Shown here piece by piece: positions 1 through 64,000 of a DNA stretch of 64,000 nt. How positions within the stretch are numbered: position 1 is the first letter of the stretch; every line of letters starts with the position of its first letter. The position numbers and the translations under genes were made by a program. The notes under the pieces are model-generated. The model made no database searches, was not told where the DNA came from, and saw only the letters and a program-made list of their open reading frames with translations. The DNA comes from Candidatus Latescibacterota bacterium. Its GTDB lineage: Bacteria; Latescibacterota; UBA2968; GCA-2709665. The DNA lies in the NCBI GenBank assembly GCA_965248435.1, contig OZ252100.1, positions 4,480,001 to 4,544,000 on the forward strand, read 5' to 3'.

Positions 1-1
1 C

Positions 2-1197
<1,196 letters not shown>

Positions 1198-1198
1198 C

Positions 1199-1225
1199 GT
1201 AGAGACGCCGGCGGGGTGTCTCTAC
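1199..1225. repeat. GTAG-type REP palindrome
   Basis: GTAGAGACGCCGGCGGGGTGTCTCTAC, near-identical to the copy at 5708-5736. Confidence 0.8.
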
Positions 1226-1254
1226 GGTGGCAAAGCAATTGAGGAATCGTAGAA

Positions 1255-1563
1255 ATGAGGCGTGTCTTCCTGGAGGATGCGAAACCTGGCGACGAGGTTG
1301 CCGAGCCGGTTGTGAGCAGTCGCGGTGTCGTCATTCTAACGAAGGGATCTGCGCTGACCCTTGCACTCATCGGCAGGATGCGGAAGATGGGCATCGCAGA
1401 GGTCCTGGTGGAGGGCGATGATCCCGATGCACCACCTCCGGAGGAACTGGATGAGGCGTTGAAGGAATTGGATGCGAGATTCGAGGGCCTAGAAGAGAAC
1501 AGGCTGATGATGATGATCAAGAGGATTTCAAGGCAGCACGTGTTGGACCGGGCTTCGACCTGA
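1255..1563 (+). CDS. Small protein resembling the N-terminal domain of HD-GYP/HDOD-associated proteins
   Basis: Pattern AKPGDEVAEPV..RGVVIL.KG..LT..LI..MRKMGI..V.VEG; lies directly upstream of the HDOD gene. Confidence 0.7.
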   Translation: MRRVFLEDAKPGDEVAEPVVSSRGVVILTKGSALTLALIGRMRKMGIAEVLVEGDDPDAPPPEELDEALKELDARFEGLEENRLMMMIKRISRQHVLDRAST

Positions 1564-1573
1564 AAGGGCAGAG

Positions 1574-2392
1574 ATGGAGGCAGCGGAGATGCGGCGCCGG
1601 GTGGAGAAGGTCATCTCCCTTCCAACGCTGCCCGGAATCGTGACCCGAATTACTCAGATGGTGGACGATCCAAATGCCACCGCGAGTGAAATCGGGAAGG
1701 AGATCGAGCAGGATCAGGTCTTGTCGGCCAAGGTTCTGAAGCTGGTGAATTCAGGCTTTTATGGGTTCTCTCAGCCGATTTCGACGATTTCGCACGCGAT
1801 GGTGCTGCTCGGGTTCAACGTGGTGAAGACACTGGTCCTCTCCACGGCCGTCCTGGATATGATGGCCAACTCCATGGTTGGTTTGTGGCACCACTCGCTG
1901 GCCTGCGCCCGCTCCTGCGGGATTATCGGGCGGCACCTGGACATGGCCGATCCGGAGGAGATCAGCGTGACCGGGCTGCTTCATGATCTTGGAAAAATCG
2001 TGCTTGAAGAGCATATGAAGGCGGAGTTCGACCAGATCGCAGATCTCGTTCAAGAGCGGAACGCGCTCTGCTATGAGGTCGAGGAGGAAGTGCTGGGGAT
2101 CACTCACGCCAATGTCGGCGGGTGGCTTCTACAAAAGTGGCAGCTTCCGAGTCAGCTCGTGGATCCGATCATGTTCCATCACAAATTCCATCCCTCGCGC
2201 GCCAACGCGGAGCGAACCGCTGTGGTTCACCTGGCCGACATCCTGGTGCGCTCCGAAGGTTACGGATCCGGTGGAGACCGACGGATTCCCGTCGCCTCCG
2301 AGGAGGCCGTCTCTCTGCTGAATCTGAAGGAACGCGACTTCCAGGAAATCATGGATGCGACGGTGGAAGCAATGCGGGGGGTGATCACTTAA
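1574..2392 (+). CDS. HDOD domain protein
   Basis: LPTLP, DQVLSAKVLKLVNSGFYG, LWHHS, GLLHDLGK, HANVGGWLLQKWQLP, VVHLAD. Confidence 0.95.
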   Translation: MEAAEMRRRVEKVISLPTLPGIVTRITQMVDDPNATASEIGKEIEQDQVLSAKVLKLVNSGFYGFSQPISTISHAMVLLGFNVVKTLVLSTAVLDMMANSMVGLWHHSLACARSCGIIGRHLDMADPEEISVTGLLHDLGKIVLEEHMKAEFDQIADLVQERNALCYEVEEEVLGITHANVGGWLLQKWQLPSQLVDPIMFHHKFHPSRANAERTAVVHLADILVRSEGYGSGGDRRIPVASEEAVSLLNLKERDFQEIMDATVEAMRGVIT

Positions 2393-3420
2393 CTGAGAAC
2401 CTGATTCATCTGCCGTGCGCTCTGATTGTTGCTGACCGGGACCTGAAAACCCTCTCCGGAAGCCGGAAAGGGTTTTCAGTTTTTGGGGTCAGATTGGAAT
2501 CGGACGCCGCATCGAAACATTTGAGCGAGCTGGAGCGCGCGATCCTGGCGGACTCCGATTTTTCGGGACACGCCCGCGGGATGATGGCGGGTCTGTCCCG
2601 TCCTGGCAGCGAGACCCAATTTTCGTGGGACCGGAATGGGCGGACTTATGAAGTCGTGATCTCCAGAATGGAAGGCGGAACGTCGGAGGTATATGCGTTC
2701 CTGTTTAACGATGTAACGGAGAGGATGCGTTTTCAGGAAACACAGGAACTTGCCCGGCGTTACCTGGAGGACATCCTGAACAACATCCAGCTGGGTGTGA
2801 TCGTACTGAGCCGCGACATGCGCATAACGAATCTGAATCGGGCGCAAGAGCGGTTTCTGAATCGGATGGGGATTCGGATGAGCTGGGTGGAGGTCATCGG
2901 AATGGAGATGGCCGAGCTCATGTCCGAGGATGCGATTTGGAGTCAGGTCGCGGAACAGGTCCTGGACCAGGGAGAGGGGTTTGCGGGTCCTCAGCGGACC
3001 TACCAGACCGAGGACGGTGACCTTATCCTGTCGATAGAGATCACCCCGCTGCGGGACCCGCACGGCAAAGTCATCGGGGCAATCCAGGTGTCGGAGGATG
3101 TGACGGAGAAGGTGAAACTGGAAGGGGAGCTGCACGATGCCGAGATCAAGGCGGAGCGACTGGAGGCGGTTCGAGAGACGGCTGTAGCTGTAAACCACGA
3201 AGTGAACAATCCGCTGGCGAGCATCCTGGGGATGACTCAGCTCCTCTTGCTCTCGGCGGAGAAACTGGACGAAGATACGCTCAGGAAGTTGAAACAGATC
3301 GAGGCTGGCGTGAATCGGATCGCAAGCGTTACGAGCAAACTCGGATCGCTCGATAAACTGAAGACCAAGGACTATATTTCGGAAGGGCCCAAGATGCTGG
3401 ATCTGGGTTTGGGGGAGTAA
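2389..3420 (+). CDS. PAS-domain protein with HisKA dimerisation domain and no HATPase domain; start codon uncertain
   Basis: Two PAS-like segments (ending DVTER and EDVTEK) and H-box AVNHEVNNPL; the protein ends ~70 aa later. Confidence 0.8.
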   Translation, partial: LTENLIHLPCALIVADRDLKTLSGSRKGFSVFGVRLESDAASKHLSELERAILADSDFSGHARGMMAGLSRPGSETQFSWDRNGRTYEVVISRMEGGTSEVYAFLFNDVTERMRFQETQELARRYLEDILNNIQLGVIVLSRDMRITNLNRAQERFLNRMGIRMSWVEVIGMEMAELMSEDAIWSQVAEQVLDQGEGFAGPQRTYQTEDGDLILSIEITPLRDPHGKVIGAIQVSEDVTEKVKLEGELHDAEIKAERLEAVRETAVAVNHEVNNPLASILGMTQLLLLSAEKLDEDTLRKLKQIEAGVNRIASVTSKLGSLDKLKTKDYISEGPKMLDLGLGE

Positions 3421-3468
3421 TCGCGTATCTCGTATTCCTTATCTCGTATCTCGTAGTTCGTATCTCGC
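3421..3468. repeat. Degenerate heptamer tandem repeat (ATCTCGT)n
   Basis: tcgcgta tctcgta ttcctta tctcgta tctcgta gttcgta tctcgc. Confidence 0.85.
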
Positions 3469-3507
3469 GGGCCAGTCATCCCGCGTTTTTTTTGCAATTC
3501 GATTCGC

Positions 3508-3529
3508 GTAGCCGCTGGGAGGTCTCTAC
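3508..3529. repeat. Partial GTAG-type REP
   Basis: gtagccgctgggaggtctctac, overlapping the stop codon of the minus-strand peptidase gene. Confidence 0.5.
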
Positions 3530-5037
3530 GGTACGGTGAGATCGAAATTGCCGACGAAGGTGAGAAAGTCCAAAAAAGTAACCCGGCGATCACCGTCCAG
3601 GTCATAGGTCGGATCGTATCCGGGCTGTCCCGCACCAAGGTCGAAATGGACAGCGAACTCGACAAAGTCTTCGAATGCGACCCGGCCGCTCGCGTCGAAG
3701 TCGGAGGCAGCCGGCGAAGTGCCGTCCAGAGGCGTAATCGAAAACGTGTAGGCCTCATCCTGGCCAGAGGTTCGGGCGATGGCCAGTGCTCTGTTTTCCT
3801 GGCCGAAAGCTGCAAGTCGCTCAGACGTGCCCTGTGGAATGGAGAAAGAGGCCATCATGGGGCTGCCGTCCCGCTCAGAAATCAGAACGGCCAGGAGGTC
3901 GCTTTCGCCCGAAAACTGGATGGAGAGGCCATCGGAATGACCAAGCGCGAGGTAATCCACTCCCCAGAGCCGCACGTTTCGGGTGAGGTCCTCGGCAGGC
4001 ACGATAACTGTATCCCGGTGGACCGGCCCGAGGTCGATCCTGGCGTATCCGAAATCGTCCGGACCATCCAGGTAAGCGGCCGCCGCCCAGGCGGCGAATA
4101 GATCTTCAAAGCGGTCCGAAACGCCAAGACCTGTAAGGACACGCTCGAGGCCGGTGATTCCGTTTTCGGGCTCCTCAACGAGGTCCTTCAGCGCCGCATC
4201 GCCATATCGTTGGGCGTAATAGGTCATGAACAGGAATGCCTGGTCGAAGTCGAAGGCAGTGTCCTCCCAAACCGTCAGGCTGGTGTTCGTCACCTCCAGA
4301 AAGGCCGAAGCCGCGGATTTCGTCGTGTCTTTATAGCCGCAAACCAGCTCGGCATATTCAGAGCAGCCTTCGTCCACCCATTTTTCTTCGTCCGGGTCCG
4401 ATCTCCAGTGCAGCATGTGCTGGAATTCGTGAGCCAATGTCGCTTTGGCGAGCTCGCTTTCTATGTCAAGGGGATTGCTGTCCAGATAGACAATCTCTCT
4501 AGAAGTCGGCGCGGCCTGGTTCTCGGCGTCGAAGTATCCGACGAAGGTGGTTCCGGTAAACGGACTGTCCAGGATGTCGAGGATGACGATCAAGATGCGG
4601 GGGTCGCCGTCCACATCTGGTTCGTGACCGAACAAGTCGGTCTCGACTTCAAAGATCCCGCGATCCTCGTGTCTGGCCGTCGCGTCGTCGAAGGCGTGGG
4701 CGAGAGATTCCAATCCGGCCTGTGTGACTCGAGAAGTCCCCCATACGTCGTCTTCGACGAAGAGGTAACAGCTTTGGCCGACCAATCGACAGGTCGTTGT
4801 CGTCTGGTAGTGCCCTTCATCTCCCAATCGGAAGCTGAAGGCCGGAACCGTGAGGGGGTCGCCCACCTGGAAGGATTGTGTGAATTGGCGGAAAGTCAGA
4901 GGTTTGTCGAGGTGCTGCCGTCTTGGAAGGAGGTGCGTGCCGCTCTTCGGGATCGGGGCGGCTGCAGCGCTGAGGCTGTTGCAGCAGGAGATGAGGATGG
5001 TGATACAGCTGATGGAGAGACGTTTCAGGAAGTCCAT
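3526..5037 (-). CDS. Secreted zinc metallopeptidase (M30/M6-like) with C-terminal dockerin-like EF-hand pair
   Basis: Signal peptide; LAHEFQH...WVDEGCSE gluzincin motif; DFDASGRVAFEDF and DLDGDRRVTFLDF repeats. Confidence 0.8.
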   Translation of the reverse strand: MDFLKRLSISCITILISCCNSLSAAAAPIPKSGTHLLPRRQHLDKPLTFRQFTQSFQVGDPLTVPAFSFRLGDEGHYQTTTTCRLVGQSCYLFVEDDVWGTSRVTQAGLESLAHAFDDATARHEDRGIFEVETDLFGHEPDVDGDPRILIVILDILDSPFTGTTFVGYFDAENQAAPTSREIVYLDSNPLDIESELAKATLAHEFQHMLHWRSDPDEEKWVDEGCSEYAELVCGYKDTTKSAASAFLEVTNTSLTVWEDTAFDFDQAFLFMTYYAQRYGDAALKDLVEEPENGITGLERVLTGLGVSDRFEDLFAAWAAAAYLDGPDDFGYARIDLGPVHRDTVIVPAEDLTRNVRLWGVDYLALGHSDGLSIQFSGESDLLAVLISERDGSPMMASFSIPQGTSERLAAFGQENRALAIARTSGQDEAYTFSITPLDGTSPAASDFDASGRVAFEDFVEFAVHFDLGAGQPGYDPTYDLDGDRRVTFLDFLTFVGNFDLTVP

Positions 5038-5047
5038 AGCTGGTCCT

Positions 5048-5770
5048 TCAGAACCCGGCTCTCAAGCGGACCCCAAGGCCCCCTTCCGGATGCGCGAACG
5101 CGCGCCACTCCATCCGCGCCGGGCCTTCCTGGGCCAGCGTCCTGCGCGCGATTCGAGCGGCGTTCAGCGCACTCGCAAATCTGTTGAAAACAAGGGCGCC
5201 CACGAAAAGGAACGCCGTCTGTCCCGCCGAGTTCGCTTTGCTGCGGAGTCTTTGAAACTCGAAACGAGACGCATCCGAGTCCCATTCCCAGAGGTTCGGA
5301 ACGGTTTCCGGTCTCAGGGTCGCGAATTCTCCGTCCAAAAATCGGGCCCTGGTATTGCGGTCGTAAATGCTTCGAAACAGAACCATGTCGTCGAAGAACG
5401 CGTTCGACTTCCCTTCCGTTTTCACACCCGCGTGGGTTGCGGCGAACGATTTGAAGGCGTCCTCACGGTCGGACTCCAGGCCTCTGAAGAGGACCGTGCC
5501 GGACCAGAAGGAGGCTTCGGTGAAGAAGAAAAATCTGGAGGATCGACGCCCGCCGGCGTAGTGCTCGCCAGCTCCGGGGAGGAGAAGAGAGAGCAGGGCA
5601 GCCTTGCGGGGCGACCTTGCGGTGTGGGATTCAGCCGCGACCTGACCGCTCGCACAGGCTATCAGGCAGATGATCAGGCTCAAGAACACCCAGGTCGGTA
5701 CGTTATTGTAGAGACGCCCCAGCGGGGCGTCTCTACGGTCAATTGATTGCGATAGATGGATTCGGGACAT
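5048..5770 (-). CDS. Membrane/outer-membrane protein (DUF5683-like)
   Basis: SPRKAALLSLLLPGAGEHY motif; C-terminal Phe; paralogous to the upstream gene. Confidence 0.65.
   Translation of the reverse strand: MSRIHLSQSIDRRDAPLGRLYNNVPTWVFLSLIICLIACASGQVAAESHTARSPRKAALLSLLLPGAGEHYAGGRRSSRFFFFTEASFWSGTVLFRGLESDREDAFKSFAATHAGVKTEGKSNAFFDDMVLFRSIYDRNTRARFLDGEFATLRPETVPNLWEWDSDASRFEFQRLRSKANSAGQTAFLFVGALVFNRFASALNAARIARRTLAQEGPARMEWRAFAHPEGGLGVRLRAGF
5708..5736. repeat. GTAG-type REP palindrome
   Basis: GTAGAGACGCCCC-AGC-GGGGCGTCTCTAC, perfect inverted repeat. Confidence 0.85.
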
Positions 5771-5783
5771 TTTTCACAATGTT

Positions 5784-6587
5784 TTAGAACCGGGTGCTCA
5801 GGCTCAAGGTCGGCGCGATGTCCCCATTGAGGTTTGCCGGAAAGACGTCAACGCGTAGATGTGAGCGGCTATCCGCACGGTTCACTGAACGGGCGAGCCA
5901 GGATGCGTGAATGGCGCTCGTGATCCGATTCAGAACCGCCAGCCCGACGACAACGGAGGCCCGCTTCAAGAGTTTGTTGCTTTCGTTTCGCTGACCCTCA
6001 TAGTCCAGCCTCAACCCGGACTGTATCTGCTCGTTGTTCGTCGCGAGGGGAAGGTCTCTGGTGTCATCCCAGCCGTAGACGAACTGATCGTATTTTCCGA
6101 TCACCTCGTAGTACTGCTGGGTGTCCACTCTTTCACACGCGCCTGGATTGGGGGCGTCGTCCTTGCAGGGCAGGAGGTGAGTTTCGTTCACGGGAAACCC
6201 CTGAGTCTGATTGAGCGTCTGCCAATCCCTGTATCTGTCCTCATCCCAAAGGCGGTCGGCAAAGGCCCGGAATTCGGTCCTCAAGTCATTGCCTCTGCTT
6301 CGCCAACGTGCGTAGGTGATCCAGATGAGGGCTTCGGCGGCCATGAATCCGATGGCCCGCTTTTTCGCTCCGGTATACAGTTCCCCCAGTCCCGGGATGG
6401 CGAGCGACATCAAGAAGGCGGTCGAGGGAGATTTGGCGGGGGTCTCTCCCTTAGGGTCGCCTTCGGACAGGGGACGACGCGCGTTCGGTTCAGAACCGAT
6501 CGCCGGCATCCCTGTAGGTTCCGTTGCCCACACGGACGACCCGAACAACATCGCGGAAAGCAGCGCGATCGCCATTTTGGTTGTCAT
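5784..6587 (-). CDS. Membrane/outer-membrane protein (DUF5683-like)
   Basis: RBS plus ATG at 6587, signal peptide, KSPSTAFLMSLAIPGLGELY, TQQYYEVIGKYDQF, C-terminal Phe. Confidence 0.7.
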   Translation of the reverse strand: MTTKMAIALLSAMLFGSSVWATEPTGMPAIGSEPNARRPLSEGDPKGETPAKSPSTAFLMSLAIPGLGELYTGAKKRAIGFMAAEALIWITYARWRSRGNDLRTEFRAFADRLWDEDRYRDWQTLNQTQGFPVNETHLLPCKDDAPNPGACERVDTQQYYEVIGKYDQFVYGWDDTRDLPLATNNEQIQSGLRLDYEGQRNESNKLLKRASVVVGLAVLNRITSAIHASWLARSVNRADSRSHLRVDVFPANLNGDIAPTLSLSTRF

Positions 6588-6615
6588 AGCCCTGCTCCTG
6601 TTCAGCAAAACAAAG

Positions 6616-9600
6616 TCAGGATCCGACGCTCTCCAGATACCCAAAGAGTAGGGTAAAGTAGAGTTTCAAACCACTTCTTTTCCCGACCATACCTGGTGAG
6701 GTCAGTGGGGCCGTGTCGAACCCGTAGGCCGCGTCGAAGCCGACTCGGGTCGGAAAGAGATAGAATGAGGTGGCATCGTACCGAACCTGCATCCCGATGT
6801 CCCGCTTCCACCCCCTTTTGAGGATGTCATCACGGGCGTCGCCATCCCAGGCACGCCCGATGCCGGCGTAGAGTGCGCCGTAGACCTGGTCGGAATGGAG
6901 GGGTCCTGTCAGCCGACCGATCCGGGTCCAGAGGGGGAACCGATATGCGGCCCGAAACATCGCAACGCGGCGCCCTTCGAGGCCGTAGAAGGTATATCCC
7001 TTCATGTAGGGCAGGCCCCCGAGATGGAAGTCGAAGAAGTCGTCCACGCTTCTGTCTATCAGGCCGCCGTAGAATCTGAGTCCGAGGGCGCTCCGACCCG
7101 GGCCCAGCCCCAGATACTCGCTCCAGTCCAGACTGAGCTGATTGTAAAAGTATCGGTCGTAAATTTCGATCAGTATGGAGCTGTTTTCCTTGAATCCGTT
7201 CAGGAAGTAGTTGAAAAACCGGTCGTATCGCAGGGTGACGTTCCGGCCTGAGCTTGGATTGATCTCGGAGTCGATCGTACGAGATACGGTGTTCCGGCGA
7301 TAGGTGAACGCGAGGTCAAGACCGTTCAAGTAGGTGGCACCCAAGGTGACCCTGTTGAAGCCGTTGAACCTCGCCTGTTCTATGGATACGCCGTAGCGGC
7401 TGTAGATGAGCCGGGCATCCAGGATGTCCCCTCGGCTCATCCGCGTGCGAACGCCGAGGTCGATTTCGTTCAGGGCGAACGTGCGGTTGAAGATACGGAA
7501 GTCCTCATCTCGATTGACCACGTCTTCCGAAACGTGTCTGGATTGCCTGTAGACTTCGAAAAAGACAGTCGGACGCCATCTTCGGTATTCGAAGATGCCG
7601 AAGAGGTCGAGGTCCCGATTGGGAGAGACCATTCCTCCGAGGAAGAGCGTTTGTTTTCGCAAGACATCGTCGGAGGTTGCGAAAAAGCCGACTTTGGGTC
7701 TACCGTCGTCCCACGCGATCCTGGGAAGCAGCAGCAGGTTGGAAAACTCATTTCCATACCGCCGACTAGGTTGAGCAGCATCGGTGCTGGCGAATCGGGC
7801 GAGCGTGCTCGCGTCGCGAACGTCTCTAAAAGGCCGGGGGTCTACCCGCTCGCGATCGTGGCTCCCGTTGATGGACCTGATTTCGTAGCCGGTTGGACCG
7901 TAGTGAGCGTAGGCGATCCGGCCATCCACGGGATTGATGTCGGGATGCATGGCCCCTCCCAGAACACGAGTCAATCGGTCTACGGCGCCGTCGGCAAGGT
8001 TGATGTGATAGAGGTCGAAGATCCCTTCCAAGTCGGAAGCGAAGACCAGGCCGGTGCCATCCGAGGTCCAGCAGGGGTCTCGGTCGGTCCCGGAAGAGGC
8101 GACGACGTAGGACCAATCCCCCCCATCGGCATCGATCACCGCGATGTCCCTGCCTCTTCCTTCCTTGAATACGGAGACCGCGATGGATTCCCCCTGTGGG
8201 GACCATCTGGGCGTGTAAATCTGTGTTCCATCATCGAACCGGGTGAGGAATCGGACCTGCTTCGATCGGATGTCCATGACCCCGAGGTTGGTTGTGCCGG
8301 CCGCATTCTTTACGAAGGCGACCTCTATCCCGTCGGGTGAAACAGAGGGATGTGCACCGCGGAGCCCGTGCGTGAGGCGAACTTCACCGGGCCGCTCCCC
8401 CTGGGGCAGCCCGACAAACCCTTTGACCTTGTGGAGCGGCCCCTCGCCCGTAGCTGAAGGGTCCACGGTATAGAGGTCTCTGAATCTGGAGCCGTAGCGC
8501 TCGGGTGGACTCCTCCTGGAGAAGAGGAGGCTGGACCCGTCGGGAGACCAGTCGAACGCCGACGTCACCCCCGGCGCGCCGAGTTCGGCAGTATCGTCTT
8601 CCTGCGAGAAGATATAAAGATTCGTGCGTCCAAAATCGCTGGCGGCGTTCGAGAGGTAGGCGAGCCGCTTTCCATCTGGCGACCACCTGGGGTGCAGGTT
8701 GAAGTAGCCGTCAGAATGAATCAGCTCGCTTGCGGTGGAATCGGCTCCGATGCGCGCCTCCTGGATCCGGTATCGCTCCTCGAGCGCGGCGACCCAGCGG
8801 CCGTGGAGTTCCCGCATCGAGATTCCGAGTGCCTCCTGGACGGCCCCTCCGAAGTCGGTGCGCCACCAAGTTGCTGCGTTTCGGTAGATCTCCCTCAGCT
8901 TTGCGTCTCCAAAGTTGTTCACAATGTGGAGGACAAGAGAGTAGCCGTGGTCGTACACCTTTTCGAGCCCGAGGCCCGACTTGGCTCCAAAGACGGACAT
9001 TTCGTCATAGCTGAGCAGTGAGCCGTTCAACGTGGCCATGCGGAGGATCATGTCCCTGTGGGAATCCCAACTGTCGTGATGCGCCCCCCTTGCCATGTAC
9101 TGCGCCGTGCCTTCGGCGTACCACGGGGGCACCTGGGTCGTCGGTACGGCATAGGAGGCCAGAATGTTGGGGTATCCGGAAAGGATGTCTTCGCGTCGGC
9201 CTTCGCTCTGGTAGCCCAGGACGTGGAAATAGATCGCGGGAATCCGCGCCGATGCCTTTCGAGCCGTCTGCAGGGAAATGATGTGAGACAGCTCGTGAGT
9301 GACGACGTTGCTCAGCCAATCAGTGGACCCCCTGAGCTCGAAGTCGAGGCTGGATGCCGAAATCTCTATCGTATTGTGGTAATAATAGGCCGCACCGTTC
9401 GCGTAGTCGTCGGTGTCTTTCAGGATCATCCTGACCTTGTCATCGGGGACAAACCGGTAGAGTTCCGTGACCGGGCCAAAGACCTGCTCGGCGACTCCGG
9501 CCGCCCGCCTCGCGAACCCGTCCAGGCCCTGGTGATAGTAGACCTTGAAGTGTGGCGTCTCCAGGACTTCCCAGTTCAGCTCGGGATGGTTGGGCTCGTC

Positions 9601-9672
9601 CAGTAACTGAGCGGAGACCGTCTGGAAGCTCGCCAACAGACAGATGGCGGTTGAGCGTAGAAGGATTCTCAT
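6616..9672 (-). CDS. Peptidase-MA-like / PD40 (TolB-like) beta-propeller / Omp85-type barrel fusion protein
   Basis: VTHELSH..WYAEG zinc motif; several WSPDG repeats; C-terminal LGGLPYMKGY plus amphipathic strands. Confidence 0.8.
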   Translation of the reverse strand: MRILLRSTAICLLASFQTVSAQLLDEPNHPELNWEVLETPHFKVYYHQGLDGFARRAAGVAEQVFGPVTELYRFVPDDKVRMILKDTDDYANGAAYYYHNTIEISASSLDFELRGSTDWLSNVVTHELSHIISLQTARKASARIPAIYFHVLGYQSEGRREDILSGYPNILASYAVPTTQVPPWYAEGTAQYMARGAHHDSWDSHRDMILRMATLNGSLLSYDEMSVFGAKSGLGLEKVYDHGYSLVLHIVNNFGDAKLREIYRNAATWWRTDFGGAVQEALGISMRELHGRWVAALEERYRIQEARIGADSTASELIHSDGYFNLHPRWSPDGKRLAYLSNAASDFGRTNLYIFSQEDDTAELGAPGVTSAFDWSPDGSSLLFSRRSPPERYGSRFRDLYTVDPSATGEGPLHKVKGFVGLPQGERPGEVRLTHGLRGAHPSVSPDGIEVAFVKNAAGTTNLGVMDIRSKQVRFLTRFDDGTQIYTPRWSPQGESIAVSVFKEGRGRDIAVIDADGGDWSYVVASSGTDRDPCWTSDGTGLVFASDLEGIFDLYHINLADGAVDRLTRVLGGAMHPDINPVDGRIAYAHYGPTGYEIRSINGSHDRERVDPRPFRDVRDASTLARFASTDAAQPSRRYGNEFSNLLLLPRIAWDDGRPKVGFFATSDDVLRKQTLFLGGMVSPNRDLDLFGIFEYRRWRPTVFFEVYRQSRHVSEDVVNRDEDFRIFNRTFALNEIDLGVRTRMSRGDILDARLIYSRYGVSIEQARFNGFNRVTLGATYLNGLDLAFTYRRNTVSRTIDSEINPSSGRNVTLRYDRFFNYFLNGFKENSSILIEIYDRYFYNQLSLDWSEYLGLGPGRSALGLRFYGGLIDRSVDDFFDFHLGGLPYMKGYTFYGLEGRRVAMFRAAYRFPLWTRIGRLTGPLHSDQVYGALYAGIGRAWDGDARDDILKRGWKRDIGMQVRYDATSFYLFPTRVGFDAAYGFDTAPLTSPGMVGKRSGLKLYFTLLFGYLESVGS

Positions 9673-12600
9673 TTGACGATCGCCGCCTTTACGAATCGGA
9701 TTTCGGAACGTCCTTCAGAAATGGCCTCGACCCGGCAGATGTAGAGACCGCTCGCGTAGTCGGTCGTGTCCCAGCCTATTTCGTTCTCGGTCATGGGTAC
9801 CGGATCTTCAAGGGAGAGGCGATCGACAACCTCTCCGATCGCGTTGATCACGATGACTCTGATCCGGGCGTGGTCGGAAAGGAAGAAACGAAGTCGGGCT
9901 GAATCTCCCCGGATGGGGTTGGGATAACAGTAGACCCGCCCGCTCGGAAGCAGCGCGCCGGCAGGCTCACCCTGCTGGAAACCGCCAGACAGATTCAGAT
10001 GGCCCGTGTTGCGCGGATTGCCGCCAGACTCTCCCCACACGACGCCGGTGCCCGTAAACCCGGGGTCGATCTCCTCCAGGTGATAGAGGTGCATCCAGCC
10101 GTTGTCGGTGAAGAAGAGAAGCTCCAGACTCCCATCCGCATCCAGATCGTCTACGAGGGGAGAGGTGCGGATTTGACCCCCGACGGAGATTGGAAATCCA
10201 GTCAAGTGTGCTCCGGCAGCGCTCAGACCATAGAGGAGCCCGCCCCTTGAACCGGCGAAGATTTCGGGCAAGGCATCGCCATCGAGGTCTGCGAGCACAG
10301 GCGGCGCTTCGATGGCGCCGGTGTCATCCTTCAAAGGAAAGGCCAGCGGCGTATCGGTCTGCAGGATGCCGTTGAAACGAACGGCCCAAAGCCGAGAAGA
10401 TCCACCGAAGAGGACCTCGACGAAGCCGTCCCCGTCCAGATCGCCCAGGACCGGCGGTGATTTCGCACCCCCTTCTACCGGAAGACTTAGCCTCGGATTC
10501 GCTCCCACCTGCTGTAACGATACCACACCTCGAGATGAGACGGCAACAATCTCGTCCAATCCATCTCCGTCCAGATCGGAGACGACCGGGGCCCCTAACG
10601 GTCTTTCTTCGAACCTCGCAAGTTCATTCCATTCGGCTGTGTTTTGAATGATGAAGAGCCGGCCGGTTTCTGTCACTGCGACAAGCTCATTGCCGGTGTC
10701 GGGTGAGACATTGCCAACCGAAAGGCTTACGATCGGCTCCGAAACAAGCGCCACCTCGCCGCGTTCCCCGGCATATTCCCCCCACACGACCCTTCCGTCT
10801 GACCATCCCCAGACGTCGACAAGCTCACTCCCCGGGAAGGCGGCAATGACGGGAGACGCGGAGAGGACTGCGCCGCCTGTGTAGGGGGTTGTCACAAACC
10901 GATCGTTCGCCCAGAGCGCTGGATTGTCACCGTCCGCGAAGATGAATTCATCGGCCCCTCCGTCACCGGGGAAAAGATCTCCCACCGCCGGCGTTCGGAA
11001 GGAGGAGAAGCCGAAGGTCTGAACTGGGTCGCCCGTAACACTCCAGGCGCTGGAACGATTGCTCCGACTGCGACCTCTGACGATCTCCTTGGCCCCGTCT
11101 CCATCCAGGTCGAGGACTCGAGGTGCCCGCAAACCGCCCATTTCAAGGCCCGTGACGGGCCATCGGTCCTGCTGTCGGCCGAAGGTGACCGCCACGGTCA
11201 TGGTGTCACCCGGCGGGCTGAGGATTTCGATCGTGATTCCCGTTGGGTAGCTCAGGTTGCTGTTCGTGTTGGGCGTCGTATCCGGACCGAAACGTAGTGC
11301 GTTTCCCACAAAAAAGGGGTCTTGCGCGCCGCCTTCGATGGTGCTGAAAGAGATCAGGCCCCCTGCGAAGAGACGGCTGGAGGAGACGTTGCCGATGTCT
11401 TCGAGGCCGTCTGCCTCTTCCAGCGAGATTCCCCTTCGGAATTGGAACGGTGCGATCCGATAGTCCGGGTTGCTGTTGAACGGCCTGTCCGGGCCGCTGT
11501 TTCTGATCACGGCATCGTCCACGTGCCAGACCAACAGCCCCGAGCCTGGGATAAAGGCGTCATAATCGTCTACCGAGAGCCAGACTCCGTCCGTTCCACC
11601 CGAAAACCGGATCTGCGGAACCCGGCCATCCAAGGCCAACCGGGAGACGCGGTTTTCAAGCAGAAAGTACTCGTCGGCACTGATCGGCACGATGACTGCC
11701 TCGGGCAGGCTGGATGTGACGTGGGGCGCGACGATGTGAGCGATGTCGCTCTTTGTGACCACTTCGGGCGTGAGCCAGCCGAGCCGGATGCGGGACCACG
11801 CAAGCATCCGGGTGGGCACAAACCCGATGAGCAAGGAATCGGATGGCTCGCCGGTCAAATTCTCCAGGCCGAGTTGGGCGGCCGAAGCGACGTTGTTGGC
11901 CCCGGAGTCCATGAGGCTCCAATCCCCGACGGCAGGGAGATCCGCTTCGAAGTTGGAGAGACCCGGCAGACCCAACTGGTTCGCGAAAAAGCGCGCCAGG
12001 GTGCCGTTCAGGCCTCCACGTCCATCGGCGCTGACGGCTTCCGGGAGGAGCATGCCCTCGGTGACACTCCGCGTAGAATTGTTTACCGGGATGGGGCCGT
12101 CGGCAAACTGATCCAGGTCCCTCGCGCTGATGAACGCAGAGGGGATATCATTTAGGGCGTTCCCGGCTTCGCCGCCGAGTCCCGCGTGGAAGACGACAAA
12201 GGCCCGGAACCTCGAAAAATCGATCGCGTCCCCTTCCGCGGCATCGGCCGCCTGAATGGCGTCGCGGAAGAGTTGCGTGATCCGTTCATCTATCTCCTGG
12301 AGGGTGCGCCCGTTGCCATATTCCTTCAGGGGTTTTTCGAGCAGATAGCTTTCCCGGTTTTCAAGCGGGTAGACCTCGTGCTCGATCCGAACGTTTCCCT
12401 CGGAGATGTCGGCGTAGTAGTTCGCCAACGCCGTCAGATGATTTTCGAAGTAGCCCCGGTCGTGTGGCGGGATATCATACGGAAAACGGTAGCCTTCTCT
12501 GGCTTCCTCAAGGCTCCGGAGGTCAAAAGTGCCGTCCCCGCTCGTGGTTCCCTCGTCAGGATCTTCCACGGGGAACGATACGCGCACGGCCAGGATACGC

Positions 12601-12674
12601 CAGGTCTCCTGTGCTTCTGACAGAGTCGTGCATCCGAGGATCATGCTCAGGCCAACCAGGAGACTCCTGTACAT
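9669..12674 (-). CDS. M6 (immune inhibitor A)-like domain, FG-GAP repeats and T9SS type A C-terminal sorting domain
   Basis: ILAVRVSFP, FHAG, WSLMDSG, EYFLLENR, GLLVWHVDD; DLDGDG repeats; YCYPNP...WD...ASGLYI...K tail. Confidence 0.85.
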   Translation of the reverse strand: MYRSLLVGLSMILGCTTLSEAQETWRILAVRVSFPVEDPDEGTTSGDGTFDLRSLEEAREGYRFPYDIPPHDRGYFENHLTALANYYADISEGNVRIEHEVYPLENRESYLLEKPLKEYGNGRTLQEIDERITQLFRDAIQAADAAEGDAIDFSRFRAFVVFHAGLGGEAGNALNDIPSAFISARDLDQFADGPIPVNNSTRSVTEGMLLPEAVSADGRGGLNGTLARFFANQLGLPGLSNFEADLPAVGDWSLMDSGANNVASAAQLGLENLTGEPSDSLLIGFVPTRMLAWSRIRLGWLTPEVVTKSDIAHIVAPHVTSSLPEAVIVPISADEYFLLENRVSRLALDGRVPQIRFSGGTDGVWLSVDDYDAFIPGSGLLVWHVDDAVIRNSGPDRPFNSNPDYRIAPFQFRRGISLEEADGLEDIGNVSSSRLFAGGLISFSTIEGGAQDPFFVGNALRFGPDTTPNTNSNLSYPTGITIEILSPPGDTMTVAVTFGRQQDRWPVTGLEMGGLRAPRVLDLDGDGAKEIVRGRSRSNRSSAWSVTGDPVQTFGFSSFRTPAVGDLFPGDGGADEFIFADGDNPALWANDRFVTTPYTGGAVLSASPVIAAFPGSELVDVWGWSDGRVVWGEYAGERGEVALVSEPIVSLSVGNVSPDTGNELVAVTETGRLFIIQNTAEWNELARFEERPLGAPVVSDLDGDGLDEIVAVSSRGVVSLQQVGANPRLSLPVEGGAKSPPVLGDLDGDGFVEVLFGGSSRLWAVRFNGILQTDTPLAFPLKDDTGAIEAPPVLADLDGDALPEIFAGSRGGLLYGLSAAGAHLTGFPISVGGQIRTSPLVDDLDADGSLELLFFTDNGWMHLYHLEEIDPGFTGTGVVWGESGGNPRNTGHLNLSGGFQQGEPAGALLPSGRVYCYPNPIRGDSARLRFFLSDHARIRVIVINAIGEVVDRLSLEDPVPMTENEIGWDTTDYASGLYICRVEAISEGRSEIRFVKAAIVK

Positions 12675-12860
12675 AAGAGGGACCGCAAGATGAGGGACAA
12701 AGGTTTCCCGGTCTTGCGGTCCGCTATCTATTCTTTGCAGTGCCCGCCTCAACCCCACGCTTCCTCGCGGTTCCCGTTTATATGCCAGTTGGTTACTGAG
12801 ATTGGATGGCGCCGATCCGAAACAGGCTTCGGTCGGCGTAGGGAGTCGCCGTTTAGCCCT

Positions 12861-13901
12861 CTAGATGGAAAATCCTCCTGTAAAGCGGAAGACGTTCCTC
12901 AGCGGGGAGTCTCCCCTGTTTGCGAAATAGGAGAGATCGAACGTGGCCCAATTGTACTTTAATCCGAGACCGAACGTGGGGGTTTTTCGATTCCCGTCAT
13001 AGTCGTAGAAGTAACCCGTCCTGAGCGCGAAGGCCGAGCCCTCAGTAAGGTCATATTGCCACTCCAGACCGGCCTTATAGTCGATATCCTTGAACTCCTC
13101 TTCTGCCGGACTGTCGGACCATCCTGTGATGAAGGAGGAGAACCCTTCATCTGCAAGGGGCTTGTAGATGTCGGTCGTAATGAGTACCGTAGAATTCCCG
13201 CCTCGGTAGATTTTGTTCGCAAATCCGAAGGTAAAGCTTTGTGGAAGCGGATCTGCCTGATCTGCGTCGATGAAGGTGATGTTCGGACCCACGTTTCGCA
13301 ACGCCCACGCAAGCGTGAATCGGTCTGTGGGCTTCCACATAAAACCGAGGTCTCCGCCGAAAGAGGTGCCGTGCCCCTTGCCCTGTTCCTGACCGACCTG
13401 CACGCCTCCCGCGAGGTCTTCGTAGATGAATTTCACGGTCACACCGATAGACATCGTCTTTGTGACGTAGGTCCCGTAGGAAAGCCCCAGGGCCAGTCCA
13501 TAACTGGAAAAGGTTCCCAAAGCGACATTTTGCTCGCTTCTGGCTTCCTGCTTACCTTCCGAGGCGTATATGATGCTGAAGCCCAGGTTACCCAGGCCTT
13601 CAAACGAATGCGTGTAGGCTCCGAACGAAGAAAAGATGTCATTCGCCAGCGTGGGGATCGGTTTGTAGAAGGTGGTGCTGAGATTACCACCGGTGTCGTC
13701 TGCCAATCCTGCCGGGTTGTAGTAGGTCGCGTTGGCATCGTCCGCGATGGCGACGTAGGCCTCTCCCAATCCTGCGGAGCGAGCGCTCGGCTGGAATAGG
13801 AGAAACTTGGCGACTGCCCTGTCTTCCGTGGCCGCCCATGCTGCGCCATAGCCACTCAGACTGAATCCGCAGAGACATAACAGGATAACGAACTTCCTCA
13901 T
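12861..13901 (-). CDS. porV: PorV/PorQ-family outer-membrane protein (type IX secretion)
   Basis: FLLFQPSARSAGLGEAYVAIADDANATYYNPAGL, ALRTGYFYD, SPLRNVFRF; RBS AGGAG before ATG 13901. Confidence 0.85.
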   Translation of the reverse strand: MRKFVILLCLCGFSLSGYGAAWAATEDRAVAKFLLFQPSARSAGLGEAYVAIADDANATYYNPAGLADDTGGNLSTTFYKPIPTLANDIFSSFGAYTHSFEGLGNLGFSIIYASEGKQEARSEQNVALGTFSSYGLALGLSYGTYVTKTMSIGVTVKFIYEDLAGGVQVGQEQGKGHGTSFGGDLGFMWKPTDRFTLAWALRNVGPNITFIDADQADPLPQSFTFGFANKIYRGGNSTVLITTDIYKPLADEGFSSFITGWSDSPAEEEFKDIDYKAGLEWQYDLTEGSAFALRTGYFYDYDGNRKTPTFGLGLKYNWATFDLSYFANRGDSPLRNVFRFTGGFSI

Positions 13902-14267
13902 CTCGAAACTCCTTTTTCTGTTCCTTGATATTGTGATCAGTCCTTCTCCCGAGTGGTTACCGAAACCTGAAAAAAACCGGGATGTGGATTTCCCCAACCC
14001 GGCGATTCAAACTCTCCTCATAAGCCTACCTCTTGCACAAAAGGTCTGGGTTCGGATTCCCACCTCGCACACCTGCATCGCGAGTAGAATTTACAGCACT
14101 GAATCTGTCTGAAATGCAAACCAAACCTTAGGGCGTGTACCGATAGACTCTCCTTAAGCCAGAATGATATCAAGGAAAAAGATCTTGTCTGACTCGCAAC
14201 CCTTGACTATTTTCTTCTAAGCCGTGTCACAGTTTAGACTGATTTTTTGCGATGAAAGAGGTGAACC

Positions 14268-14531
14268 ATGATTGATAAGGAGTTGCTGGATATCCTGGCC
14301 TGTCCGGAGAATAAGACTCCTGTTTCGATGGCCGATCAGACGCTTGTGGAAGAGATCAACCGGCGTATCGAGAAAGGTGAGCTCAAGAACAGGGGCGGCA
14401 GCCAAGTGGAAAAGAAGATCGACGGAGGTCTGGTGCGTGAAGATGGGGCCTTTCTCTACCGTATTGAGGACGGCATCCCGATTATGCTGATCGAGGAGGC
14501 GATCCCATTGGGAGAGATAAAGCTCGACTGA
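14268..14531 (+). CDS. Trm112-family protein
   Basis: LLDILACPENK...YRIEDGIPIMLIEEA. Confidence 0.9.
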   Translation: MIDKELLDILACPENKTPVSMADQTLVEEINRRIEKGELKNRGGSQVEKKIDGGLVREDGAFLYRIEDGIPIMLIEEAIPLGEIKLD

Positions 14532-14959
14532 TCGTCTTCTAATCCGGAAATCGCGTTACGGCTCTCATTCACTATAAGATCGGCAGGAAAAGTTTTCAGT
14601 CAAGCGAAGAATTTACCGAAATGCCGGACTTTGTGTCAAGTCCTTTTCTGCTCGTATGCTGATTAATATTAAGCAATTACTCAATCTTAGAGAATTCCAA
14701 AATCCTCGCCGCGGTGTGTAGACGCCCAAATCCCCCCCTGGTTCCCGAGTTTATTTTCCAGTCCCAGTTCCTCGACAAACTACCGCAGGGCCCGCCTGCC
14801 TCGCAGGAATCGGTCGCTCTCCAGACCCTGTGTCCCGAGCCTTTTCGTGCCTTTCCTCAGGAGTTATCTCATTATTATTGAAAGCAATATGGATGCCAGG
14901 CCGATAAAAGCTAGGGATTCACGTCCGGGGACCCCTTGCGGCCCTTGATCGGGGGGGCC

Positions 14960-16588
14960 ATGTTGCGATGTTTGTGTGCGGCCGTCATCGGAAGTCTGGG
15001 TGTTGTCATCGCCAGCTGTTCGGAACGGCCGGCCGAAGAAGCGGACTCCCCACAAATTTCGAGAGGTGTCTCGGATCTTCCTTCCGGTCATGTCGCCTGG
15101 CAGACGTGGTCAGAGCGGGATTCAGCGCGGCTTTCCGGCCGCCCGATCCTCCTCTTCCTGTATACGCGTCGCTCTTTCTGGTGCCGAGAAATCATCAGGC
15201 ACTGCTTCAGTGACCCCGAGGTTGCGCGGGAGATCCGTCACAGCACGATTCCCGTTCGTGTCGACGTCGACCGCCGCCCGGATCTGGCTGAACGATACGG
15301 CATGGGCGCGTGGCCGTCCGTCGTGTTCCTTTCCCCCGAGACCGAGTGGATCACCGGAAGCACATTTTTGGATCCGGAGGACCTCGTGAGACTGGTTCGA
15401 CGGATTCGTGTCTTTTTCGACCACCCCGATCGGCTCGAGGATCTGGATCGTGCCCGTCGCCTTCTGGAGGAGCGATCGGCACGTAGATTTCGGGATCGGG
15501 ACCGTTCAGCAGTCGAGCTGACACTTGAGGTGATGCTGCAGATGGCAGACAGCATTCGGGCGGCATCGGTCCGGGGCGAGGATCCTGGACCCGAAGCGCT
15601 CAGATTGCTTCTGAGTCTCGGGGAATCTCGGGGAGATTCGGCACTGAAGCGAGATGCCATTCTCGCCCTGGACCGCATTATTTCGGGTCGACTCAAAGAT
15701 TCGGATGGCGGCTTCTTTCTGGCGGAGTTGACCCCCGACGGCGTGCTCGTAGACAGGGAGAAACACCTGCTTCGGAATGCAGGTCTGCTTTCCGTTCTGG
15801 CAGCCGTGTCGGAACAGACGGAGGAGGCTCGCTTTCTGGAGGCGGCCAGGGGACTCGCGGACTTCCTCCTGGGTGGGTTCTACGACGCGACGGAGTCACA
15901 GTTTGTTGCCGGGTATGCTGGATTCTATGAACACGGTGTGCCGGAGCAATCCGGTGTTGTCACCCGGCTTCTGGGTGAGCAGACGCCACCCATCCCCGAT
16001 TTGTCATATTACACCGGTTGGAACGCCGGGACGGTTTCGGCCCTGCTGGAATTCTACCACTTGGACGAGGGAGATCGGCTCCTGGAGGTCTGTCGCGAGG
16101 TGATGAGCCGAATTCGTGTCCGCGCTGAACTTCCGGGCGGGGGGCTGAGACATACCGATCGCGGTTCGGCCGAGGGACCGCTGTTTCTTGAGGATCATGC
16201 ACTTGCAGCGAGGGCCTGGCTCGACCTCTACGAGATCGATGCCCGTCCGAGTGACCTTCGCACCGCCCGTGATCTCGTGGACTTCATGTTGGAGAATTTT
16301 GGACATCCCTCCGGGGCATTACACGACCGATCGCCAGAACCTGGGAGACCCCACTTTTCCGCGTTCGATCGCCTGATGCCGTCTGGGAACGGCGTGGCGG
16401 CACAGGTTCTGATCCGTCTGTATCGGCTGACCGGACACTCGCCTTACCTGGAGGCGGCCGAAGGGATTCTCACGGCCCTGATCGGCCCTAATCTTGACCG
16501 AGCGGCAAACATGGGAGCCCTTGGAAGGGGACTGTTTGACTACCTCCACGCCTCGGCCATACAAAAGACACAGAGCGAGCCAGAGTGA
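14960..16588 (+). CDS. DUF255/YyaL (SPATA20-like) thioredoxin-domain protein, probable lipoprotein
   Basis: WC..., VDVDRRPDL..RY...WPS.VFL, FLEDHA, PSGNGVAA; lipobox IASC. Confidence 0.85.
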   Translation: MLRCLCAAVIGSLGVVIASCSERPAEEADSPQISRGVSDLPSGHVAWQTWSERDSARLSGRPILLFLYTRRSFWCREIIRHCFSDPEVAREIRHSTIPVRVDVDRRPDLAERYGMGAWPSVVFLSPETEWITGSTFLDPEDLVRLVRRIRVFFDHPDRLEDLDRARRLLEERSARRFRDRDRSAVELTLEVMLQMADSIRAASVRGEDPGPEALRLLLSLGESRGDSALKRDAILALDRIISGRLKDSDGGFFLAELTPDGVLVDREKHLLRNAGLLSVLAAVSEQTEEARFLEAARGLADFLLGGFYDATESQFVAGYAGFYEHGVPEQSGVVTRLLGEQTPPIPDLSYYTGWNAGTVSALLEFYHLDEGDRLLEVCREVMSRIRVRAELPGGGLRHTDRGSAEGPLFLEDHALAARAWLDLYEIDARPSDLRTARDLVDFMLENFGHPSGALHDRSPEPGRPHFSAFDRLMPSGNGVAAQVLIRLYRLTGHSPYLEAAEGILTALIGPNLDRAANMGALGRGLFDYLHASAIQKTQSEPE

Positions 16589-17511
16589 CCCCTCCTGCTG
16601 AAACCGTTGTCGTTGTCGGGGCGTCGGGACTCCTGGGGCGCGCCCTTTGCAGTGTGGAGGACTCTGGGCTGCGGTTTATCCCGACCGTTCGAGCCCCAGA
16701 CGGACCGTTCACTCCAGAGGATTCCGTGAGGTTGGATATCACAGAGTCGAAACGTGTAGAGGAGGTTATCGGTGAGATCCGTCCGCGATGGGTGATCAAC
16801 ACCGCGGCCAAGACCAGCGTCGATGGATGCGAGAGGGATCCTGCAGATGCCCGAAGCGTCAATGTAAAAGGAACGCACAATCTCGCGGAGGCGTGCGATC
16901 GCGTCGGCAGTGGATTGATCTTCATTTCGACCAATTATGTGTTCGATGGATCAAGCGGACCCTACGCAGAAGAGGATACACAGAATCCACTGAACGTATA
17001 CGGTCAGACGAAGCTGGAGGGAGAGCGAGCGGTGCTGGACGCGGGTTGTCCGGGCATTGTCGTTCGGACGGCGGTCCTTTATGGCTATGATCCGAACAGT
17101 CGGCCCAACTTCGTGACCTGGGTGGCGGGCTCGGTCGCGGACAGGAAGCGGATTCGGGTGGTGACGGATGAGTGGGCCAATCCGACCTATGTCGATGAGC
17201 TGGCCGCCTTTGTGATCGGTCTGTGCCAGGATGATTTCCTGGGCGTGGTCCATTTTTGCGGCCGAGACTTCCTCTCGCGTTACGAGATGGCATCTGAGAT
17301 CTGCTCCTGCTTCCACCTGGATTTCGAGCTGGTATCGCCTACTACGTCTGCCGAACTGGCTCAAGCCGCGAGGCGTCCGCTGCGCGCGGGACTCAAGATC
17401 GATCGCGCGTCAGAAATCTTCGATGGGCGGATTGCCTCCTTTAAGGAAAACCTTGAGCGTGTCGCCAAGCAGGTCGGCGATCCTTCAGAATTGTCCGGGC
17501 AGGGCCAATGA
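16585..17511 (+). CDS. rmlD: dTDP-4-dehydrorhamnose reductase (SDR)
   Basis: GASGLLG, ISTNYVFDG, PLNVYGQTKLEGE. Confidence 0.85.
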   Translation: MTPPAETVVVVGASGLLGRALCSVEDSGLRFIPTVRAPDGPFTPEDSVRLDITESKRVEEVIGEIRPRWVINTAAKTSVDGCERDPADARSVNVKGTHNLAEACDRVGSGLIFISTNYVFDGSSGPYAEEDTQNPLNVYGQTKLEGERAVLDAGCPGIVVRTAVLYGYDPNSRPNFVTWVAGSVADRKRIRVVTDEWANPTYVDELAAFVIGLCQDDFLGVVHFCGRDFLSRYEMASEICSCFHLDFELVSPTTSAELAQAARRPLRAGLKIDRASEIFDGRIASFKENLERVAKQVGDPSELSGQGQ

Positions 17512-18233
17512 ACATGAATGAGATGATGAGCGTATCCCTGATTACGCCCACCTTCAACGAACGGGAGAATATCCCCATCCTTGCCCAGGAGATCTTTTCT
17601 GCGGTTCGGGAATTTTCAGATATCGATCTGGAGTTGATCGTCGTGGACGACAATTCGCCTGACGGTACCGGCGAGATTGCCGAAGGCCTGCGAGGACAAT
17701 ATCCGATTCGTGTGGTGCACAGGCCGGGCAAACAGGGGCTTGGGAGCGCCGTCATGGAGGGTTTTGGACTATCTGATCGGCCCTATCTGGGAGTGATTGA
17801 TGCCGATCTTAGCCACGACCCCTCGCTCATCCCCCGGCTGATTCTGGGGCTGAGGGAGTTTGATCTCACGATTGGCAGCCGCTACGACCCCAGCAGCACG
17901 GTAGAAAAGTGGCCATGGTATCGCAAATGCATATCCAACGTGGGTGTTTTTCTTGCCCGGCAGCTGACGGGTGTCATGGATCCGTTGAGCGGATATTTCT
18001 TCCTTCACCGGCACGTCGTCGATCATTTTACCCTGACTTCCCCGGGTTACAAGATTCTGCTCGAGATCCTGGTCAAGGGGACCTATAACGGGTTCCTGGA
18101 AGTGCCTTTTGTCTTTCGAGATCGTCAGTTCAGCAGCAGTAAGCTAAACCCGAAAGAATACTATCTATTCATGAAACAGATCGTTCTCTTTTCCATCGAA
18201 AAGATGACGCGGAGGAAGCGGAGCAGGCCATGA
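17508..18233 (+). CDS. GT2 polyprenol-phosphate mannosyltransferase
   Basis: PTFNERENI, VDDNSPDGT, DADLSH, GSRY, DPLSGYF. Confidence 0.9.
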   Translation: MNMNEMMSVSLITPTFNERENIPILAQEIFSAVREFSDIDLELIVVDDNSPDGTGEIAEGLRGQYPIRVVHRPGKQGLGSAVMEGFGLSDRPYLGVIDADLSHDPSLIPRLILGLREFDLTIGSRYDPSSTVEKWPWYRKCISNVGVFLARQLTGVMDPLSGYFFLHRHVVDHFTLTSPGYKILLEILVKGTYNGFLEVPFVFRDRQFSSSKLNPKEYYLFMKQIVLFSIEKMTRRKRSRP

Positions 18234-18252
18234 ACGGGCGTGGGTTTTGTGC

Positions 18253-18281
18253 TTGACTTGCGCGGGGGTGAAGGGTATGTT
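18253..18281 (+). promoter_or_regulatory. Sigma70-type promoter for ctpA
   Basis: TTGACT-17-TATGTT. Confidence 0.55.
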
Positions 18282-18324
18282 AAGCTCTCTATTTTACAGA
18301 ATATACAGACAATTAAGAGGAACT

Positions 18325-19977
18325 ATGAAGTCGGCCCTCACGCGCAGCGTCGTCTGCACAATCGTTGGTCTCCTCACGCTCTTCACTGCCGATCCAGGTA
18401 GCTCAGAAGGTCGTAAAAAGCTCGGTACCTACGAGCAGGCGCGGACGCTCGGGGAGCTCGCGGAACTGGTCCGGCGTTATTACTACGAGAGGACGGATCC
18501 GGTCGAACTCTATCACGGAGCGATTGAGGGCTATCTGTCGGCACTGGATCCGCACACCACTTACATCACGCCAGAAGAGCTGAAAGAAACCCAGGAGAAA
18601 CTGCAGGGCTCATTCGAAGGCATCGGAATCTATTTCGATATTATCGATCGTTTTCTGACGGTGCTGTCCCCGATCGAGGGGTCTCCAGCCTACCAGGTAG
18701 GTCTTCAGCCTGGTGACCGGATCGTGAAGATCGACGGTCGGTCTTCGATCGGAATCAAGGTCTCAGAGGTCACGGATAAACTGAAGGGTCCCAAAGGGAG
18801 CCGCGTAAATGTCAGCGTGCGGAGAGAAGGGTGGGACGATCTGCTCGAATTCGAAATCGTTCGAGATAAGATCGAAGTCCCGAGCGTGCCCAACGCCTTT
18901 ATGCTGACGCCCGAGACTGCGTATGTAAAGATCAGTCGATTTTCGAGTCATACGAACCGGGAGCTGCAAGATGCATTGAAGAAACTGAGGCACAGTGGAT
19001 TCAGAAGACTGATTCTGGATCTTCGGGAAAACGGCGGCGGGTACCTGGAACAGGCGGTGGAGGTTGCAGACCAGTTCATTGAATGGGGACGGCTCCTGGT
19101 CTATACCGAGGGGAGGTTTTCAAACTCCCGAGAAGATCACTTTGCCGAGGAGGACCCGGGTATCGGTCCCGATGTCCCAATTCTGGTATTGGTGAACAGC
19201 TACAGTGCGAGTGCTTCGGAAATCGTGGCCGGGGCGATCCAGGACTACGATCGGGGACTGGTGATTGGCCATACCACGTTCGGGAAGGGCCTGGTTCAAA
19301 AACAGTACCACCTCAAGAATGGCGGGGCGGTGCTGCTGACGGTTGCACGCTACTTCACCCCGAGCGATCGGCCTATTCAGAGGCCTTTTTCAGAGGACCA
19401 TGATTCGTACGTAGAAGAGGCGCGGGACGACTATGACCCGAACGCCGATCCGGACAGTGTGGCCGCTAAGCCGATTTATTATACGCGGATTCTCCACAGA
19501 AAGGTTTACGGCAATGGTGGCATCACGCCGGACATAACGCTCCGTCGAGACAGCCTTTCCATTTTCGAGCGCCGTCTAAGCCGTTCCCACCTGTTCGAAT
19601 TCGCGACGCGCCACGCTCCGGACATCATAGACGACTATTCCGACTTCGAAACCTTTGCCTCCAAGTACAAGCCCGGGCGGCGAGAACTCTCTTCCTTCAA
19701 GAATTTTCTACGCGAGCGCGAGTTTGAATTCACAGACCGCGAATTCAGAAGCAATCTGAATTTTATCAAGCAGCGGATCAAACAGCAGATTTCGCAGGTC
19801 GGGTGGGGCCGCCGCGCGGCCGGTAGACTCTACGTGCAGAACGATCCGGAGATTGTCCAGGCGTTGTCTTATCTTGATGATGCAGAAGCACTCCTCGCCT
19901 CCCGGATCAACCGCACCGGCCGAGGACGGACGCAATATTCATCTCCGGCGACGCCGAGTCAGCCCCCGATACGCTGA
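18325..19977 (+). CDS. ctpA: C-terminal processing protease (S41A) with PDZ domain
   Basis: LDPHT, GIGI, LILDLRENGGG, SASASEIVAGAIQD, FGKGLVQ, GGITPD. Confidence 0.95.
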   Translation: MKSALTRSVVCTIVGLLTLFTADPGSSEGRKKLGTYEQARTLGELAELVRRYYYERTDPVELYHGAIEGYLSALDPHTTYITPEELKETQEKLQGSFEGIGIYFDIIDRFLTVLSPIEGSPAYQVGLQPGDRIVKIDGRSSIGIKVSEVTDKLKGPKGSRVNVSVRREGWDDLLEFEIVRDKIEVPSVPNAFMLTPETAYVKISRFSSHTNRELQDALKKLRHSGFRRLILDLRENGGGYLEQAVEVADQFIEWGRLLVYTEGRFSNSREDHFAEEDPGIGPDVPILVLVNSYSASASEIVAGAIQDYDRGLVIGHTTFGKGLVQKQYHLKNGGAVLLTVARYFTPSDRPIQRPFSEDHDSYVEEARDDYDPNADPDSVAAKPIYYTRILHRKVYGNGGITPDITLRRDSLSIFERRLSRSHLFEFATRHAPDIIDDYSDFETFASKYKPGRRELSSFKNFLREREFEFTDREFRSNLNFIKQRIKQQISQVGWGRRAAGRLYVQNDPEIVQALSYLDDAEALLASRINRTGRGRTQYSSPATPSQPPIR

Positions 19978-20023
19978 GGGGCGCAGTCAAGGGTTCCAAA
20001 TTACAGAAGGATGGAGCGGCCCC

Positions 20024-20713
20024 ATGGTAGAACACCAGAAACGGACAGCCGGAAATGAGATGGGCACGCAGGTCAACCTGCCCATCAGCAAGGCGATTGA
20101 GATCAGTTTTAACAGCGTCAAGATTCGATTCGGTCGATCTTTAATCACGGTAAGCGGAATCGTTCTTTCTATCGCCTTTCTGATGTCGATTTGGACGACC
20201 ACAGCCGTCGTAGACAGCCTCAAAGGGGCCGGCAACAAGGAATTGAATTTGATCCTTCAGCAAAAGGGCATAGACATAGACCCGGACAGCGCCGCTGCGA
20301 GACAGGAAAAGTCGAAGAACAATTGGCTCGTGGTGTTGTCTCTGCTGGTCTGTCTGGTAGGCATCACGAACGCGATGCTGATGTCGGTGACGGAGCGGTT
20401 TCGCGAAATCGGGACAATGAAATGTATGGGGGCCCTTGACGGATTCATCGTCAAGCTTTTCCTGCTGGAGTCGTCTTTTATGGGCACAGCAGGTACCGTT
20501 ATTGGGGCTGTCGTCGGGGTCCTATTGACGCTACTTCTCTCTTATGTGACCTACGGGAAGGTGTTTTTTGTCCACGTACCCTGGACGATGGTCGGACAAA
20601 GTACGATTTTTGCAATCGTGATCGGATCCTTCCTCTCGCTGCTTGGCGGCATTCTGCCGGCCTATAGGGCAGCGAAAATGGAGCCTGTAGACGCAATGAG
20701 CCTAGAAGTCTAA
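20024..20713 (+). CDS. ABC transporter permease (FtsX/MacB-like)
   Basis: GITNAMLMSVTERFREIGTMKCMGA, PAYRAAKMEP. Confidence 0.9.
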   Translation: MVEHQKRTAGNEMGTQVNLPISKAIEISFNSVKIRFGRSLITVSGIVLSIAFLMSIWTTTAVVDSLKGAGNKELNLILQQKGIDIDPDSAAARQEKSKNNWLVVLSLLVCLVGITNAMLMSVTERFREIGTMKCMGALDGFIVKLFLLESSFMGTAGTVIGAVVGVLLTLLLSYVTYGKVFFVHVPWTMVGQSTIFAIVIGSFLSLLGGILPAYRAAKMEPVDAMSLEV

Positions 20714-20787
20714 AAGGCCGTGGATCGTCCGTCGTGTCCTTTCGGACACGACAGGATCGTCGTTCGTGGATCGCAAAATGTGACTCC

Positions 20788-20811
20788 GTAGGGCGAACCT
20801 TGTGTTCGCCC
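20788..20811. repeat. GTAG-type REP (second subfamily)
   Basis: GTAGGGCGAACCTTGTGTTCGCCC; a similar copy lies at 57093-57118. Confidence 0.75.
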
Positions 20812-20895
20812 GTCAATTGGCATTCCTATTCGGTCTCCTGAACAAAGGTTTTCTGCCGCAAGGTTCCTTGATCGCCAGCAATTGAGGGGTTACAC

Positions 20896-21624
20896 ATGGC
20901 TGTTGTAAGAACACTGGATGTGAAAAAGGTCTACACGATGGGTAACATGCGGGTAGATGCCCTCAGTGGCGTGGATCTTCAGGTCGAGCAGGGAGAGTAT
21001 ATCTCCATTATGGGGCCATCGGGATCCGGGAAGAGCACACTCTTCAACATGATCGGTGGATTGGACAAGCCGACCAGCGGGAAGGTCTATATCGATGATG
21101 TAGACGTCGCGCAATTGGACGCCTACGAGCTCGCCTGGCTCCGGTGTCGCAAGATCGGCTACATTTTCCAGTCCTTCAACCTGATTTCCGTGATGACGGC
21201 ACTGGAGAACGTGACGCTGCCAATGGTGTTTGCCGGTCTGACGACCGATGAGGCTCGGGAAAAGGGCGTAGGTCTTTTGGGAAAAGTGGGCTTGGGTGAG
21301 CGGGTTTCTCACAAGCCCTACGAGTTGTCCGGAGGACAGCAGCAGCGGGTCGCCGTTGCCCGTGCCTTTGCGAACGATCCGGCCATAATTCTGGCGGACG
21401 AGCCCACCGGCAACCTGGATCTGGTTACGGGGACAGAGATCATCGAACTCCTACGCAAGATGAACAAAGAATCTGACGTGACGGTAATCTCAGCGACCCA
21501 CGATCATAAGATGCTGAGCGTGTCCGATCGCGTCGTCTGGGTTCGGGACGGAAAGGTGGATCGCATCGTGGATCGAGAAGACCTCAAGATCGAGGTGGGG
21601 ACAATCGACGGGAAAGCGGAGTAG
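20896..21624 (+). CDS. ABC transporter ATP-binding protein (LolD/MacB-like)
   Basis: [28 protein letters not shown]. Confidence 0.95.
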
Positions 21625-21652
21625 ACAGCCCCTATGAAACGAAGGTGTGGTG

Positions 21653-21683
21653 AAGGGCCCTGGCAGATGATGCCAGGGCCCTT
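21653..21683. terminator. Hairpin between convergent genes (likely bidirectional terminator)
   Basis: AAGGGCCCTGGCA-gatga-TGCCAGGGCCCTT. Confidence 0.7.
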
Positions 21684-21713
21684 TGTACTAGAGGTCTCAG
21701 TTTAGCAGCATAC

Positions 21714-24700
21714 TTATTGTGTTGCCTCGCCCAGATGAGTCTGAAAGGCCTCCCGGGTCTTACGCATCTTTTGGCGGAGGGTCTGCATAAAGTCGTCGGG
21801 CCTAGCAAAGCCCACGGCACGGGAGAGGGCCACCAGGTCACGGTCATTCGATGGCAAGCGGGTTGTTGCCCGTTCGTCTTGTCGGCGCAGCACCTTCTCG
21901 ATACTTCTCAAGAAGATAAAAGCGTCCCTGAGATGTTCCGCCTCTTCGTCGATGAGGATGCCGGCCTCTTCAAGCCGCCCGAGGCTCACCAGGGTATTGG
22001 GACTTCGGAGTTGAGGTGATTCACCTCCGCGCCGGATTTGGAGGATCTGGACAAGGAATTCGATATCCACGATTCCTCCCGGCCCGGTCTTGATGCTGAG
22101 TTGCCCCCCGGAACGCTGCTGTGTCTCTATCCGCCTTCGGATGTCGACGATCTCCCTGACTTCGCTTCCTGACAGCCCGTTTCCCATCACAAAATGCTCG
22201 ATGCGGTCCAGGACCTTGCCCCCAAACTCCCCATCTCCGGCCACGACCCGGGTACGGGACAACGCCAGGCGCTCCCAGACCGCGGCCCGCTTCTGCAGGT
22301 AGCGTTCGTAGCTTTCGAAGGACAGGGCAAGGATGCTGCTTCCTCCCTCCGGGCGGAGCCTGGCATCTACCGGGTAGAGGACGCCGTAGGGCGTGGACTG
22401 CCCGAGCAGATTCAAGATTTTCTGGGCCAGACTGACGAAGAACTGAAGGTTTCCAGTGGAGCGAGATCCGTCTGTAGAACCGTCCTCCGAGTAGACAAAC
22501 ACGAGGTCGAGGTCCGAACCGAAGTTGAATTCCTTTCCTCCGAGCTTACCAAGGCCCAGGATGACGAAGGCGGCCTGGTCTCCCCGGGCGGTTCGGGGAC
22601 GTCCGTGGATGGCTGAGACCTCTTCGCACGCGATGTCGTAGACTTTTCTAAGTACTGTCTCCGCGAGAAGGGTGAGTTCCTCGAAGGTCTGGAATGTGTC
22701 GATGATGCCGACCAGATCTCTGGACCCGATCCGGAGGAGCTCCCGACTTTTGAAATGGTTCAATCCGGCGATTTTTTCTTCGCGAGACTTCGAGTGTCCG
22801 GAGATGGCATCGACTTCCGCCTCCAGTTCTCGAGGACTCGGAACGTGATGCAGGACGCCGGGGACGGTCAATCTGTCGAGCAGGGCCGGGTTTCGGACGA
22901 TCAGGTTGAGGAGGAACGGGCTGCCGTCGCACAGGGAGAGGATGAGGTCACGAAGTCCATCGTTGGTCGCAAGGATGCGGAAAAGGGTGGCGCCGGCGCC
23001 GTAAGCGGAGACGAGGCGGTCCAGATTGCTTAGCGCCCGATCCCGATCGGCCGAGGCCTGGAGCGAGCGCATGAGCGCGGGAACCAATTCGATAAAGCTC
23101 TGACGGGCAAGCGTGCCCCGGATCTTGGGCACGTGTCCGTAGGCGAGGTAGATCAGGTTTTTGTGCGCTTCCTCGGGATTGTCGAAGCCGAGGTCCCGCA
23201 GTGTGGCATTCGCCTCTGGATCTCCAATCTCCATTTCACATAGGGCCCCGATCGATCGGCCGTCTTCACCCTTAGCCTCCGAAAATACGTCTTGATAGAT
23301 CGCCTGAACGGCACTGAGGTGATCCTCCAGGACCTGCTCGTAGGTCGACGATGAAAGGAGGCCGAGGCTGTGCGCGAGGGTTGCCTGCCCGTCGGGACCG
23401 GGTAACGTATAGTCGCTCAAGCCGTGCATCATCTGCAGACGGTGCTCCACGCGCCGAAAGAAGAGATAGGCACTGCGAAGGGCCTCTGCTTCCGTATCGG
23501 TGAGGGCGGAGACCTGGTTGAGCTGGCGGATCGCAGTCAGGGTGCTACCGGAGCGAGCTTCTCCGTGAATACGTCCCACGATCAACTGAAGGCATTGAAC
23601 GATGAATTCGATGTCACGGATGCCGCCCGACCGAAGCTTTAGGTGGGTCTCCCGCTCTCCCCTCCGGCCAAGGCGTTCTTCTATGTGGCCCTTGATCCGG
23701 TGGATTTCTTCAACGGGGCTGACCTTGAAATGGCGTGGATAGATGAAAGGCTGGACGGTTTCGACGAAGTGGTTCCCGAGGGTCAAAGAGCCCGCGCAAG
23801 GACGCGCCTTGATCAGCATCTGCCGCTCCCAAAGCTCACCGCGCCGCGAGTAGTAGCTCTCATACGCCGAGAGCGGCATCGTCACCGCGCCGGAGGCTCC
23901 GTCCGGACGGAGTCTTAGATCGACGCGATATAGGAAACCCTCCTCGGTGGGCTCGGTCGCCGCCTTGAGCAGATGTTCCGCCAGCCGGGAGAAGTAGATC
24001 TGGTTCATAACGGGGCGTCCCTCGGTTCCGCCTCCTTCCGTCTCTCCCTCCTCGGAGTAGACAAAGATGAGATCGATGTCGGAACTGAAGTTGAGTTCCC
24101 GGCCACCCAGCTTCCCAAGGGCAACGACGGCGAATTCTGCACGGTTTCCCCTCCCATCTCTGGGCACGCCGTAGCGGGCGTCCAGCTCTGGTGTGAGCTG
24201 GTCTACCAACTGCTGAAGCACGACATCAGCGAGATCTGAGAGTTCGAATGCGATCTCCTGGATGGGGCGGCCGCCAAGCAGATCTCCGGCGCCGATGCGG
24301 AGCAACTCTCTCCTCGCAAGACGTCTTATGGCGTTCAGACGGGATTCCAACTTCTCTACAGATTGAACGGCTTCGAAGAATTCTGCTTCCAACATTTCTT
24401 TCGCGCAGGGGCCCTTGAGCCTTTGTTCGTCAGTTAGCCGGTAGAAGTATTCGGGGTTTCTGACCAGGATATCTGCGAGGTATTGGCTGCTCCCGATGAG
24501 ACGAAGCAGGAGTCCACACCTTTCTGGTGGGTCTTCCAGAAAGGTGTAAAAGGCGGACCGACCCAGCGCCGCACGCGCCAACCGCTCGAAATTGTTCAGC
24601 GCGCGGTCTGGACTGGGCGTTCGAAAGAGCTCGCGAAAGAATTCCGGAGGCAGAGGAGTTTGTGAAGCAGGGTCGACAAGGCACTCGAGATTCTGGAGGG

Positions 24701-24815
24701 CGCGAACCGGATCCCTAAAGCCGTGGCCAGCCAACTCACCGGCGGCCTGATCCGGTTCCTCTAGAAGCCTTCTTGCTGTGACTTCTGCAGGGTCTTTGGG
24801 GTCAATCAGAGGCAT
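21714..24815 (-). CDS. glnE: Glutamine synthetase adenylyltransferase / adenylyl-removing enzyme
   Basis: Two GKLGG.E.NF.SD.DL nucleotidyltransferase repeats; VDLRLRPDG, KLRSGGIRDIEF. Confidence 0.95.
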   Translation of the reverse strand: MPLIDPKDPAEVTARRLLEEPDQAAGELAGHGFRDPVRALQNLECLVDPASQTPLPPEFFRELFRTPSPDRALNNFERLARAALGRSAFYTFLEDPPERCGLLLRLIGSSQYLADILVRNPEYFYRLTDEQRLKGPCAKEMLEAEFFEAVQSVEKLESRLNAIRRLARRELLRIGAGDLLGGRPIQEIAFELSDLADVVLQQLVDQLTPELDARYGVPRDGRGNRAEFAVVALGKLGGRELNFSSDIDLIFVYSEEGETEGGGTEGRPVMNQIYFSRLAEHLLKAATEPTEEGFLYRVDLRLRPDGASGAVTMPLSAYESYYSRRGELWERQMLIKARPCAGSLTLGNHFVETVQPFIYPRHFKVSPVEEIHRIKGHIEERLGRRGERETHLKLRSGGIRDIEFIVQCLQLIVGRIHGEARSGSTLTAIRQLNQVSALTDTEAEALRSAYLFFRRVEHRLQMMHGLSDYTLPGPDGQATLAHSLGLLSSSTYEQVLEDHLSAVQAIYQDVFSEAKGEDGRSIGALCEMEIGDPEANATLRDLGFDNPEEAHKNLIYLAYGHVPKIRGTLARQSFIELVPALMRSLQASADRDRALSNLDRLVSAYGAGATLFRILATNDGLRDLILSLCDGSPFLLNLIVRNPALLDRLTVPGVLHHVPSPRELEAEVDAISGHSKSREEKIAGLNHFKSRELLRIGSRDLVGIIDTFQTFEELTLLAETVLRKVYDIACEEVSAIHGRPRTARGDQAAFVILGLGKLGGKEFNFGSDLDLVFVYSEDGSTDGSRSTGNLQFFVSLAQKILNLLGQSTPYGVLYPVDARLRPEGGSSILALSFESYERYLQKRAAVWERLALSRTRVVAGDGEFGGKVLDRIEHFVMGNGLSGSEVREIVDIRRRIETQQRSGGQLSIKTGPGGIVDIEFLVQILQIRRGGESPQLRSPNTLVSLGRLEEAGILIDEEAEHLRDAFIFLRSIEKVLRRQDERATTRLPSNDRDLVALSRAVGFARPDDFMQTLRQKMRKTREAFQTHLGEATQ

Positions 24816-24946
24816 CTATCTCGTATTTCGTTTCTCGTAAATCAGACGGCGGCCGGCGGAGGGCAGGCCGCCAGATGGATACCCTTTAGACTTTGGCGGT
24901 CAGCCGTCTGTGGTCTGCGGTCCTGGATGGCTTCTTTGTAGCTTAC

Positions 24947-25516
<570 letters not shown>

Positions 25517-25671
25517 TCAGATGATCAGACTACGTTCAATGCGGGCTCTGACGAAGAGGCCATTCGCGTGGGCTATCAGGAGTATGAGAAGCTGGTGGAG
25601 CCGAAGGCTTTCGACTTACCCCACGTCCAGTCTTAAAGGTGTGGGATGATCGCTCAATAGAGGAGTGCGCC

Positions 25672-26085
25672 ATGAAGGTTTCTGACCTGATGATTCGCGA
25701 TCTGGTCACGATTGGACCGAAAGAGCTCTTGCGCGAGGCATTTCGCAAGATGAATGCCCAGCACATCCGTCACCTTCCCGTCGTGGATGAGGGCCGCCTT
25801 GTCGGGATGATTACCGACCGAGATGTCAGGCTGCATGCGACCTCTTTCGCTGAGATTCGAGGAGAGGAGAAACTCTACACGATCAGCGCCGACGCGGATG
25901 TTAGAGACATCATGACGCGGGATCCGATCGTGACCTTTCCGGATACGGACCTTCGAGAGGTCATCGATCTGTTCCTGGAAGAGAAAGTCGGAGCCATTCC
26001 AGTGGTTACAGATGCCAATGAGCTTGTCGGGATTATCGGGTATACGGATCTGTTGGCCCTTTTGAGTACCGAGTTGAAAGAGTGA
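25672..26085 (+). CDS. CBS-domain protein
   Basis: IRHLPVVD..LVGMITDRD and VGAIPVV..LVGII; RBS GAGGAG. Confidence 0.9.
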   Translation: MKVSDLMIRDLVTIGPKELLREAFRKMNAQHIRHLPVVDEGRLVGMITDRDVRLHATSFAEIRGEEKLYTISADADVRDIMTRDPIVTFPDTDLREVIDLFLEEKVGAIPVVTDANELVGIIGYTDLLALLSTELKE

Positions 26086-26271
26086 TTCAAGGAGACAGAT
26101 ACGCAGACTCTATCAACCCCGAGAATAATTTTTTGAATAGACAGCTGGACTGGTTCTGTGGCAGAACGGGCCCTGGCGAATGAGGTCAGGGCCGTTTGTA
26201 TTGTGGACTGCCTCCACGTGCGTAAGTAACAGATTTTGAACAAGAGCTGGATAGACGATTGACTGTGACTG

Positions 26272-26299
26272 TTGACATTCACCCTTTTGGGTATATCAT
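26272..26299 (+). promoter_or_regulatory. Sigma70-type promoter for the sensor kinase
   Basis: TTGACA-16-TATCAT. Confidence 0.55.
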
Positions 26300-26354
26300 T
26301 CCGGAAGATACGGATTTTCGCTGACCCAAATTCTGAGCCAAGGCCTCGACTGCC

Positions 26355-28116
26355 GTGAGCCTGATCCTCCTGATTTCTATCACGATTCGCCTCTTCGCCC
26401 TGGGCTGGTCTATCGTTCTCCTAAGGCGAATCCGGGACTGGCGAATGGGGGTCTTGAGCGTGATGCTCGCTCTGATGGCGCTGCGGCAAATCCTTACTTT
26501 GTGGGAGCACTCTCAATCAGTAACGAGTTCCGTCACAAGCCAGATCACTGAGCTTCCAGGCCTTGCCGTGAGTGTACTGGCCTTCCTGGCCGTTATCTTC
26601 GTGGAGCGCGTGATTATCGAACGCCAGCAGAAGGATACTGCGATCCAATCCATCCTGGACACCACAGTAGATGGGATCATCACCATCGATGAGCAGGGCA
26701 CGGTTGAGACTTTTAACCCCGCGGCGGAAAGGATATTTGGTTATAGGTCCGATCAGGTTATTGGGAATAACGTCAACATGCTGATGCCCGAGCCCTACCA
26801 CAGTGAACACGATGGTTATGTTACCAGCTACCTACGGACCGGTAGCGCAAAGATCATCGGCATCGGTCGCGAAGTCGTGGGCCTGCGGAAAGACAGAACC
26901 ACGTTCCCGATGGACCTGGCCGTCAGCAAGTTTCGGGTGGGCAACCGGCGAATGTTCACCGGGATCGTCCGTGACATTACAGAACGCAGGCGCACGGAGG
27001 AAGCTCTGCACGAAAGCCAGCAGTCCCTTTCGACCTTGATGAGCAACCTCCCTGGCATGGCCTACCGATGCAGGAATGACATGCATTGGACGATGGGAAT
27101 TCGTGAGCGAGGGTTGTCTTGAGCTCACTGGATACTCTCCTTCTGATTTTATGGCAAACCAGAATGTATCATATGCAGAGCTGATTCACCCGGATGATCG
27201 AGAGCCCGCTTGGGAGTCTGTTCAGGCGGCTTTACGTGAGAATAGGCCGTTTCAGATTGTCTATCGTATCAGGACTGCCCAGCCAAAGGAGAAGTGGGTA
27301 TGGGAGCAGGGCAGGGGGATGCCCGGATCAGATGGAGAGACCGTGCGGATAGAGGGGTTCATCACCGACATTTCTGAACGCAAGCGTCTGGAAGAACAGC
27401 TCAACCAATCTTCGAAGCTTGCGGCTTTAGGTGAACTCGTTGGAGGGATCGCACACGAGGTCAACAACCCTACTGGAATTATTGTGATGCGTAGTGCGGG
27501 GTTGATGAGAGAGGCAGATGCTCAGGGCTTGTCGGAGGATATCATAGATGACATTGAAGTGATTCAGAGGCAGTCTGATAAGATTGCCCAGATCACGTCA
27601 GGACTACTGGCCTTTTCGAGGCAGACACCCTTTTCACCGCTGGAAGTCGATGTCAACAAAATGGTGGCCAATGCTGCAGCCCTGGTTGAAAATGTTCTGA
27701 GGAGCAAGAATATCACCTATCTCCCTGAACTCGTCGATGGGCTGCCATTGGTGACGGCAGACACTACACGGATCGAGCAAGTGCTTGTGAATCTGTTTAA
27801 CAATTCGATGGACGCGATGCCCGATGGCGGAGAACTATGTGTGTCCACGCGGCTAGACGAGGGTACTCAGAACAGACACTACGTCCGGATTTCTGTTAAG
27901 GATACGGGTGAGGGAATCTCAGAAGAGCATCTGGCCCGACTGTTCGATCCCTTTTTTACGACCAAAGAGGTGGGAAAGGGAACCGGCCTGGGACTTGCCG
28001 TTAGCTACGGAATTGTCCAAGAGCACGGCGGCCGCTTTGAGGTGGAAAGCAAATTGGGCGAAGGCGCCGTGTTTCATATTGTTCTCCCCTTTGTTGGGAG
28101 TGATTCCAGGGATTGA
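26355..28116 (+). pseudogene. Membrane-anchored FixL-like heme-PAS/PAS histidine kinase split by a +1 frameshift near 27095 (pseudogene or sequencing error)
   Basis: LMPEPYHSEHDGY...KIIGIGREV..RKD.TTFPM FixL-type PAS; deleting one G in ATGGGAATT restores WTMEFVSEG; H-box GIAHEVNNP; N, G1, F and G2 boxes present. Confidence 0.85.
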
Positions 28117-28120
28117 TATT

Positions 28121-29512
28121 ATGAAAAAAGTGAAAATTCTGGTTGTTGACGACGAAGTGGATATGCTCAGTACATGCAAAAAATTTCTGACTCGTGCTGG
28201 CCATAAAGTCTCAGTAGCAGACCGGGGGAGTCAGGCGCTTGAGATTTTCGATCAGGAGTCCTGTGCCCTGGTGATCACAGACCTGAAGATGCCGGGGATG
28301 AACGGGATGGAGGTCCTGCGAGAGATCAAGAAGCGGCGCCCTGAGACACTTGTGATGATGTTCACCGGCTATGGGACCATTCAGGATGCAGTAATGGCGA
28401 TGAAGGAAGGAGCGTTCGATTTTATCACCAAGCCATTTACACCGGATCAGCTTACAGTTTGTGTAGATCGCGCCTTGAAGCAGCTTCGGCTGGAGGCTGA
28501 GAACAAGGCGCTTCGACAGCAGCTGGAGGAGAAGTTCAAGTTCGACAACATCCTGGGGCAAAGTTCGACAATGCAGCGAGTCTTCGATTCGATCCGGAAA
28601 ATTGCCGATACCCAGGCGAATGTGTTGATCACGGGGGAGAGCGGAACCGGCAAGGAGCTAATTGCCCGAAGCGTTCATGCCAACAGTAGCCGGAAACGGC
28701 AGCCCTTTGTGCCTCTCAACTGCGGCGGAATGCCTGAGCATTTGGTGGAAAGCGAGCTGTTCGGGCACGAGAAAGGGGCCTTTACGGGCGCCGTAGCCAG
28801 CCGGACGGGCTTGATGGAACACGCCAGCGGAGGCACCTTTTGTCTCGACGAAATCAGTGAATTGCCGCTGAACCTCCAGGTGAAGCTGCTTCGGGTGCTG
28901 GAGGAGCGCAAGATCCGCAGGGTTGGGAGCAACAAGGAGACTGAGATCGATATTCGGCTGATCTCCGCAACGAACCGAGACGTGGAGGCAATGGTGAATG
29001 AAGGCACCTTCCGCGAGGACCTCTACTATCGGGTTAATACTTTTGTGATCCACCTACCTGCATTGCGGGACCGTAGGGAGGATATTCCGCTGTTGGCCAA
29101 CCATTTTTTGCAGGAGTACCTCAAGACAACAGAGAAGGAGATTCGTGAAGTGGCCCCAGAAGCTATGGATCTCCTGTGCAAACATTCCTGGCCCGGAAAC
29201 GTCCGGGAGTTGCAGCACGTGATCGAGCGGGCTGTGGCCTTATCGTCATCCCGTCAGATCGAACCCGAAGATCTTCCCGAGGGACTTGGACATGCGAGAT
29301 CTGGAAAGATCGAGCCTGAGCAGTTCGAACTCCCATTCAAGGAGGCGAAGGAGAAGGTTATTGAAGCTTTTGAGCGGTCCTATGTTGAACAGCTTCTTTC
29401 AAAACATGGGAAAAATATCTCGCGGGCGGCGCAGCAAAGTGGCATAGACAGACGGTCATTGCACCGCCTACTGGCCAAACACGAAATTGATGCTTCGTCT
29501 TTTGACGCATAA
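28121..29512 (+). CDS. Sigma54-dependent (NtrC-family) response regulator
   Basis: Receiver VDDE..DLKMP; GESGTGKE, ESELFGHEKGAFTGA, FREDLYYR, WPGNVREL; Fis-type HTH. Confidence 0.97.
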   Translation: MKKVKILVVDDEVDMLSTCKKFLTRAGHKVSVADRGSQALEIFDQESCALVITDLKMPGMNGMEVLREIKKRRPETLVMMFTGYGTIQDAVMAMKEGAFDFITKPFTPDQLTVCVDRALKQLRLEAENKALRQQLEEKFKFDNILGQSSTMQRVFDSIRKIADTQANVLITGESGTGKELIARSVHANSSRKRQPFVPLNCGGMPEHLVESELFGHEKGAFTGAVASRTGLMEHASGGTFCLDEISELPLNLQVKLLRVLEERKIRRVGSNKETEIDIRLISATNRDVEAMVNEGTFREDLYYRVNTFVIHLPALRDRREDIPLLANHFLQEYLKTTEKEIREVAPEAMDLLCKHSWPGNVRELQHVIERAVALSSSRQIEPEDLPEGLGHARSGKIEPEQFELPFKEAKEKVIEAFERSYVEQLLSKHGKNISRAAQQSGIDRRSLHRLLAKHEIDASSFDA

Positions 29513-29571
29513 CTCTTTCGCGCCTTAGGGGGCGGAACCGTCGCCATTTTTTAAGGTTGTGGGAAAACGCC

Positions 29572-29602
29572 ACCTCCTGCCTTTTGCGCAGGGGGTTTTT
29601 TT
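29572..29602 (+). terminator. Intrinsic terminator
   Basis: ACCTCCTGC/GCAGGGGGT stem followed by a T tract. Confidence 0.7.
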
Positions 29603-29612
29603 ATCTGCTATT

Positions 29613-29650
29613 TGAGACATCGGTGTCCCAACCGGGACGCACAGTCCACA
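29613..29650. promoter_or_regulatory. Candidate enhancer (UAS) 1, tandem palindromes
   Basis: TGAGACA-tcgg-TGTCCCA plus weaker CGGGACG-caca-GTCCACA starting 20 bp later. Confidence 0.7.
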
Positions 29651-29748
29651 AAGGAAAGCAATGAGGTCTGTTTCTCGGTCGAACACAATATCTATATATC
29701 TAATTACAATTCAATAATTTATGTTATGTCTTCTTGGATCACGACAAT

Positions 29749-29763
29749 TGGTACGAAGGTTGC
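29749..29763 (+). promoter_or_regulatory. Sigma54 promoter 1
   Basis: TGGTAC-gaagg-TTGC, preceded by an AT-rich tract. Confidence 0.8.
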
Positions 29764-29822
29764 GAATGGGTCTTTTGGAAAGTGTTCGTGTCCAGGCAGG
29801 TTTGGCTCTAAGGAGGTTCGAT

Positions 29823-30350
29823 ATGCAGCCGCAGAGAGTTTTTCACAACAATCCACGCGTACGGATGGACAAGGCACAGGTAGATGTCCTCGATGTGAGT
29901 ACCCAGTGTTCCTACGCCTGCGTGGAAAAGGTGGCCGGCTTGGTACAAAAAGTCGCCACGTGGATCGATATGCCCAATGAAGACAAGCAGGCTGTGGTGA
30001 AAGCCGTTACGGAGGCCGTGCAGAACGCGATTTGTCACGGAAACCGCGAAGGTGAGAGCAAAATGATTCGCGTTCGGATCCAGACCGCACCCTCCGAAAT
30101 CACCGTTTTTGTGAGGGATGACGGAAAAGAGTTTGAGGTCGAGGCGGTGCCGGATCTCATTGATCCGCAGCATCGGAATAGCCCTCACGGACGGGGCATG
30201 AATGCGCTTATGGACGATGTGAAATTCTTCTCATTGGGCAAGGGGGGGTCGTTGGTCAAAATGACGAAGCGATTCATCCCGCAGGAGGTAATAGCTCAGT
30301 CAAAAGGTTGTGGAAGGCGAAGAAAGGAGGTAGAGTTGGTTTGTCTGTGA
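29823..30350 (+). CDS. RsbW-like anti-sigma factor / HATPase_c protein
   Basis: AVTEAVQNAICHGN, VRDDG..F, HGRGM; RBS AGGAGG. Confidence 0.85.
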   Translation: MQPQRVFHNNPRVRMDKAQVDVLDVSTQCSYACVEKVAGLVQKVATWIDMPNEDKQAVVKAVTEAVQNAICHGNREGESKMIRVRIQTAPSEITVFVRDDGKEFEVEAVPDLIDPQHRNSPHGRGMNALMDDVKFFSLGKGGSLVKMTKRFIPQEVIAQSKGCGRRRKEVELVCL

Positions 30351-30571
30351 AAGTGGACCAAAGAGGAGATCTGATCGAACAAGCCGTGCAGGACATTATG
30401 ATGGGCCGGTTTAATGTTGTGGAGCTAATCAAAATGTACGGGGACGAAGTGGGGCTTAAGCTGGCCAATATTTTGTCAGCATTTAGGTTCGGAATGCTTC
30501 CCAGCGCGCGAGTTTCCGATCTGATTCACGAGAATATCGTGTCCTTCAGTAGAGAGGTCTCCCGTGTCTGA
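30347..30571 (+). CDS. Small hypothetical protein
   Basis: GTG overlaps the upstream stop, RBS AAGGAGG upstream, coupled to the next gene. Confidence 0.45.
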   Translation: MKVDQRGDLIEQAVQDIMMGRFNVVELIKMYGDEVGLKLANILSAFRFGMLPSARVSDLIHENIVSFSREVSRV

Positions 30572-31643
30572 CAGCTTGCTCGTCGTCGTCACGTTTATTC
30601 TTCTGTCTTTCATCCCGTTGTTTCCCCTCGGCCACTATTTTCGGAAGAGGCGGAGGCATCAAAAAAATGCTACACGGAAGTACGGAGTTATTCAGCGACT
30701 CGGGGAAGAAAAGGGATTGAATCAGACGGAGCTGGGGGCGGCTCAGCGCATGGCAAGAGCAGCTAGGATCCCGGCTACTACAAAGCTACTGAGGTCGGTC
30801 CGCGTCTTTGATCGGGGGATGGCGTCCTGGATGTCAAGAGTCCAGCAAATGTCCTGGCTCGAGATCGATAGGGAGGTAGAGGTGCTTAGGGCACTCAGAG
30901 AAAAGCTGGGGTTTCGCTACCTGCCTCCCGAGGAGCCGCCATCCTCGACCCGGGAACTTGAACTGGATCAAAGCCTCTACTTCCTTGCCCGAGGGAACAA
31001 GGGGCTTCGGGTGCTGTCTGCCCCTGTTGTCGACCTGGACGACTTGGCCATTCGGACTGAGGCTTTCAGGGAGGGTGGCCGCCCCGTTCGTTTCCCGAAG
31101 GGACACGAAATGTGGCTCTTCTTCTGGCCAGAATCCGGCGGCGAATGTCGGTTCAAATCGAAAGTCCTGAAAGAGGTGGCACGGCCGATGCCATATCTGG
31201 TGCTCAATCACGGAGACGGGGTGATAATCAATAGGGCCAAGGAATTCTTTACCTGCGATTTGGACGTAGAGTTGATTGCGGAGCGAGTGCCGGCCTCGAA
31301 AGTCGGTGGGGTCCAACCTTCCCAGATCCTTTTCCAGAAAGGACAACATATAGAATCGCTGCCTGTGAGACTCATTCAACTCAGCGGCAGCGGGTTCGTC
31401 GTTTCCAAGGATGCAGGCGTCGGATTAGGGGACATCATCCGGCTTAGCTGTAACGTTGAATCGATGTCGTTTTTGGACGAGTTGGTTGGAATCGCCGAGA
31501 AGGAGGTCGGCTCTGGCGTCAGGTTTCGATTTGTGAAACTGGCGACGGGGGAGAGAGAAGAGATACTTGACTATATCACACCGCGAGTAAAGGCCACGAC
31601 CACTTCAAGAGGTCGTATGGCCCGATTGGCCCCTGACCGCTGA
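30564..31643 (+). CDS. Membrane-anchored YcgR/PilZ-like protein with degenerate motifs
   Basis: N-terminal TM; CRFKSKVL..PYLVLNH (YcgR-N-like); LSGSG and GVRFRF..L...ERE.I..YI PilZ-like tail. Confidence 0.5.
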   Translation: MSDSLLVVVTFILLSFIPLFPLGHYFRKRRRHQKNATRKYGVIQRLGEEKGLNQTELGAAQRMARAARIPATTKLLRSVRVFDRGMASWMSRVQQMSWLEIDREVEVLRALREKLGFRYLPPEEPPSSTRELELDQSLYFLARGNKGLRVLSAPVVDLDDLAIRTEAFREGGRPVRFPKGHEMWLFFWPESGGECRFKSKVLKEVARPMPYLVLNHGDGVIINRAKEFFTCDLDVELIAERVPASKVGGVQPSQILFQKGQHIESLPVRLIQLSGSGFVVSKDAGVGLGDIIRLSCNVESMSFLDELVGIAEKEVGSGVRFRFVKLATGEREEILDYITPRVKATTTSRGRMARLAPDR

Positions 31644-31723
31644 TCGGCTTGGCTACTCTTTGATCCCTCAAAGAAGCCATAGACGAAGAGCTGATTCCAG
31701 AAAACGAGAATCTAGATGAAATG

Positions 31724-31752
31724 AACCGTCCGAAGAGCCGGGCGGTTTTTTC
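31724..31752 (+). terminator. Intrinsic terminator
   Basis: AACCGTCC/GGGCGGTT stem followed by a T tract. Confidence 0.55.
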
Positions 31753-31773
31753 TATTTGATCGGTTGATCGGTG

Positions 31774-31811
31774 TGGGACGTGCGCCGACTTGGTGAGACA
31801 GTCCTGTCTCA
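31774..31811. promoter_or_regulatory. Candidate enhancer (UAS) 2
   Basis: Perfect palindrome TGAGACA-gtcc-TGTCTCA (31794-31811) plus a TGGGACG half-site 20 bp upstream. Confidence 0.75.
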
Positions 31812-31905
31812 CTTCATCGGTAAATCGTTGGGTTTTCCGAGAAAGTGTCATACATATATTGTTGTTTATCAATGTGATAGTGAAATTTGACCTGGATCAG
31901 CAAAC

Positions 31906-31920
31906 TGGCATAGACATTGC
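31906..31920 (+). promoter_or_regulatory. Sigma54 promoter 2 (porin-yceI-nxr operon)
   Basis: TGGCAT-agaca-TTGC. Confidence 0.85.
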
Positions 31921-32118
31921 GTAAAAAAGTAAGTGTGGCTGATTTACGACCAACCAATCAGAAAGTCCTATTAATACAGTTCGAGCGAAAGGGGGTTGGC
32001 GCGGATGATAGCGGTGTCTGAGGCAGGTCGCTCAGTCTTGAGAAATCCTTTTGACTCGATGGCCTGCCTGTCGAAGAAAAACCTGGCCTTCAAAGGAGGC
32101 CAAGAAGGAGGTGCCACC

Positions 32119-33465
32119 ATGAAACTCTCAAATGTAGACCATGCGAAGGCCTCAGCTGCCAGCGATCCAGGCTCGCAGATTAGGGGGCACGCCGCTCGTT
32201 GGGTCCGTCAGTTCAAAGTCGGGGTGGTTATGATGTTGATTCTCGGTCTGGGATGGTCAGGGACGCAAGCCTGGGCCCAAACCCATAATTATAAATCGGA
32301 TAAAGGCATCAAGATTTCAGAATTCGACGGAATGAAACTTTACATGGATTTAAAGACCGTCGGAAGGTTCCAGTCGTTGGACCACGAAGGGGTATTTGTT
32401 GGTGGGAAAGAAACGCTGGGACTCCCGTCCGGATTTCAGACGGCCTGGGGAAATCTGGGGTTTCTGGCGGATTATGACGGTAAGGTCGAGGTCTTCTTCG
32501 AACTCTACCTGAGCAGCCGGCCACATCCCGAAAAGGTTTATGGACACGAGGGCTATCTGCTGATCCGTGGTATACCGGAGAACCTCACCACCGGACCTGT
32601 TGCGTCCCTGTTCAATGCGGTTGATTTCAAGGCGGGTCACTTCGAGATCGATTATGGAGATCACCGCTACCGGCGATCGGACAATGCGCGGGTGCAGAAA
32701 AACCCATTGATCGGAAACTACATCATAGATCCGAAGACGGTAGAAATCGGGGTAGAAGTGGCCACGGAACCCAACCGTTTCAATCTTCTGATGGGTGTTG
32801 GGAGTGGAGGTACCACAGAGAAATTCAAGAAGGGAACAGGCCTAAGTTTTCACGGCAAGCTCTGGGGTGATATTACTAAGTCCCTTAGGGCTTCAGGGTC
32901 CTTTTACCGCGTGGATCACTCCGGAAACAAGGTCCAATTTACTGGGAGCTGGAGCAATCTCTTTTCCGGACACCGGAGTGGAGGGCCCTATAGCGGTGTT
33001 CTCGCTGGTGGAAACGCTCCTGGGCAGGTGATGCCCGGTGCTGGACAGAAGGTCACCGCAACCCAGTTTGATGTGACGTGGGGTGTGGGTTCGTTGGAGC
33101 TCTACAGCCATTACGGGTGGATGCGAGACGCTGACATCAACGGCTCGGATTCCGGGTCACCCGAGGAAAGCTGGGCATACTACGCGGCAGAATCCACTTA
33201 CCGTATTACGTCGAACCTCCATGCCGCCATCCGTTATAGCGGGGCCGACGCGAACAAACTCAACGGGATTTCCTCCAAAGGCCGCATTGAGCGGATTCAG
33301 ATTGGCGGCGGATTCTGGCTGACGGAAAACATGCTTGCCAAAGTGGAATATGTGCATCAGAGATGCAACAATTTCACGGACTCAGACGGCAAGGTCGGCG
33401 GCGTAGATATCTGGATGGATCCTGTTTTTAGCGGCGCGATCTCGGAGGTATCCTTCGCCTTCTAG
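32119..33465 (+). CDS. Outer-membrane beta-barrel (porin-like) protein
   Basis: Signal peptide (AWA/Q), amphipathic strands, C-terminal Phe; YLSSRPH, FEIDYGD..RRSDNA..NP.IGNY motifs; RBS AAGGAGG. Confidence 0.7.
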   Translation: MKLSNVDHAKASAASDPGSQIRGHAARWVRQFKVGVVMMLILGLGWSGTQAWAQTHNYKSDKGIKISEFDGMKLYMDLKTVGRFQSLDHEGVFVGGKETLGLPSGFQTAWGNLGFLADYDGKVEVFFELYLSSRPHPEKVYGHEGYLLIRGIPENLTTGPVASLFNAVDFKAGHFEIDYGDHRYRRSDNARVQKNPLIGNYIIDPKTVEIGVEVATEPNRFNLLMGVGSGGTTEKFKKGTGLSFHGKLWGDITKSLRASGSFYRVDHSGNKVQFTGSWSNLFSGHRSGGPYSGVLAGGNAPGQVMPGAGQKVTATQFDVTWGVGSLELYSHYGWMRDADINGSDSGSPEESWAYYAAESTYRITSNLHAAIRYSGADANKLNGISSKGRIERIQIGGGFWLTENMLAKVEYVHQRCNNFTDSDGKVGGVDIWMDPVFSGAISEVSFAF

Positions 33466-33576
33466 ATCTCCTTGGTCTGCGGAGTCTGTGCAGAGTTGCT
33501 GGATGCCGCAGACCACATTCGGATAGGTCTTTTCAAACCGCCTTGACGATGATGAGAAGGGCGTCATCAAAAGGAG

Positions 33577-34275
33577 ATGATCGTGATGAAAAGACACAAT
33601 GTCGAGATGGTCGGCGTATTCATTCTGCTTCTTACCCATTCCTTACAGGCACAAACCTGGATCAGGTTTGAAGGGGTACCGGAAGAAAGCAGGGTCACGA
33701 TTGAGGGGACGTCTACTCTACACGACTGGACCGTCGAAAGCGAGAGCATCAAGGGGTTCTTGGAAATCCAGAAGGATGCTGATGACGACGCACTGTGGAA
33801 AGGGGAATCTGGACCAATGCGTGTGAAGATGCGCGCTAATGTTCACGTAGAGATCGTGGTCCGTTCCCTGAAAAGCGGCAAAGGGGACATGGACAAGAAG
33901 ATGTACAAAGCCTTGAAAGATAGCGAACATCCCAAAATCGAATACCGTCTAACCGAGGCGATATGCAAGGGGAGCAAGAAGATACGAGATGCCCGATTGT
34001 CATCAGTTGAGTTTGACACCAGGGGTGAATTGACAGTGGCGGGAGTAACTCTGCCGATCGAGATGGCCGTGATAGTAGACCGTATAGGCAAAGATCAATT
34101 GATAACCAAGGGGGAGACTTTTCTGAAGATGAAGGACTTCAAGATTAAACCACCCAAGGCCATGCTGGGCATGATCCGAACAGGTAATGACATCAAAATA
34201 TCCTTTGAATGGATGACGAAGTTGCCCGTGGAAACCACACAAACGGTAGGAATATCTCAGTCGGGAGACGCATAA
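33577..34275 (+). CDS. YceI-family lipid/polyisoprenoid-binding protein
   Basis: S.VTIEGTSTLHDW, SLKSG..MD..MYKALK...P.I.Y, G.LTVAGVT, M.DF.I.PP. Confidence 0.9.
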   Translation: MIVMKRHNVEMVGVFILLLTHSLQAQTWIRFEGVPEESRVTIEGTSTLHDWTVESESIKGFLEIQKDADDDALWKGESGPMRVKMRANVHVEIVVRSLKSGKGDMDKKMYKALKDSEHPKIEYRLTEAICKGSKKIRDARLSSVEFDTRGELTVAGVTLPIEMAVIVDRIGKDQLITKGETFLKMKDFKIKPPKAMLGMIRTGNDIKISFEWMTKLPVETTQTVGISQSGDA

Positions 34276-34276
34276 A

Positions 34277-34966
34277 GTGAGAAATCCCAAACGCGTTCTG
34301 GAAGGGTTCATCATCCTGCTGGCATCTTTCCCTCTGCTGGCAATGGCATCTGAGCAAAACCTATTTGTGATTGGGTCCGATAGTGAGATGCATCTGCAAG
34401 GGCGCGCGACGCTTCGCAAATGGCGATTCGAAAGTCACGAGGTGACGGGATTTGTAAAACTCGAAGCGACTCCTGAGGATCTCAAGCTGATGATTCAAAG
34501 TGTTGAAACGGCTCTCCGAAGCGGGGTGGAAGTAATCTTGCAAGACTTGGGCCTACAGATGTGCAACTCTCCTCGGGCCTTAGTGACCGTTCCAGTGGGG
34601 TCTCTTGCGAACCGAAGTTCTGCAATGACACGAGATATGTACAAAGCCCTGAAGAAGGAGCAATTTCCAGTTATAAAGTACACATTTTCCAGATTGATAG
34701 ACGTCAGGGTGATACCGGGTGCCGATACGTCCATCACTCGTCTTAGTCTGACTACGGAGGGTGTTCTGGAGATCGCCGGGGTCCGAAAGTTCATAGAGAT
34801 GGATGTTCTGGTCGAACACGATAAGAACCGATTCAAAGTATTTGGTGAGAAACGTGTGAAGATGACTGATTTTGGAATTGATCCGCCATCACAATTCTTC
34901 GGTCTGATCCGTGTGCGCGACGAGGTGGATGTGATCTTTGACCTGGTCGTGGGGACGGATTCTTAA
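34277..34966 (+). CDS. YceI-family protein (second copy)
   Basis: MTRDMYKALK..FP.I.Y, G.LEIAGV, MTDFGIDPP..FFGLI.V. Confidence 0.85.
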   Translation: MRNPKRVLEGFIILLASFPLLAMASEQNLFVIGSDSEMHLQGRATLRKWRFESHEVTGFVKLEATPEDLKLMIQSVETALRSGVEVILQDLGLQMCNSPRALVTVPVGSLANRSSAMTRDMYKALKKEQFPVIKYTFSRLIDVRVIPGADTSITRLSLTTEGVLEIAGVRKFIEMDVLVEHDKNRFKVFGEKRVKMTDFGIDPPSQFFGLIRVRDEVDVIFDLVVGTDS

Positions 34967-34975
34967 TGAAGTTGC

Positions 34976-36634
34976 ATGATGTTCCAGTGGAGGAGGGAGT
35001 CTCCAATGAGATGTGCAGTGCGTACCAGACCCGCAGGAGGAAAGTTACTTCTTTATAGCGGCATCTTACTTGGTCTGTCCCTGCTTTGTGTACAGACCTC
35101 CACCGGGGAGGGACGTTCTCTACAGCCTTCAAAGGATCTGAAAGCCTCTACTCGAGCCGTAGAATTGGGCAAGGCCACTTACCAGAGACAATGCGCTGCC
35201 TGTCACGGGCTGGAGGGGCGGGGTGACGGCGAAGCGGCCTTCCTGCTCTATCCCAAGCCCCGGGACTTCGTCGCGGCTCGCTACCGTCTCGTCTCGACGT
35301 GGGAGCGTGTGCCGACGGATGAGGACCTCTTCACCACCATCTCCCGCGGGATGCCAGGGTCGGCAATGCCGTCCTGGGCCCACCTGCCCGAGGAGACCCG
35401 ATGGGGGCTGGTTCACTATGTGAAATCTCTTGCCGAGAAGTCCTGGGCAGTGAAGCCGGCGACCGAACCAAAAGAGGAAGGTGCGTCGGGGACCGGTGTC
35501 ATCGCTGTTCCGCCCGAGACTGCTTACACGGCGGAGACGAAGAAGCAGGCCGCCTACTTTTTCAAGGAGGCCTGTGCGGGGTGCCACGGGCTGGAAGGTC
35601 GGGGCGACGGTGTGCAGCGCCAGGTGGACAGTGAAGGGTATGAAACGCGGCCGAGGGATCTGACGCGCGGGATCTACAAGGGTATCCCGGACCCGGAGGC
35701 GGTTTACCGCAGGATTGTCGCGGGGCTGCCCGGTACGCCGATGCCGATGAGCGACTGGGCCTACGGGAAAGATGCCTGGGACCTCGTCCACTACGTAATG
35801 AATATGTCCAGTGATCGGGAGCGCTCACGCAACGAAATGTTCAAGTTTGAAATCCACGCCGCGAGGGTGGCCAAACTCCCGGACCATCCCGATTCGTGGA
35901 TCTGGAATCGCGCCACGCCGGTCAACCTCCATCTGATGCCGCTCTGGTGGCGGGACGACCGGACCGAGGAGGTGACGGTGCGCGCACTGCACGACGGCAG
36001 GGAACTGGCCCTGCTCCTGGTCTGGCGGGATGAGACGCACGACCATACGACCATCCGCCCGCAGGACTTCAGAGACGCCGCTGCCGTGCAGTTCTCCCTG
36101 GATTCGGATCCACCCTTTTTCGCGATGGGGGAGCGGGGGAAGTTCGTGAACATCTGGATGTGGAAGTCTGAGCGGCAGGCGGACCTGCAGCCGGCGTATC
36201 AGGACCTGGAGAAGGTCTATCCGAATATCGGGATCGATTCCTACCCCAACTTCCAGAGGTCGCCCCTGGAACAGCCGATGCGACACGCGCTGACGCTGGA
36301 ATCGGATTCGACCTACGTGACGGGATGGGGGGCGGGAAACATCGTTTCGGACCCGACGTGGAAGCGAGCCGCGGAGGACCTCCGGGCCCAGGGCTTCGGC
36401 ACCCTGAAGGCCCGACCTCGGTTCGACCAGGCCGTGGAGGCCGATGGGGTCTACCGCGCGAACGCCTACAGGGTGGTTTTCCGCCGTGCGTTCAAACCGA
36501 AGGGGAAGGGGGCGGCGGCGCTGAAGAAGGGGACGACAGTGCCGGTGGCCTTTGCGGTTTGGGACGGGAGCGCGGGGGACCGGGACGGGAAGAAGTCGGT
36601 GACGATCTGGCAGGATTTGAAGATTTCGCCCTGA
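34976..36634 (+). CDS. Diheme cytochrome c fused to an ethylbenzene-dehydrogenase-gamma-type heme b domain (candidate NxrC/gamma subunit)
   Basis: CAACH and CAGCH with GxxMP distal ligands; FRDAAAVQF, FAMG, VAFAVWDG...RDGKK. Confidence 0.88.
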   Translation: MMFQWRRESPMRCAVRTRPAGGKLLLYSGILLGLSLLCVQTSTGEGRSLQPSKDLKASTRAVELGKATYQRQCAACHGLEGRGDGEAAFLLYPKPRDFVAARYRLVSTWERVPTDEDLFTTISRGMPGSAMPSWAHLPEETRWGLVHYVKSLAEKSWAVKPATEPKEEGASGTGVIAVPPETAYTAETKKQAAYFFKEACAGCHGLEGRGDGVQRQVDSEGYETRPRDLTRGIYKGIPDPEAVYRRIVAGLPGTPMPMSDWAYGKDAWDLVHYVMNMSSDRERSRNEMFKFEIHAARVAKLPDHPDSWIWNRATPVNLHLMPLWWRDDRTEEVTVRALHDGRELALLLVWRDETHDHTTIRPQDFRDAAAVQFSLDSDPPFFAMGERGKFVNIWMWKSERQADLQPAYQDLEKVYPNIGIDSYPNFQRSPLEQPMRHALTLESDSTYVTGWGAGNIVSDPTWKRAAEDLRAQGFGTLKARPRFDQAVEADGVYRANAYRVVFRRAFKPKGKGAAALKKGTTVPVAFAVWDGSAGDRDGKKSVTIWQDLKISP

Positions 36635-36646
36635 GGAGACAGTGCC

Positions 36647-39600
36647 ATGGCTGATGATGCGAAGCTGGAATCGGGCGGCGTTCCAAGGCGTGAGTTCCTG
36701 CGCTGGCTGGGTCTCGGCACCGGTTCGGCCGTGATGGGCGTGGGCGTGCCGTTCAGGCTGCTGGCCGCCGCCCGTCCCGACGAAAATCCACTCGCCGGTT
36801 CCATCGACCGGGGCTGGGAAGGGATCTACCGCGATCAATACCGCTACGACCGACACTTCGACTGGGTCTGTTCGCCCAACGACACCCACGCCTGCAGGGC
36901 CCGGGCCTACGTGCGGAACGGCATCGTGACCCGACTGGGGTCCACCTACGACTATCAGGACTATGCTGATCTCTACGGCAACAAGGCCACGTCGAACTGG
37001 AACCCCAGGCAGTGCGCAAAAGGCTACACCTTTCATCGTGTGCTCTACGGGCCCTACCGGCTGCGGCACCCGATCGTGCGCAGGGGCTGGAAGGCTTGGG
37101 CCGATGCCGGGTTTCCTGATCTGACGCCTGAGCTCCGGTCGAAGTACAAGTTCGACAGCCGGGGAGAGGACGAGTTTGTTCAGATCTCCTGGGATGACGT
37201 ATCCCACGACATCGCAAAGGCGCTGGTATCAATCTCTACGCGATACAGCGGGGAGGAGGGCAAACGGCGTCTGCTGGAACAGGGCTACCAGCCCGAGATG
37301 GTGGACGCCATGCACGGGGCGGGCACACGGAGCATCAAGATGCGGGGGGGGATGGGGCTTCTGGGGGTCATCGGGAAGTACGGGATGTATCGGCTGAACA
37401 ACTCGCTGTCTCTGCTCGACTCCAGGATCCGGGGCGTGTCGCCGGACAAGGCCCTCGGGGGTCGCAACTGGTCCAACTACACGTGGCACGGAGACCAGGC
37501 CCCGGGACACCCCTGGGTGCACGGGTTGCAGACGTCTGACTGCGACTTCAACGATCTTCGCTTCTCGAAGCTGATCATCATGGATGGAAAGAACCTGGTG
37601 GAGAACAAGCTGCCTGATTCCCACTGGTTCATCGAGTGCATGGAGCGGGGGGCGAAGATCGTCGTGATTGCCCCGGAGTACGGGCCGCCTTCCACCAAGG
37701 CCGACTACTGGATCCCGATTCGTCCGGCCACGGACACGGCGCTCTGGCTGGGCATTACGAAGCTGATGATCGACCGGAAGTGGTATGACGAAGCGTTCGT
37801 GAAAGGGTTCACCGACTTTCCCCTGCTTGTGCGAACGGATACACTCAAACGCCTGAGGGCCCACGAGGTCTTCCCCGATTACAAATCGACCCTTTCGCCC
37901 GACGGGCCTTCCGTGAAGATCCAGGGCCTCAAGCCGGAACAGCACGAAAAGCTGGGGGATTATGTGATCTGGGACGAAGGCCAGGACGGTCCACGGGCCA
38001 TCACGCGAGACGAAGTCGGAAAGCGCATGGCTGAGAACGGACATCGTCCGGCGCTTTCAGGAAAGTTCAAGGTCCGGCTGGTAAACGGCGAGGAGGTCGA
38101 GGTCGGGACGCTGTGGACGCTATATCAGACGCACTTGAAAGACTACGATCTGGATACCGTGGTCGACATCACCCACACCCCGAAAGAGCTGGTGGTACAG
38201 CTTGCGAAGGACATCGCAACGATGAAACCGGTGGCCATCCACCAGGGAGAGGGGATCAATCACTGGTTCCACGCCACGGAGATGAACCGATCGGCCTACC
38301 TGCCGTTGATGCTGACCGGGAACATCGGGAAGCCGGGCGCGGGAGGCCACACTTGGGCAGGCAATTACAAGGCCGCGCTCTTCCAGGGGTCGCCCTGGAC
38401 GGGGCCCGGATTCAAGGGGTGGATCGGCGAGGATCCGTTCGAGCCGAACCTGAATCCGGATGCCCCCGGGAAAGAGGTTCCGGTGCGCCTGACCTGCAAG
38501 GATGAGGAACCGGCCTACTGGAATCACGGGGATCAGGCCCTGATCGTGGACACGCCAAAGTTCGGGCGGAAGAACTTCACCGGCAACACCCACATGCCCA
38601 CGCCGACGAAGGCCATCATCTTTAACAATGTGAACCTGATCAACAATGCCAAGTGGGCCTACGGGATGATCAAGAACGTAAACCCGAACATCGAGATGAT
38701 CGTCTCGATGGACATCCAGATGACGGCCTCGATCGAATACGCCGATATCGCCCTGCCGGCCAACTCGTGGCTCGAGTTCGAGGGACTGGAAGTCACAGCC
38801 TCCTGCTCCAACCCCTTCCTCCAGATCTGGAAGGGCGGCATCCCCCCGGTCTTCGACAGCAAGGACGACCTGAGGATCCTTGCGAACATTGCCAAGGCCC
38901 TGGGTTCAGTGACCGGCGACCGGCGCTTCATCGACTATTTCAAGTTCGAGCATCAGGGAAAGCGTGACATCTATCTGCAGCGCCTCCTCGACACCTGCAC
39001 GACCACGCGGGGATACAAACTCAGCGACATCATGACGGGCAAATTCGGGCCGCCGGGCGGCTGCTTGATGAACTTCCGAACCTACCCGCGCATCCCGTTC
39101 TACGAGCAGGTACACGACGACGAGCCCTTTCACACCGACACGGGACGGATGCACGCCTACTCCGACGTGCCAGAGGCCATCGAGTACGGAGAGAACTTCA
39201 TCGTCCACCGGGAAGGCCCGGAGGCCACGCCCTACCTGCCGAACGTGATCGTGAGTTCCAACCCCTACATCCGGCCGGAGGATTACGGCATCCCGCAGGA
39301 CGCGGAGCACTGGGACGATCGCACGATCCGAAACGTGATGCTCCCCTGGTCCAAGGTGAAGAAGACGAAGAACTTCCTATGGGAGAAAGGGTTCCAGTTC
39401 TACTGCCTGACACCGAAGACGCGCCACCGGGTGCACAGCGGCTGGTCGAACGTGGACTGGCACATGCTCTACGATTCGAACTTCGGTGACCCCTATCGGC
39501 TGGACAAGCGGGCGCCCTCAGTGGGCGAACACCAGCTCCACATCAACCCTCAGGCGGCGCGGGATCTCGAGATCAACGACGGAGATTACGTCTACCTGGA

Positions 39601-40117
39601 CGCAAACCCGGCGGACCGGCCCTACCTCGGGGCGAAGCCTGACGATCCCTTCTACCGTGTGGCGCGGTGCATGCTGCGGGTCAAGTACAACCATGCCTAC
39701 CCCTACAACATCGTGATGATGAAACACGCGCCCTATATCGCTACGGAGAAGAGCGTAAAGGCACACGAAACCCGGCCGGACGGCCGGGCGCTTTCTGCGA
39801 ATACGGGTTACCAGGCCAACCTTCGCTACGGGTCCCAGCAATCGGTCACGCGTAACTGGCATATGCCGATGCATCAGACCGACAGCCTTTTCCACAAGGC
39901 GAAGGTGTATATGAGTTTCATCTTCGGGGGCGAGGCGGATAACCACGCCATCAACACGGTGCCGAAGGAGACGCTTGTCCGCGTCACGAAAGCGGAGGAT
40001 GGAGGAATGGGGGGTGCGGGTATCTGGGCGCCGGCGACCACCGGACGTACCCCTGACAATGAGAATGAATTCACCAAGCGCTACCTGGTCGGCGAGCTGG
40101 TGCAGGTCAGGTCGTAG
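36647..40117 (+). CDS. nxrA: Tat-exported Mo-bisPGD oxidoreductase alpha subunit, Nitrospira/anammox-type NxrA-like
   Basis: Tat signal RREFL; FS0 motif CSPNDTHAC...C; WSNYTWHGDQAPG (Asp Mo ligand); WAGNYKA; NTVPKETLV. Confidence 0.92.
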   Translation: MADDAKLESGGVPRREFLRWLGLGTGSAVMGVGVPFRLLAAARPDENPLAGSIDRGWEGIYRDQYRYDRHFDWVCSPNDTHACRARAYVRNGIVTRLGSTYDYQDYADLYGNKATSNWNPRQCAKGYTFHRVLYGPYRLRHPIVRRGWKAWADAGFPDLTPELRSKYKFDSRGEDEFVQISWDDVSHDIAKALVSISTRYSGEEGKRRLLEQGYQPEMVDAMHGAGTRSIKMRGGMGLLGVIGKYGMYRLNNSLSLLDSRIRGVSPDKALGGRNWSNYTWHGDQAPGHPWVHGLQTSDCDFNDLRFSKLIIMDGKNLVENKLPDSHWFIECMERGAKIVVIAPEYGPPSTKADYWIPIRPATDTALWLGITKLMIDRKWYDEAFVKGFTDFPLLVRTDTLKRLRAHEVFPDYKSTLSPDGPSVKIQGLKPEQHEKLGDYVIWDEGQDGPRAITRDEVGKRMAENGHRPALSGKFKVRLVNGEEVEVGTLWTLYQTHLKDYDLDTVVDITHTPKELVVQLAKDIATMKPVAIHQGEGINHWFHATEMNRSAYLPLMLTGNIGKPGAGGHTWAGNYKAALFQGSPWTGPGFKGWIGEDPFEPNLNPDAPGKEVPVRLTCKDEEPAYWNHGDQALIVDTPKFGRKNFTGNTHMPTPTKAIIFNNVNLINNAKWAYGMIKNVNPNIEMIVSMDIQMTASIEYADIALPANSWLEFEGLEVTASCSNPFLQIWKGGIPPVFDSKDDLRILANIAKALGSVTGDRRFIDYFKFEHQGKRDIYLQRLLDTCTTTRGYKLSDIMTGKFGPPGGCLMNFRTYPRIPFYEQVHDDEPFHTDTGRMHAYSDVPEAIEYGENFIVHREGPEATPYLPNVIVSSNPYIRPEDYGIPQDAEHWDDRTIRNVMLPWSKVKKTKNFLWEKGFQFYCLTPKTRHRVHSGWSNVDWHMLYDSNFGDPYRLDKRAPSVGEHQLHINPQAARDLEINDGDYVYLDANPADRPYLGAKPDDPFYRVARCMLRVKYNHAYPYNIVMMKHAPYIATEKSVKAHETRPDGRALSANTGYQANLRYGSQQSVTRNWHMPMHQTDSLFHKAKVYMSFIFGGEADNHAINTVPKETLVRVTKAEDGGMGGAGIWAPATTGRTPDNENEFTKRYLVGELVQVRS

Positions 40118-40142
40118 AAGACTTCGTCTGAAGGAGCCGAAA

Positions 40143-40469
40143 ATGCCTTACGATGAACCCGATGTCACCGACCCGATGATGGGTGTGGGCGTTGTGTTGC
40201 CGGGCGGCGAGGAAGCCACGCGGGACATGGCTTACGTCTTTGCTGAGGAGTTCGCCAGGCTGGGCCATTCCGAAGAAAAGATCCTGCGTCTGTTCCAGAC
40301 ACCCTTTTACCGGGCCGCACACGGCGCCTATTCCGCACTGGGCGAGGCTGTCATCCTACGGATCGTCCGGGAATGTGTCGGCGTCTGGGGACGCGTGCGG
40401 TTCGTGGATCTGGATGCGGAAAGAGAAGCAGAGGGGCTCATTCAAGTGGAACCGTGCAGGACCGAATAG
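40143..40469 (+). CDS. Conserved-looking hypothetical protein between alpha and beta subunits
   Basis: RBS AAGGAG plus ATG; FAEEFARLG..ILRLF..PFY. Confidence 0.7.
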   Translation: MPYDEPDVTDPMMGVGVVLPGGEEATRDMAYVFAEEFARLGHSEEKILRLFQTPFYRAAHGAYSALGEAVILRIVRECVGVWGRVRFVDLDAEREAEGLIQVEPCRTE

Positions 40470-40508
40470 GGATCTCGAATCGAAACTGGCCACGAGGAGG
40501 GGAGTGCG

Positions 40509-41777
40509 ATGGCACAGGTCTACAACTGGAACCTCGGACGCAAGATGGCCTATCCGTACGAGGCCGCATATCCGAAGGAGCAGTTCGCCTTCGTGTTCAA
40601 CATCAACCGGTGTATCGCCTGCCAGACCTGCACCATGGCGTGCAAGTCGACCTGGACTTTCAACAAGGGGCAGGAACACATGTGGTGGGCGAACGTTGAG
40701 ACGAAGCCCTACGGGGGCTACCCTCAGTTCTGGGACATGAAGACCCTGCAACTGCTGGAGGAAGGTAACCCGGACGGGCAGGTCTGGGACGGGTTGACTT
40801 CAGACGACCCGAAGCGGCCCTACGGTCAATTCGAGGGCCAGACGGTCTTCGAGGCGGGAAAAAAGACGCTGAAGCCCGACAGCTCGCGCGTGCTCGGCTA
40901 TCTGCCCACGGACGAGGAGTGGAACTCTCCGAATATCTATGAGGACAACCCGGTGGGCAAAAAGGGGGTGCGGGGCGAGTTCTATCCGGACGGGGTGGAG
41001 CTGCCGGTGCACAAGACCTGGTTTTTCTACCTGGCGCGCATCTGCAATCACTGCAGCTATCCGGCCTGCTTGGCGGCCTGCCCCCGAAAGGCGATCTACA
41101 AGCGCCCCGAGGACGGGATCGTCCTGGTGGACCAGAAGGAGTGCCGGGGCTACCGGAAGTGTGTCGAGGCCTGTCCCTATAAGAAGGTGATGTATCGGGG
41201 CAATACCCGGATTTCCGAAAAGTGCATCGCCTGCTATCCCCGAGTCGAGGGTAAGGACCCGGAGACCGGAGGGGAGCCGATGGAGACGCGGTGCATGGCG
41301 GCCTGTATCGGTCAGATGCGGATGCAGGGGCTCGTGAAGATGGATCCCGAAGGGACCTGGACCCGAGATCGGCAGCATCCGCTCTATTATATGGTTCACG
41401 TCGCCAAGGTGGCCCTGCCGCTCTACCCTCAGTTCGGAACGGAGCCCAACGGCTACTACATCCCACCCCGATGGGTACGTCGCGATTACTTGCGGCAGAT
41501 GTTCGGGCCGGGCGTGGACCGGGCGATCGAGGCCTATTCCCACCCAGACCGGGAGCTCCTGGCCGTGTTGCAGCTCTTCCGGCGCTCCAACCGGATCATC
41601 TACCGGTATGAGATCGAGGAGGGCCCGTTGATCTACGAAGCGGAGCTGCGAGGACGGCCGATCACTATTTACAACGACACTGTGATCGCGTTCGGTAAGG
41701 GGGGGAAAGAGATCTTCCGGACGACGGTGGAGGAGCCCATCTACGAGCGGCCCTCCGAGCACGCGAATTCGATATAA
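40509..41777 (+). CDS. nxrB: Fe-S beta subunit, NxrB-like
   Basis: CIACQTCTMAC, CNHCSYPACLAACP, CRGYRKCVEACPY, CIAC; LPLYPQFGTEPN. Confidence 0.93.
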   Translation: MAQVYNWNLGRKMAYPYEAAYPKEQFAFVFNINRCIACQTCTMACKSTWTFNKGQEHMWWANVETKPYGGYPQFWDMKTLQLLEEGNPDGQVWDGLTSDDPKRPYGQFEGQTVFEAGKKTLKPDSSRVLGYLPTDEEWNSPNIYEDNPVGKKGVRGEFYPDGVELPVHKTWFFYLARICNHCSYPACLAACPRKAIYKRPEDGIVLVDQKECRGYRKCVEACPYKKVMYRGNTRISEKCIACYPRVEGKDPETGGEPMETRCMAACIGQMRMQGLVKMDPEGTWTRDRQHPLYYMVHVAKVALPLYPQFGTEPNGYYIPPRWVRRDYLRQMFGPGVDRAIEAYSHPDRELLAVLQLFRRSNRIIYRYEIEEGPLIYEAELRGRPITIYNDTVIAFGKGGKEIFRTTVEEPIYERPSEHANSI

Positions 41778-41789
41778 GCGGAGAGAGAG

Positions 41790-42557
41790 ATGACCGAACT
41801 GAGAATCGAAGCGGAGGAACTCGCCCTGTGCCGGGCGACCCTGTACGAGGCGCTGGCGCTGGGGTTTCGCCCCCCTACGGAGGAAACGCTGGCTCGTCTG
41901 GTGGCCGTGGAGGGGGTGAGCGCACTCGCCGATGCAGCCGCGCCGCTGGACCCCGATCTGGCTGAAACGGTCAGGAGCCTGGCCAAGGCGAATCGGACGG
42001 ACGGCACGTCGGTCCTGTCCGGGCTCTACCGAACCCTCTTCGGGCATACTGCAAGGGGCGCCGTGCCGCCTTACGAGACGGAGTACGGCGTGGATGGACT
42101 GTTCCAGCAGCCCCAGGAGATGAGCGACATCGGCGGGTTTTTCGGTGCCTTCGGTCTTGCGGTGGATCCATCGAGTCACGAACGGATCGACCACATCAGC
42201 TGCGAGTGTGAATTCCTCCGTTTTCTTTGCGAGAAGGAGGTCTACGCCGCGGAGGCGGGGGATGAGGACATGCTGGAGGAAACCCGCAAGGCGGAGCGGC
42301 TCTTCCTGAAGGATCACCTGGGTCGGCTCGCGCCCGCCTTCGGACGGCGGCTGGTGCTCGAAGACCGAGGCGGCTTCTACGGTGCGCTGGGCGAATTGTG
42401 TGCCGGCTTTATCGAGGCCGAATGCCGGCGCGCCGGTGTTTCGGCCGGACCGGAACAGCTTCAGCTTCGACCGGCCCTGCCCGACGACGTGCCCATGGCG
42501 TGCGATTCGGGTGAAGACCTCCTGCAGATCGACGGGGAGTCGGAGGAGGTTGGATGA
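41790..42557 (+). CDS. TorD/DmsD-family Mo-enzyme maturation chaperone
   Basis: PPYETEY, ERIDHISCECEF, FLKDHL. Confidence 0.9.
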   Translation: MTELRIEAEELALCRATLYEALALGFRPPTEETLARLVAVEGVSALADAAAPLDPDLAETVRSLAKANRTDGTSVLSGLYRTLFGHTARGAVPPYETEYGVDGLFQQPQEMSDIGGFFGAFGLAVDPSSHERIDHISCECEFLRFLCEKEVYAAEAGDEDMLEETRKAERLFLKDHLGRLAPAFGRRLVLEDRGGFYGALGELCAGFIEAECRRAGVSAGPEQLQLRPALPDDVPMACDSGEDLLQIDGESEEVG

Positions 42558-43516
42558 GAAGAGATCCCGAGGGATTTCGGCTGAACTTCGACCACCGCCT
42601 CGTGGAAGAATCGGTGTTGCTCGCCATCCCGGGCCGGGCCGATGAGGGCCGATTCCGAAGCGTGCGAGATCGGATTTACGACGAGCCTGACCTCGACGCG
42701 CGGGATGTGGCCTTCCAGAAGCTCCACGCCGAGTGGTTTGTGTTTCTCGGCCTGGGGGATCCCCTGGAGCAGGCTCTGGATGAGCGCTCCCTGTTGAAAG
42801 CCGCGACCCGTCAATGCGTCGTGGCCCCTGCACGGTCGAAGAAGGAGGAGGGAGCAGATCTTTTCGTGTCTCCACCCTTAGAGGGTAGGGATGAGGTGGA
42901 CAGGCGGTCGATCGGCTGCCGACTGAAGACCGAGTCGTTCCTGGAGCCTGACGCCCTGCTTGCAGTGCTTCGTCACGAGTTTCTACACATCTTCGACATG
43001 CTCGATCCGGCGTTCGACTACGAGCCGGAACTGCCCCAGTCGGAGGGAGGGGCCATGGCCAAGCGCCTCCTTCAGGATCGCTATCGGGTGCTTTGGGGTG
43101 TGACGATCGACGGACGTCTCGTGAGGGAAGGTCGGGCATTGGCCGGAGTGCGTGGACGCAGAGAACACGAATTTTTCCGGACCTTTCATTTTCTAGGCGC
43201 GAACACCCAAGACGCCTTCAGCAGGTTCTTCGACCACCCCTTCCGCACCCACGGCGAACTGGTCGCCTTTGCGCAAGCTCCCCATTTGGCCTTTGGCGAC
43301 TCATCCCGTCCTGATATGCGCTGTCCTTTATGCGGTTTCCCCACGCACGCCTTTGAGCCGAACCCACAACGGATCCCTGCCGAGGTGCTTACCCGGATCG
43401 CGAGTGATTTTCCGACCTGGCGCCCTGCGCAGGGACTCTGCCCGCAGTGTGCCGATCTCTATCGGGCCTCCCCGCTCTCCAGCGCGGCAGAGGCCGTCCT
43501 TCCGAAGATTTCATGA
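42554..43516 (+). CDS. Hypothetical protein with HExxH motif and C-terminal CxxC...CxxC zinc ribbon
   Basis: LRHEFLH; CPLC and CPQC; start overlaps the chaperone stop. Confidence 0.7.
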   Translation: MRRDPEGFRLNFDHRLVEESVLLAIPGRADEGRFRSVRDRIYDEPDLDARDVAFQKLHAEWFVFLGLGDPLEQALDERSLLKAATRQCVVAPARSKKEEGADLFVSPPLEGRDEVDRRSIGCRLKTESFLEPDALLAVLRHEFLHIFDMLDPAFDYEPELPQSEGGAMAKRLLQDRYRVLWGVTIDGRLVREGRALAGVRGRREHEFFRTFHFLGANTQDAFSRFFDHPFRTHGELVAFAQAPHLAFGDSSRPDMRCPLCGFPTHAFEPNPQRIPAEVLTRIASDFPTWRPAQGLCPQCADLYRASPLSSAAEAVLPKIS

Positions 43517-43940
43517 GTTCTATGACCTCCCGAGAACGAATTCAGAGGGTGTTGGCAGCGAGGTGCCCGACCGTGTGCCGTTTCACGACGCCTACTGGGC
43601 GACGACGATCGAGCGGTGGCGTCGCGAAGGCATGCCGCCAGACAGATCTCCTGAAGAATACTTCGGGAGTGAAATCGTGCAGATCGCGGGCGACTATTCG
43701 CTGCAAGTTCCATTTCAGATGATCGAGGAGACGGATCGATATCGCGTCGGGAATATCGATGTTCGAAACCTGGCTGGAAGCCGTGAGGCGATCGAATCGG
43801 AGATCCGGTCGAAGGTGACCGCGGGGGGAGCTGGGGGCGGATACATCTATCATTCAGATCACTCCGTCCCCAAAGATGTGTCGTTGGAGAACTATCGATT
43901 CGCGCTGAAGATGCTCGAGAAGTACGGGCGTTACGATTGA
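43513..43940 (+). pseudogene. Uroporphyrinogen-decarboxylase-family (MtaA/CmuA-like) remnant with frameshift and large internal deletion
   Basis: MTSRERI..(shift)..EVPDRVP N-terminus joined directly to the GNID...GGGYIYHSDHSVP C-terminus; ~140 aa against ~350 expected. Confidence 0.75.
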
Positions 43941-43957
43941 GGCGTGAGGAGGACCGT

Positions 43958-44599
43958 ATGGACGACGTCGAGCGCTGTACTTGCGCAGACGAGGGCCCGC
44001 CCGTTATCGCGGTCACAGGCTACCGGGACAGCGGAAAGACGACCGCTATCGAGGCGATCGTAAAGGCGTGTTCTCTCCGGGGCACCCGTGTAGGGGTCTT
44101 CAAGCATTGCTGCCACGGCTACGATCTGGACCAACCCGGGAAGGACTCCTGGCGTATCCATCAGGCAGGCGCGGCCGGGACCGTCGTGATGGGCCCCAAG
44201 GGATTCGCGTTCCTCGGGGGATCCTGCCCTGACCAGGATCCACGGCGACTTGCGTCCTGGCTGTTCCCGAACGTGGACTTGATCCTTGCCGAGGGGTTTC
44301 ACTGGATCGGCCTTCCCCGGATCGAGATTGGAGATCGCGATGGAAGGACCCGCCCGGGGCATCCGGAAGGGGAGGTGCTGGGCCGTCTGCCTTTTAAGTT
44401 CGGTTCGAGGGAGATCCGGGCGGTCTGCGATCTGCTCGAGGCGAGATACGTGGAGGGGCGACGTGAACGAGAGGTCGCCCGAAGGGCGATTCTATCCTCA
44501 GCTCAAACTTCGTCGGATATCCGTCGAGGGGACATCTTCGGCAGGAGGACGACTCCCCACGCGATTACTCCGATCAGCCAGAACGCTGCTCCGATGTGA
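43958..44599 (+). CDS. mobB: Molybdopterin-guanine dinucleotide biosynthesis protein B
   Basis: GYRDSGKTT, KH..H..D.DQPGKDSW, DLILAEGF. Confidence 0.9.
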   Translation: MDDVERCTCADEGPPVIAVTGYRDSGKTTAIEAIVKACSLRGTRVGVFKHCCHGYDLDQPGKDSWRIHQAGAAGTVVMGPKGFAFLGGSCPDQDPRRLASWLFPNVDLILAEGFHWIGLPRIEIGDRDGRTRPGHPEGEVLGRLPFKFGSREIRAVCDLLEARYVEGRREREVARRAILSSAQTSSDIRRGDIFGRRTTPHAITPISQNAAPM

Positions 44600-45666
44600 A
44601 GCATCCCGAAATAGTAGAAGGGCAGGAAGTCGGAGATCACGCGGGCGATGAGGGCCAGGAGCGTACAGAGCGCGAGCGTGAGCATGGTTTTCGAGTTCTT
44701 CTGCCAGATCGCTTCGAATCCGCAGTGAGCCGCAGTGACACGTGTCGCGATGATGACGGTCAGCGTCGCGAACCCCCCGATGAAGGTCAGGTGGAGGGCC
44801 GGGATTTCGTAATCTGGAAAAAGGCCCGCCACCCAGAGGCCTGCGATTACAAACCAGAAGGAGAGCCAGAGAAGGCGCAGGTGCCAGAGCGGACTGGCGG
44901 GTCGCTGGAATAAAGGGAGTGTGCGCAGCAGGTGGACGGTGACGACAAAGGCCCGCAGGCTTCTACCCGCGGACTCTAAAACCCCCGACTCGATCCAGAA
45001 GCTGACGAACAGTGCGAGTGCCAAGAGCAGGTTGATGCCGAGGGGTGTGTGTCTGTGGCGTGACGCGGCGTCGTTCGCACTAAGCAGACGCCCGCCGAGG
45101 TAGGGGCCGACCCCCATGATGAAGCAGAGAAGCATGCCCTGTTCCACCATGCGGTTTCCAAGCTTGACAAATCCATACAAGGGCCACAGGATGAGCAGGC
45201 CCCCGACCAGGGCGTGGATCAGGCCGGCCGGGACGAAGATGAATGTCGGGGGAGGATCGTGCTTTCGTTCGGGGAATCGACGGGCGGCAAAGAGGAGCAG
45301 GTGGAGCGCTAGAAGAAGGAAGCCGACTTCAGACATGCTCCAGTTCTCCACGTATAGCTCAGCCGCAGCGAACAGGAGCAGGGCCAGACCCAGGAGGAGC
45401 TCCCACGGACGGGCACGTCGAACTTCCATGAATCTGGGTAGGGCCGTCATCAGAAACCCGGTTGCGAACCCCATCTCAAACCCTTGGATCATCAGGAGGC
45501 CGTGGTAGTTGCAAGAGAAGGTCTCGGTTAGGCCCGAATAGTACCACAGCCAGTGCGATACACCGACAACGCCGCAGAGCAAGCCGGCAGGGAAAAAAAG
45601 CCGAAAGGGTTCATCACAGAGGACCTCCAGAAAGGGGGTCCTTTTCTCGTTCGAATGGGTGACCAA
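44503..45666 (-). CDS. nnrS: NnrS-family membrane protein (start approximate)
   Basis: EPFRLFF, HGLLMIQGF..GFLMTALP, LHLTFIGG; many TM helices. Confidence 0.85.
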   Translation of the reverse strand: MVTHSNEKRTPFLEVLCDEPFRLFFPAGLLCGVVGVSHWLWYYSGLTETFSCNYHGLLMIQGFEMGFATGFLMTALPRFMEVRRARPWELLLGLALLLFAAAELYVENWSMSEVGFLLLALHLLLFAARRFPERKHDPPPTFIFVPAGLIHALVGGLLILWPLYGFVKLGNRMVEQGMLLCFIMGVGPYLGGRLLSANDAASRHRHTPLGINLLLALALFVSFWIESGVLESAGRSLRAFVVTVHLLRTLPLFQRPASPLWHLRLLWLSFWFVIAGLWVAGLFPDYEIPALHLTFIGGFATLTVIIATRVTAAHCGFEAIWQKNSKTMLTLALCTLLALIARVISDFLPFYYFGMLHIGAAFWLIGVIAWGVVLLPKMSPRRISDEV

Positions 45667-45823
45667 GTGCGCTCCGAATGGCGAGGGATTTGAAGGTGCT
45701 GATGTGTCAAGATAACCGTTCCGGCGGTCCGCGGACAAGCGTTTGGGCCGACCAGCGGGTGGACAGACGACTGGGATTTGCCACAGGCAAATCAACCCGT
45801 TCCCTGGAAAGGGAGATTAGACC

Positions 45824-45852
45824 TGGGACACGCTCGCCCCACCGGTGCGACA
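45824..45852. promoter_or_regulatory. Candidate enhancer (UAS) 3
   Basis: TGGGACA-cgct-CGCCCCA plus a TGCGACA half-site 22 bp later. Confidence 0.55.
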
Positions 45853-45955
45853 TCCACCTTACGATTCCCGCTTTCCAGTGAAGATTTCGCTTCTGTGCCT
45901 TGCCATAACTTATTTAATAACAAACTGATAATTAGTACGACGTCGGCGACGTCCG

Positions 45956-45970
45956 TGGCACGTCATTTGT
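45956..45970 (+). promoter_or_regulatory. Sigma54 promoter 3
   Basis: TGGCAC-gtcat-TTGT (one mismatch at -12), preceded by an AT-rich tract. Confidence 0.65.
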
Positions 45971-46041
45971 AAGGTGTTCATTAGATGGGTTTCGAATTGG
46001 GGGGGGTCCGGGTCTTCAAGGCGCAAAACGAAGGAGATTCT

Positions 46042-46155
46042 ATGGCTGACCTCGTCGCGATTGCGGAAAGTGTCATCAAGGGAGAGGCGCCCAAGGTGGA
46101 GGCGCTGGTTCAGGAGGCCCTGGACAATGGCGTTTCCGTCGGAGACGTCCTGCCT
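46042..46155 (+). pseudogene. 5' fragment of a corrinoid (B12-binding cap domain) protein
   Basis: RBS AAGGAG; MADLVAIAESVIKGEAPKVEALVQEALDNGVSVGDVL, then similarity is lost. Confidence 0.65.
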
Positions 46156-46211
46156 GAGAAATCATCATCTCAAAAGACAGTCTTATTGGCTTGGAGAGGA
46201 GGTGAACAGGA

Positions 46212-46793
46212 ATGGTCACCGAGACCTACATCATTGTCGCCGCATTCATCCTCGGGGCGTTCTTTTTCTTATGGCGGAATGTCATCAAAACCTACCAGAG
46301 GTTTCGCGGCAAGATGCTGGTGATGTGTCCCGAGACGCATCAAGCAACCGGCGTTGAGGTAGATGAAAGACATGCCGCCCTATCTACCGCCCATGGTGGG
46401 CCGGATCTGAGATTAAAGGCGTGTACGCGCTGGCCGGAGCATGAAAATTGTGGTCAGGGGTGTCTGAATCAGATCGAACTCTCTCCAGACGGATGTCTGG
46501 TCCGGACGATGTTGACGGATTGGTACCAGGGGAAGTCTTGTATTTCTTGTGGAAGGGAATTCCCAAAGATTGACTCCTATGACCATAAAGCGGTTTTCGG
46601 ATATGACAAGAAGCCCGCGCTGAGGAGCCCCGAGGGTGCGATTGTGGAATGGCTCGAGGTGCCAGTGGAAACGCTTCCCGAAGTTCTCTCGACGCATAAA
46701 CCGGTATGCTGGAATTGTTTGATTGTGCACAGGTTTAGAAACGGGCACCCAGAGCTCGTGGTGGACCGCCCGTGGAAGCGAAGTCAATTCTGA
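46212..46793 (+). CDS. Membrane-anchored Cys-rich protein of unknown function
   Basis: RBS GGAGGTG; N-terminal TM; CPET, CTRWP, CGQGC, C, CISC, CWNC. Confidence 0.75.
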   Translation: MVTETYIIVAAFILGAFFFLWRNVIKTYQRFRGKMLVMCPETHQATGVEVDERHAALSTAHGGPDLRLKACTRWPEHENCGQGCLNQIELSPDGCLVRTMLTDWYQGKSCISCGREFPKIDSYDHKAVFGYDKKPALRSPEGAIVEWLEVPVETLPEVLSTHKPVCWNCLIVHRFRNGHPELVVDRPWKRSQF

Positions 46794-46923
46794 ATCGTAT
46801 TCTGTCGCCTCGGCCGCCAGAATGAACGCGCCCAAGGGCTTATCGGACTCCAACTGTCTGGAGTTGTGGTTGAACGTGAAGTACCAAGCGGTCGGTGTCG
46901 CAGGTTAAGGTAGGGAGGCGAAC

Positions 46924-47201
46924 GTGAAACTTTCCGTAACAGCACTGGCCCAAGTGCAGCCATCCTGTGGGGAGCAGTGGTCCTCTTCCTGGGGACCGCG
47001 AATGCTATCTGGCCAACCTATGCGAATGCGTTTCTGCAGATCATAGACTCGATCTATCCGGGGTATCACGCTGGAGATGGGGCCTGGAGCGTCGTGGTGG
47101 GCACGCTTTATGCAATTGTAGACGGGGGCATAGGCGGGTTCCTGTTTGCGTGGATCTACAACAGATTTGCGGTTGAAGGAGAGACCGTGAGCGTAAATTG
47201 A
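46924..47201 (+). pseudogene. Small membrane protein with a 1-nt deletion near 46950
   Basis: RBS GGGAGG plus GTG KLSVTALA, continuing in another frame as SAAILWG...SIYPGYH...FAWIYNRF; length 278 nt. Confidence 0.6.
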
Positions 47202-47376
47202 TCCCCGATTTCCGGTGGATTCTGTCGATGTGTGAAAATCGAAGCGAAAATGTGTTTGTGCCAGGACAGTCCGAATAGGGACCTACGGAAAAACCGGAAT
47301 CGATTTCACCGAAGCGACAGAAGGCGTACACAGCAGGACGAAGTTATTCCCGTGTTCGTTCTAAGGAGCGTCTATC

Positions 47377-48267
47377 GTGCCCAAAGGAAAAGTGAAAGGC
47401 AGAAATGCTGGCCTGTCACCCTACTTTCGTGAGGTTCGGCGGACGGAACTATTGAGTCGGGAAGATGAAGTGCGATTGTCTGCCAGGATCCGCCGCGGAG
47501 ACACAGAGGCCCGAAATCAGCTTGTTATGGCGAACCTCCGATTCGCTTTGAAGATGGCCATGCGATATCAGGGATTTGGACTTCCCTTAGAAGATCTAGT
47601 CAGCGCCGCCAATTACGGGCTCCTGCGGGCAGCAATCAGGTTCGATGGCCTGAATGGCGTAAGGTTTATCACCTACACTGTCTGGTGGATACGGCAGTCA
47701 CTTCAGCAGGCTGTGGCTGCAGAGCCTCGTACCATCAGGTTGCCAGGACACGTCGTGGAATTACTTTCCAGGATCAACAAGGTTTCCGCGTCGCTGCAAA
47801 TTCAGTTAGAAAGACAGCCCTCGAGAGATGAGATCGCCTCCGGATTAGACGTCCCACGTCGAAACGTACAGCGTGCTATGGATGCGGCGCCGGAGCCGCA
47901 TTCACTGGACGAGGAGATCGGGAGTTCGTTCGACGGCAGCACTCGGTTGATAGAAGTCTTAAAAGACCCAGCGAGTAAGGACCCCTCTGAAGAACTGGAC
48001 CGTCTGCTCCTCAAGGAGGACGTTCGGAAGGCGCTGGAAGTTCTGAAGGGCCGGGAGGTGGAGGTGATCAAACGGTCTTATGGGCTGGACGGCAGGCCGA
48101 TGGTTAGCCTCGCAGAGATTGGACGAAGCATGCATCTGAGTCGAGAGCGTGTTCGGCAGATAAGAGTTGCGGCCCTGGAACGGCTTCGGAGGGAGTTCGA
48201 GTCAAATGGACTGGGCAACGATCTGGAACCAGAAGGACATGCTGAAGTAGCGCAGGGGGCGTGTTGA
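47377..48267 (+). CDS. Alternative sigma70-family factor (RpoD/RpoS-like, no region 1.1)
   Basis: LVMANLRF, DLV...GL..A..RFD, F.TY.VWWIRQ, TIRLP, LSRERVRQI. Confidence 0.92.
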   Translation: MPKGKVKGRNAGLSPYFREVRRTELLSREDEVRLSARIRRGDTEARNQLVMANLRFALKMAMRYQGFGLPLEDLVSAANYGLLRAAIRFDGLNGVRFITYTVWWIRQSLQQAVAAEPRTIRLPGHVVELLSRINKVSASLQIQLERQPSRDEIASGLDVPRRNVQRAMDAAPEPHSLDEEIGSSFDGSTRLIEVLKDPASKDPSEELDRLLLKEDVRKALEVLKGREVEVIKRSYGLDGRPMVSLAEIGRSMHLSRERVRQIRVAALERLRREFESNGLGNDLEPEGHAEVAQGAC

Positions 48268-48338
48268 ACCGCGCCGACCGGATATTGACGGAATCCTGAA
48301 TTCTCCCCCTGTGTGTTCACCCATATCCTTGGATTTCG

Positions 48339-48364
48339 AGCGTCTAAATGGCGCTTCTTTTTTT
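48339..48364 (+). terminator. Intrinsic terminator
   Basis: AGCGTC/GGCGCT stem followed by a long T tract. Confidence 0.55.
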
Positions 48365-48383
48365 GATGTAACTATACGATAAT

Positions 48384-49643
48384 ATGGGCCAACCTATATC
48401 CTCTTCTCACCAAGCGAGCTTCTACTACATGATCCGCCGTACCACGAATGGAGTGCGAGGAATCTTTTGGGCAGGTATATTTGGCTGTCTGTTGACTATT
48501 CTTGGTGGGGCGTGGGCCAAAGATGTGAAGTTCGGGGGGCAAGTAAGACCCCGCTTCGAGTTTCGCGATCCGGTCGCTCAGGGCCACGATACCTTTGTCT
48601 CGATGCGAGTCAGGGCACAGATCGAGGCGTTGCTGGATAGGGACGTCGGTGTCTTGATCCAGTTTGAAGACGTCAGGCTCTGGGGGGAGGAGACGAGCAC
48701 GCTTGGAGATTTCAGCGCGGACAATTTCGATCTGCATCAGGGGTATATGGACTTTAAGAAGAATGAGGGGTTTCGGGTTTCGACTAGGGTTGGGAGACAG
48801 GAGATTTCATTTGGAGGTCAAAGGCTGATCGGCGCAGTGGGCTGGGCGCAGCAGGGCCGGGCATTCGATGGCATTCGTCTTACCGCTTGGCCCGAGGGAG
48901 GAAAAGTAGACCTGCTGGCAATTAGGCTGGGGGATTCAACGGCCCCTACTTCCAGCGAAAACGCCTACTTGACCGGTGTCTATTATGTGGTATCCCGGTT
49001 CGAAGACACAACGATAGATCTCTACAGCTTTTACAACCGAGTTTCAGGGATGAGTGGTACCGATCAAATCACTTTGGGTTTGCGCACGGTCGGCAAGGGG
49101 GGCAATATCCCCTATCGGGTGGAGGGCAGCTATCAGTTTGGTGATCGAAGCGGAGAGGACGTCTCCGCTTTTATGTTCGGCGCTCGTGCCGGCCTTCCCG
49201 TTGGAGGTGGGAAAGGAATCGTCACCTTTTGGTATGACTATCTGTCTGGAGATGATGAACCTGGAGATGGAAAGGCAAATGTGTTCGACACACTATTCGG
49301 CACGAATCATAAATACTACGGGTTTGCAGATCTCTTCCGGAACATTCCCGTCCACACCGGGGGATTGGGGCTGCAGGACGCCGCAATCAAAACGCGGATG
49401 TCGCTCCAAAAGGATGTATCCCTCGGCGCGGACATTCACAGCTTCTGGGTCGCGACGAAAGGTGGATTGTCATCCAGCCGTCTTTGCGAGGAGCTTGATT
49501 TGACCCTCACCTATCGCTATAGCAAGGAGGTAACGTTCATGGGTGGTTTCTCATACGTCCTTGTTGGAGATGCACTCACAGACATCGGGAGGCTGACGAA
49601 GGATCTGAGTTTCGGATATTTGATGACGAATGTGGCGTTCTAG
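48384..49643 (+). CDS. Alginate-export-family outer-membrane porin
   Basis: GQVRPRFE, VGRQEI.FG.QRLIG...W.Q.GR.FDG, FDTLFGTNHKYYG; C-terminal Phe. Confidence 0.88.
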   Translation: MGQPISSSHQASFYYMIRRTTNGVRGIFWAGIFGCLLTILGGAWAKDVKFGGQVRPRFEFRDPVAQGHDTFVSMRVRAQIEALLDRDVGVLIQFEDVRLWGEETSTLGDFSADNFDLHQGYMDFKKNEGFRVSTRVGRQEISFGGQRLIGAVGWAQQGRAFDGIRLTAWPEGGKVDLLAIRLGDSTAPTSSENAYLTGVYYVVSRFEDTTIDLYSFYNRVSGMSGTDQITLGLRTVGKGGNIPYRVEGSYQFGDRSGEDVSAFMFGARAGLPVGGGKGIVTFWYDYLSGDDEPGDGKANVFDTLFGTNHKYYGFADLFRNIPVHTGGLGLQDAAIKTRMSLQKDVSLGADIHSFWVATKGGLSSSRLCEELDLTLTYRYSKEVTFMGGFSYVLVGDALTDIGRLTKDLSFGYLMTNVAF

Positions 49644-49644
49644 A

Positions 49645-49672
49645 GGCAGACGGCAGACGACGGACGGTAGAC
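49645..49672. repeat. Degenerate heptamer repeat (GGCAGAC)n
   Basis: ggcagac ggcagac gacggac ggtagac. Confidence 0.7.
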
Positions 49673-49742
49673 CGCCTTGCGATATTCTCAGGTTATCTAC
49701 GGGGGTGAGCCGATTGGATCCCGTTGGTTGGAGAGGAGGGAG

Positions 49743-49847
49743 ATGCCCTACAAATTCGAGAAGCTGGAGGTTTGGAAACTGGCACTAGAGAACATCGACA
49801 AGATCTATGCTTTTTCAGACGAACTCCTGGCGCAGGTCATATTGTAG
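49743..49847 (+). pseudogene. Truncated four-helix-bundle (23S rRNA-IVP/S23-like) gene
   Basis: RBS GAGGAGG; MPYKFEKLEVWKLAL..IDKIY, then stop after 34 aa; adjacent heptamer repeats. Confidence 0.7.
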
Positions 49848-49874
49848 CCCGACTCTCAAACGATTCGAACAGGT

Positions 49875-49905
49875 AAGCCCCCGGAAAGGCATTGGGGGCT
49901 TTCTT
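49875..49905 (+). terminator. Intrinsic terminator
   Basis: AAGCCCCC/GGGGGCTT stem followed by TCTT. Confidence 0.6.
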
Positions 49906-49979
49906 AATTTGTTGTAGTTTGAAAGTAAGCGAGTGGGGCTGGGGCCTTCGATTTAATTTCAAGCAATGAGGTTGGAAAG

Positions 49980-52397
49980 ATGCTAGAGGAACTGTCGGCG
50001 GACCGGGTCAGAAATATCTGCGATCCCAACCAATTGGGGCTCCAGACGACGAGGGATTGTCCGCCGCTCGAGGGGATCATCGGACAGAAGCGTGCCGTGC
50101 AGGCCCTTCAGTTTGGTCTGGAGATTCCTGAGCGGGGTTTCAACATCTACGTGGCCGGTCTGCCCGGCACGGGCAAGACCACTGCCGTGATCTCCTTTCT
50201 GGAGGAACGTGCTCGGAGCCGGCCGGTACCCCCAGACTGGGTCTATGTAAACAATTTCAAGGACCCGTACCAGCCGAAGGTGCTTAAGCTGCCGGCGGGC
50301 AGAGGGCGAGCCTTCCAGAGGGGAGTAAGGGCCTTCGTCGATCGGGCAAGGTCTGGACTTCAGCATGCCTTCGAAAGCGAGGAATACGAAGCGCGAAAAG
50401 CGGAAGTTCGGGCGGATACCGATGGGCGGCGAGATACGCTCTTCCAGGGCATGGCCGACAGGGCCAAAGAGGCGGGGTTTCTCTTCCAGGTCACGCCGAT
50501 GGGCATGGTCGTCGCTGCGTTGAAGGATGGAAAGCCAGTGGACGCCAAGGCTTTTGCGGAACTTGAGCCTGAGGTGAGGGAAGACCTCGAAGCGAAGCGG
50601 GAGACCCTTCAGGATGGGCTCAAAGAGGTGATTAAGGAGGCCCACAAGCTGGACAAGACAGCGCAGGAGCGGACCGAGGAAATGGATCGGGAGGTTGCCA
50701 TCTACGCACTCGGCCACCTGATGGAGGACCTCCTCGAGTCCTATTCCGACATTCCAGATATCACGGCATACTTGAAAGAGATGCACGAAGACATCCTGGA
50801 GAATATCGGCCTTTTCAGATCGAATCCTGACGAAAAGAAAGATCCGAGACTCGAGGCCCTTCTTGGGGAGGGGGCTGCGTTCCGAAAGTACGAGGTCAAC
50901 GTGATCGTGGATAACCACGGACGTGAAGGGGCGCCGGTGGTTTTCGAAAGAAATCCCACCTATCCGAACCTCTTTGGAAGGATCGAAAAGGAAGCTCAAT
51001 TTGGGGCCTTGCAGACCGACTTCACGATGATCCGCGGGGGCTCGATTCATCGAGCCAACGGTGGATACCTGGTGATCCCCGTGCTGGAGATGCTCAGAAA
51101 CCTCTACGCCTGGGACGGGCTTAAAGGAGCAGTGCGCAACGAGGAGGTCGTTATCGAGGAACTCGGAGAACGGCTTGGTCACATAACCACCCGCGGCCTG
51201 AGACCGGAGCCAAGTCCACTCGAAGTGAAAGTGGTCCTGATCGGAAACCCCATGTATTACCAGATTCTTTACAACCAGGACGAGGACTTCAACGAGCTGT
51301 TCAAGGTGAAAGCAGACTTTGACACACGCATGGATCGTTCGGAAGAGAACATTCGCGACTATCTTGCCTTCGTCTGTACGCTGTGTGAGAAAGAGGGCCT
51401 TAGACAGCTGGACAGCCGGGGTGCCGCAAAGGTCATAGAGTTTGGATCCAGACAGGCAGACGACCAGGAAAAGCTATCGACTCACTTCAGGTTAGTGGCC
51501 GATCTCATCCGGGAAGCGAATTTCTGGGCAGGGCGCGACGGGCAGGATGAGGTGGGCGCTCCTCACGTCCAGAAGGCCATCGAGGAGAAGGTCTACCGGT
51601 CCAATCTGATTCAGGAACGGATCCAGGAAATGATTCGGCGCGGCAGTCTGCTGATCGACACCTCGGGCCAGACCCCGGGCCAAATCAATGGGTTGGCGGT
51701 CCTGAATGTGGGCGATTATCACTTTGGCCGTCCAAGTCGGATCACGGCGAGCATCGGCCTAGGCCGGGGCGGAATTGTGGATATCGAGCGGGAAGCAAAA
51801 CTCGGGGGGCCGATTCACACGAAGGGGGTACTCATCCTGAGCGGCTACCTGGTGCAGCAGTACGCCCAGGACAAACCGCTCTCGCTCTCTGCCCGGCTGG
51901 TGTTTGAACAGAGTTACGAGGGCGTTGAGGGAGACAGCGCGTCGTGTGCCGAACTCTACGCGCTCCTTTCGGCCCTCTCTGACCTGTCGATCCGACAGGG
52001 GATCGCGGTAACCGGATCGGTCAATCAGAACGGGGACGTCCAGGCCATCGGGGGGGTGAACGAGAAGATCGAAGGATTTTTCGAGGTATGTAAGGCCGCG
52101 GGACTGTCGGGCGAACAGGGGGTGCTGATTCCGGACAGCAACGTCCAGAATCTCATGCTCAAAGAGGAAGTTGTAGAGGCCATCCGGGCAGGTAAGTTTC
52201 ATGTCTGGCCGGCGCAGACGATCGATGAAGGGATCGAGGTGCTTACCGGCGTGCCTGCCGGCGTTCGTGGCACAGATGGTACGTATCCCGAGGAGAGCGT
52301 GCACGGCCTTGTCATTGGCAGGTTGGACGAGCTGGCCAAACGGATGAAATCATTCGCACAGGACGAGTCACCAGAGAAGAGGTCAGAAGAGAACTAG
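49980..52397 (+). CDS. Lon-like (LonB/LonC-type) AAA protease, S16
   Basis: Walker A GLPGTGKT; catalytic EGDSAS and GGVNEKIEGF. Confidence 0.92.
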   Translation: MLEELSADRVRNICDPNQLGLQTTRDCPPLEGIIGQKRAVQALQFGLEIPERGFNIYVAGLPGTGKTTAVISFLEERARSRPVPPDWVYVNNFKDPYQPKVLKLPAGRGRAFQRGVRAFVDRARSGLQHAFESEEYEARKAEVRADTDGRRDTLFQGMADRAKEAGFLFQVTPMGMVVAALKDGKPVDAKAFAELEPEVREDLEAKRETLQDGLKEVIKEAHKLDKTAQERTEEMDREVAIYALGHLMEDLLESYSDIPDITAYLKEMHEDILENIGLFRSNPDEKKDPRLEALLGEGAAFRKYEVNVIVDNHGREGAPVVFERNPTYPNLFGRIEKEAQFGALQTDFTMIRGGSIHRANGGYLVIPVLEMLRNLYAWDGLKGAVRNEEVVIEELGERLGHITTRGLRPEPSPLEVKVVLIGNPMYYQILYNQDEDFNELFKVKADFDTRMDRSEENIRDYLAFVCTLCEKEGLRQLDSRGAAKVIEFGSRQADDQEKLSTHFRLVADLIREANFWAGRDGQDEVGAPHVQKAIEEKVYRSNLIQERIQEMIRRGSLLIDTSGQTPGQINGLAVLNVGDYHFGRPSRITASIGLGRGGIVDIEREAKLGGPIHTKGVLILSGYLVQQYAQDKPLSLSARLVFEQSYEGVEGDSASCAELYALLSALSDLSIRQGIAVTGSVNQNGDVQAIGGVNEKIEGFFEVCKAAGLSGEQGVLIPDSNVQNLMLKEEVVEAIRAGKFHVWPAQTIDEGIEVLTGVPAGVRGTDGTYPEESVHGLVIGRLDELAKRMKSFAQDESPEKRSEEN

Positions 52398-52435
52398 CCC
52401 GAGGTTTGAGAATCGAGTAATGGAGGAGTCCAAAC

Positions 52436-53323
52436 ATGAACGCCGAACTCATCCGCGGGATCATCCCTGCGATGATTACCCCGATGACCGAGGAAGAGGA
52501 GCTGGACAGGGAGGGATTCAAACGGCTCATCGACCATATGATCGACCGAGGCGTGCACGGAATCTTCACGGTGGGAACGGCCGGCGAATTCTGGGCCCTG
52601 AGTGTGGAGGAGAAGCGACAGATCTACGGATGGACGGTGGAGGATGTGGATGGCCGCGTGCCCGTGTATGCAGGCACCTGTGCCAATACGACTCGCGAGG
52701 CGGTTCTGCTGGCCGAGATCGCCCAGGAGGCCGGTGTGGACTGCCTGTCGGTGCTGACGCCAAATTTTATTTTGCCGAATCAGGAGGAGATGTTCTCGCA
52801 CTACGGGGCGGTCGCGAAGGCGGTGGACCTCCCGATCCTGCTCTACGACAACCCCGCGCGAACGGGGAACAAGCTGTCCGTGGATCTGGTCGTCCGGTTG
52901 GCGGAGCGGTTCGAGAATATCGTCGGGATCAAGGACAGTTCAGGAGACTTCGCACAAACGCTGGAATACCTACGCCGCACCCCCGAAGGGTTCAAAACGA
53001 TCATGGGAAGAGATTCGCTGATCTACTCGTCTCTGACACACGGAGCCGCGGGCGCGATCGCAGCGACGGCGAACATCGGGCCCGACCTGGCTGTCGGGAT
53101 CTACGAATGCTACATCAAGGGGGACCTGGAGGGGGCGATGGCGTTCCAGCGGCGTCTCGCTCCCCTGCGTCTCGCGTTTTCAATCGGGACCCAGCCGGCC
53201 ATGTTAAAAGCCGGAGCCGAACTGGCCGGGCTTCCGGGTGGACCTCCGCGGAGTCCTGTCAGCCCCCTGACGGAGGATGAGCGCGAACAGCTTCAGAAGA
53301 TCATCGAGGGTGTAGAAATCTGA
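52436..53323 (+). CDS. DapA/NanA-family aldolase
   Basis: GIIPAMITP, GTAGEF, LYDNP.RTG, GIKDSSG. Confidence 0.9.
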   Translation: MNAELIRGIIPAMITPMTEEEELDREGFKRLIDHMIDRGVHGIFTVGTAGEFWALSVEEKRQIYGWTVEDVDGRVPVYAGTCANTTREAVLLAEIAQEAGVDCLSVLTPNFILPNQEEMFSHYGAVAKAVDLPILLYDNPARTGNKLSVDLVVRLAERFENIVGIKDSSGDFAQTLEYLRRTPEGFKTIMGRDSLIYSSLTHGAAGAIAATANIGPDLAVGIYECYIKGDLEGAMAFQRRLAPLRLAFSIGTQPAMLKAGAELAGLPGGPPRSPVSPLTEDEREQLQKIIEGVEI

Positions 53324-53343
53324 ATGCGAATAAAGTTCTCTTT

Positions 53344-53381
53344 AGGGACAGGCCCGTCCCAGGTGGGACGCCCCTTTCACA
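53344..53381. promoter_or_regulatory. Candidate enhancer (UAS) 4, tandem palindromes
   Basis: AGGGACA-ggcc-CGTCCCA and TGGGACG-cccc-TTTCACA, starts 20 bp apart. Confidence 0.65.
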
Positions 53382-53488
53382 AAATGACACCAGCTCAGGG
53401 TTCTGATGGGCTCAATACAGTCCATATAAAACGTTGTTTTATAATATGTTAAAGCTAAAATGAGAAGATTTCATAAATGAAAAGGGCA

Positions 53489-53503
53489 CGGCATAGAGTT
53501 TGC
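53489..53503 (+). promoter_or_regulatory. Sigma54 promoter 4
   Basis: CGGCAT-agagt-TTGC, preceded by an AT-rich tract. Confidence 0.7.
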
Positions 53504-53598
53504 CTGGAAACCTGAGGAGCTTTGATCTTCCTTGGGATCGTGTATATTCTGCTGGAATCACGTCACTTGCCGTTTTGTTTGAATGGAAGGAAGATGCG

Positions 53599-53943
53599 TT
53601 GATACGAGCCTCTTCAAGATACTTGATGGTTTTGGCCATCGTGCTCCCGGTCCTCAGCTGTTTCTGCTGGGTGCCGATCCAGGCAGAGGCCTGTCATTCG
53701 TCCGCAGAGATGGCCGATTGTTGCTGCAACGAACAGGGCATCTCCAAGGGTGGCACGACGGATCTGGTATATGTCCTCCCTTATCCCACGCCGAAGTTGC
53801 CCGAGCTCCAGAGTTTCGCTGTCCTTCAGAATTCCGTTTCTCTGCAAACCACCCTTTTCATCGATCGGGAGCCAACTGCATCCCACCTTCGTTCTCGATC
53901 CTTCCCTTCTTTATATCTCCTCAACTCCTCCTTCCTGCTTTGA
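53599..53943 (+). CDS. Cys-rich exported leader protein upstream of the metal-efflux operon
   Basis: Signal-like helix with CFC, ACH, DCCC; C-terminal PSLYLLNSSFLL. Confidence 0.65.
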   Translation: MIRASSRYLMVLAIVLPVLSCFCWVPIQAEACHSSAEMADCCCNEQGISKGGTTDLVYVLPYPTPKLPELQSFAVLQNSVSLQTTLFIDREPTASHLRSRSFPSLYLLNSSFLL

Positions 53944-54173
53944 TCCTCTTCCAGTAGGGGAAGTGTGCACCTGGGTGGGGAGGGGGCGTTTCAGTCCCTG
54001 TCCCGCATCAGGAGTTTGCCAGGATAGGTGTGACACGCGTGTCGCACGTGATTGTCGAACCCTGCATCTATCCCCTACTCCCAACTCTCTTTTTCCAAAG
54101 TTCTCTGTTGCACAGTAGGATAACATCCAGGCCCAGGGTCTAATGGCTCTGGTACGCTATTCGTTTTGACTGG

Positions 54174-55487
54174 ATGTTTGGACCTCAAAAATGGATGGAG
54201 ATGTCGATGGGGACCAGACTGAAGCTTTTGAGATTACTGGGCGTCCCGTTGATCCTTGTGGTTTTGGGCTGGGAGCCGGCTCGCGCCCAGGAATTGGACC
54301 TGAAAGCACTCATAGACGAGGCGTTGACGAACAACCCGGAGCTGAGCGTGCTCGAGCATCAATGGGAGGCATTCGAGACACGGGTACCGCAGGCCGGGGC
54401 CCTGGATGATCCCGTGTTCCGGTTCGATGCCCTGAACCTGCCATCCAGCTCATTCGACTTCGACAGCACTCCGATGTCCGGGAAGATGTTCACGTTCAGC
54501 CAACAGGTCCCCTTCCCGGGCACGCTGGCGGCAAAGGAACAGGTGGCCCAGCACGCCGCCGCTACGGCCCTGGCCGCCTTCCAGGACCGGGAAGGGACGA
54601 TCGTCAGCCTGGTCAAGCAGGCCTACTTCACCCTGGCCTTCCTGGATCGGGCGATCGAGATCACAGCGAAGAACGAGGCGCTGCTGAAGGATTTTGTCCG
54701 GATCGCTCAGACGAAGTATGCGGTGGGGCGAGGGGTGCAACAAGATGTGCTCAAAGCGCAGGTGTCGCGTTCGGGGTTGATGGATCAGCTGTTGGTTCTC
54801 AAGAGTAAGCGTCGCATGACCGAGGCCAGGCTCAATCTCGTGCTGAATCGACCTCCGCAAGAGCAAGTGGGCATACCGGGCAAGGTCGCATTGACTCCGT
54901 TCCAGATGCCTTTGGAGGAAATCCAACAGGCCGCCCTGGACAATCGCCCCCTTTTGAAGGGGATCGACAGGACCATTCAGCAATGGGCAGCCTCGGAGAA
55001 TCTTGCGAGCCGACAATACTGGCCGAATTTCAACTTCAGCTTCGGTTATCGCCAGAGGGCGTTTATGCCGGGAGATCCTGTCGCGGGGAACGACTTTCTC
55101 TCGTTCGGGATCGGAATGAACCTCCCGATCTACCGCGGGCGAAAGCAGCGCCAGCAGGTGCTGGAGGCACAGGCAAAGTCACGGATGGCGGAGGCGCAGC
55201 GTCAAGCCGCGAGGCAGCGTGTCCTTTTCCAGGTACAGACGATCTATCTGGAGATCGAACAGCACCGGGAAGAGGCCGGGCTGTTCAAGACGGCGATTTT
55301 GCCCCAGGCTGAACAGTCTCTGGAATCGGCGATGGCGGGCTACCAGGTGGACAAGGTCGATTTTCTTACGTTGCTGAATAATCAACTCACGCTATTCAAT
55401 TTCGAGATCGACTACTTTCGACACGTAATCGGGCACGAAAAACGGCTCGCTGAGCTGGAGGCCGTGATCGGAAGGCGGTTGTTCTAG
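54174..55487 (+). CDS. TolC-family outer-membrane efflux protein (CusC-like)
   Basis: EALTNNPEL, QAGALDDP, PFPG.L, YQVDKVDFLTLL. Confidence 0.92.
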   Translation: MFGPQKWMEMSMGTRLKLLRLLGVPLILVVLGWEPARAQELDLKALIDEALTNNPELSVLEHQWEAFETRVPQAGALDDPVFRFDALNLPSSSFDFDSTPMSGKMFTFSQQVPFPGTLAAKEQVAQHAAATALAAFQDREGTIVSLVKQAYFTLAFLDRAIEITAKNEALLKDFVRIAQTKYAVGRGVQQDVLKAQVSRSGLMDQLLVLKSKRRMTEARLNLVLNRPPQEQVGIPGKVALTPFQMPLEEIQQAALDNRPLLKGIDRTIQQWAASENLASRQYWPNFNFSFGYRQRAFMPGDPVAGNDFLSFGIGMNLPIYRGRKQRQQVLEAQAKSRMAEAQRQAARQRVLFQVQTIYLEIEQHREEAGLFKTAILPQAEQSLESAMAGYQVDKVDFLTLLNNQLTLFNFEIDYFRHVIGHEKRLAELEAVIGRRLF

Positions 55488-55509
55488 TCGACAGAAAGAG
55501 GCCGGTTTC

Positions 55510-56904
55510 ATGGATAAGAGACAAATCATTGCGGTCACGCTCGCCCTCGGGATTGGGATCGGGATCGGGGTCTGGATCGGTGGAGATGAGGGGACAGGTC
55601 AGGTGGGGGCGGAGGACGCGGTCTACTACTGTCCCATGCATCCCACCTACGTATCAGATAGGCCCGGATCCTGTCCGGTCTGCGGGATGGACCTCGTAAA
55701 AGAGAAAGCGCCGGCGGAGGCTCACGTGCACAAGGGCTCCACCGCCTCAGGAGAGCGGAAGATCCTCCACTGGCGCGCGCCGATGGACCCCAATTATACC
55801 TCCGACACGCCGGGCAAGTCCCCGATGGGGATGGAACTGATCCCGGTTTACGAGGACGAAGTGATGGGTGCCGGGGGAGGCGTCAGTATCGATCCCCAAA
55901 CGGTGCAAAACATCGGCGTGAAGACAGCGGTGGTGGAGCACCGGCCGCTGACCCGGATGGTGCGAACGGTAGGGCGCGTGGACTACGACGAGACCCGGAT
56001 CACGGACGTCAACACGAAAGTGATGGGATGGGTCGAAAAGCTGTTTGTGGACTATACGGGCCAATCGGTGAGCAAGGGACAGCCGCTTCTCGAGATCTAC
56101 AGCCCTGAGCTGGTCGCGGCCCAGGAAGAGTATCTGACGGCGCTGGACTACAACCGGCGTCTGGAGCAGGGTGCAGTCGAGGAGATTGCGACGGGCGCTC
56201 GGGAGCTGCTGAACTCGACGAAGCAGCGGCTGCTCTACTGGGACATCACAGAGGAGCAGATTGGCGAGTTGGAACGGACGCGCCTGGTGAAGCGGACGAT
56301 GATGATTCACTCGCCTCAGGAAGGCGTCGTAGTGCACAAGGCGGTGTTGGACGGGGCACATATCAAAGCCGGTCAGCACCTCTACCGGATCGCAGATCTC
56401 TCTCGCGTGTGGATCTATGCCGACATCTACGAGCACGAGCTGCCCTGGATCAAGGTGGGACAGGAGGCGGAGGTGACGCTTTCTTATGCGCCGGGCAGAG
56501 TTTTCGAGGGGAAGGTGACCAACGTCTATCCTTTTCTGGAGGAGAAGACACGAACCGTGAAAGTGCGGATGGTCTTCCCGAATCCTGAGATGGAGTTGAA
56601 GCCGCAGATGTACGCGAACGTAAAGATCAGGCCGGTAATCTCCAGGCACGCAATCGTCATTCCTACTCAGGCAGTGATCCACTCCGGGGAACGCAACGTC
56701 GTGATCCTGGATCTCGGGGAGGGACGCTTTCTGCCCAGGGAGGTCAAGCTGGGCGTCGAGGCGGAAGGGATCTATGAAGTGCTTGAAGGCCTTAAGGGCG
56801 GGGAACGGATTGTCACGTCTGCGCACTTCCTGATCGATTCGGAGAGCAACCTGAAGGCGGCGCTCGCCGGGATGGCCAATGGAGAGGAAGAGGAGGTCGA
56901 ATAA
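55510..56904 (+). CDS. cusB: Heavy-metal RND membrane fusion protein
   Basis: YCPMHP...CPVCGMDL and APMDP...KSPMGMEL metal-binding domains; YSPELVAAQEEY; FLIDSESNL. Confidence 0.92.
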   Translation: MDKRQIIAVTLALGIGIGIGVWIGGDEGTGQVGAEDAVYYCPMHPTYVSDRPGSCPVCGMDLVKEKAPAEAHVHKGSTASGERKILHWRAPMDPNYTSDTPGKSPMGMELIPVYEDEVMGAGGGVSIDPQTVQNIGVKTAVVEHRPLTRMVRTVGRVDYDETRITDVNTKVMGWVEKLFVDYTGQSVSKGQPLLEIYSPELVAAQEEYLTALDYNRRLEQGAVEEIATGARELLNSTKQRLLYWDITEEQIGELERTRLVKRTMMIHSPQEGVVVHKAVLDGAHIKAGQHLYRIADLSRVWIYADIYEHELPWIKVGQEAEVTLSYAPGRVFEGKVTNVYPFLEEKTRTVKVRMVFPNPEMELKPQMYANVKIRPVISRHAIVIPTQAVIHSGERNVVILDLGEGRFLPREVKLGVEAEGIYEVLEGLKGGERIVTSAHFLIDSESNLKAALAGMANGEEEEVE

Positions 56905-56947
56905 CCAGCGATGCCTGCCGGGCATCAGCATTAGCGAATCTCGCTAG

Positions 56948-57075
56948 AACCGGGTACCGGGATAGGTAGATAGGTTACAGGGATCTTACGGTTTGGGGGC
57001 GACGCTGGGTCGCCCCGGGAAATCAAAACACGGGTACCGGGTACCGTAAAACCAGCTACCGGGACTCAGTACCAG
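56948..57075. repeat. Heptamer (CCGGGTA-like) repeats with a GC hairpin in the cusB-cusA spacer
   Basis: ccgggta ccggga..., cgggtac cgggtac, ccagcta ccggga; hairpin GGGGCGAC/GTCGCCCC. Confidence 0.6.
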
Positions 57076-57092
57076 AGATGGTCATGAGCCCG

Positions 57093-57118
57093 GTAGGGGC
57101 GAATCTTGTGTTCGCCTG
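57093..57118. repeat. GTAG-type REP (second subfamily)
   Basis: GTAGGGGCGAATCTTGTGTTCGCCT. Confidence 0.7.
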
Positions 57119-57189
57119 TTAGGCCTGATTACGTGAATTGAGCGACCGCTGGGGTCGAACGTGTCAAGAGAAGGCCAGGGGATTTGATT

Positions 57190-60100
57190 ATGCTGGAAAA
57201 AATCATTGAAGCGAGTCTGCGGAATCGCTTTCTGATCGTGCTGGGAACGGCCTTCGCCATCGGGTGGGGACTCTACGCGATGTGGAATACCCCACTGGAT
57301 GCGATACCGGACCTGTCTGACGTACAGGTGATTATCTTCACAGAATTTCCGGGTCAGGCACCGCAGGTCGTTGAGGACCAGGTGACCTACCCGCTGACCA
57401 CGGCGATGCTGGCTGTTCCGTATGCGAAGGTGGTTCGCGGATATTCCTTCTTCGGGCTGTCGTTTGTCTACGTCATCTTCGAGGACGGAACGGATATGTA
57501 CTGGGCGCGCAGCCGGGTGCTGGAGTACCTCAACTTCGTCGCAGGTCGGCTGCCGAGCGGCGTGACCCCCACGCTTGGACCGGACGCGACCGGGGTGGGA
57601 TGGGTCTACGAGTACGTGCTGGAGGATACAACAGGGGCGCACGACCTGTCGGAACTGCGGTCGATTCAGGACTGGTACCTGCGATATGAACTCACGAGTG
57701 TGCCTGGCGTGTCGGAGGTGGCCAGCATAGGGGGTTTTGTCAAGCAGTACCAGGTGACCGTAGACCCCAACCGGCTTCTGGCGTATGACATGCCCCTGCA
57801 AAAGATCAAGACTGCGATCCGCAGGAGCAACAACGATGTGGGCGGGCGGCTGATCGAGATGGGCGAGACGGAGTTTATGGTGCGAGGGCTTGGCTACATA
57901 AAGTCTCTGGATGACATCCGGAGCATCCCGGTGGGGGTGGATGCCAACGGGACACCGGTCCGAGTCAGAGACGTCGCGACCGTAGAGTTGGGGCCGGAGA
58001 TGCGGCGCGGACTGGCCGACTGGAACGGCGAGGGAGAGATCGTCGGAGGGATCGTTGTGATGCGGTATGGGGAGAACGCCCTGGCCGTGATCAATCGGGT
58101 GCACGAGAAGCTGGAGGCACTCAAGCCCGGGCTTCCCGAAGGGGTCGTGATTCAGACGGCCTATGACCGGTCGGCCCTGATCCTTCGCGCAATCGACAAC
58201 CTGACGGAGAAGTTGATCGAGGAGAGCGTCGTTGTGGCGCTCGTGTGCATCATTTTCCTTCTGCACTTTCGGAGCGCGTTCGTTGCGATCTTCACGCTCC
58301 CGGTGGGCATCCTGATCTCCTTTACTGTGATGCTGAATCAGGGAATCAATGCAAACATCATGTCCCTGGGTGGGATCGCGATCGCGATCGGCGCCATGGT
58401 TGATGCAGCCATTGTGATGATCGAGAACGTTCACAAGCATATTGAACGCGACGGGGGGAAGAAGGAACACTGGGCGATCGTTCTGGATGCCTCCCGAGAG
58501 GTAGGTCCGGCGCTGTTCTACTCGCTGTTGATCATCACGCTTTCGTTTCTTCCGGTCTTTACGCTTCAGGCCCAAGAGGGACGGCTCTTCAAACCCCTGG
58601 CCTTTACAAAGACCTACGCGATGGCTGCGGCCGCGTTTCTCTCGATTACGATCGTCCCGGTGCTGATGGGCTACCTTATTCGCGGCCGGATTCTTCCCGA
58701 ACGGAAAAACCCGGTCAACCGGTTCCTGATCTGGGCCTATCGGCCGATGATCGATTGGGTGCTGCGCAATAAGGTGAAGACGATCGTTGTGGGCGGGGTC
58801 GTTCTGTTCGTGACGGTTTTCCCCTTTTCCAGCACGGTGCTGTCCCGGTTTTCGGAAAACCCTAGAAGCCTGAGCTACCGGGCGCTCGTAAACGTGGACC
58901 GGCTCTTTCCCCTGGAGAAGCTCGGTTCGGAGTTTATGCCACCGCTCTACGAGGGAGACCTGCTCTACATGCCGACGACGCTGCCCGGGATTTCGATCAC
59001 GAAGGCGAGGGAGCTCCTGCAGCAGACAGACAAGATCATCCGGACATTCCCTGAGGTCCACCACGTGTTCGGGAAGATCGGCCGAGCCGAGACGGCCACC
59101 GACCCGGCACCGCTGTCGATGATCGAAACGACGATTACGCTCAAACCGGAGAAGGAATGGCGTCCTGGAATGACACCAGGAAAGCTGGTGGATGATTTGA
59201 ACGAGGCCCTCCAGTTTCCGGGCTTGACGAACACCTGGACGATGCCGATCAAGACTCGAATCGACATGCTCTCGACAGGAATCAAGACCCCGGTGGGCAT
59301 CAAAGTCGTGGGGGACGATCTGGAGATCCTTCAACGTCTCGGGAGACGGATCGAGAAGGTGATGCGAAGGGTACCGGGGACACTGAGTGTGTATGCCGAG
59401 CGCGTGGCAGGGGGAAACTACCTGGACTTCGAAATCAACCGGGAGGAAGCCGCACGCTACGGGCTGACCGTCGGGGATGTACAGGACGTCATCATGTCGG
59501 CGGTCGGAGGGATGAACATCACCTACACGGTGGAGGGTCTGGAACGGTATCCGGTGAACCTGCGCTACGGGCGCGAACTGCGCGACAACCTGCCAGCGCT
59601 CAGACGCGTCCTGGTGCCAGCGCCGACCGGGGCCCAGGTGCCGATCGGTCAGCTGGCCGACATTCGGTTCAGAAAAGGGCCGCCGGGGATCAAGAGCGAA
59701 AACGCCCGTCTGAACGCGTGGGTCTATGTCGACATAAAGGGCATCGACGTTGGCACGTATGTGAAGCGCGCGCAGCAGGCCGTGCTGGAGGGCGTCGCCA
59801 TGCCGCCAGGCTATACGGTGATCTGGAGCGGACAGTATGAATACATGCAGCGGGCAGAGAAACGGCTGAAGGTCGTGATGCCCCTGACCCTGGGGATTAT
59901 CTTCCTGCTGCTGTTCCTGAATTTCCGAAATGTGATCGAAAGCCTCATCGTTATGCTCTCGCTGCCTTTCGCGCTCGTTGGCGGGATCTGGCTTATCTAC
60001 CTTCTCGATTACAACATGAGCATAGCTGTGGGCGTGGGCTTTATCGCTCTGGGAGGCGTAGCTGCAGAGACTGGCGTGGTCATGCTGATCTATCTTGACC

Positions 60101-60447
60101 ACGCCTACGAAGAGATGCGCCGAGAAAAGGGGGTCGGAATGGGCCTGAGTGACATCTACAGCGCCATCATGATCGGGGCGGTGGATCGGGTGCGGCCCAA
60201 GATGATGACGGTGACGGCGATTATGGCGGGACTGCTGCCGATTATGTGGGGCCACGGGACCGGCTCGCAGGTGATGAAGCGCATCGCCGCACCGATGGTG
60301 GGCGGGATGATCTCGTCTACTGTCTTGACGCTACTGGTCATTCCGGCGATCTATGCACTTTGGAAGGGGTGGGAACTGGGCAGGAAACCAGGGCAAGACA
60401 GAAGCGTGAAAGGAGAAGAGGGAGATGCGCAAGGCACATCCCGATAG
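57190..60447 (+). CDS. cusA: CusA/SilA-type heavy-metal RND permease
   Basis: DAIPDLSDVQVI, LGPDATGVGW, GAMVDAAIVMIEN, EFMPPL.EGDLLYMP, RPKMMT. Confidence 0.96.
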   Translation: MLEKIIEASLRNRFLIVLGTAFAIGWGLYAMWNTPLDAIPDLSDVQVIIFTEFPGQAPQVVEDQVTYPLTTAMLAVPYAKVVRGYSFFGLSFVYVIFEDGTDMYWARSRVLEYLNFVAGRLPSGVTPTLGPDATGVGWVYEYVLEDTTGAHDLSELRSIQDWYLRYELTSVPGVSEVASIGGFVKQYQVTVDPNRLLAYDMPLQKIKTAIRRSNNDVGGRLIEMGETEFMVRGLGYIKSLDDIRSIPVGVDANGTPVRVRDVATVELGPEMRRGLADWNGEGEIVGGIVVMRYGENALAVINRVHEKLEALKPGLPEGVVIQTAYDRSALILRAIDNLTEKLIEESVVVALVCIIFLLHFRSAFVAIFTLPVGILISFTVMLNQGINANIMSLGGIAIAIGAMVDAAIVMIENVHKHIERDGGKKEHWAIVLDASREVGPALFYSLLIITLSFLPVFTLQAQEGRLFKPLAFTKTYAMAAAAFLSITIVPVLMGYLIRGRILPERKNPVNRFLIWAYRPMIDWVLRNKVKTIVVGGVVLFVTVFPFSSTVLSRFSENPRSLSYRALVNVDRLFPLEKLGSEFMPPLYEGDLLYMPTTLPGISITKARELLQQTDKIIRTFPEVHHVFGKIGRAETATDPAPLSMIETTITLKPEKEWRPGMTPGKLVDDLNEALQFPGLTNTWTMPIKTRIDMLSTGIKTPVGIKVVGDDLEILQRLGRRIEKVMRRVPGTLSVYAERVAGGNYLDFEINREEAARYGLTVGDVQDVIMSAVGGMNITYTVEGLERYPVNLRYGRELRDNLPALRRVLVPAPTGAQVPIGQLADIRFRKGPPGIKSENARLNAWVYVDIKGIDVGTYVKRAQQAVLEGVAMPPGYTVIWSGQYEYMQRAEKRLKVVMPLTLGIIFLLLFLNFRNVIESLIVMLSLPFALVGGIWLIYLLDYNMSIAVGVGFIALGGVAAETGVVMLIYLDHAYEEMRREKGVGMGLSDIYSAIMIGAVDRVRPKMMTVTAIMAGLLPIMWGHGTGSQVMKRIAAPMVGGMISSTVLTLLVIPAIYALWKGWELGRKPGQDRSVKGEEGDAQGTSR

Positions 60448-60588
60448 CTGCTTGCCAAATGCTCAGATACGAGATTGAATGTCGCTGCTTCACGGGTGAC
60501 GATATCTTTTGGTGAGGGGGAATTAATGGCTTTATTTAGTGGTTGAACTTACCTGCCTACGCAGGCTTATAACCCTACTGAGGGGACC

Positions 60589-61872
60589 ATGGGAAATTCA
60601 AATGCAGAAACAGCGGACAGGGAAGGGGAGCGTCTGAATCCCCTGGACATCGCCAAGCAGCAGCTCGACCTTGCGGCGGAACGGCTCCAACTGGACCAGG
60701 CCACCCACGAGCGGCTGCGGCATCCAAGGCGGTCCTTTACCTTTTCGATTCCAACAGAGATGGATGATGGATCGGTCCAGGTTTTCACCGGTCATCGGGT
60801 GCACCACAACCTCCTCAGGGGACCGGCGAAGGGGGGGATCCGATATCACCCCGACGTGACGCTGGACGAGGTGACCGCACTCGCGATGTGGATGACCTGG
60901 AAGTGCGCCCTTGTGAATATCCCTTTCGGGGGCGGGAAAGGGGGTGTGGTATGCAATCCGAAAGAGATGACTGAAAATGAGCTGAGGCGCATGACGCGCC
61001 GGATGACATCGGAGCTTATGATCATTCTGGGTCACGACAAGGATGTGCCGGCGCCGGATGTCGGTACAAACGCTCAGACGATGGCGTGGATCCTGGACAC
61101 CTACAGCATGAATGTGGGCCACACGGTTCCGAGTGTGGTCACCGGTAAACCGCTATTTCTGGGCGGCTCCCAAGGGCGCGAGGAGGCTACATCCCGTGGA
61201 TGCGTCTTTACGGTGATGGACGCGCTCGAGAATCTGGAAATCCCGACGGAGGGGATCCGGGTGGCCGTCCAAGGATTTGGGAATGTGGGGCGGATCGCGG
61301 CCCAACTGATTGAGCGAGAGGGGGCCAGGGTCGTGGCAGTAAGCGACTCGCAGGGCGGGATCTACAACCCTAAGGGGCTCGACATGGACGCTGTCGTGGC
61401 CCACAAGCAGGAATCGGGGCAAGTCAAAGACTACCGGTCTTCGGATGCGGTCACGAACAGTGAGTTGCTGGAGTTGGAATGTGATGTACTCATTCCCGCT
61501 GCCCTCGAGAACCAGATTACGAAATCCAATGCATCAGAAATCAAGGCAAAGATCGTAGCGGAAGGAGCCAACGGGCCGACAACACCAGAGGCAGACCAGA
61601 TTCTGTTCGATCGGGGTGTTTTCATGGTTCCGGATATCCTTGCGAATGCCGGGGGTGTGACCGTTTCCTACTTTGAGTGGGTGCAGGGGCTGATGGAGTT
61701 CTTCTGGGAGGAGGAGGAGGTCAACCGAAGACTTAAGCGGATTATGCAGAAGGCTTTCGCGGAGACGCTGGAGGTATCGCGCAAAGAGAAGGTCGATATG
61801 CGTACGGCCAGCTACGAGTTGGCCGTGTCGAGGGTGGGCGAGGCCGCTCGTACGTTAGGAGTGTATCCTTAA
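60589..61872 (+). CDS. gdhA: Glu/Leu/Phe/Val dehydrogenase (glutamate dehydrogenase)
   Basis: GPAKGGIRYHP, GGGKGG, DVPAPD, QGFGNVG, EGANGP, NAGGVTVSYFEW. Confidence 0.93.
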   Translation: MGNSNAETADREGERLNPLDIAKQQLDLAAERLQLDQATHERLRHPRRSFTFSIPTEMDDGSVQVFTGHRVHHNLLRGPAKGGIRYHPDVTLDEVTALAMWMTWKCALVNIPFGGGKGGVVCNPKEMTENELRRMTRRMTSELMIILGHDKDVPAPDVGTNAQTMAWILDTYSMNVGHTVPSVVTGKPLFLGGSQGREEATSRGCVFTVMDALENLEIPTEGIRVAVQGFGNVGRIAAQLIEREGARVVAVSDSQGGIYNPKGLDMDAVVAHKQESGQVKDYRSSDAVTNSELLELECDVLIPAALENQITKSNASEIKAKIVAEGANGPTTPEADQILFDRGVFMVPDILANAGGVTVSYFEWVQGLMEFFWEEEEVNRRLKRIMQKAFAETLEVSRKEKVDMRTASYELAVSRVGEAARTLGVYP

Positions 61873-62036
61873 ATCACGGAGGCTATGGGGAAATCGGCAA
61901 ATACACGGAAGGGTCGGGTGAGGTATAAAGGCTGCGAGATGGCGCTAGATGAGAAGGACTCTGGTGTGCACGGAGGGCCACGGAAATTTCCGATTGCGGA
62001 ATGAAAGGCATCGTTTACCGCAAAGGAGTGCTCACA

Positions 62037-62246
62037 ATGTTTGGTTTCGGACACTGGGAAATTCTGATCATCGTGCTGGTCCTCGTGCTGATCTTCGGTG
62101 CCAGGCGGATTCCTGAGATGGCCAGGGGTGTGGGCAAGGGAATCATAGAATTCAAGAAGGCATTGGGTGAAGGCCGGAAAGAGGAAACTCCGAAAGAGAG
62201 TCCACAAGATCAGGCAGCCAAAGAGGAGGAAAAAGATGGAGAATGA
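62037..62246 (+). CDS. tatA: Twin-arginine translocase subunit TatA
   Basis: MFGFGHWEILII..LIFGARRIPE..RG.GKGI.EFKK. Confidence 0.93.
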   Translation: MFGFGHWEILIIVLVLVLIFGARRIPEMARGVGKGIIEFKKALGEGRKEETPKESPQDQAAKEEEKDGE

Positions 62247-62569
62247 ACCTCGTCCCCCGAAGGTGCATCAGGAATTCATAAATCGGTTTCCCAAACTCCA
62301 ACTGGCGTGGGAATCTATCGCCGAGGCCGGAAAGCAAGGCCCATTGGATGAGCGTACGGCCTGGCTCGTGACAACTGGGGATCGCCATCGGGGCACTTAG
62401 AGAGGGTGCTGTAGACGCCAGTGTGCGTAAAGGCCTCTCCCTGGGCATCTCACAGGAAGAGATCGAGCAGGTCGTCGCCCTGGCTGCGGGGACGATCGGC
62501 CTGCCTTCAACGGCGGCGGCCTTTTCCTGGGTTCAGGACGTGGTGGTCAAGAACCAGACCCCGGCTTGA
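62236..62569 (+). pseudogene. Carboxymuconolactone-decarboxylase/AhpD-family protein with +1 frameshift near 62371
   Basis: GPLDERT.WLV then LGIAIGA..EGAV...RK...GIS.EEIEQV in the next frame; length 334 nt. Confidence 0.7.
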
Positions 62570-62623
62570 GGCACGCCGGGGCGTTTTAATTTCCGTCGCT
62601 TGGTTCAACGCAAGTGACTCGCC

Positions 62624-62911
62624 CTACATCGTAATCGTCAGCTTTCTCCTGCGATCCGCTCGCGTACTGCTATGTCGGTCCTGCAGGTCTTCGACCGCGT
62701 CCTTCATCCCGCTGACTCGAAATCGATGGACCTCTTCATTTTCCCGCGTAGCCTTAAGCCTTTCGCGCGCCTGCTCAAGGCTGTCTTTATCCCTCCGCCG
62801 ACCGACACGAAGGGATTCAATGCGTTTCACCAGGTTCTGGATCTCGAACGCGGTATAGTACTTGAATGTTGCGAGGATGGCAAACGCGAGAATGGCAAGC
62901 AACCACCACAT
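62624..62911 (-). CDS. Small membrane-anchored coiled-coil protein
   Basis: N-terminal TM followed by a charged heptad region. Confidence 0.55.
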   Translation of the reverse strand: MWWLLAILAFAILATFKYYTAFEIQNLVKRIESLRVGRRRDKDSLEQARERLKATRENEEVHRFRVSGMKDAVEDLQDRHSSTRADRRRKLTITM

Positions 62912-62964
62912 AAGACCGTCCTATGAGGGTGGACCTTTCCTCCTAGAGAGCATCCGGCGTGCGA

Positions 62965-63183
62965 TCACGAATGGTACAGGAGTTGATCCAGGAACTGCCT
63001 GGACAACTGTGTTTCTTCTATCCTCGAGGAAAAATCCGTCCTGAACTTCTCTATGCCAGGGAAACGCCGGCCTGGCTTCACGATCACCAGCCAAAAGTAG
63101 AGAATCACCAGTCCAACGATCAGCGCCCCGATGATGGCATAACCAATGATTTTCCTACGCCTCAGGATCTTTCTTTGCCTCAT
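62965..63183 (-). CDS. Small single-TM protein
   Basis: MRQRKILRRRK followed by a hydrophobic helix. Confidence 0.5.
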   Translation of the reverse strand: MRQRKILRRRKIIGYAIIGALIVGLVILYFWLVIVKPGRRFPGIEKFRTDFSSRIEETQLSRQFLDQLLYHS

Positions 63184-63655
63184 TAAAGTTCCGCTTACCA
63201 TAACAGGCATCACCTCTCTTCGATGCAGCACAAACGAGAATAGCCGCACCTGCCCAAAGTCTTCGGCAGTGCGGCTATATTTTGATTTTATGAGCCTCTT
63301 CTTCTGACCCCGTGTTTGACACCAGGCCAGATGAGGACACATGATTTTTCACGCCCAGACTTCTCTGCAGATGGCCCTTCTCTGAGGGCTTTTTACAAAC
63401 TAAACTGAATCATCCATAGGCGTCCTCCCCGACAGAGGAAAATCCGCCGGCACAATTCGCTAACCGCGCTTTACAATGATAAATGTACCAGGTTATGGTT
63501 CACCGTCAAGCTGTGGAGTCTTGAAAAGTGGCTGACCAGGGGCGCCGGCGGACTGCGGATAAGATTCCCTTCATGATAATTGGAAAACGGATGAGATTTT
63601 CTTATAACATAGCTTAAAATATGATGTTGCGATCGTCTTTTCTCGAAAAACGGTA

Positions 63656-63684
63656 TTGACATCTGTTGGGATGTAGGCTATAAT
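63656..63684 (+). promoter_or_regulatory. Perfect-consensus sigma70 promoter
   Basis: TTGACA-17-TATAAT. Confidence 0.85.
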
Positions 63685-63708
63685 TTAGGCAGAAGTTGAA
63701 AGTAAGAA

Positions 63709-63884
63709 GCGTGGGCGCACCATCCGAAATGATCTGTGTTCGACCGAGCGGCTTGCGCAGCACGGAAACCATGGATCGTCAGCGTAATTTCTGACCTGGA
63801 ATACAATATTCCGAAACGGCCCGAATGGCGCTGGCCAACGGTCTGAGTGAAGGGATCACGGATGTGAGTTGCGTGCCCAGACGC
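63709..63884 (+). ncRNA. Candidate structured RNA of unrecognised class
   Basis: Nested long-range pairings GCGT/ACGC, TGGGCGC/GTGCCCA, CATCCG/CGGATG, TGATCT/GGATCA, GACCG/CGGTC plus two inner hairpins; no ORF of 60 aa or more. Confidence 0.55.
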
Positions 63885-63921
63885 AGTGCAGGAAAGGAGG
63901 CTACGTGGATTTCTGTCTAAC

Positions 63922-63979
63922 GTGGCCGTGAGCGGATAGCTTCTGATTGGTTTCTTGCTCGCGGCCGCGTTCTTTTTTG
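63922..63979 (+). terminator. Intrinsic terminator
   Basis: GTGGCCGTGAGC/GCTCGCGGCCGC stem followed by TTCTTTTTT. Confidence 0.7.
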
Positions 63980-64000
63980 TCCATATGATCTTACCTCTCA

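Follow-up and report, generated by a model that had tools for sequence, protein, structure and literature searches.

Gene organization of the locus

Within the window, as we term the whole 64-kb stretch of DNA analyzed, the forward strand carries a regulator gene, a sensor kinase gene split in two, and four operons. The regulator gene (28121..29512) encodes P0001, an NtrC-type enhancer-binding response regulator composed of a REC domain, an AAA+ domain with the GAFTGA motif, and an HTH_8 domain with the helix GIDRRSLHRLLAKH. For each of the named NCBIfam equivalogs, the score of P0001 fell short of the curated cut-off. The genome holds one copy of rpoN and approximately 21 proteins with a sigma-54 interaction domain, i.e., enhancer-binding proteins, and the HTH of P0001 is unique among its proteins, the next best sharing 41% identity with it across the last 64 residues.

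The N-terminal part of the sensor kinase, an ORF at 26355..27122 (forward strand; Pfam PAS), contains a FixL-type haem PAS domain. A phmmer comparison of this ORF with the FixL haem domains 8js5_A, 1d06_A, and 1dp6_A gave E-values of about 1e-35, and its His-bearing 'PEPYHSEHDGY' and 'IGIGREV' stretches align with those domains. The ORF is cut off by a 1-nt frameshift at a GGG run within the second PAS domain (27092..27098, forward strand), where the frame '...PGMAYRCRNDMHWTM' resumes in the next frame as 'EFVSEGCLELTGY...'. The kinase part follows as a PAS_3-HisKA-HATPase ORF (27076..28116, forward strand; Pfam) with its own ATG. No membrane-associated domain was found in the kinase by Pfam, and the predicted protein is most likely cytoplasmic.

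Operon 1 (29823..31643, forward strand) encodes an RsbW/SpoIIAB-like kinase, an 87-aa ORF, and a 359-aa protein with a weak PilZ-like match, homologues of which come after the regulator gene in the related genomes G037 and G038. Operon 2 (31996..44599, forward strand; Pfam assignments) comprises genes for a porin-like protein, two YceI proteins, an NxrC-like protein (cytochrome c plus EB_dh), NxrA (full-length match to 7b04_B, 1789 bits), NxrB, a NarJ-like chaperone, two unknown ORFs, and MobB. The nnrS gene (44503..45795, minus strand; Pfam NnrS) is divergent, with its start codon 29 bp from UAS 3, and no sigma-54 box was found upstream of it on the minus strand. Operon 3 (46042..48267, forward strand) consists of a B12-binding remnant and genes for a Cys-rich 193-aa protein, a 74-aa membrane protein, and an RpoS-like sigma factor; a terminator past the sigma-factor gene (48338-48356) most likely closes the unit. 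Operon 4 (53626..60447, forward strand) encodes a small Cys-rich signal-peptide-like protein (53626-53943) and CusC, CusB, and CusA homologues; in genome G081, a homologue of the small protein follows a motif plus box beside a CusA homologue. Two corrections to an earlier note on this DNA concern genes: the first ORF after P3 (46042-46152) represents no more than the opening 37 codons of a corrinoid (B12-binding) protein gene, and the first real gene after P4 lies in another frame, at 53626-53943 and not 53583-53957.

Tandem palindromes and sigma-54 boxes

The same note had listed four palindromes with four -24/-12 boxes, and re-reading of the sequence found every one of them at its position. 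At P1, UAS 1 (29613..29650) consists of the perfect palindrome TGAGACATCGGTGTCCCA (29613-29630) and a weaker site (29633-29650; CGGGACG at 29633, +20), ahead of the box TGGTACGAAGGTTGC (29749..29764, forward strand; TGGTAC-N5-TTGC). At P2, UAS 2 (31774..31811) consists of a half-site (TGGGACG at 31774, -20) and the perfect palindrome TGAGACAGTCCTGTCTCA (31794-31811), ahead of the box TGGCATAGACATTGC (31906..31921, forward strand; TGGCAT-N5-TTGC). UAS 3 (45824..45852) combines the palindrome TGGGACACGCTCGCCCCA (45824-45841; 12/14) with a half-site, TGCGACA at 45846 (+22), and is followed by the box TGGCACGTCATTTGT (45956..45971, forward strand; TGGCAC-N5-TTGT), while UAS 4 (53344..53381) combines AGGGACAGGCCCGTCCCA (53344-53361; 12/14) with the half-site TGGGACG at 53364 (+20) and is followed by the box CGGCATAGAGTTTGC (53489..53504, forward strand; CGGCAT-N5-TTGC). 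The second sites at P1, P2, and P4 had been noted earlier and are as described; with that of P3, absent from the earlier list, every palindrome has a second site or half-site at a distance of 20–22 bp. The boxes lie 112–145 bp downstream of the palindromes, their weak points being GT instead of GC at -12 in P3 and CGG instead of TGG at -24 in P4.

The IHF bend postulated between UAS and box has a candidate sequence in all four spacers: scored against the IHF consensus with at most one mismatch, sites were found at 29709..29721 (forward strand, one mismatch, within an 88% A+T tract), 31867..31879 (forward), 45918..45930 (minus), and 53427..53439 (minus), compared with 34 on both strands of the whole window (binomial 1e-4), and the genome has nine HU/IHF-family genes. 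No sigma-70-like match was found in any of the four promoter regions. Intrinsic terminators on the forward strand, one past the regulator gene (29572..29596; 9-pair stem, then a T run) and one closing operon 1 (31723..31748), stand directly ahead of UAS 1 and UAS 2. A further palindrome, TGTGACACGCGTGTCGCA (54029..54046; 12/14), lies between the small Cys-rich gene and cusC, with no sigma-54 box after it.

The rarity of the motif was assessed on contig C1 (5,656,476 bp), the 17-kb contig C2 being left out. TGRGACA-N4-TGTCYCA has two perfect matches there, both inside the window; at least 12 matches to the 14-position pattern were found at 40 sites, five of them in the window (binomial 9e-5). 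Only four of the 40, namely P1–P4, have a sigma-54-type box 112–145 bp downstream, and these four make up the 100–149 bp bin, compared with zero or one box in each of the other 50-bp bins within 1 kb. The box pattern by itself occurs at chance level on C1 (93 and 88 per strand versus about 85 expected). Motif discovery by enumeration of all 5-mer dyads with spacers of 0–14 in the four upstream regions yielded only GGGAC-N6-GTCCC and TGGGA-N8-TCCCA in at least three of the four, and when sets of four 200-bp segments were drawn at random from the genome, 69 of 2000 sets gave some such dyad. The architecture around the four promoters is thus confirmed as real and beyond chance.

Motif, recognition helix, and targets in related genomes

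In genomes whose orthologue retains the helix GIDRRSLHRLL, the palindrome is retained as well, both beside the regulator gene and ahead of sigma-54 boxes. The regulator of G037 shares 68% identity and has the same helix; this genome has a perfect TGGGACAGACCTGTCCCA 94 bp before TGGCATATGCGTTGCT, ahead of the gene for a POR alpha subunit, which lies 2 kb away from the regulator, and two further motif–box pairs near the regulator. Among the other same-helix genomes, G080, G081, and G079 have the same tandem palindromes plus a box downstream of the regulator gene, and in G077 and G083 the palindrome is present at this place but no box. Helix and motif co-vary in orthologues: the helix GMNRHRLQRLISKY pairs with the palindrome GCCACATGAATGTTCC, and GTDRRTLQRLISKY with GCGACAGAGATGTCCC.

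Across the phylum, with kinship ignored throughout, genomes with the HTH (27 genomes, 4.41 motif sites per genome; control pattern, 1.33) exceed those without it (133 genomes, 1.57 sites; control, 0.98) about 2.8-fold in motif frequency, and the same trend is seen within families f2 and f4. Five same-helix genomes together contain 46 motif sites versus one control site; a box stands at +35 to +220 for 30 of the 46, compared with 3 and 4 in two position controls, the remaining 16 having none at the threshold used.

The genes beside the motif recur as well. A B12-binding protein adjoins it in G093, G161, and G163, RpoS-like sigma factors in G161 and G163 (two each), CusC in G163, and RsbW in G083; other motif targets in relatives are cytochrome bd oxidase, CcmE, a FixI-like ATPase, POR (2-oxoacid:ferredoxin oxidoreductase), a radical SAM protein, and Usp. 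G038 unites nxrCAB-narJ-mobB, nnrS, the PAS-kinase, the regulator, the 359-aa protein, and a sigma factor in a single neighbourhood, with a box ahead of nxrC and, before that box, a pair of TGGGAC half-sites spaced 22 bp from each other, and in G153 and G151 a perfect box precedes nxrC with a motif-like site 108 bp upstream. NxrA occurs in 9 of 168 genomes of the phylum, and the HTH is present in seven of these nine versus 21 of the 159 others, again ignoring kinship.

In 11 further genomes, the regulator gene likewise has a haem PAS as its neighbour; at 11 of 17 loci no haem-PAS kinase was found beside the regulator within the DNA examined, two of the stretches being short. The partner kinases in G081 and G079 bear a Tll0287-like sensor domain, a family that we take to bind haem c. 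The palindrome and sigma-54 promoters shared by the four neighbouring operons, one of which encodes the nitrite-oxidising enzyme, point to one switch, probably oxygen-sensing, that accompanies these genes in several lineages of bacteria.

Proposed circuit and comparison with known systems

We consider it likely that the two-component system drives the four sigma-54 promoters within a 24-kb stretch, with low oxygen as the most likely signal; binding, activation, the signal, and its sign are what we infer from sequence. The cytoplasmic FixL-type haem-PAS histidine kinase (26355-28116) would act on the NtrC-type regulator (28121-29512), which in its phosphorylated form would bind as dimers to the tandem 18-bp palindromes (consensus TGRGACA-N4-TGTCYCA), occupying at each promoter one strong site and one weaker or half-site 20–22 bp, or two helical turns, apart. 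From these sites, 112–145 bp upstream of the -24/-12 box and with the A+T-rich spacer presumably bent by an IHF-type protein, the AAA+ ring would contact the sigma-54 holoenzyme via GAFTGA and open the promoter. The predicted targets are the RsbW-like/359-aa-protein operon, the porin-YceI-nxrCAB-narJ-mobB operon, the Cys-rich-protein/RpoS-like sigma operon, and the small Cys-rich protein gene followed by cusCBA. The earlier proposal that the regulator at 28121 reads the palindrome and co-activates these promoters is supported by all the in silico tests that were run. The FixL-type haem PAS of the partner kinase makes O2, NO, or redox state the probable signal; considered together with the targets in relatives, it favours low oxygen as the most likely of these, NO or redox state being less likely. 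Rhizobial FixL-type kinases are active when deoxygenated.

Of the competing readings, the best to survive, though still unlikely, is that the signal is not O2 but NO, CO, nitrite-derived stress, redox, or metals acting via the second PAS domain, the regulon being an N-oxide/envelope-stress response. NO and CO are ligands of haem PAS domains as well, nnrS adjoins the locus both here and in G038, the Cus efflux genes and the anti-sigma/sigma pair are stress-type targets, and the extra PAS_3 domain occurs in the kinase of this genome only. However, the O2 sensors FixL and DosP are the closest solved relatives, and the bd oxidase, FixI-like ATPase, POR, and Usp among the relatives' targets form a classic low-oxygen set.

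It is rather improbable that the architecture is real but the circuit, in this strain, no longer answers to a signal or has ceased to function, the island being horizontally acquired and decaying or rewired. Because the kinase gene is split, the link to the signal may have changed or disappeared, and, with the target gene reduced to a remnant after P3, the circuit may be decaying. The frameshift recurs in contigs built independently from four runs, which are identical and gapless over 26001-38281; no other FixL-type kinase was found in this genome, its single close haem-PAS paralogue being fused to an HD-GYP domain; and the regulator, NxrA, and the motif are all absent from the same-genus genome G001. 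Against this, the regulator is intact, as are the large target genes and each of the four UAS/box pairs; the downstream kinase ORF, with its own ATG and with PAS_3, HisKA, and HATPase retained, may still be able to phosphorylate the regulator; and the four runs represent one sample, so that the frameshift may be a local variant.

There is little to recommend a third reading, in which the palindrome is a real enhancer of these promoters read by another of the some 20 enhancer-binding proteins or by a factor of a different kind, the neighbouring regulator controlling something else. Support for it comes from G004 and G006, where a near-identical palindrome lies 112–114 bp upstream of a perfect box ahead of a Glu/Leu/Phe/Val dehydrogenase gene and the best HTH match is just 49% and 45% identical, respectively, so that another regulator is apparently able to use a very similar site; the small motif excess in genomes without the HTH, some of which have many sites (e.g., nine versus zero in G104), points the same way. 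UAS 1, however, sits 100 bp past the P0001 stop codon with the other three sites within 24 kb, no other protein of the genome resembles the HTH stretch beyond 41% identity, helix and motif co-vary, and motif counts track the HTH within families. Chance resemblance, or structural elements such as hairpins or repeats devoid of a regulatory role, can practically be dismissed: the dyad enumeration alone is only moderately unusual and the box pattern alone is at chance frequency, but the two perfect matches are the sole ones in 5.66 Mb, each of the four sites is accompanied in register by a box, an IHF-like site, and a second half-site, the palindromes are not followed by a T run, and across families it is the sequence, not just the pairing, that is conserved, with boxes far above the position controls.

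The low-oxygen circuit favoured here resembles rhizobial FixL in its closely homologous PAS domain with aligned haem-pocket stretches (8js5, 1d06, 1dp6), and the relatives' targets overlap the classical low-oxygen set of FixL/FixJ (FixI-like ATPase, high-affinity oxidases). FixL/FixJ acts through a FixK cascade; here, the partner is an NtrC-type sigma-54 activator rather than a FixJ-type protein, and control would be exerted directly via the enhancer. NtrY/NtrX likewise pairs a haem-PAS kinase with an NtrC-family regulator, in control of N-oxide respiration when oxygen is low. Unlike the membrane protein NtrY, the kinase here is most likely cytoplasmic; P0001 reaches 410 bits against the NCBIfam NtrX model, below its cut-off of 600, its GAFTGA is intact, and the sigma-54 boxes here are clear.

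Lucker et al. in 2010 reportedly noted sigma-54-dependent regulators encoded beside nxrAB in Nitrospira. A similar adjacency, with differential NXR regulation proposed, is described in passages of PMC6606698 that give no binding site, promoter, or sensor, all three of which are proposed here; nor is the present organism close kin of a lineage with universal NXR, given the scarcity of NxrA in its phylum.

The palindrome had been reported as unrecognized; its heptamer half-site, however, is not entirely new. TspS/TspR of Acidithiobacillus caldus, as far as it is described in the passages used of the review PMC6335251, is a sigma-54-dependent two-component system beside a respiratory operon under its control, as the present system adjoins one, and the published TspR UAS, TGTCCCAAATGGGACA, is built of the same heptamers, TGGGACA/TGTCCCA. 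In TspR, these are everted with a 2-bp spacer, whereas here they are inverted with a 4-bp spacer, and the tandem-site junctions mimic the TspR element (P1, TGTCCCA-AC-CGGGACG; P4, CGTCCCA-GG-TGGGACG). The proposed TspR signal is thiosulfate and its target sox (PMC6335251); here, the sensor is a haem PAS and there are no sox genes.

NmpRSTU of Myxococcus xanthus, in the portions of PMC11841059 drawn on, comprises an NtrC-like response regulator under a haem-dependent sensor kinase; NmpR occupies a pair of dyad sites ahead of sigma-54 promoters and activates several operons with a presumed role in the use of oxygen during hypoxia. The predicted circuit shares the NtrC-type regulator with a haem-type kinase, the paired dyad sites, the sigma-54 promoters, and the several operons. 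It differs, as far as Nmp is described there, in its sites (GCGCA-N5-TGCGC, mostly 14–15 bp apart, for NmpR; TGRGACA-N4-TGTCYCA in a 20–22 bp repeat here), in having a single, split kinase gene beside the regulator instead of a four-protein phosphorelay, and in its targets (NXR, Cus, and a sigma factor). The locus thus represents a known kind of system, comparable to NmpR and TspR, in a member that is itself undescribed.

Four palindrome–promoter units and the genes behind them

The earlier note had assigned four palindromes and four sigma-54 -24/-12 elements (boxes) to one regulon, and their sequence letters and positions were all confirmed exactly. In the predicted promoter P1, the palindrome TGAGACATCGGTGTCCCA starts at 29613 and the box TGGTAC-N5-TTGC at 29749, a distance of 136 bp; the corresponding elements are TGAGACAGTCCTGTCTCA at 31794 and TGGCAT-N5-TTGC at 31906 in P2 (112 bp), TGGGACACGCTCGCCCCA at 45824 and TGGCAC-N5-TTGT at 45956 in P3 (132 bp), and AGGGACAGGCCCGTCCCA at 53344 and CGGCAT-N5-TTGC at 53489 in P4 (145 bp). 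All these elements are intergenic and on the plus strand, 58–78 bp upstream of the start codons first assigned, and 121 bp separate the P4 box from its revised first gene (start 53626). Sigma-54 promoters are marked by a GG (-24) and a GC (-12) separated by ten bases, and their activator-dependent transcription starts approximately 12 nt downstream of the -12 element. GG-N10-GC is present in P1, P2, and P4, and P3 has GG-N10-GT, a weaker -12 element.

The half-sites previously read as second sites at +20 (29633 and 53364) and -20 (31774) were likewise present, and UAS 3, the palindromic site upstream of P3, was found to have a further half-site, TGCGACA, at +22 (45846). Tandem sites 20–22 bp apart thus lie 112–145 bp upstream of each box, and every spacer contains an A+T-rich tract (75–88% over 40 bp). 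Scored against the IHF consensus, all four spacers hold an IHF-like site with at most one mismatch; over the two strands of the entire window, sites of this quality number 34. Strong intrinsic terminators (29572–29596 and 31723–31748) stand immediately 5' of UAS 1 and UAS 2, and sigma-70-like matches were few in 28000–61000, with none inside the P1–P4 promoter regions. A sigma-54-like box at 14898 (minus strand) had no gene close downstream and no motif, and was not used as a control.

The P1 unit begins with the gene for an RsbW/SpoIIAB-like kinase; an 87-aa ORF comes next, and then a 359-aa protein whose match to PilZ-like domains is weak. The P2 unit starts with a porin-like protein, two YceI proteins, and an NxrC-like protein (two cytochrome c domains and EB_dh), followed by NxrA, NxrB, a NarJ-like chaperone, two unknown ORFs, and MobB; between nxrA (36647–40117) and nxrB there is a gap of approximately 390 bp (40117–40509). 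On the opposite strand, the start codon of nnrS lies 29 bp from UAS 3. The P3 unit consists of a B12-binding gene stump, a Cys-rich 193-aa protein, a 74-aa membrane protein, and an RpoS-like sigma factor; since a terminator (48338–48356) is located 3' of the sigma factor gene, the alginate-export-like porin, Lon-like protease, and DapA probably fall outside this unit. Its first ORF (46042–46152) corresponds to the 37 initial codons of a B12-binding (corrinoid) protein gene, the remainder of which was absent in all frames, and a full paralogue is encoded at C1:4721642–4722277, C1 being the 5.66-Mb contig that holds the window. The P4 unit encodes a small signal-peptide-like Cys-rich protein and then CusC, CusB, and CusA homologues. 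The conserved frame of its first gene spans 53497–53940 with a start probably at 53626 (also given as 53626–53943), and the longest ATG-initiated ORF (53583–53957) was rejected as being in the wrong frame vs. the conserved gene. The small protein carries 'CFCW...CHSS...DCCC' and belongs to no Pfam family. Between its gene and cusC lies an extra palindrome, TGTGACACGCGTGTCGCA (54029–54046), which matches the motif at 12 of 14 positions and is followed by no sigma-54 box. Its role may be auxiliary, or it may belong to a different regulator as its operator.

That the pairing of palindrome and box exceeds chance was supported by scanning C1 of the host genome G000 (5.67 Mb, two contigs, 56.6% G+C). 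Perfect TGRGACA-N4-TGTCYCA occurs only twice on C1, both times in the window, and the motif counts were 3, 40, and 431 at thresholds of at least 13, 12, and 11 of 14 positions, respectively. Five of the 40 sites fall in the window (binomial 9e-5). The box pattern of the earlier note, taken alone, occurred about as often as chance predicts (93 and 88 per strand vs. approximately 85 expected). The co-occurrence of the two elements was concentrated at one distance: the 100–149 bp bin downstream of the 40 sites contained four boxes, namely P1–P4, vs. 0 or 1 box in each of the other 50-bp bins within 1 kb. An unbiased enumeration of 5-mer dyads with spacers of 0–14 returned only GGGAC-N6-GTCCC and TGGGA-N8-TCCCA in at least three of the four upstream regions; any such dyad arose in 69 of 2000 random sets, so that the enumeration alone is modest evidence and the weight is carried by the 14-position matches.

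When the thresholds were loosened (box at least 8/11, palindrome at least 11/14), the distance histograms were flat, that is, noise. The sole extra candidate was a fifth site at C1:5067110 (minus strand), with AGAGACACGGCCGTCCGA 82 bp before CGGCACGGGGCTTGCA and four tandem paralogous lipoprotein-like ORFs downstream. A different dyad of the TGGGGAAA-N-TTTCCCA type was observed 113–119 bp before good sigma-54 boxes at C1:1730462, 3400957, and 1814286, and probably serves as enhancer for a different one of the approximately 21 regulators of this genome. Elsewhere, C1:2797017 (plus) and 4735308 (minus) carry nearly identical stretches of approximately 300 bp, each composed of an ORF end, a T-rich dyad, TGGCATACGCCTTGC, and the start of a small gene, which looks like a duplicated regulator–promoter cassette.

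The regulator and its operator across the phylum

G000 has one rpoN (a single Sigma54_DBD match, E 9.5e-59), approximately 21 proteins with a sigma-54 interaction domain, and nine HU/IHF-family genes. The regulator P0001 (28121–29512) has the composition of a group I enhancer-binding protein, namely, a receiver domain, an AAA+ domain with GAFTGA in the translation, and a C-terminal helix-turn-helix (HTH) (Pfam Response_reg, Sigma54_activat, AAA_lid_14, and HTH_8). Among the best 25 of 123 NCBIfam families matched, it reached the cut-off of no named NtrC-family equivalog (AtoC, NtrC, GlrR, ZraR, NtrX, NorR, and others), the best being AtoC (493 bits against 714). The earlier note had proposed that this regulator acts at all four sigma-54 promoters, and comparative tests, all of them computational, supported that reading: position, uniqueness, conservation, covariation, and abundance each point to P0001 as the protein that would read the palindrome.

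As to position and uniqueness, UAS 1 lies 100 bp past the P0001 stop codon, all four UAS are within 24 kb, and the last 64 residues of P0001 found nothing above 41% identity in the rest of G000. The same-genus genome G001 had a best regulator match of 41%, no motif site, and no NxrA. Across 168 genomes of the phylum, the HTH was matched at E ≤1e-12 in 35, but in none of the 21 other genomes of family f1. The closest orthologues of P0001 lie outside the host's family, in G037 (68% identical), G038 (66%), and G027, G028, and G040 (58–59%); these came from the genome search, whereas a set of 80 related contig loci at 36–52% identity was of paralogue level. The best-named relative among those 80 loci was a MAG labelled 'Nitrospirae bacterium'.

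Conservation of the helix was accompanied by conservation of the operator. The recognition helix GIDRRSLHRLLAKH of P0001 recurs in G037 and G038, and in G037 a perfect TGGGACAGACCTGTCCCA stands 94 bp before TGGCATATGCGTTGCT, 2 kb from the regulator and in front of the gene for the alpha subunit of a 2-oxoacid:ferredoxin oxidoreductase; two more motif–box pairs of this genome precede a radical-SAM/SPASM gene and CBS/MgtE genes. G079, G080, and G081 have the same helix and carry tandem sites just 3' of the regulator gene with a box 130–150 bp further on. In G080 and G081 these sites are a strong palindrome and a second site of the TGGGGCA...CCACA type; G079 has two motif-like sites with a 22-bp separation. 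In G077 and G083, a palindrome is present 3' of the regulator gene, with no box within the 330 bp examined. Furthermore, helix and operator were found to vary together: helix GMNRHRLQRLISKY (G027, G028, and G089) pairs with tandem GCCACATGAATGTTCC-type palindromes, and helix GTDRRTLQRLISKY of G040 with GCGACAGAGATGTCCC.

Motif abundance followed the same distribution. With at most one mismatch allowed, 27 other genomes with a close HTH match contained 4.41 sites per genome (reversed control pattern, 1.33), vs. 1.57 (reversed control, 0.98) in 133 genomes without a match (Mann–Whitney 1e-7, kinship between genomes ignored); the same trend was seen inside families f2 (5.0 vs. 2.5) and f4 (3.8 vs. 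1.4). Two genomes without this HTH, G004 (locus L119) and G006 (locus L132), have TGAGACAGATTTGTCTCA-type palindromes (at 1501) 112–114 bp before perfect sigma-54 boxes; the gene behind the G006 box encodes a Glu/Leu/Phe/Val dehydrogenase (Pfam), and in G004 the ORF is partial and resembles it at the N-terminus.

In five genomes (G079, G081, G093, G161, and G163), 46 motif sites were found together vs. one control match, and 30 of them had a box (at least 9/11, with GG and GC) 35–220 bp downstream on either strand, the other 16 having none at this threshold. The mirrored upstream position gave 3 of 46, and an interval at +400 to +585 gave 4 of 46. The UAS-to-box distances bunch at steps of approximately 11 bp (57/58, 68, 79/80, 90/91, 101–103, and 114–117), with a best period of 11–12 bp (R 0.44–0.48) that was equalled by 42–77 of 5000 random sets, related promoters being non-independent; this helical phasing is suggestive only.

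The genes adjoining the motif in other genomes recall those of the window. They include B12-binding protein genes (G093, G161, and G163), RpoS-like sigma factor genes (two each in G161 and G163), cusC (G163), a small Cys-rich protein gene beside a CusA homologue (G081, locus L227), and the RsbW-like and 87-aa homologues (G083). The 359-aa protein gene is directly 3' of the regulator gene in G037 and G038, and homologues occur on the regulator-gene loci of G084 and G150. On the regulator gene's own contig lie four of the seven motif sites of G161 and two of the four of G037. The other first genes after motif and box encode cytochrome bd oxidase subunit I, CcmE, a dihaem cytochrome c, a FixI/CcoI-like P-type ATPase, a POR subunit, a universal stress protein, a CCG/Fe-S protein, a SucC/Acl-like ATP-grasp protein, and several kinases and regulators.

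The split haem-PAS kinase, the NXR module, and a proposed circuit

Upstream of P0001 are a PAS ORF (26355–27122) and a PAS_3-HisKA-HATPase ORF (27076–28116). The former matched the FixL haem domains 8js5, 1d06, and 1dp6 at E of approximately 1e-35, followed by DosP, and the FixL haem-pocket stretches, the His-bearing one and the subsequent IGIGR, align in it. In FixL, the His of this stretch is the proximal haem ligand; the ORF may be regarded as a putative haem sensor. In G037 and G038, PAS is joined directly to HisKA-HATPase in one ORF. The sensor of G000 has a second PAS (PAS_3) inserted, and the frame breaks inside PAS_3 at a GGG run near 27095 (27092–27098), where '...GMAYRCRNDMHWTM' goes on as 'EFVSEGCLELTGY...' in the next frame after a 1-nt frameshift. 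The products are thus a haem-PAS ORF of 255 aa and a kinase ORF of 346 aa with its own ATG at 27076. As independently built contigs from four runs of one sample were identical over 26001–38281 with no gaps, the frameshift is not an error of this assembly alone, and it may be confined to one population. The search that returned these four contigs listed no RNA run for the stretch. With a split kinase and a stump gene, the circuit of the host strain may be uncoupled from its signal or decaying.

The only other close haem-PAS in G000 (C1:2816585–2817625; 67% identical and FixL-like) is joined to an HD-GYP-type domain instead of a kinase. Eleven further genomes have a haem-PAS gene next to the regulator gene, namely, G037, G038, G105, G120, G121, G131, G150, G152, G157, G161, and G163. 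Such a gene was detected near the regulator at 3 of 29 loci covering 1.5 kb from the HTH and at 6 of 17 with 4 kb upstream, the examined DNA of the other 11 containing none. The partner kinase of G079 and G081 has instead a Tll0287-like sensor domain, of a family that presumably binds haem c.

NxrA of the window matched 7b04_B (the Kuenenia NXR-A chain) with 1789 bits over residues 13–1154, and the gene set expected of a periplasmic nitrite oxidoreductase (NXR) of the Nitrospira/anammox type (NxrA, NxrB, a haem-b gamma subunit, and a NarJ-type chaperone) is complete, the other domains identified being Fer4_11, EB_dh with cytochrome c, and Nitrate_red_del. NxrA is rare in the phylum (2 of 41 near relatives and 9 of 168 genomes), its closest copies (80–87% identical) are in other families (G150–G153 and G079), and the same-genus genome is without it, a distribution suggestive of horizontal spread of the NXR module. 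The HTH was found in 7 of the 9 NxrA genomes vs. 21 of 159 others (Fisher 5e-5, with related genomes counted as independent), the two without a match being G071 and G151. G038 has nxrCAB-narJ-mobB, nnrS, a PAS-kinase, the regulator, the 359-aa protein, and the sigma factor in a single neighbourhood, with TGGCATCCAGATTGCG in front of nxrC and two TGGGAC half-sites 22 bp apart further upstream. G151 and G153 have a perfect TGGCACACAATTTGCA approximately 0.8 kb before nxrC and a motif-like site 108 bp upstream; in G150, the distance to the nearest one is 328 bp. The G038 nxrA homologue (locus L113, 5794–9277) aligns in two parts, each in its own frame, with the junction near 7993, which may reflect a frameshift or a sequencing error.

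Alongside the observed architecture, rarity, conservation, and helix–operator covariation, we infer binding, activation, and signal as follows. By analogy with FixL, low oxygen would activate the kinase, NO or redox state being less likely as the signal; the sign of the response to oxygen is assumed from FixL behaviour. The kinase would then phosphorylate P0001, dimers of which would occupy the strong palindrome and the weaker neighbour two helical turns away, an IHF-type bend would bring the regulator oligomer to the sigma-54 holoenzyme at the box, and ATP hydrolysis would open the promoter. A bolder extension, which we consider improbable, is that a horizontally moving module (NXR, NnrS, RpoS-like sigma with its RsbW-like partner, and Cu efflux) has as its master switch a FixL-type haem sensor coupled straight to a sigma-54 activator and enables nitrite/nitrate redox chemistry at low oxygen in a lineage normally without NXR, and that the frameshift here, in cutting the haem domain from the kinase, frees NXR expression from oxygen control as a possible step to an aerobic nitrite-oxidising lifestyle.

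The regulation of nitrite oxidoreductase has been little described. The system offers a testable hypothesis made up of an 18-bp operator, four predicted promoters, an identified regulator, a sensor of known ligand class, and a conserved, putatively co-regulated gene set, and its interest lies in the likely oxygen-type sensor, the link to NXR where NXR is rare, and the conservation of the regulon in several families. It predicts that NXR in these bacteria belongs to a low-oxygen programme, alongside bd oxidase, POR, and Cu efflux, which bears on whether the enzyme acts in situ as a nitrite oxidase or a nitrate reductase. In addition, the operator provides a handle for reading metatranscriptomes and constructing reporters, and the helix–operator pairs (three helix and three operator variants) form a small natural data set on the specificity of Fis-type HTHs.

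Comparison with known systems

The architecture predicted at P1–P4 is that of a canonical NtrC-type enhancer. Enhancers of this type have at least two dyads in helical register, approximately 80–150 bp ahead of the promoter and with a bend site in between. Although the kind of system is well known, this operator and regulator are undescribed in the literature searched: a limited search returned neither the operator nor any pairing at nxr of a FixL-type kinase and a regulator of the NtrC type. For Nitrospira, sigma-54 regulators are reported beside nxrAB, the portion of the article available to us giving no site, promoter, or signal (PMC6606698).

The likeness to FixL resides in the homologous haem-type PAS domain. 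The system differs from FixL/FixJ in that PAS and kinase are split by a frameshift here (one ORF in G037 and G038) and that the adjoining regulator is NtrC-type rather than FixJ-type. The nearest described system by logic is NmpRSTU of M. xanthus, in which a haem-dependent kinase and the NtrC-like NmpR govern a hypoxia regulon through a four-protein relay (NmpU, the hybrid NmpS, and NmpT) (PMC11841059). The window sites (TGRGACA-N4-TGTCYCA) are unlike the NmpR consensus GCGCA-N5-TGCGC given there (PMC11841059), and, unlike in the Nmp phosphorelay, one (split) kinase gene stands beside the regulator and no hybrid kinase was found among the ORFs of 26355–31643.

By operator, the nearest system is TspR of A. 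caldus, whose UAS TGTCCCAAATGGGACA is described as everted heptamers with a 2-bp spacer (PMC6335251). As far as that description goes, the heptamers are the same as those of the window sites, their order and spacer differ, and the tandem-site junctions of P1 and P4 resemble the TspR element. The target of TspR is sox, and no sox-type domain was found among the 31 window ORFs scanned. A metagenome scan for the TspR 16-mer gave 119 matching stretches, and 5 of the 80 examined held a relative of the regulator. Among those 80, locus L322 alone has the 16-mer 57 bp before a sigma-54 box, adjoining a regulator with the helix ISRRTFIYRM, which has I-x-R-R-[ST] in common with the helix here.

Follow-up and report, generated by a model that had tools for sequence, protein, structure and literature searches.

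YceI proteins are secreted or periplasmic lipocalins with several solved members, among them Thermus TT1927b (1wub), E. coli YceI (1y0g), Burkholderia BcnA/BcnB (5ixh/5ixg), H. pylori HP1286 (3hpe) and the Saccharophagus X158 domain (2x34). BcnA/BcnB act in antibiotic capture, and in E. coli yceI shares an operon with the electron-transfer protein cytochrome b561. In the outer membrane, porins such as OmpF/OmpC, Neisseria PorB and Pseudomonas OprP/OprO combine 16 strands with an aromatic residue at the C-terminus and an extended loop joining strands 5 and 6; the loops of general porins are not strongly conserved. In the OmpC/OmpF–MlaA–MlaC lipid shuttle, a channel in the outer membrane cooperates with a carrier in the periplasm, and NosA/OprC are anaerobically induced channels for N2O-reductase copper. 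The excerpted text of PMC8981238 describes X158 domains fused to cytochrome c domains in Cellvibrio Cbp2D and one X158 structure that held ubiquinone-8, and that of PMC4596283 a Marinobacter YceI conferring monoterpene (pinene) tolerance.

In the window analysed here, the whole 64,000-nt stretch of DNA, a gene for an outer-membrane barrel is followed by two YceI-like genes and a block of genes resembling nitrite/nitrate oxidoreductase (NXR). As with the Cbp2D/Cbp2E X158 domains and the yceI–cytochrome b561 operon, a YceI-like protein is encoded together with electron-transfer proteins, but here a porin takes the cytochrome's place as conserved partner. Resemblance to the Mla shuttle and to NosA/OprC is a functional analogy only, without homology to MlaA/MlaC or to TonB-dependent receptors. 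Porins and YceI lipocalins are known superfamilies and the new part is their conserved pairing, which, with its fusions, two paralogue types and DosS-like or sigma54 switches, was not found in the literature searched.

Gene layout and protein folds

The regulatory genes upstream comprise a PAS–HisKA–HATPase histidine kinase (27076..28116, + strand; Pfam PAS_3, HisKA and HATPase_c), the candidate sensor of the locus, and an NtrC-type sigma54 activator with REC, AAA+ and Fis HTH regions (27908..29512, +; Sigma54_activat 8.2e-72, Response_reg, HTH_8), whose span is that of the longest ORF and whose real start is probably further in. Both have homologues in the relative G038 (E 1.2e-97 for the kinase, which adjoins the NXR block there; 4.6e-199 for the activator). 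A terminator-like hairpin with a T-run (31723..31748, +) closes the upstream PilZ-like gene, an arrangement repeated in a second relative, G083. About 95 nt upstream of the sigma54-type promoter lies a perfect inverted repeat read from the sequence, GTGAGACAG-N2-CTGTCTCAC (31793..31812, no strand assigned); its half-sites, GTGAGACA and TGTCTCAC, are seen again upstream of the G083 barrel promoter, and we regard it as a candidate activator-binding site. The promoter itself, TGGCATAGACATTGCG (31906..31921, +; TGGCAT-N5-TTGC), has one mismatch to TGGCAY-N5-TTGCW. Sigma54 motifs in the window do not exceed chance (3 matches vs 2.66 expected), and its assignment as a putative promoter is supported not by motif number but by position and by conservation in relatives, TGGCACaaccgTTGC preceding the barrel in G083 and TGGCATccagaTTGC the cytochrome gene in G038.

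The barrel gene (32119..33465, +) starts with an ATG preceded by GGAGG and encodes 448 aa with an N-terminal hydrophobic, signal-like segment and the C-terminus ...SFAF. Its AlphaFold (AF2) model (pLDDT 89.4) has 16 strands by DSSP and a 32-residue, L3-like loop between strands 5 and 6 that contains the most conserved segment. Foldseek matched the model to OmpF, OprP, PorB and OprO (E about 1e-13 to 1e-11), with OprP/OprO at ranks 2 and 12. Pfam gave no match for the window barrel, and PDB sequence searches returned nothing, either with the single sequence or with a 62-sequence profile; across the 62 family members, Porin_O_P matched weakly in 5 (best 5e-4) and Porin_4 in 4, and the nearest named Atlas clusters are labelled 'phosphate-selective porin O and P'. 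In its model the barrel resembles OmpF, PorB and OprP, with 16 strands, and it belongs to a porin family without a name; it is predicted to be a hydrophilic channel of porin type rather than a lipid channel of the FadL/OmpW type. It shares strand number, long strand 5–6 loop and C-terminal aromatic residue with the porins named above, yet has no sequence-level match to any solved porin. Unlike those of general porins, its loops are highly conserved between phyla (45–50% identity, L3 region nearly invariant); unlike OprP, its conserved charges are net acidic, with 13 acidic vs 8 basic positions and no sign of an Arg/Lys ladder in a strand-periodicity analysis that serves as a rough proxy. The family comprises at least 650 representative sequence clusters, and a metagenome scan with the single barrel protein recovered distant relatives only (27–44% identity) and none of those at 58–71% identity known from another search.

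The two genes that follow encode periplasmic YceI-like lipocalins of type 1 (YceI1; 33577..34275, +; PF04264 2.7e-12, 47.7 bits) and type 2 (YceI2; 34277..34966, +; PF04264 9.1e-9, 36.3 bits). Both lie above the PF04264 gathering cut-off of 23.7 bits, with partial matches covering profile positions 44–147, and both begin with a signal-peptide-like segment ending A-x-A, as read by eye. The AF2 model of YceI1 (pLDDT 87) adopts the YceI fold, an eight-strand lipocalin-like barrel: its top 12 Foldseek matches are all YceI-family structures (E about 1e-9, target-normalised TM 0.70–0.81), including 1wub, 1y0g, 5ixg/5ixh, 3hpe and 2x34, the last entitled polyisoprenoid-binding domain of Saccharophagus. 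YceI1 and YceI2 share PF04264 and a secreted or periplasmic location with that family, and differ from it in forming two paralogous types tied to a porin and sometimes fused to a porin or to DUF3347. In alignments, both replace the canonical RDxHL by M-[DE]-x-x-M and LKDF by M-[TK]-D-F; YceI1 carries the motifs GTSxxHxW, MDKxM and MxDF, with H49 invariant and W51 near-invariant, and YceI2 is without the Cys pair that most of its orthologues carry. Haem binding by the YceI proteins, raised by the invariant His of YceI1, was dropped because YceI2 is without that His. A separate canonical YceI is encoded elsewhere in the genome (181.5 bits).

Next comes the first gene of the NXR block, encoding a di-haem cytochrome c and EB_dh (gamma-type) subunit (34976..36634, +), then NXR-like alpha and beta, a delta chaperone, a 320-aa protein of unknown type and MobB (36647..44599, +), and, at the end of the block, NnrS of the NO-stress haem/copper membrane protein family (44503..45795, −; PF05940 2.1e-31). 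Alpha, beta and the chaperone are of the type II DMSO-reductase family, and the gamma subunit has two cytochrome c domains (Pfam), an ordinary route to the cytochrome c pool. Intergenic gaps measure 111 bp between barrel and YceI1, 1 bp between the YceI genes and 9 bp between YceI2 and the cytochrome gene; no terminator-like site was found in these gaps, and of the two plus-strand sites listed one precedes the barrel and the other falls just within YceI1. The first-pass annotation had placed a barrel and two signal-peptide YceI proteins first after a sigma54-type promoter, 9 bp ahead of the cytochrome gene, and had taken them for an uncharacterised envelope system. The ORFs are confirmed at these coordinates, and the second view is supported.

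The cassette and its regulators in other genomes

Because single-linkage clustering of neighbouring ORFs collapsed into one giant cluster, it was replaced by targeted phmmer queries. At the 66 other genome loci with a barrel ORF, an adjacent YceI gene is present in 61, two or more in 49, and the exact order barrel–YceI1–YceI2 in 33; YceI neighbours are kept even beside barrels just 27–31% identical. Carriers include Acidobacteriota, Planctomycetota, Omnitrophota, Gemmatimonadota, Bacteroidota/Ignavibacteriota and others. A search of representatives with the barrel profile found two natural fusions, P0256 (670 aa) and P0306 (726 aa), each a sequence cluster with a single member, in which one signal peptide, a YceI domain and a linker precede the barrel; by their architecture they argue for physical coupling of the two proteins. 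YceI1 is fused to DUF3347 at four loci (L003, L045, L037 and L040), all of Planctomycetota type and two of them without the Cys pair, and no longer fused YceI1 form was found at or above 407 aa. Among five further DUF3347 copies (four examined with Pfam, all five aligned), two are C-terminal domains of CusB-type adaptors (HMBD + HlyD_D23), and all five contain C-x-M...NPY...M..C; a search of the window's own genome found no DUF3347. Judged by gene order, the barrel and its two YceI genes are an autonomous, widespread cassette.

The cassette usually has a regulator of its own nearby. A same-strand kinase lies just downstream at 26 loci, and the GAF domain of the one at L010 matches the solved domains of DosT (2vzw, 5.7e-36) and DevS (2w3d, 2.5e-33). 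Across 27 strong homologues, the His motif GFPxxHPxM...LLAVP is present in all 27 and the Tyr motif GNLYL in 22; we take the histidine to be the haem ligand. These kinases resemble the Mycobacterium DosS/DosT–DosR hypoxia/NO/CO two-component system in their GAF domain, which shares about 50% identity with the haem GAF-A of DosT/DevS, and in having HisKA_3 and a NarL/LuxR-type regulator, but they carry one GAF domain instead of two, occur in diderm phyla and, judged by position, would control an outer-membrane cassette. Sigma54 activators lie near the cassette at 11 genome loci and in G105. The window has no DosS/DosT-like system; the PAS kinase and NtrC-type activator stand there instead. Since Ignavibacteriota barrel promoters end in TTGG/TTGA, the sigma54 pattern was relaxed: the strict form ending TTGC[AT] occurred at only 1 of 66 loci, while TGGCA[CT]-N5-TTG lies upstream of the barrel at 14 of 88, 22 times the background density. 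Cassette regulators elsewhere are, by homology, of O2-, NO- or redox-sensing types. The first-pass annotation had mentioned a barrel and YceI pair in Bacteroidota low-oxygen loci, and such a pair is indeed present in Bacteroidota/Ignavibacteriota.

Periplasmic N-oxide genes (NrfHA, NirK, NosZ, RIC, NXR/NnrS) lie near the cassette at about 11 of 97 loci, and none is present within 8 kb at about 85 of 97, raw counts that include many Thermoanaerobaculia loci, which are kin and not independent. Directly downstream of the cassette are NrfHA at L004/L078, NirK at L009 (TIGR02376, 301.7 bits against a cut-off of 296.3) and NosZ with NosL at L097; further N-oxide neighbours occur at L002, L026, L046, L082/83 and L103, and RIC at L010/L014. 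NrfHA includes its own NapC/NirT-type subunit, NrfH, which is a quinol dehydrogenase. At L046 the cassette also neighbours a CopA-like multicopper oxidase, at L088 a plastocyanin-type protein and at L060, a locus of the cultured Rapidithrix thailandica JCM 23209, an HMA P-type ATPase; ArsR regulators occur among the neighbours too. The association with respiratory genes that had been expected of the module in other genomes is therefore present at these roughly 11 loci. NXR-type genes (gamma, alpha, beta and delta homologues) were found within 8 kb at 0 of the 66 other barrel loci, and among the loci examined a cytochrome/NXR neighbour is confined to this genome.

Mosaic structure of the locus

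Codon composition divides the locus. GC3 is 0.54–0.63 in the regulators, barrel and YceI genes, 0.69–0.83 from the cytochrome gene to NnrS and 0.58–0.62 afterwards, with a step from 0.54 to 0.77 at the YceI2/cytochrome border; the corresponding block is low throughout in G083 and high throughout in G038. A search for the barrel found it in none of 40 close relatives and in 5 of 167 further genomes from the phylum. In G083, the order is PilZ-like gene, sigma54 promoter, barrel, YceI1, a TonB_C protein, sigma70 and NrfH, without NXR; in G038, a sigma54 promoter precedes cytochrome–NXR–MobB, NnrS, histidine kinase, NtrC and PilZ-like genes, without the barrel, and NnrS there adjoins the NXR block as well (E 6.8e-113). 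Codon composition and the synteny of these relatives indicate that the NXR–NnrS block was inserted directly behind YceI2 in this genome. We infer the direction of the event, NXR rather than cassette inserted, from composition and G083 synteny only; the regulators also adjoin NXR in G038, and codon bias linked to expression, rather than foreign origin, could account for part of the high GC3 in the NXR genes. With the block right behind YceI2, transcription of the NXR genes probably now starts at the cassette's sigma54 promoter, which would make them co-transcribed with the cassette. The locus clearly illustrates the apparent capture of respiratory enzyme genes by a regulated promoter that was already there.

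Candidate roles of the cassette

Taken as a whole, the locus is probably best explained as an autonomous, regulated outer-envelope ligand-relay cassette behind which NXR–NnrS was inserted. One or two divergent periplasmic YceI lipocalins would work physically at the periplasmic side of the porin. A switch normally accompanies the cassette, in one of two forms: a PAS kinase paired with a sigma54 activator, or a NarL-type regulator paired with a DosS/DosT-like haem-GAF kinase. Periplasmic N-oxide enzymes are recurrent neighbours of the cassette. Given these conserved switches and recurrent neighbours, its function is most likely that of an outer-membrane ligand relay, from pore to binding protein or the reverse, which would be turned on under low-oxygen/N-oxide conditions. 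The ligand may be an isoprenoid/quinone-like lipid, for which the family offers precedent, or a soft metal such as copper. The cassette occurs in many uncultured lineages important for soil and sediment nitrogen cycling, repeatedly beside enzymes of nitrite, NO and N2O; identification of its ligand would assign a role to a family comprising 650 sequence clusters or more and could reveal how diderm bacteria equip the outer envelope for low-oxygen respiration.

The first-pass interpretation stands as far as an envelope system leading the operon from a sigma54-type promoter is concerned. It does not stand in its further proposal, that the YceI pair carries a quinone or isoprenoid, exchanged or imported by the barrel, and joins the NXR-like enzyme to the quinone pool. 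The module is physically first in the operon, the YceI1 fold is that of polyisoprenoid-binding proteins (1wub, 2x34), and the excerpted PMC8981238 links X158 to ubiquinone-8 and, in Cbp2D, to cytochrome c; even so, we consider this reading very unlikely. NXR genes are missing from all 66 other barrel loci and the G038 NXR block has no barrel, which also speaks against a conserved NXR accessory. Partners elsewhere are diverse, including NrfHA with its own NrfH, redox enzymes are absent from most loci, the NXR block has the look of an insertion, the barrel is of a hydrophilic porin type, the canonical RDxHL is replaced, and gamma already carries two cytochrome c domains, an ordinary route to the cytochrome c pool. 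As a quinone link dedicated to NXR, the cassette finds no support. An OprP/OprO-like specific porin passing nitrite or nitrate to periplasmic N-oxide enzymes, with YceI as an accessory, is the least probable reading, retained as no more than a weak rival once the charges had been counted. OprP and OprO rank high among the fold matches, the nearest Atlas clusters and the weak Porin_O_P matches (5/62) concur, and NXR, NrfHA and NirK all handle nitrite, but acidic residues outnumber basic ones among the conserved charges, that rough proxy shows no Arg/Lys ladder, NosZ neighbours use a gas, and the obligatory YceI partners and fusions would be left unexplained.

A rather unlikely alternative is a soft-metal relay in which a cation-channel porin and Met-rich, metal-binding periplasmic YceI proteins supply or buffer copper during production of copper-dependent low-oxygen/N-oxide enzymes (NirK, NosZ, NnrS and cbb3-type oxidases), much as NosA/OprC do. 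The Met motifs of both paralogues, H49 and W51 of YceI1, the YceI1–DUF3347 fusions at four loci (with DUF3347 in CusB-type adaptors and its C-x-M...NPY...M..C), the excess of conserved acidic positions in the barrel (13 vs 8), and the NirK, NosZ–NosL, CopA-like oxidase, plastocyanin-type, HMA P-type ATPase and ArsR neighbours all speak for it; yet Met-lined pockets also bind lipids, the DUF3347 fusions are limited to Planctomycetota-type loci with 2 of 4 lacking the Cys pair, DosS-type and PAS regulators are not metal sensors, and neither NXR nor NrfA needs copper. Its more specific form, a repurposed YceI fold whose Met/His-lined lipocalins, placed under or fused to an acidic porin, act as a hypoxia/NO-switched, TonB-independent copper or soft-metal relay for periplasmic N-oxide and high-affinity respiratory enzymes, seems to us unlikely; if true, a class of outer-membrane metal supply not described so far would be spread across many non-model phyla. 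Quite improbable, too, is a generic envelope-stress role, in which a stress-induced porin and lipocalins sequester toxic lipophilic compounds with no specific tie to respiration. BcnA/BcnB and a Pseudomonas 'antibiotic sequester' entry are among the top fold matches of YceI1, the Marinobacter YceI of the excerpted PMC4596283 confers monoterpene tolerance, and most loci have no respiratory enzyme nearby. That role leaves the repeated N-oxide neighbourhood unexplained, and the conserved porin loops and dedicated haem-GAF and sigma54 regulators point instead to a specific signal and substrate.

Gene order and proteins of the porin–YceI trio

The barrel gene (32119–33465, +), encoding a 448-aa protein without annotation, is followed on the same strand by two YceI-family genes, YceI1 (33577–34275) and YceI2 (34277–34966), and then by the NXR-like block. 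This block comprises a gene for two cytochrome c domains fused to an EB_dh haem-b domain (gamma; 34976–36634), a type II DMSO-reductase-family alpha subunit of 1156 aa, a 4Fe-4S beta subunit, a delta chaperone, a 320-aa unknown protein and MobB, all on the plus strand, and an NnrS-family gene on the minus strand (44503–45795; PF05940, 2.1e-31). On the 5′ side, again on the plus strand, Pfam domains identify a PAS histidine kinase (27076–28116) and an NtrC-type sigma54 activator (ORF 27908–29512), followed by a HATPase_c_2 protein and, directly before the barrel gene in the listed order, a 359-aa protein with a weak PilZ match. The region 5′ of the barrel gene contains a terminator-like hairpin (31723–31748), a perfect 9+9 inverted repeat, GTGAGACAG-N2-CTGTCTCAC (31793–31812), and, ~95 nt 3′ of the repeat, a sigma54-type promoter motif, TGGCATAGACATTGCG (31906–31921). 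The repeat is a candidate site for activator binding; its half-sites also occur, with other spacing, 5′ of the barrel promoter in G083, another genome of the phylum (L103, ~990–1035). The first-pass annotation had placed the barrel and two YceI genes at the head of the NXR-like operon. ORFs, gaps, promoter motif and terminator scan all agree with this observation, which is correct given intergenic gaps of 111 bp (barrel/YceI1), 1 bp (YceI1/YceI2) and 9 bp (YceI2/cytochrome gene) and a hairpin scan of the window that found no terminator-like site in any of these gaps.

A PAS-only ORF (26355–27122, +) runs into the 5′ part of the kinase ORF in a different frame, representing either two genes or a single kinase gene with a frameshift. 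Spurious plus-strand ORFs, such as 45116–45508, overlap the NnrS gene. Further sigma54-type motifs lie at 14883–14898 (−; TGGCATCCATATTGCT, a perfect match), ~890 bp 5′ of a PorV-like gene (12861–13997, −), and at 45956–45971 (+; TGGCACGTCATTTGTA), 5′ of an unknown 193-aa gene at 46212. An RND efflux operon resembling CusC/CusB/CusA, whose adaptor carries two HMBD heavy-metal-binding domains, is located ~19 kb 3′ of the cassette (54174–60447, +).

Pfam assigned no family to the barrel, and its NCBIfam match to porin OmpF fell below threshold (E 0.0052, 16.1 bits, cut-off 583); sequence searches of the PDB, including one with a 62-sequence profile, returned no match. The AlphaFold model (pLDDT 89.4, pTM 0.84) has 16 strands with long extracellular loops and short periplasmic turns, bar one of 19 residues, and Foldseek ranked OmpF, OprP, PorB and OprO best (E 1e-13 to 1e-11). 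Of the named Atlas clusters, ‘phosphate-selective porin O and P’ come closest; among 62 relatives, five matched Porin_O_P weakly and four matched Porin_4. This family is distinct and sizeable, with 650 representative clusters at E ≤ 1e-3 and 169 at E ≤ 1e-30 among 1.84 billion representatives searched. Unlike general porins, which evolve fast, the barrel retains 45–50% identity across phyla, with the loop between strands 5 and 6 (FEIDYGD..YRRS.NA.VQ.NPLIGN) as its most conserved stretch, suggesting a specific substrate or partner.

The YceI1 model (pLDDT 87) gave top structural matches that were all YceI-family proteins: TT1927b, E. coli YceI, BcnA, BcnB, PA0423, Saccharophagus X158 and HP1286. 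For both YceI1 and YceI2 the Pfam match is confined to profile positions 44–147, and (K)M-D-K-x-M and M-(T/K)-D-F take the place of the canonical motifs R-D-x-H-L and L-K-D-F; in sequence, both are divergent relative to the canonical family. Alignment of YceI1-type proteins revealed invariant G44, S46 and H49 and near-invariant W51, M105 and M185, and alignment of YceI2-type proteins a usual Cys pair, both residues of which are missing from the window copy. The only canonical YceI of this genome (181.5 bits, full-length match) sits at a separate locus (L115, G000:C1:76741-80232), with a TamB-family gene directly 5′ and a small mechanosensitive-channel-like gene 3′.

Conservation across phyla and natural fusions

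A genome scan for the barrel, with one genome per species, returned 71 loci, and an ORF/phmmer pipeline recovered the barrel in 66 of them; ORF calling followed a simple longest-ORF rule, which left some spurious or over-long frames in high-GC loci. At least one YceI ORF adjoins the barrel in 61 of the 66 loci and at least two in 49, while the exact order barrel–YceI1–YceI2 on one strand is found in 33; these counts overstate independence, as many loci are kin. Ignavibacteriota and Bacteroidota loci carry YceI1–YceI2 upstream of the barrel in divergent orientation, and Gemmatimonadota, Bacteroidales and Rapidithrix loci have the order YceI1–barrel–YceI2. The five loci without a separate YceI ORF comprise three with short flanks (L005 and L028, ~550 bp present 3′ of the barrel; L016, 662 bp upstream and 1305 bp downstream), one barrel that begins at a contig end (L039) and one rearranged ORF matching barrel and YceI (L072). 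The last, from a Thermoanaerobaculia MAG (7974–8855), joins the N-terminal third of the barrel to a YceI2-type match and is a rearranged or degraded cassette copy. Metagenome barrels 27–31% identical to that of the window also have YceI neighbours in most loci with sufficient flank. Homologues of the gamma, alpha, beta and delta genes were found within 8 kb of the barrel in 0/66 genome loci (phmmer E ≤ 1e-3). Judged by gene neighbourhood, the trio is an autonomous, conserved cassette.

In two representative proteins, P0256 (670 aa) and P0306 (726 aa), each a single-member cluster, a YceI domain preceded by the only signal peptide is joined through a low-complexity linker to a barrel that lacks its own. 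Because the porin N-terminus is periplasmic, the N-terminal YceI domain of these fusions would sit where the pore opens to the periplasm. The fusions, and the synteny kept across phyla, show at the level of sequence that an outer-membrane porin-type channel and periplasmic YceI lipocalins form a functional unit. Both partners come from known superfamilies (porins and YceI lipocalins). The literature searched, which lay largely outside subscription journals, did not describe the cassette as such, with its fixed pairing of a dedicated porin and two YceI paralogue types, its fusions and its DosS-like or sigma54 control.

Regulators, neighbours and candidate ligands

A kinase and a NarL/LuxR-type response regulator lie 3′ of YceI2 on the same strand in 26 loci, mostly from Thermoanaerobaculia. 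For one of these kinases (L010), the GAF domain was compared with known structures and matched the haem-binding GAF-A of DosT (2vzw, E 5.7e-36) and DevS (2w3d, E 2.5e-33) at ~50% identity. The motif GFPxxHPxM...LLAVP is kept in 27/27 strong kinase homologues and GNLYL in 22/27; we take these to hold the haem-ligating His and distal Tyr of DevS/DosT. A full NtrC-type sigma54 activator with a PAS kinase adjoins the cassette in 11 genome loci, and also in G105. Intergenic regions of Ignavibacteriota and Bacteroidota share TTGGCAC-N5-TTG ~90 bp before the barrel ATG, repeated TGCA-N4-TGCA elements and a mirror-image promoter for the YceI genes; TGGCA[CT]-N5-TTG is present just 5′ of the barrel in 14/88 loci, at 0.225 sites per kb compared with 0.010 overall. 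Domains and motifs show the predicted regulators to be of O2/NO/CO/redox-sensing kinds. In G105, of the same phylum, the cassette lies, on the same strand, 3′ of a CoxMSL-like molybdenum hydroxylase operon, with a PAS-PAS-HK-REC kinase and a sigma54 activator 3′ of the cassette (L104, G105:C1:2438000-2457000).

We surveyed 97 loci for N-oxide genes within 8 kb of the cassette. In L004, NrfH–NrfA start 81 bp beyond YceI2 (L078 is apparently from the same organism), NrfHA lie 3 kb upstream in L002, an NrfA fragment is nearby in L026, and NrfH is 2.7 kb downstream in G083. NirK is next downstream in L009 (TIGR02376, 301.7 bits, cut-off 296.3), and a NirK-like two-domain copper protein, below cut-off at 194.8 bits, lies 5′ of the barrel in L082/L083. 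The barrel is followed by NosZ-like and NosL genes in L097, while L046 has NosZ 5 kb downstream and a CopA-like multicopper oxidase upstream. RIC/ScdA-hemerythrin follows the regulator in L010 and L014, and the window itself has NXR and NnrS. These amount to ~11 roughly independent loci, with no N-oxide enzyme within 8 kb in the remainder of the 97; a random 16-kb window would be expected to carry such genes in ~1% of cases, an assumed rather than computed figure. An association with respiratory genes elsewhere, whose absence would have counted against the first-pass annotation, is seen at these loci in the form of periplasmic N-oxide genes. Other recurring neighbours are fatty-acid desaturases (5 loci), hemerythrin-GGDEF proteins and matches to a Crp/cNMP-binding query (15 loci); a Pfam scan of two of the latter identified one Crp-type protein and one with cNMP_binding and DUF1003.

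The model we favour, and regard as reasonably probable, is that the pore and the YceI binding proteins would form an outer-membrane relay for a small ligand, used at low oxygen or during N-oxide respiration. The first-pass annotation had proposed that the cassette could supply the quinone link of NXR, and YceI precedent, according to excerpts of PMC8981238 and PMC4596283 and to PDB titles, does favour isoprenoid- or quinone-like lipids. However, the channel is of a hydrophilic porin type, Met-rich motifs replace the canonical YceI ones and none of the 66 other loci carries the NXR-type genes, so that we consider this proposal very unlikely. Generic sequestration of lipophiles is also quite unlikely. 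An anion channel for nitrite appears least plausible of all; OprP has a basic ladder, which the conserved charges of the barrel (13 acidic and 8 basic positions by strand periodicity, a rough proxy) do not resemble.

A soft-metal version of the relay, carrying copper, is an outside prospect, although there are leads in its direction. YceI1 is fused to DUF3347 (PF11827) in L003, L045, L037 and L040, several cassette neighbours are copper proteins, and the Met-rich YceI motifs are consistent with it. Five further DUF3347 copies (L108:154-1926, L110:1279-2685, L112, L114 and L017:13371-13781) were examined, four by Pfam and all five by alignment; two of them form the C-terminal domain of a CusB-type adaptor (HMBD + HlyD_D23), and 5/5 contain C-x-M...NPY...M..C. 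DUF3347 is probably a periplasmic metal-binding domain, and our literature search on it found no relevant paper. One stand-alone copy has a His-rich stretch.

Origin of the cassette–NXR arrangement

A search of 40 close relatives (same genus, family or order) did not find the barrel, which is present in 5/167 other genomes of the phylum. In G083, of the same order, the barrel is 68% identical and the gene order is PilZ-like, terminator, TGGCACaaccgTTGC, barrel, YceI1, TonB_C protein, sigma70 and NrfH; this sigma70 is homologous to window 47377–48267 (E 6.6e-73), and the locus has no NXR. G038, also of this order, has no barrel and carries TGGCATccagaTTGC, cyt-alpha-beta-delta-MobB, NnrS on the opposite strand, HK, NtrC and PilZ-like genes, its NnrS adjoining the NXR block and homologous to that of the window (E 6.8e-113). 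GC3 in the window is 0.54–0.63 for the kinase, NtrC, PilZ-like, barrel, YceI1 and YceI2 genes, 0.69–0.83 from the cytochrome gene (34976) to NnrS (45795) and 0.58–0.62 after NnrS (boundary ~45800), and the upward jump sits exactly on the 9-bp YceI2/cytochrome junction. Within the relatives' blocks it is uniform, low in G083 (0.52–0.60) and high in G038 (0.68–0.76). The sharp boundaries suggest an inserted block of ~10.8 kb, from 34976 to ~45800. On the simplest reading, a cassette locus resembling that of G083 received, behind YceI2, an NXR–NnrS block resembling that of G038; we infer this direction, NXR into the cassette locus. In that case the sigma54 promoter of the cassette would drive NXR. 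As the same HK/NtrC type adjoins both in relatives, the cassette and the NXR block probably respond to one common signal. The NXR-like block of G038 has its alpha-subunit gene broken up into four ORF pieces (L077, 9791–13313), reflecting either a pseudogene or assembly indels.

Follow-up and report, generated by a model that had tools for sequence, protein, structure and literature searches.

The periplasmic nitrite/nitrate oxidoreductases (NXR) of Nitrospira and Nitrospina occur in chemolithoautotrophic hosts with a reductive TCA cycle and specialised oxidases, and a sigma-54 regulator reportedly adjoins nxr in Nitrospira defluvii. Compared via published trees (PMC10470456, PMC10732223), these periplasmic enzymes with their Tat-exported alpha subunit fall in the same clade as the enzyme described here; their gamma subunit is thought to be membrane-anchored according to PMC8387239, unlike the soluble arrangement proposed below. 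The closest characterised complex is NXR-ABC of Kuenenia stuttgartiensis (kustd1700/1703/1704; PDB 7B04), described by Chicano et al. 2021 (PMC8387239) as a soluble, non-cytoplasmic alpha-beta-gamma assembly, as we infer for the present complex. Thermogutta terrifontis, a cultured heterotroph, is reported to respire nitrate by a deep-branching Nar (NarGH plus TorD) adjoining complex III genes, with NrfAH leading onward to ammonium (PMC5673643); that paper describes a cytoplasmic Nar that includes a NarI subunit, and the tree in PMC10732223 places it in the NXR clade. Moreover, the six-gene order reported below recurs in uncultured Rokubacteria/Methylomirabilota, Binatia, Acidobacteriota, KSB1, Hydrogenedentota, Planctomycetota, Omnitrophota and other lineages, and the publications on them weigh two roles for the cassette, as a potential marker of new nitrifiers or as a nitrate reductase (PMC9562985, PMC10732223, PMC9012183).

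The window analysed here is a stretch of 64,000 nucleotides (contig OZ252100.1, positions 4,480,001 to 4,544,000) from the genome of an uncultured Latescibacterota bacterium (FCB group; 5.67 Mb, 97.5% complete, 2 contigs). An earlier reading of its letters alone (the sequence-only reading) had described a complete NXR-like complex of the anammox/Nitrospira kind in an apparently heterotrophic FCB-group genome. All parts of the complex that it named were found at the positions given, on the + strand, within an intact operon at 34976–43516 that is present in one copy in the host genome and comprises six genes rather than five, the 108-aa gene between alpha and beta having been overlooked:

34976–36634, + strand: gamma, 552 aa (Pfam Cytochrom_C in two stretches, and EB_dh)
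36647–40117, + strand: alpha, catalytic Mo-bisPGD subunit, 1156 aa (motifs and PDB matches)
40143–40469, + strand: gene X, 108-aa cytoplasmic helical protein, conserved between alpha and beta
40509–41777, + strand: beta, Fe-S subunit, 422 aa (Pfam Fer4_11)
41790–42557, + strand: TorD/NarJ-family assembly chaperone (Pfam Nitrate_red_del, E 1.3e-18)
42554–43516, + strand: gene Y, 320 aa ([H/R]ExxH..D motif; CxxC...CxxC zinc ribbon at the C-terminus)

In PDB searches, Kuenenia NXR (7B04) matched alpha, beta and gamma far better than any other molybdoenzyme. Alpha, which carries a twin-arginine signal and the motifs RREFLRWLG, CSPNDTHAC and WHGDQAPG, scored 1789.5 bits against NxrA (7b04_B; residues 13–1154) and at most 192 bits against any other solved molybdoenzyme (4ydd_A 191.7, EbdA 165.5, NarG 114.7), and its 148 bits against the narG model lie far under the cut-off of 1084. 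Beta likewise scored 604 bits against NxrB (7b04_A), compared with 191 for EbdB and 169.5 for NarH. Gamma, present in 71 of 80 related loci, begins with a hydrophobic signal or anchor, followed by a dihaem cytochrome c module (6h5l_B, 135 bits, residues 61–279) that is fused to an NxrC-type haem-b (EB_dh) domain (7b04_C, 89 bits, residues 333–548). Catalytic residues and haem ligands alike are retained. Alpha has the same Mo-ligand Asp, substrate Asn and Cys-x3-Asp FS0 motif (3 Cys, 1 Asp) as described for Kuenenia, and in gamma the Met and Lys ligating haem b of Kuenenia NxrC are aligned and conserved (PMC8387239). Judged from these matches, the cassette product is a soluble periplasmic nitrite/nitrate oxidoreductase of the NXR type, within the type II DMSO-reductase family, which bears out the sequence-only reading.

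Members of that family reduce perchlorate or use other substrates such as ethylbenzene (PDB matches), which would fit a different oxyanion substrate here (chlorate, perchlorate or selenate). However, alpha is about nine times more similar, in bits, to NXR than to perchlorate reductase 4ydd (1789.5 versus 191.7 bits), and its substrate-binding Asn and Mo-ligand Asp are as in NXR. We consider such a substrate, together with the alternative that the operon came in recently as a passenger and goes unused, highly improbable.

The locus differs from that of Kuenenia in several respects. The host lacks an anammoxosome and is a heterotroph that gives no indication of living as an anammox bacterium or a nitrifier. 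The window's operon showed no gene for the tubule-forming subunit NXR-T, and gamma carries a fused dihaem cytochrome c, whereas the Kuenenia cytochromes are separate genes. One small ORF lies between alpha and beta, where the Kuenenia numbering, taken as numbering only, leaves room for two (kustd1701/1702). With NarGHI the complex shares its superfamily, cofactor set and chaperone type; in contrast to NarGHI, it has a Tat signal on alpha, no NarI, Asp instead of His at FS0 and no need of NarK. Indeed, Pfam and NCBIfam scans of the ORFs picked as likely genes revealed no NarI, NrfD, NapC or NarK family in the window, so that the absence of a quinol module and of NarK, as first noted, held.

Gene X occupies the alpha-beta gap in 76 of the 80 related loci and in G038, one of the 40 nearest relatives of the host. 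It had no match in Pfam, PDB or Foldseek; an alignment of 47 sequences showed six invariant columns, and its AlphaFold2 model is helical (pLDDT 80.3). The chaperone scored 84 bits against TIGR03482, under the model cut-off of 152. Gene Y is the sixth gene in 59 of the 80 loci, the remaining 21 appearing to stop short of that position. It had no Pfam family and no PDB sequence match, and because it contains no CxxCH motif, a role as haem subunit was ruled out. Its E142, H145 and D148 vary little or not at all, unlike the first His of the motif, and the structure model (pLDDT 94.1) gave weak best fold matches (Foldseek E 0.03; VIA Z 5–6 to M1 and other zincin domains) that hint at a zincin-like fold.

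The operon is flanked by the following features:

26355–27122, + strand: PAS sensor (Pfam PAS)
27076–28116, + strand: PAS histidine kinase (Pfam PAS, HisKA, HATPase_c)
27908–29512, + strand: NtrC-type sigma-54-dependent response regulator (Pfam Response_reg, Sigma54_activat, HTH_8)
30564–31643, + strand: 359-aa protein with a weak PilZ/PilZNR signal (Pfam PilZNR, E 5.9e-4, under cut-off)
31906–31920, + strand: sigma-54-type -24/-12 promoter-like site TGGCAT-N5-TTGC, 76 nt upstream of the porin-like ORF
31996–33465, + strand: outer-membrane beta-barrel-like protein, candidate porin (C-terminus ...SFAF and N-terminal hydrophobic stretch, judged by eye)
33577–34275 and 34277–34966, + strand: two YceI-like periplasmic proteins (Pfam YceI, E 2.7e-12 and 9.1e-9)
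43937–44599, + strand: MobB, accessory for molybdopterin-guanine dinucleotide synthesis (TIGR00176, 94.7 bits, cut-off 76.2)
44503–45795, - strand: NnrS-family haem-copper membrane protein (Pfam NnrS, E 2.1e-31)
48384–49643: alginate-export-type porin
62001–62246: TatA-like ORF, 18.5 kb downstream

The PAS sensor and PAS histidine kinase (26355–28116) are the probable sensor half of a two-component system linked to the module, and together with the adjacent sigma-54 activator they probably control expression of the operon. Counterparts of the PAS protein (56% identical), the response regulator (63%) and the 359-aa protein (46%) adjoin the NXR-like locus of G038, and near the cassette in the other 80 loci the response regulator had no counterpart of such identity, with weak matches of 39–40% in two of them (L075 and L054). 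The promoter-like site has one mismatch to the consensus and may serve as a sigma-54 promoter; since the window as a whole holds 52 such matches against 46.7 expected, which is not above chance, only its position and the neighbouring activator favour it. The candidate porin, which had no Pfam family and no match near the cassette in the 80 loci, is specific to this genome, and the YceI-like pair was not conserved near the cassette in these loci either. MobB and NnrS flank the module in both the host genome and G038 (55% and 47% identity), and in 8 and 2 of the 80 other loci, respectively. NnrS proteins are associated with NO and nitrosative stress in denitrifiers. Of the four genes noted earlier as lying nearby, mobB, nnrS and the alginate-export porin do so, whereas tatA is in the window but not adjacent.

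Species-representative genomes, spread over more than 10 phyla, hold relatives of the cassette at 595 places with unchanged gene order, and such relatives were also found in more than 2000 protein clusters. The novelty that the sequence-only reading had claimed thus falls away, as the cassette is already known and discussed in print, and the host's copy is a further case of a module from hundreds of non-nitrifier genomes. What sets the window apart from the cassettes of the uncultured lineages is the host phylum and its own neighbours (the porin-like protein, the two YceI, the sigma-54 two-component system and NnrS). Their alphas are 72–85% identical to that of the window, which in alpha trees lies within the well-supported clade of widespread six-gene-cassette alphas and apart from the other Latescibacterota copies of genus g28 (AU test, p 0.036). 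The GC3 of alpha and beta is at the 99th percentile of the host genome. We infer that the cassette moves horizontally as a module and that this Latescibacterota lineage gained it in that way. The high GC3 also fits the recent import of a passenger, but the six genes are intact and the dedicated regulator set is common to G038.

No RuBisCO, ATP-citrate lyase (ACL) or acetyl-CoA synthase (AcsB) marker was found in the host genome, in line with the heterotrophy first suspected, and the host is no known nitrite oxidiser. Neither NarG nor NapA was found in this genome, nor were NirK, cd1 NirS, NOR, NosZ, cbb3 or bd oxidases. A search for alternative complex III and terminal oxidases, as earlier proposed, revealed the former and, as sole oxidases, two A-family cytochrome c oxidases. 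The genome further encodes complex I, a Rieske/cytochrome b complex and nrfHA (NrfA 398 bits; NrfH with four CxxCH motifs). Besides the cassette alpha, it has just three Mo-bisPGD enzymes: a selenocysteine FdhA, NuoG and a 711-aa protein resembling acetylene hydratase. A complex III route and NrfAH are the set of parts that the host has in common with Thermogutta terrifontis, likened here by descriptions and not by sequences (PMC5673643); complex III genes adjoin nar there and are not adjacent to the operon in the host.

The direction of the enzyme, said at the outset to be unreadable from sequence, is still not settled by sequence alone; genome context leans to nitrate reduction, without deciding between the two options originally offered (an unrecognised nitrite oxidiser or mixotroph, or a periplasmic nitrate-respiration system). 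Our preferred reading, to which we give an even chance, is a cytochrome-c-linked periplasmic nitrate reductase feeding NrfA (DNRA). Alpha, holding Mo-bisPGD as well as an FS0 cluster ligated by three Cys and one Asp, and beta, holding the Fe-S chain, would probably be folded in the cytoplasm with the aid of the TorD-type chaperone, MobB and perhaps genes X and Y, exported together by Tat, and docked in the periplasm onto a Sec-exported gamma. Electrons from organic substrates would pass via complex I to quinol, and the high-potential Met/Lys haem b and fused dihaem c of gamma would make the cytochrome c pool, not quinol, the electron partner of the enzyme. Alternative complex III and the Rieske/cytochrome b complex can supply such cytochrome c electrons and, because they and NrfH are encoded elsewhere in the genome, the lack of a quinol module in the window is accounted for. 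NrfHA would reduce the resulting nitrite to ammonium, energy being conserved at complex I and at the quinol:cytochrome c step; since both the nitrate and the nitrite step would be periplasmic, NarK would not be needed. With no cbb3 or bd oxidase found, the host would lack a high-affinity oxidase and profit from nitrate at low oxygen. This nitrate-reducing reading is favoured by the presence of nrfHA with no NarG/NapA, NirK/NirS/NOR/NosZ or CO2-fixation marker found, by the pairing of NXR-like alpha with NrfA in two genomes, and by the flanking NnrS and MobB. Thermogutta terrifontis offers a precedent in culture (PMC5673643), and KSB1 clade I MAGs are likewise read as nitrate reducers (PMC9012183).

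Against nitrate reduction stands the closest characterised enzyme, which oxidises nitrite in vivo and has every catalytic residue, active-site and FS0 ligands alike, in common with the window (PMC8387239). The complex might thus act as a nitrite oxidase in oxic conditions, with electrons leaving through the haem b and dihaem c of gamma for the cytochrome c pool and, from there, the pair of aa3/caa3-type oxidases. It would so yield extra energy for a heterotroph (lithoheterotrophy) or remove toxic nitrite, a serious rival that we nevertheless hold to be less likely. The Met/Lys ligation of haem b is of the high-potential type, the two cytochrome c oxidases could take electrons from nitrite, and a +350 mV dihaem cytochrome c is encoded in the anammox nxr cluster (PMC11791136), the dihaem module of the window matching a different Kuenenia cytochrome, 6h5l_B. 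Moreover, transcripts called nxrAB were reported among the most highly transcribed in genomes from oxic, low-carbon floodplain soil, here with lineages unspecified (PMC8141241), and hosts of such cassettes are termed potential new nitrifiers (PMC9562985, PMC10732223). However, the host shows no CO2-fixation marker and no high-affinity oxidase, the operon is single-copy, NnrS adjoins it, and nrfHA is paired with it within the order, both being damaged in G038. Nitrite oxidation yields little energy, and this yield is low for a 5.7-Mb heterotroph.

A third reading, which we consider unlikely, is a two-way enzyme that reduces nitrate without oxygen and oxidises nitrite once oxygen is back; the PAS/sigma-54 system would govern enzyme quantity alone. 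Kuenenia NXR catalyses both directions in vitro (PMC8387239), the upstream routes (alternative complex III, Rieske/cytochrome b) and the downstream ones (oxidases) both reach cytochrome c, and PAS sensors adjoin the operon, but sequence alone does not separate the two-way from the one-way readings.

The co-occurrence of NXR-like alpha and NrfA bears on the preferred, nitrate-reducing reading. Among 41 genomes (the host and its 40 nearest relatives), both were found only in the same two genomes, which within the order amounts to two observations among non-independent relatives. In G038, the second of these, both are damaged, nrfA being split by an ISL3 transposase and alpha frameshifted, and the frameshift could be an assembly error. 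The pairing is not general, as only 7 of 50 other cassette-bearing genomes carry NrfA. Within the phylum, NrfA is present in 4 of 9 genomes with an NXR-like alpha versus 37 of 159 without; 32 of these 41 NrfA holders have no match to NXR-like alpha, NapA or NarG, showing that NrfA needs no such partner. Finally, NarG or NapA is additionally present in three of the phylum's nine holders of the NXR-like alpha (in G201, NarG lies about 5 kb from the cassette), a retention that speaks for nitrite oxidation and suggests that the cassette does not simply replace NarG/NapA.

The operon at 34976–43516 consists of six plus-strand genes, with short or no spacing between them:

34976–36634, plus strand: gamma (552 aa), with two cytochrome c domains and an EB_dh domain (E 6.2e-25) in Pfam
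36647–40117, plus strand: alpha (1156 aa), Pfam Molybdopterin
40143–40469, plus strand: gene X (108 aa), between nxrA and nxrB
40509–41777, plus strand: beta (422 aa), Pfam Fer4_11
41790–42557, plus strand: chaperone (255 aa), Pfam Nitrate_red_del
42554–43516, plus strand: gene Y (320 aa), without a Pfam match

The sequence-only reading had described a complete nitrite/nitrate oxidoreductase (NXR)-like complex at this site, and all of its parts and motifs (CSPNDTHAC and WHGDQAPG) are indeed present, but gene X had been overlooked and the operon counts six genes. By eye, alpha carries a twin-arginine motif (PRREFLRWLG, residues 13–22) while the beta N-terminus (MAQVYNW) has no hydrophobic leader, a pattern that predicts export via the Tat system. 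Because gene Y contains no CxxCH motif, it is not a haem subunit.

Comparison of alpha with all PDB chains yielded 1789.5 bits to NxrA of Kuenenia stuttgartiensis (7b04_B; residues 13–1154, with an alpha self-score of 2794), followed by perchlorate reductase (4ydd_A, 191.7 bits), ethylbenzene dehydrogenase (2ivf_A, 165.5 bits) and E. coli NarG (114.7 bits). Beta matched Kuenenia NxrB with 604 bits, whereas gamma matched NxrC with its C-terminal part (89 bits) and the Kuenenia dihaem cytochrome 6h5l_B with its N-terminal dihaem part (135 bits). Because the similarity to NxrA far exceeds that to all other solved enzymes (1789.5 bits versus at most 191.7), alpha does not group with the non-nitrogen type II enzymes, a placement that had been named as a challenge to the NXR assignment. 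In the structural account of Chicano et al. 2021 (PMC8387239), the Kuenenia enzyme has Asp275 as Mo ligand, Asn70 for substrate binding, an unusual FS0 cluster held by three Cys (including Cys67) and Asp71, and Met155 and Lys305 as ligands of haem b. In the alignment, CSPNDTHAC and NYTWHGDQAPGHP of alpha equal the Kuenenia chain residue for residue, and the Met and Lys of gamma (in AMGERG and DGKKS) fall on Met155 and Lys305 of the NxrC chain 7b04_C, so that Asp275, Asn70, Asp71, the FS0 Cys, Met155 and Lys305 all have identical counterparts in the window proteins. PDB comparison and published trees together make for a sound predicted membership in the periplasmic NXR clade (anammox/Nitrospira/Nitrospina type) of the type II DMSO reductases. 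Use of another substrate by the host, or no use at all, seems very improbable to us. The same account (PMC8387239) describes catalysis in both directions by the Kuenenia enzyme in vitro, and true two-way use in the present host is conceivable, if improbable.

NCBIfam matched the operon best to its type II DMSO-reductase subfamilies (alpha, beta, gamma and chaperone), in each case with a score under the curated cut-off (TIGR03479 for alpha, 338.9 versus 984.75; TIGR03478 for beta, 251.8 versus 480.7; TIGR03477 for gamma, 121.4 versus 169.85); these three TIGR models do not cover the NXR clade. Identity as NarGHI was rejected, with narG at 148.3 versus a cut-off of 1084, narH at 175.3 versus 524, a Tat signal present and no NarI-type family found in Pfam and NCBIfam scans of the window ORFs taken as likely genes.

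By the prevailing view, NXR accounts for almost all nitrate formed in nature, working in anammox bacteria and a small number of nitrifier lineages. When one genome per prokaryote species was scanned, 595 places were seen to encode a relative, the best 80 of which were 72–85% identical and derived from MAGs labelled Binatia, Methylomirabilota/Rokubacteria, Acidobacteriota, Latescibacterota, Gemmatimonadota, Hydrogenedentota, Planctomycetota, Omnitrophota, Neomarinimicrobiota, Eiseniibacteriota and others. In a collection of 5.8 billion proteins, at least 2196 clusters passed an E of 1e-50 among the 8000 candidates scored, and the best 120 of these 2196 were all 80–84% identical; where given, their names read 'nitrate oxidoreductase subunit alpha', 'molybdopterin-dependent oxidoreductase' or 'nitrate reductase alpha subunit'. 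Searching the best 80 loci by tblastn with the window proteins recovered gamma in 71, X in 76, beta in 73, the chaperone in 64 and Y in 59, the misses being mostly at loci cut off early. Wherever the genes were found in these 80 loci their order (gamma, alpha, X, beta, chaperone, Y) was constant, and the six genes thus form a widespread cassette. The window operon is a further copy of this known cassette, which is carried by hundreds of uncultured non-nitrifier species and may run either way in them. Suarez et al. 2023 (PMC10732223) report such NXR genes in Planctomycetota MAGs and say that they could not assign a direction to them, and Li et al. 2022 (PMC9012183) interpret the KSB1 copies and the accompanying nrfA as a dissimilatory nitrate reduction pathway obtained through gene transfer.

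With regard to the two cassette genes of less obvious function, the gene X model was helical (pLDDT 80.3) and residues D10, P11, G16, E36, G41 and G67 were invariant, while searches by sequence and by fold revealed no relative (best Foldseek E 1.3). The gene Y model was of high confidence (pLDDT 94.1) and displayed an [H/R]ExxH..D motif in which E142, H145 and D148 were conserved and the first His of the apparent HExxH was variable, as well as a C-terminal CxxC...CxxC ribbon that is absent from some clades. Its likeness to zincin catalytic domains was weak (Foldseek E of at least 0.03; VIA Z of at most 6.3, for a guide value of 8), and a peptidase assignment was not adopted. No signal peptide was seen by eye in X or Y, and our guess is that both act in cytoplasmic maturation of the Tat substrate. 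As candidate NXR maturation factors, they would be relevant for expressing NXR in other hosts.

The host genome (G000) comprises 5,673,632 bases in two contigs (56.6% G+C, 97.5% complete, 7.0% contamination), and the window corresponds to C1:4480001-4544000. Its RpoB was 71% identical to that of a Latescibacterota-labelled MAG, 70% to that of a Gemmatimonas-labelled MAG, 65–66% to those of Eiseniibacteriota and another Gemmatimonadota MAG, and 57–61% to those of Bacteroidota, Marinimicrobia, Hydrogenedentota, Methylomirabilota and Acidobacteriota MAGs. Together with a class shared with two Latescibacterota-labelled MAGs (G201 and G203, whose contig coordinates coincide with those of loci L002 and L003), these identities place the host in Latescibacterota and bear out its earlier assignment to the FCB group. 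A MAG of the host's class titled 'Gemmatimonas phototrophica' (locus L006; genome G204, the same as G045) belongs to a genus group, g28, shared with two Latescibacterota-titled MAGs, and its title is probably a mislabel.

Searches of this 97.5% complete genome yielded no match to the RuBisCO large subunit (PF00016), to AcsB (PF03598) or to the citrate-binding domain of ACL (PF16114), the latter being a weak negative as the model was also silent in all control genomes. Because these CO2-fixation markers were not found and several peptidases were seen, the description of the host as apparently heterotrophic stands, and the CO2-fixation pathway of a chemolithoautotroph was not observed as far as RuBisCO, AcsB and (weakly) ACL can tell.

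Four host proteins matched PF00384, namely a TGA-containing NAD-linked FdhA, NuoG, NxrA and a cytoplasmic Mo/W-bisPGD enzyme of 711 aa (stretch L095, G000:C1:2566000-2581999, at 7008–9143, minus strand) that, among solved proteins, is most similar to acetylene hydratase (220 bits). The fdhA gene (G000:C1:2027867-2029138, minus strand) holds one in-frame TGA, which probably encodes selenocysteine, and adjoins NuoE/F-like genes and FdhD. Neither NarG nor NapA was found in the host genome. Since PF00115 yielded two A-family cytochrome c oxidases, the host has no cbb3 oxidase and no NOR. One oxidase comes after alternative-complex-III-like genes. The operon of the other is preceded by a multihaem cytochrome c of 1012 aa (stretch L094, G000:C1:1860000-1877999, at 12361–15399, minus strand), which separates it from a Rieske/split cytochrome b complex. 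The sequence-only reading had noted the lack of a quinol module; there is none in the window, but elsewhere in the genome quinol can be oxidised by alternative complex III, by NrfH and by the Rieske/cytochrome b complex.

Searches of the host genome for cytochrome bd, NirK and NosZ were negative, and the sole match to the cd1 NirS model was a 27-bit propeller protein. NrfA is present (PF02335, 398 bits; 480 aa with 5 CxxCH) and adjoins NrfH, a NapC/NirT-type tetrahaem protein of 161 aa with 4 CxxCH and a Cytochrom_NNT match, and the host thus has the DNRA gene set NrfHA (G000:C1:4922931-4924877). NXR and NrfHA are the sole recognisable nitrogen-oxide route in this genome, and because both are periplasmic, NarK is not needed.

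The host was compared with its 40 nearest relatives, which share its genus, family or order. Of these 41 genomes, two have an NXR-like alpha, the host and G038 (same order), and NrfA was found in exactly the same two; NapA and NarG were found in none of the 41. The gamma, alpha and beta of G038 are 53–63% identical to those of the window, and its locus has in common with the window a CBS protein (51%), a PAS sensor (56%), a sigma-54 activator (63%), a PilZ-like protein (46%), MobB (55%) and NnrS (47%), a neighbour set that is not regular beside the cassette in the other 80 loci, where only scattered weak matches occurred. The G038 alpha contains one frameshift, in a stretch without homopolymer (near L103:11992-11994), and its nrfA is cut in two by an ISL3-family transposase gene at 8533–9345 (stretch L104, G038:C1:3150000-3167999, at 7336–10207), so that the two systems may be decaying jointly in this genome.

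The pairing was looser in larger groups. Across the phylum (168 genomes), NXR-like alpha was found in 9, NrfA in 41, NapA in 8 and NarG in 5 genomes. NrfA accompanied the NXR-like alpha in 4 of its 9 holders versus 37 of the 159 other genomes, and occurred in 7 of 50 cassette-holding genomes across phyla; on these counts we rejected the idea that the cassette generally comes with NrfA. We likewise rejected the idea that NXR generally stands in for Nar or Nap, as NarG or NapA is kept in 3 of the 9 phylum holders. In G201, of the same phylum, a canonical NarG (1522 bits) lies approximately 5 kb from the NXR cassette (C114:24951-28559 and 33531-36959).

As had been stated from the outset, nothing in the sequence fixes the direction of the enzyme. 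Nitrate reduction feeding DNRA in the host has, in our estimate, about an even chance of being correct, and would carry nitrate to ammonium by a cytochrome-c-linked periplasmic route. In favour of this reading, NXR is by gene content the sole candidate nitrate reductase alongside a complete NrfHA, neither a high-affinity oxidase nor a carbon-fixation marker was found, NnrS adjoins the operon, and NXR pairs with NrfA within the order, with both damaged in G038. A cultured precedent is offered by Thermogutta terrifontis, which, in the physiological account of PMC5673643, respires nitrate with a deep-branching Nar encoded beside complex III genes and reduces nitrite by NrfAH, and whose enzyme is placed in the NXR clade in the treatment of PMC10732223.

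Nitrite oxidation in the host is, in our judgement, a less likely but serious rival. In its favour, the nearest characterised relative of the enzyme is a nitrite oxidase in vivo whose catalytic and haem ligands are identical, the host encodes cytochrome c oxidases, NXR is found together with Nar or Nap in other holders, and strong transcription of genes called nxrAB is described for low-carbon soils (PMC8141241). A combined scenario is doubtful, in which a heterotrophic Latescibacterota bacterium would oxidise nitrite aerobically, passing electrons by way of its built-in dihaem cytochrome c on to aa3/caa3 oxidases, and would turn to reducing nitrate, as a supply for NrfA, once O2 is gone; if true, part of environmental nitrite oxidation would be done by non-autotrophs outside the known nitrifier phyla.

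Returning to nitrate reduction, the host copy is useful in that its nearly closed genome offers a single candidate nitrate reductase, NXR, and a single nitrite reductase, NrfHA. The nitrogen gene set is simple, without a carbon-fixation marker or high-affinity oxidase, and therefore provides a clean, testable DNRA prediction. If such cassettes are nitrate reductases, metagenomic 'nxr' counts inflate nitrification potential and underrate DNRA, whereas if they act as nitrite oxidases, more organisms nitrify than are currently listed. The present analysis contributes the phylum assignment of the host, the near-complete genome context with its DNRA prediction, the regulator and accessory set common to two divergent copies in one order, and the possible joint NXR/NrfA decay in G038.

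The origin of the operon was approached through codon composition and alpha trees. Measured against 2495 long host ORFs (mean GC3 0.667, sd 0.08), alpha (0.82) and beta (0.83) rank at the 99th percentile and gamma and the chaperone near the 90th, whereas the upstream porin-like and YceI genes have rather low values; the high values of alpha and beta could alternatively reflect codon bias from strong expression. Trees were built from MAG sequences only, using FastTree (83 rows) and IQ-TREE (36 rows), with a constraint test on 26 rows (the 36 and 26 being drawn from 84 extracted); of the 83 FastTree rows, L033 had been extracted in a wrong frame (branch length 6.4) and is disregarded, and L108 was not among them. 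In both the 83- and 36-row trees, the window alpha sits at the unresolved base of a well-supported MAG clade, and the g28 Latescibacterota alphas group with Hydrogenedentota (support 97–98), apart from the window alpha. Forcing the window alpha and the g28 copies to be monophyletic cost 40.8 log-likelihood units (AU p 0.036), which is modest evidence because the constrained group was chosen after viewing the tree. The highest identity to the window alpha (85–87%) was seen in a fragmented copy of the same-class genome G130. We take these observations to indicate horizontal spread that reached Latescibacterota on two or more occasions.

Comparison with G001, a genome of the same genus, did not yield borders for an island, as both flanks are rearranged; the sole window genes syntenic with G001 are GlnE (71%) and PII (86%), at 21714–25444 on the minus strand. 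Sigma-54 sites across the window were not above chance (52 versus 46.7 expected), and scans of the window for sigma-70 promoters and for terminators were both at chance level. Two intergenic –24/–12-like sigma-54 sites with one mismatch, both on the plus strand, lie at 31906–31920, upstream of a porin-like ORF, and at 45956–45970, upstream of small ORFs after nnrS. This porin-like ORF (489 aa; 31996–33465, plus strand) matches no Pfam family, ends in ...SFAF and stands directly upstream of two YceI genes and the operon; by its sequence it looks like an outer-membrane barrel, and it may be a nitrate/nitrite porin. The window also contains a T9SS PorV gene and, 18.5 kb downstream of the operon, a TatA-like ORF (MFGFGHWEILIIVLVLVLIFGARRIP...) at 62001–62246 on the plus strand.
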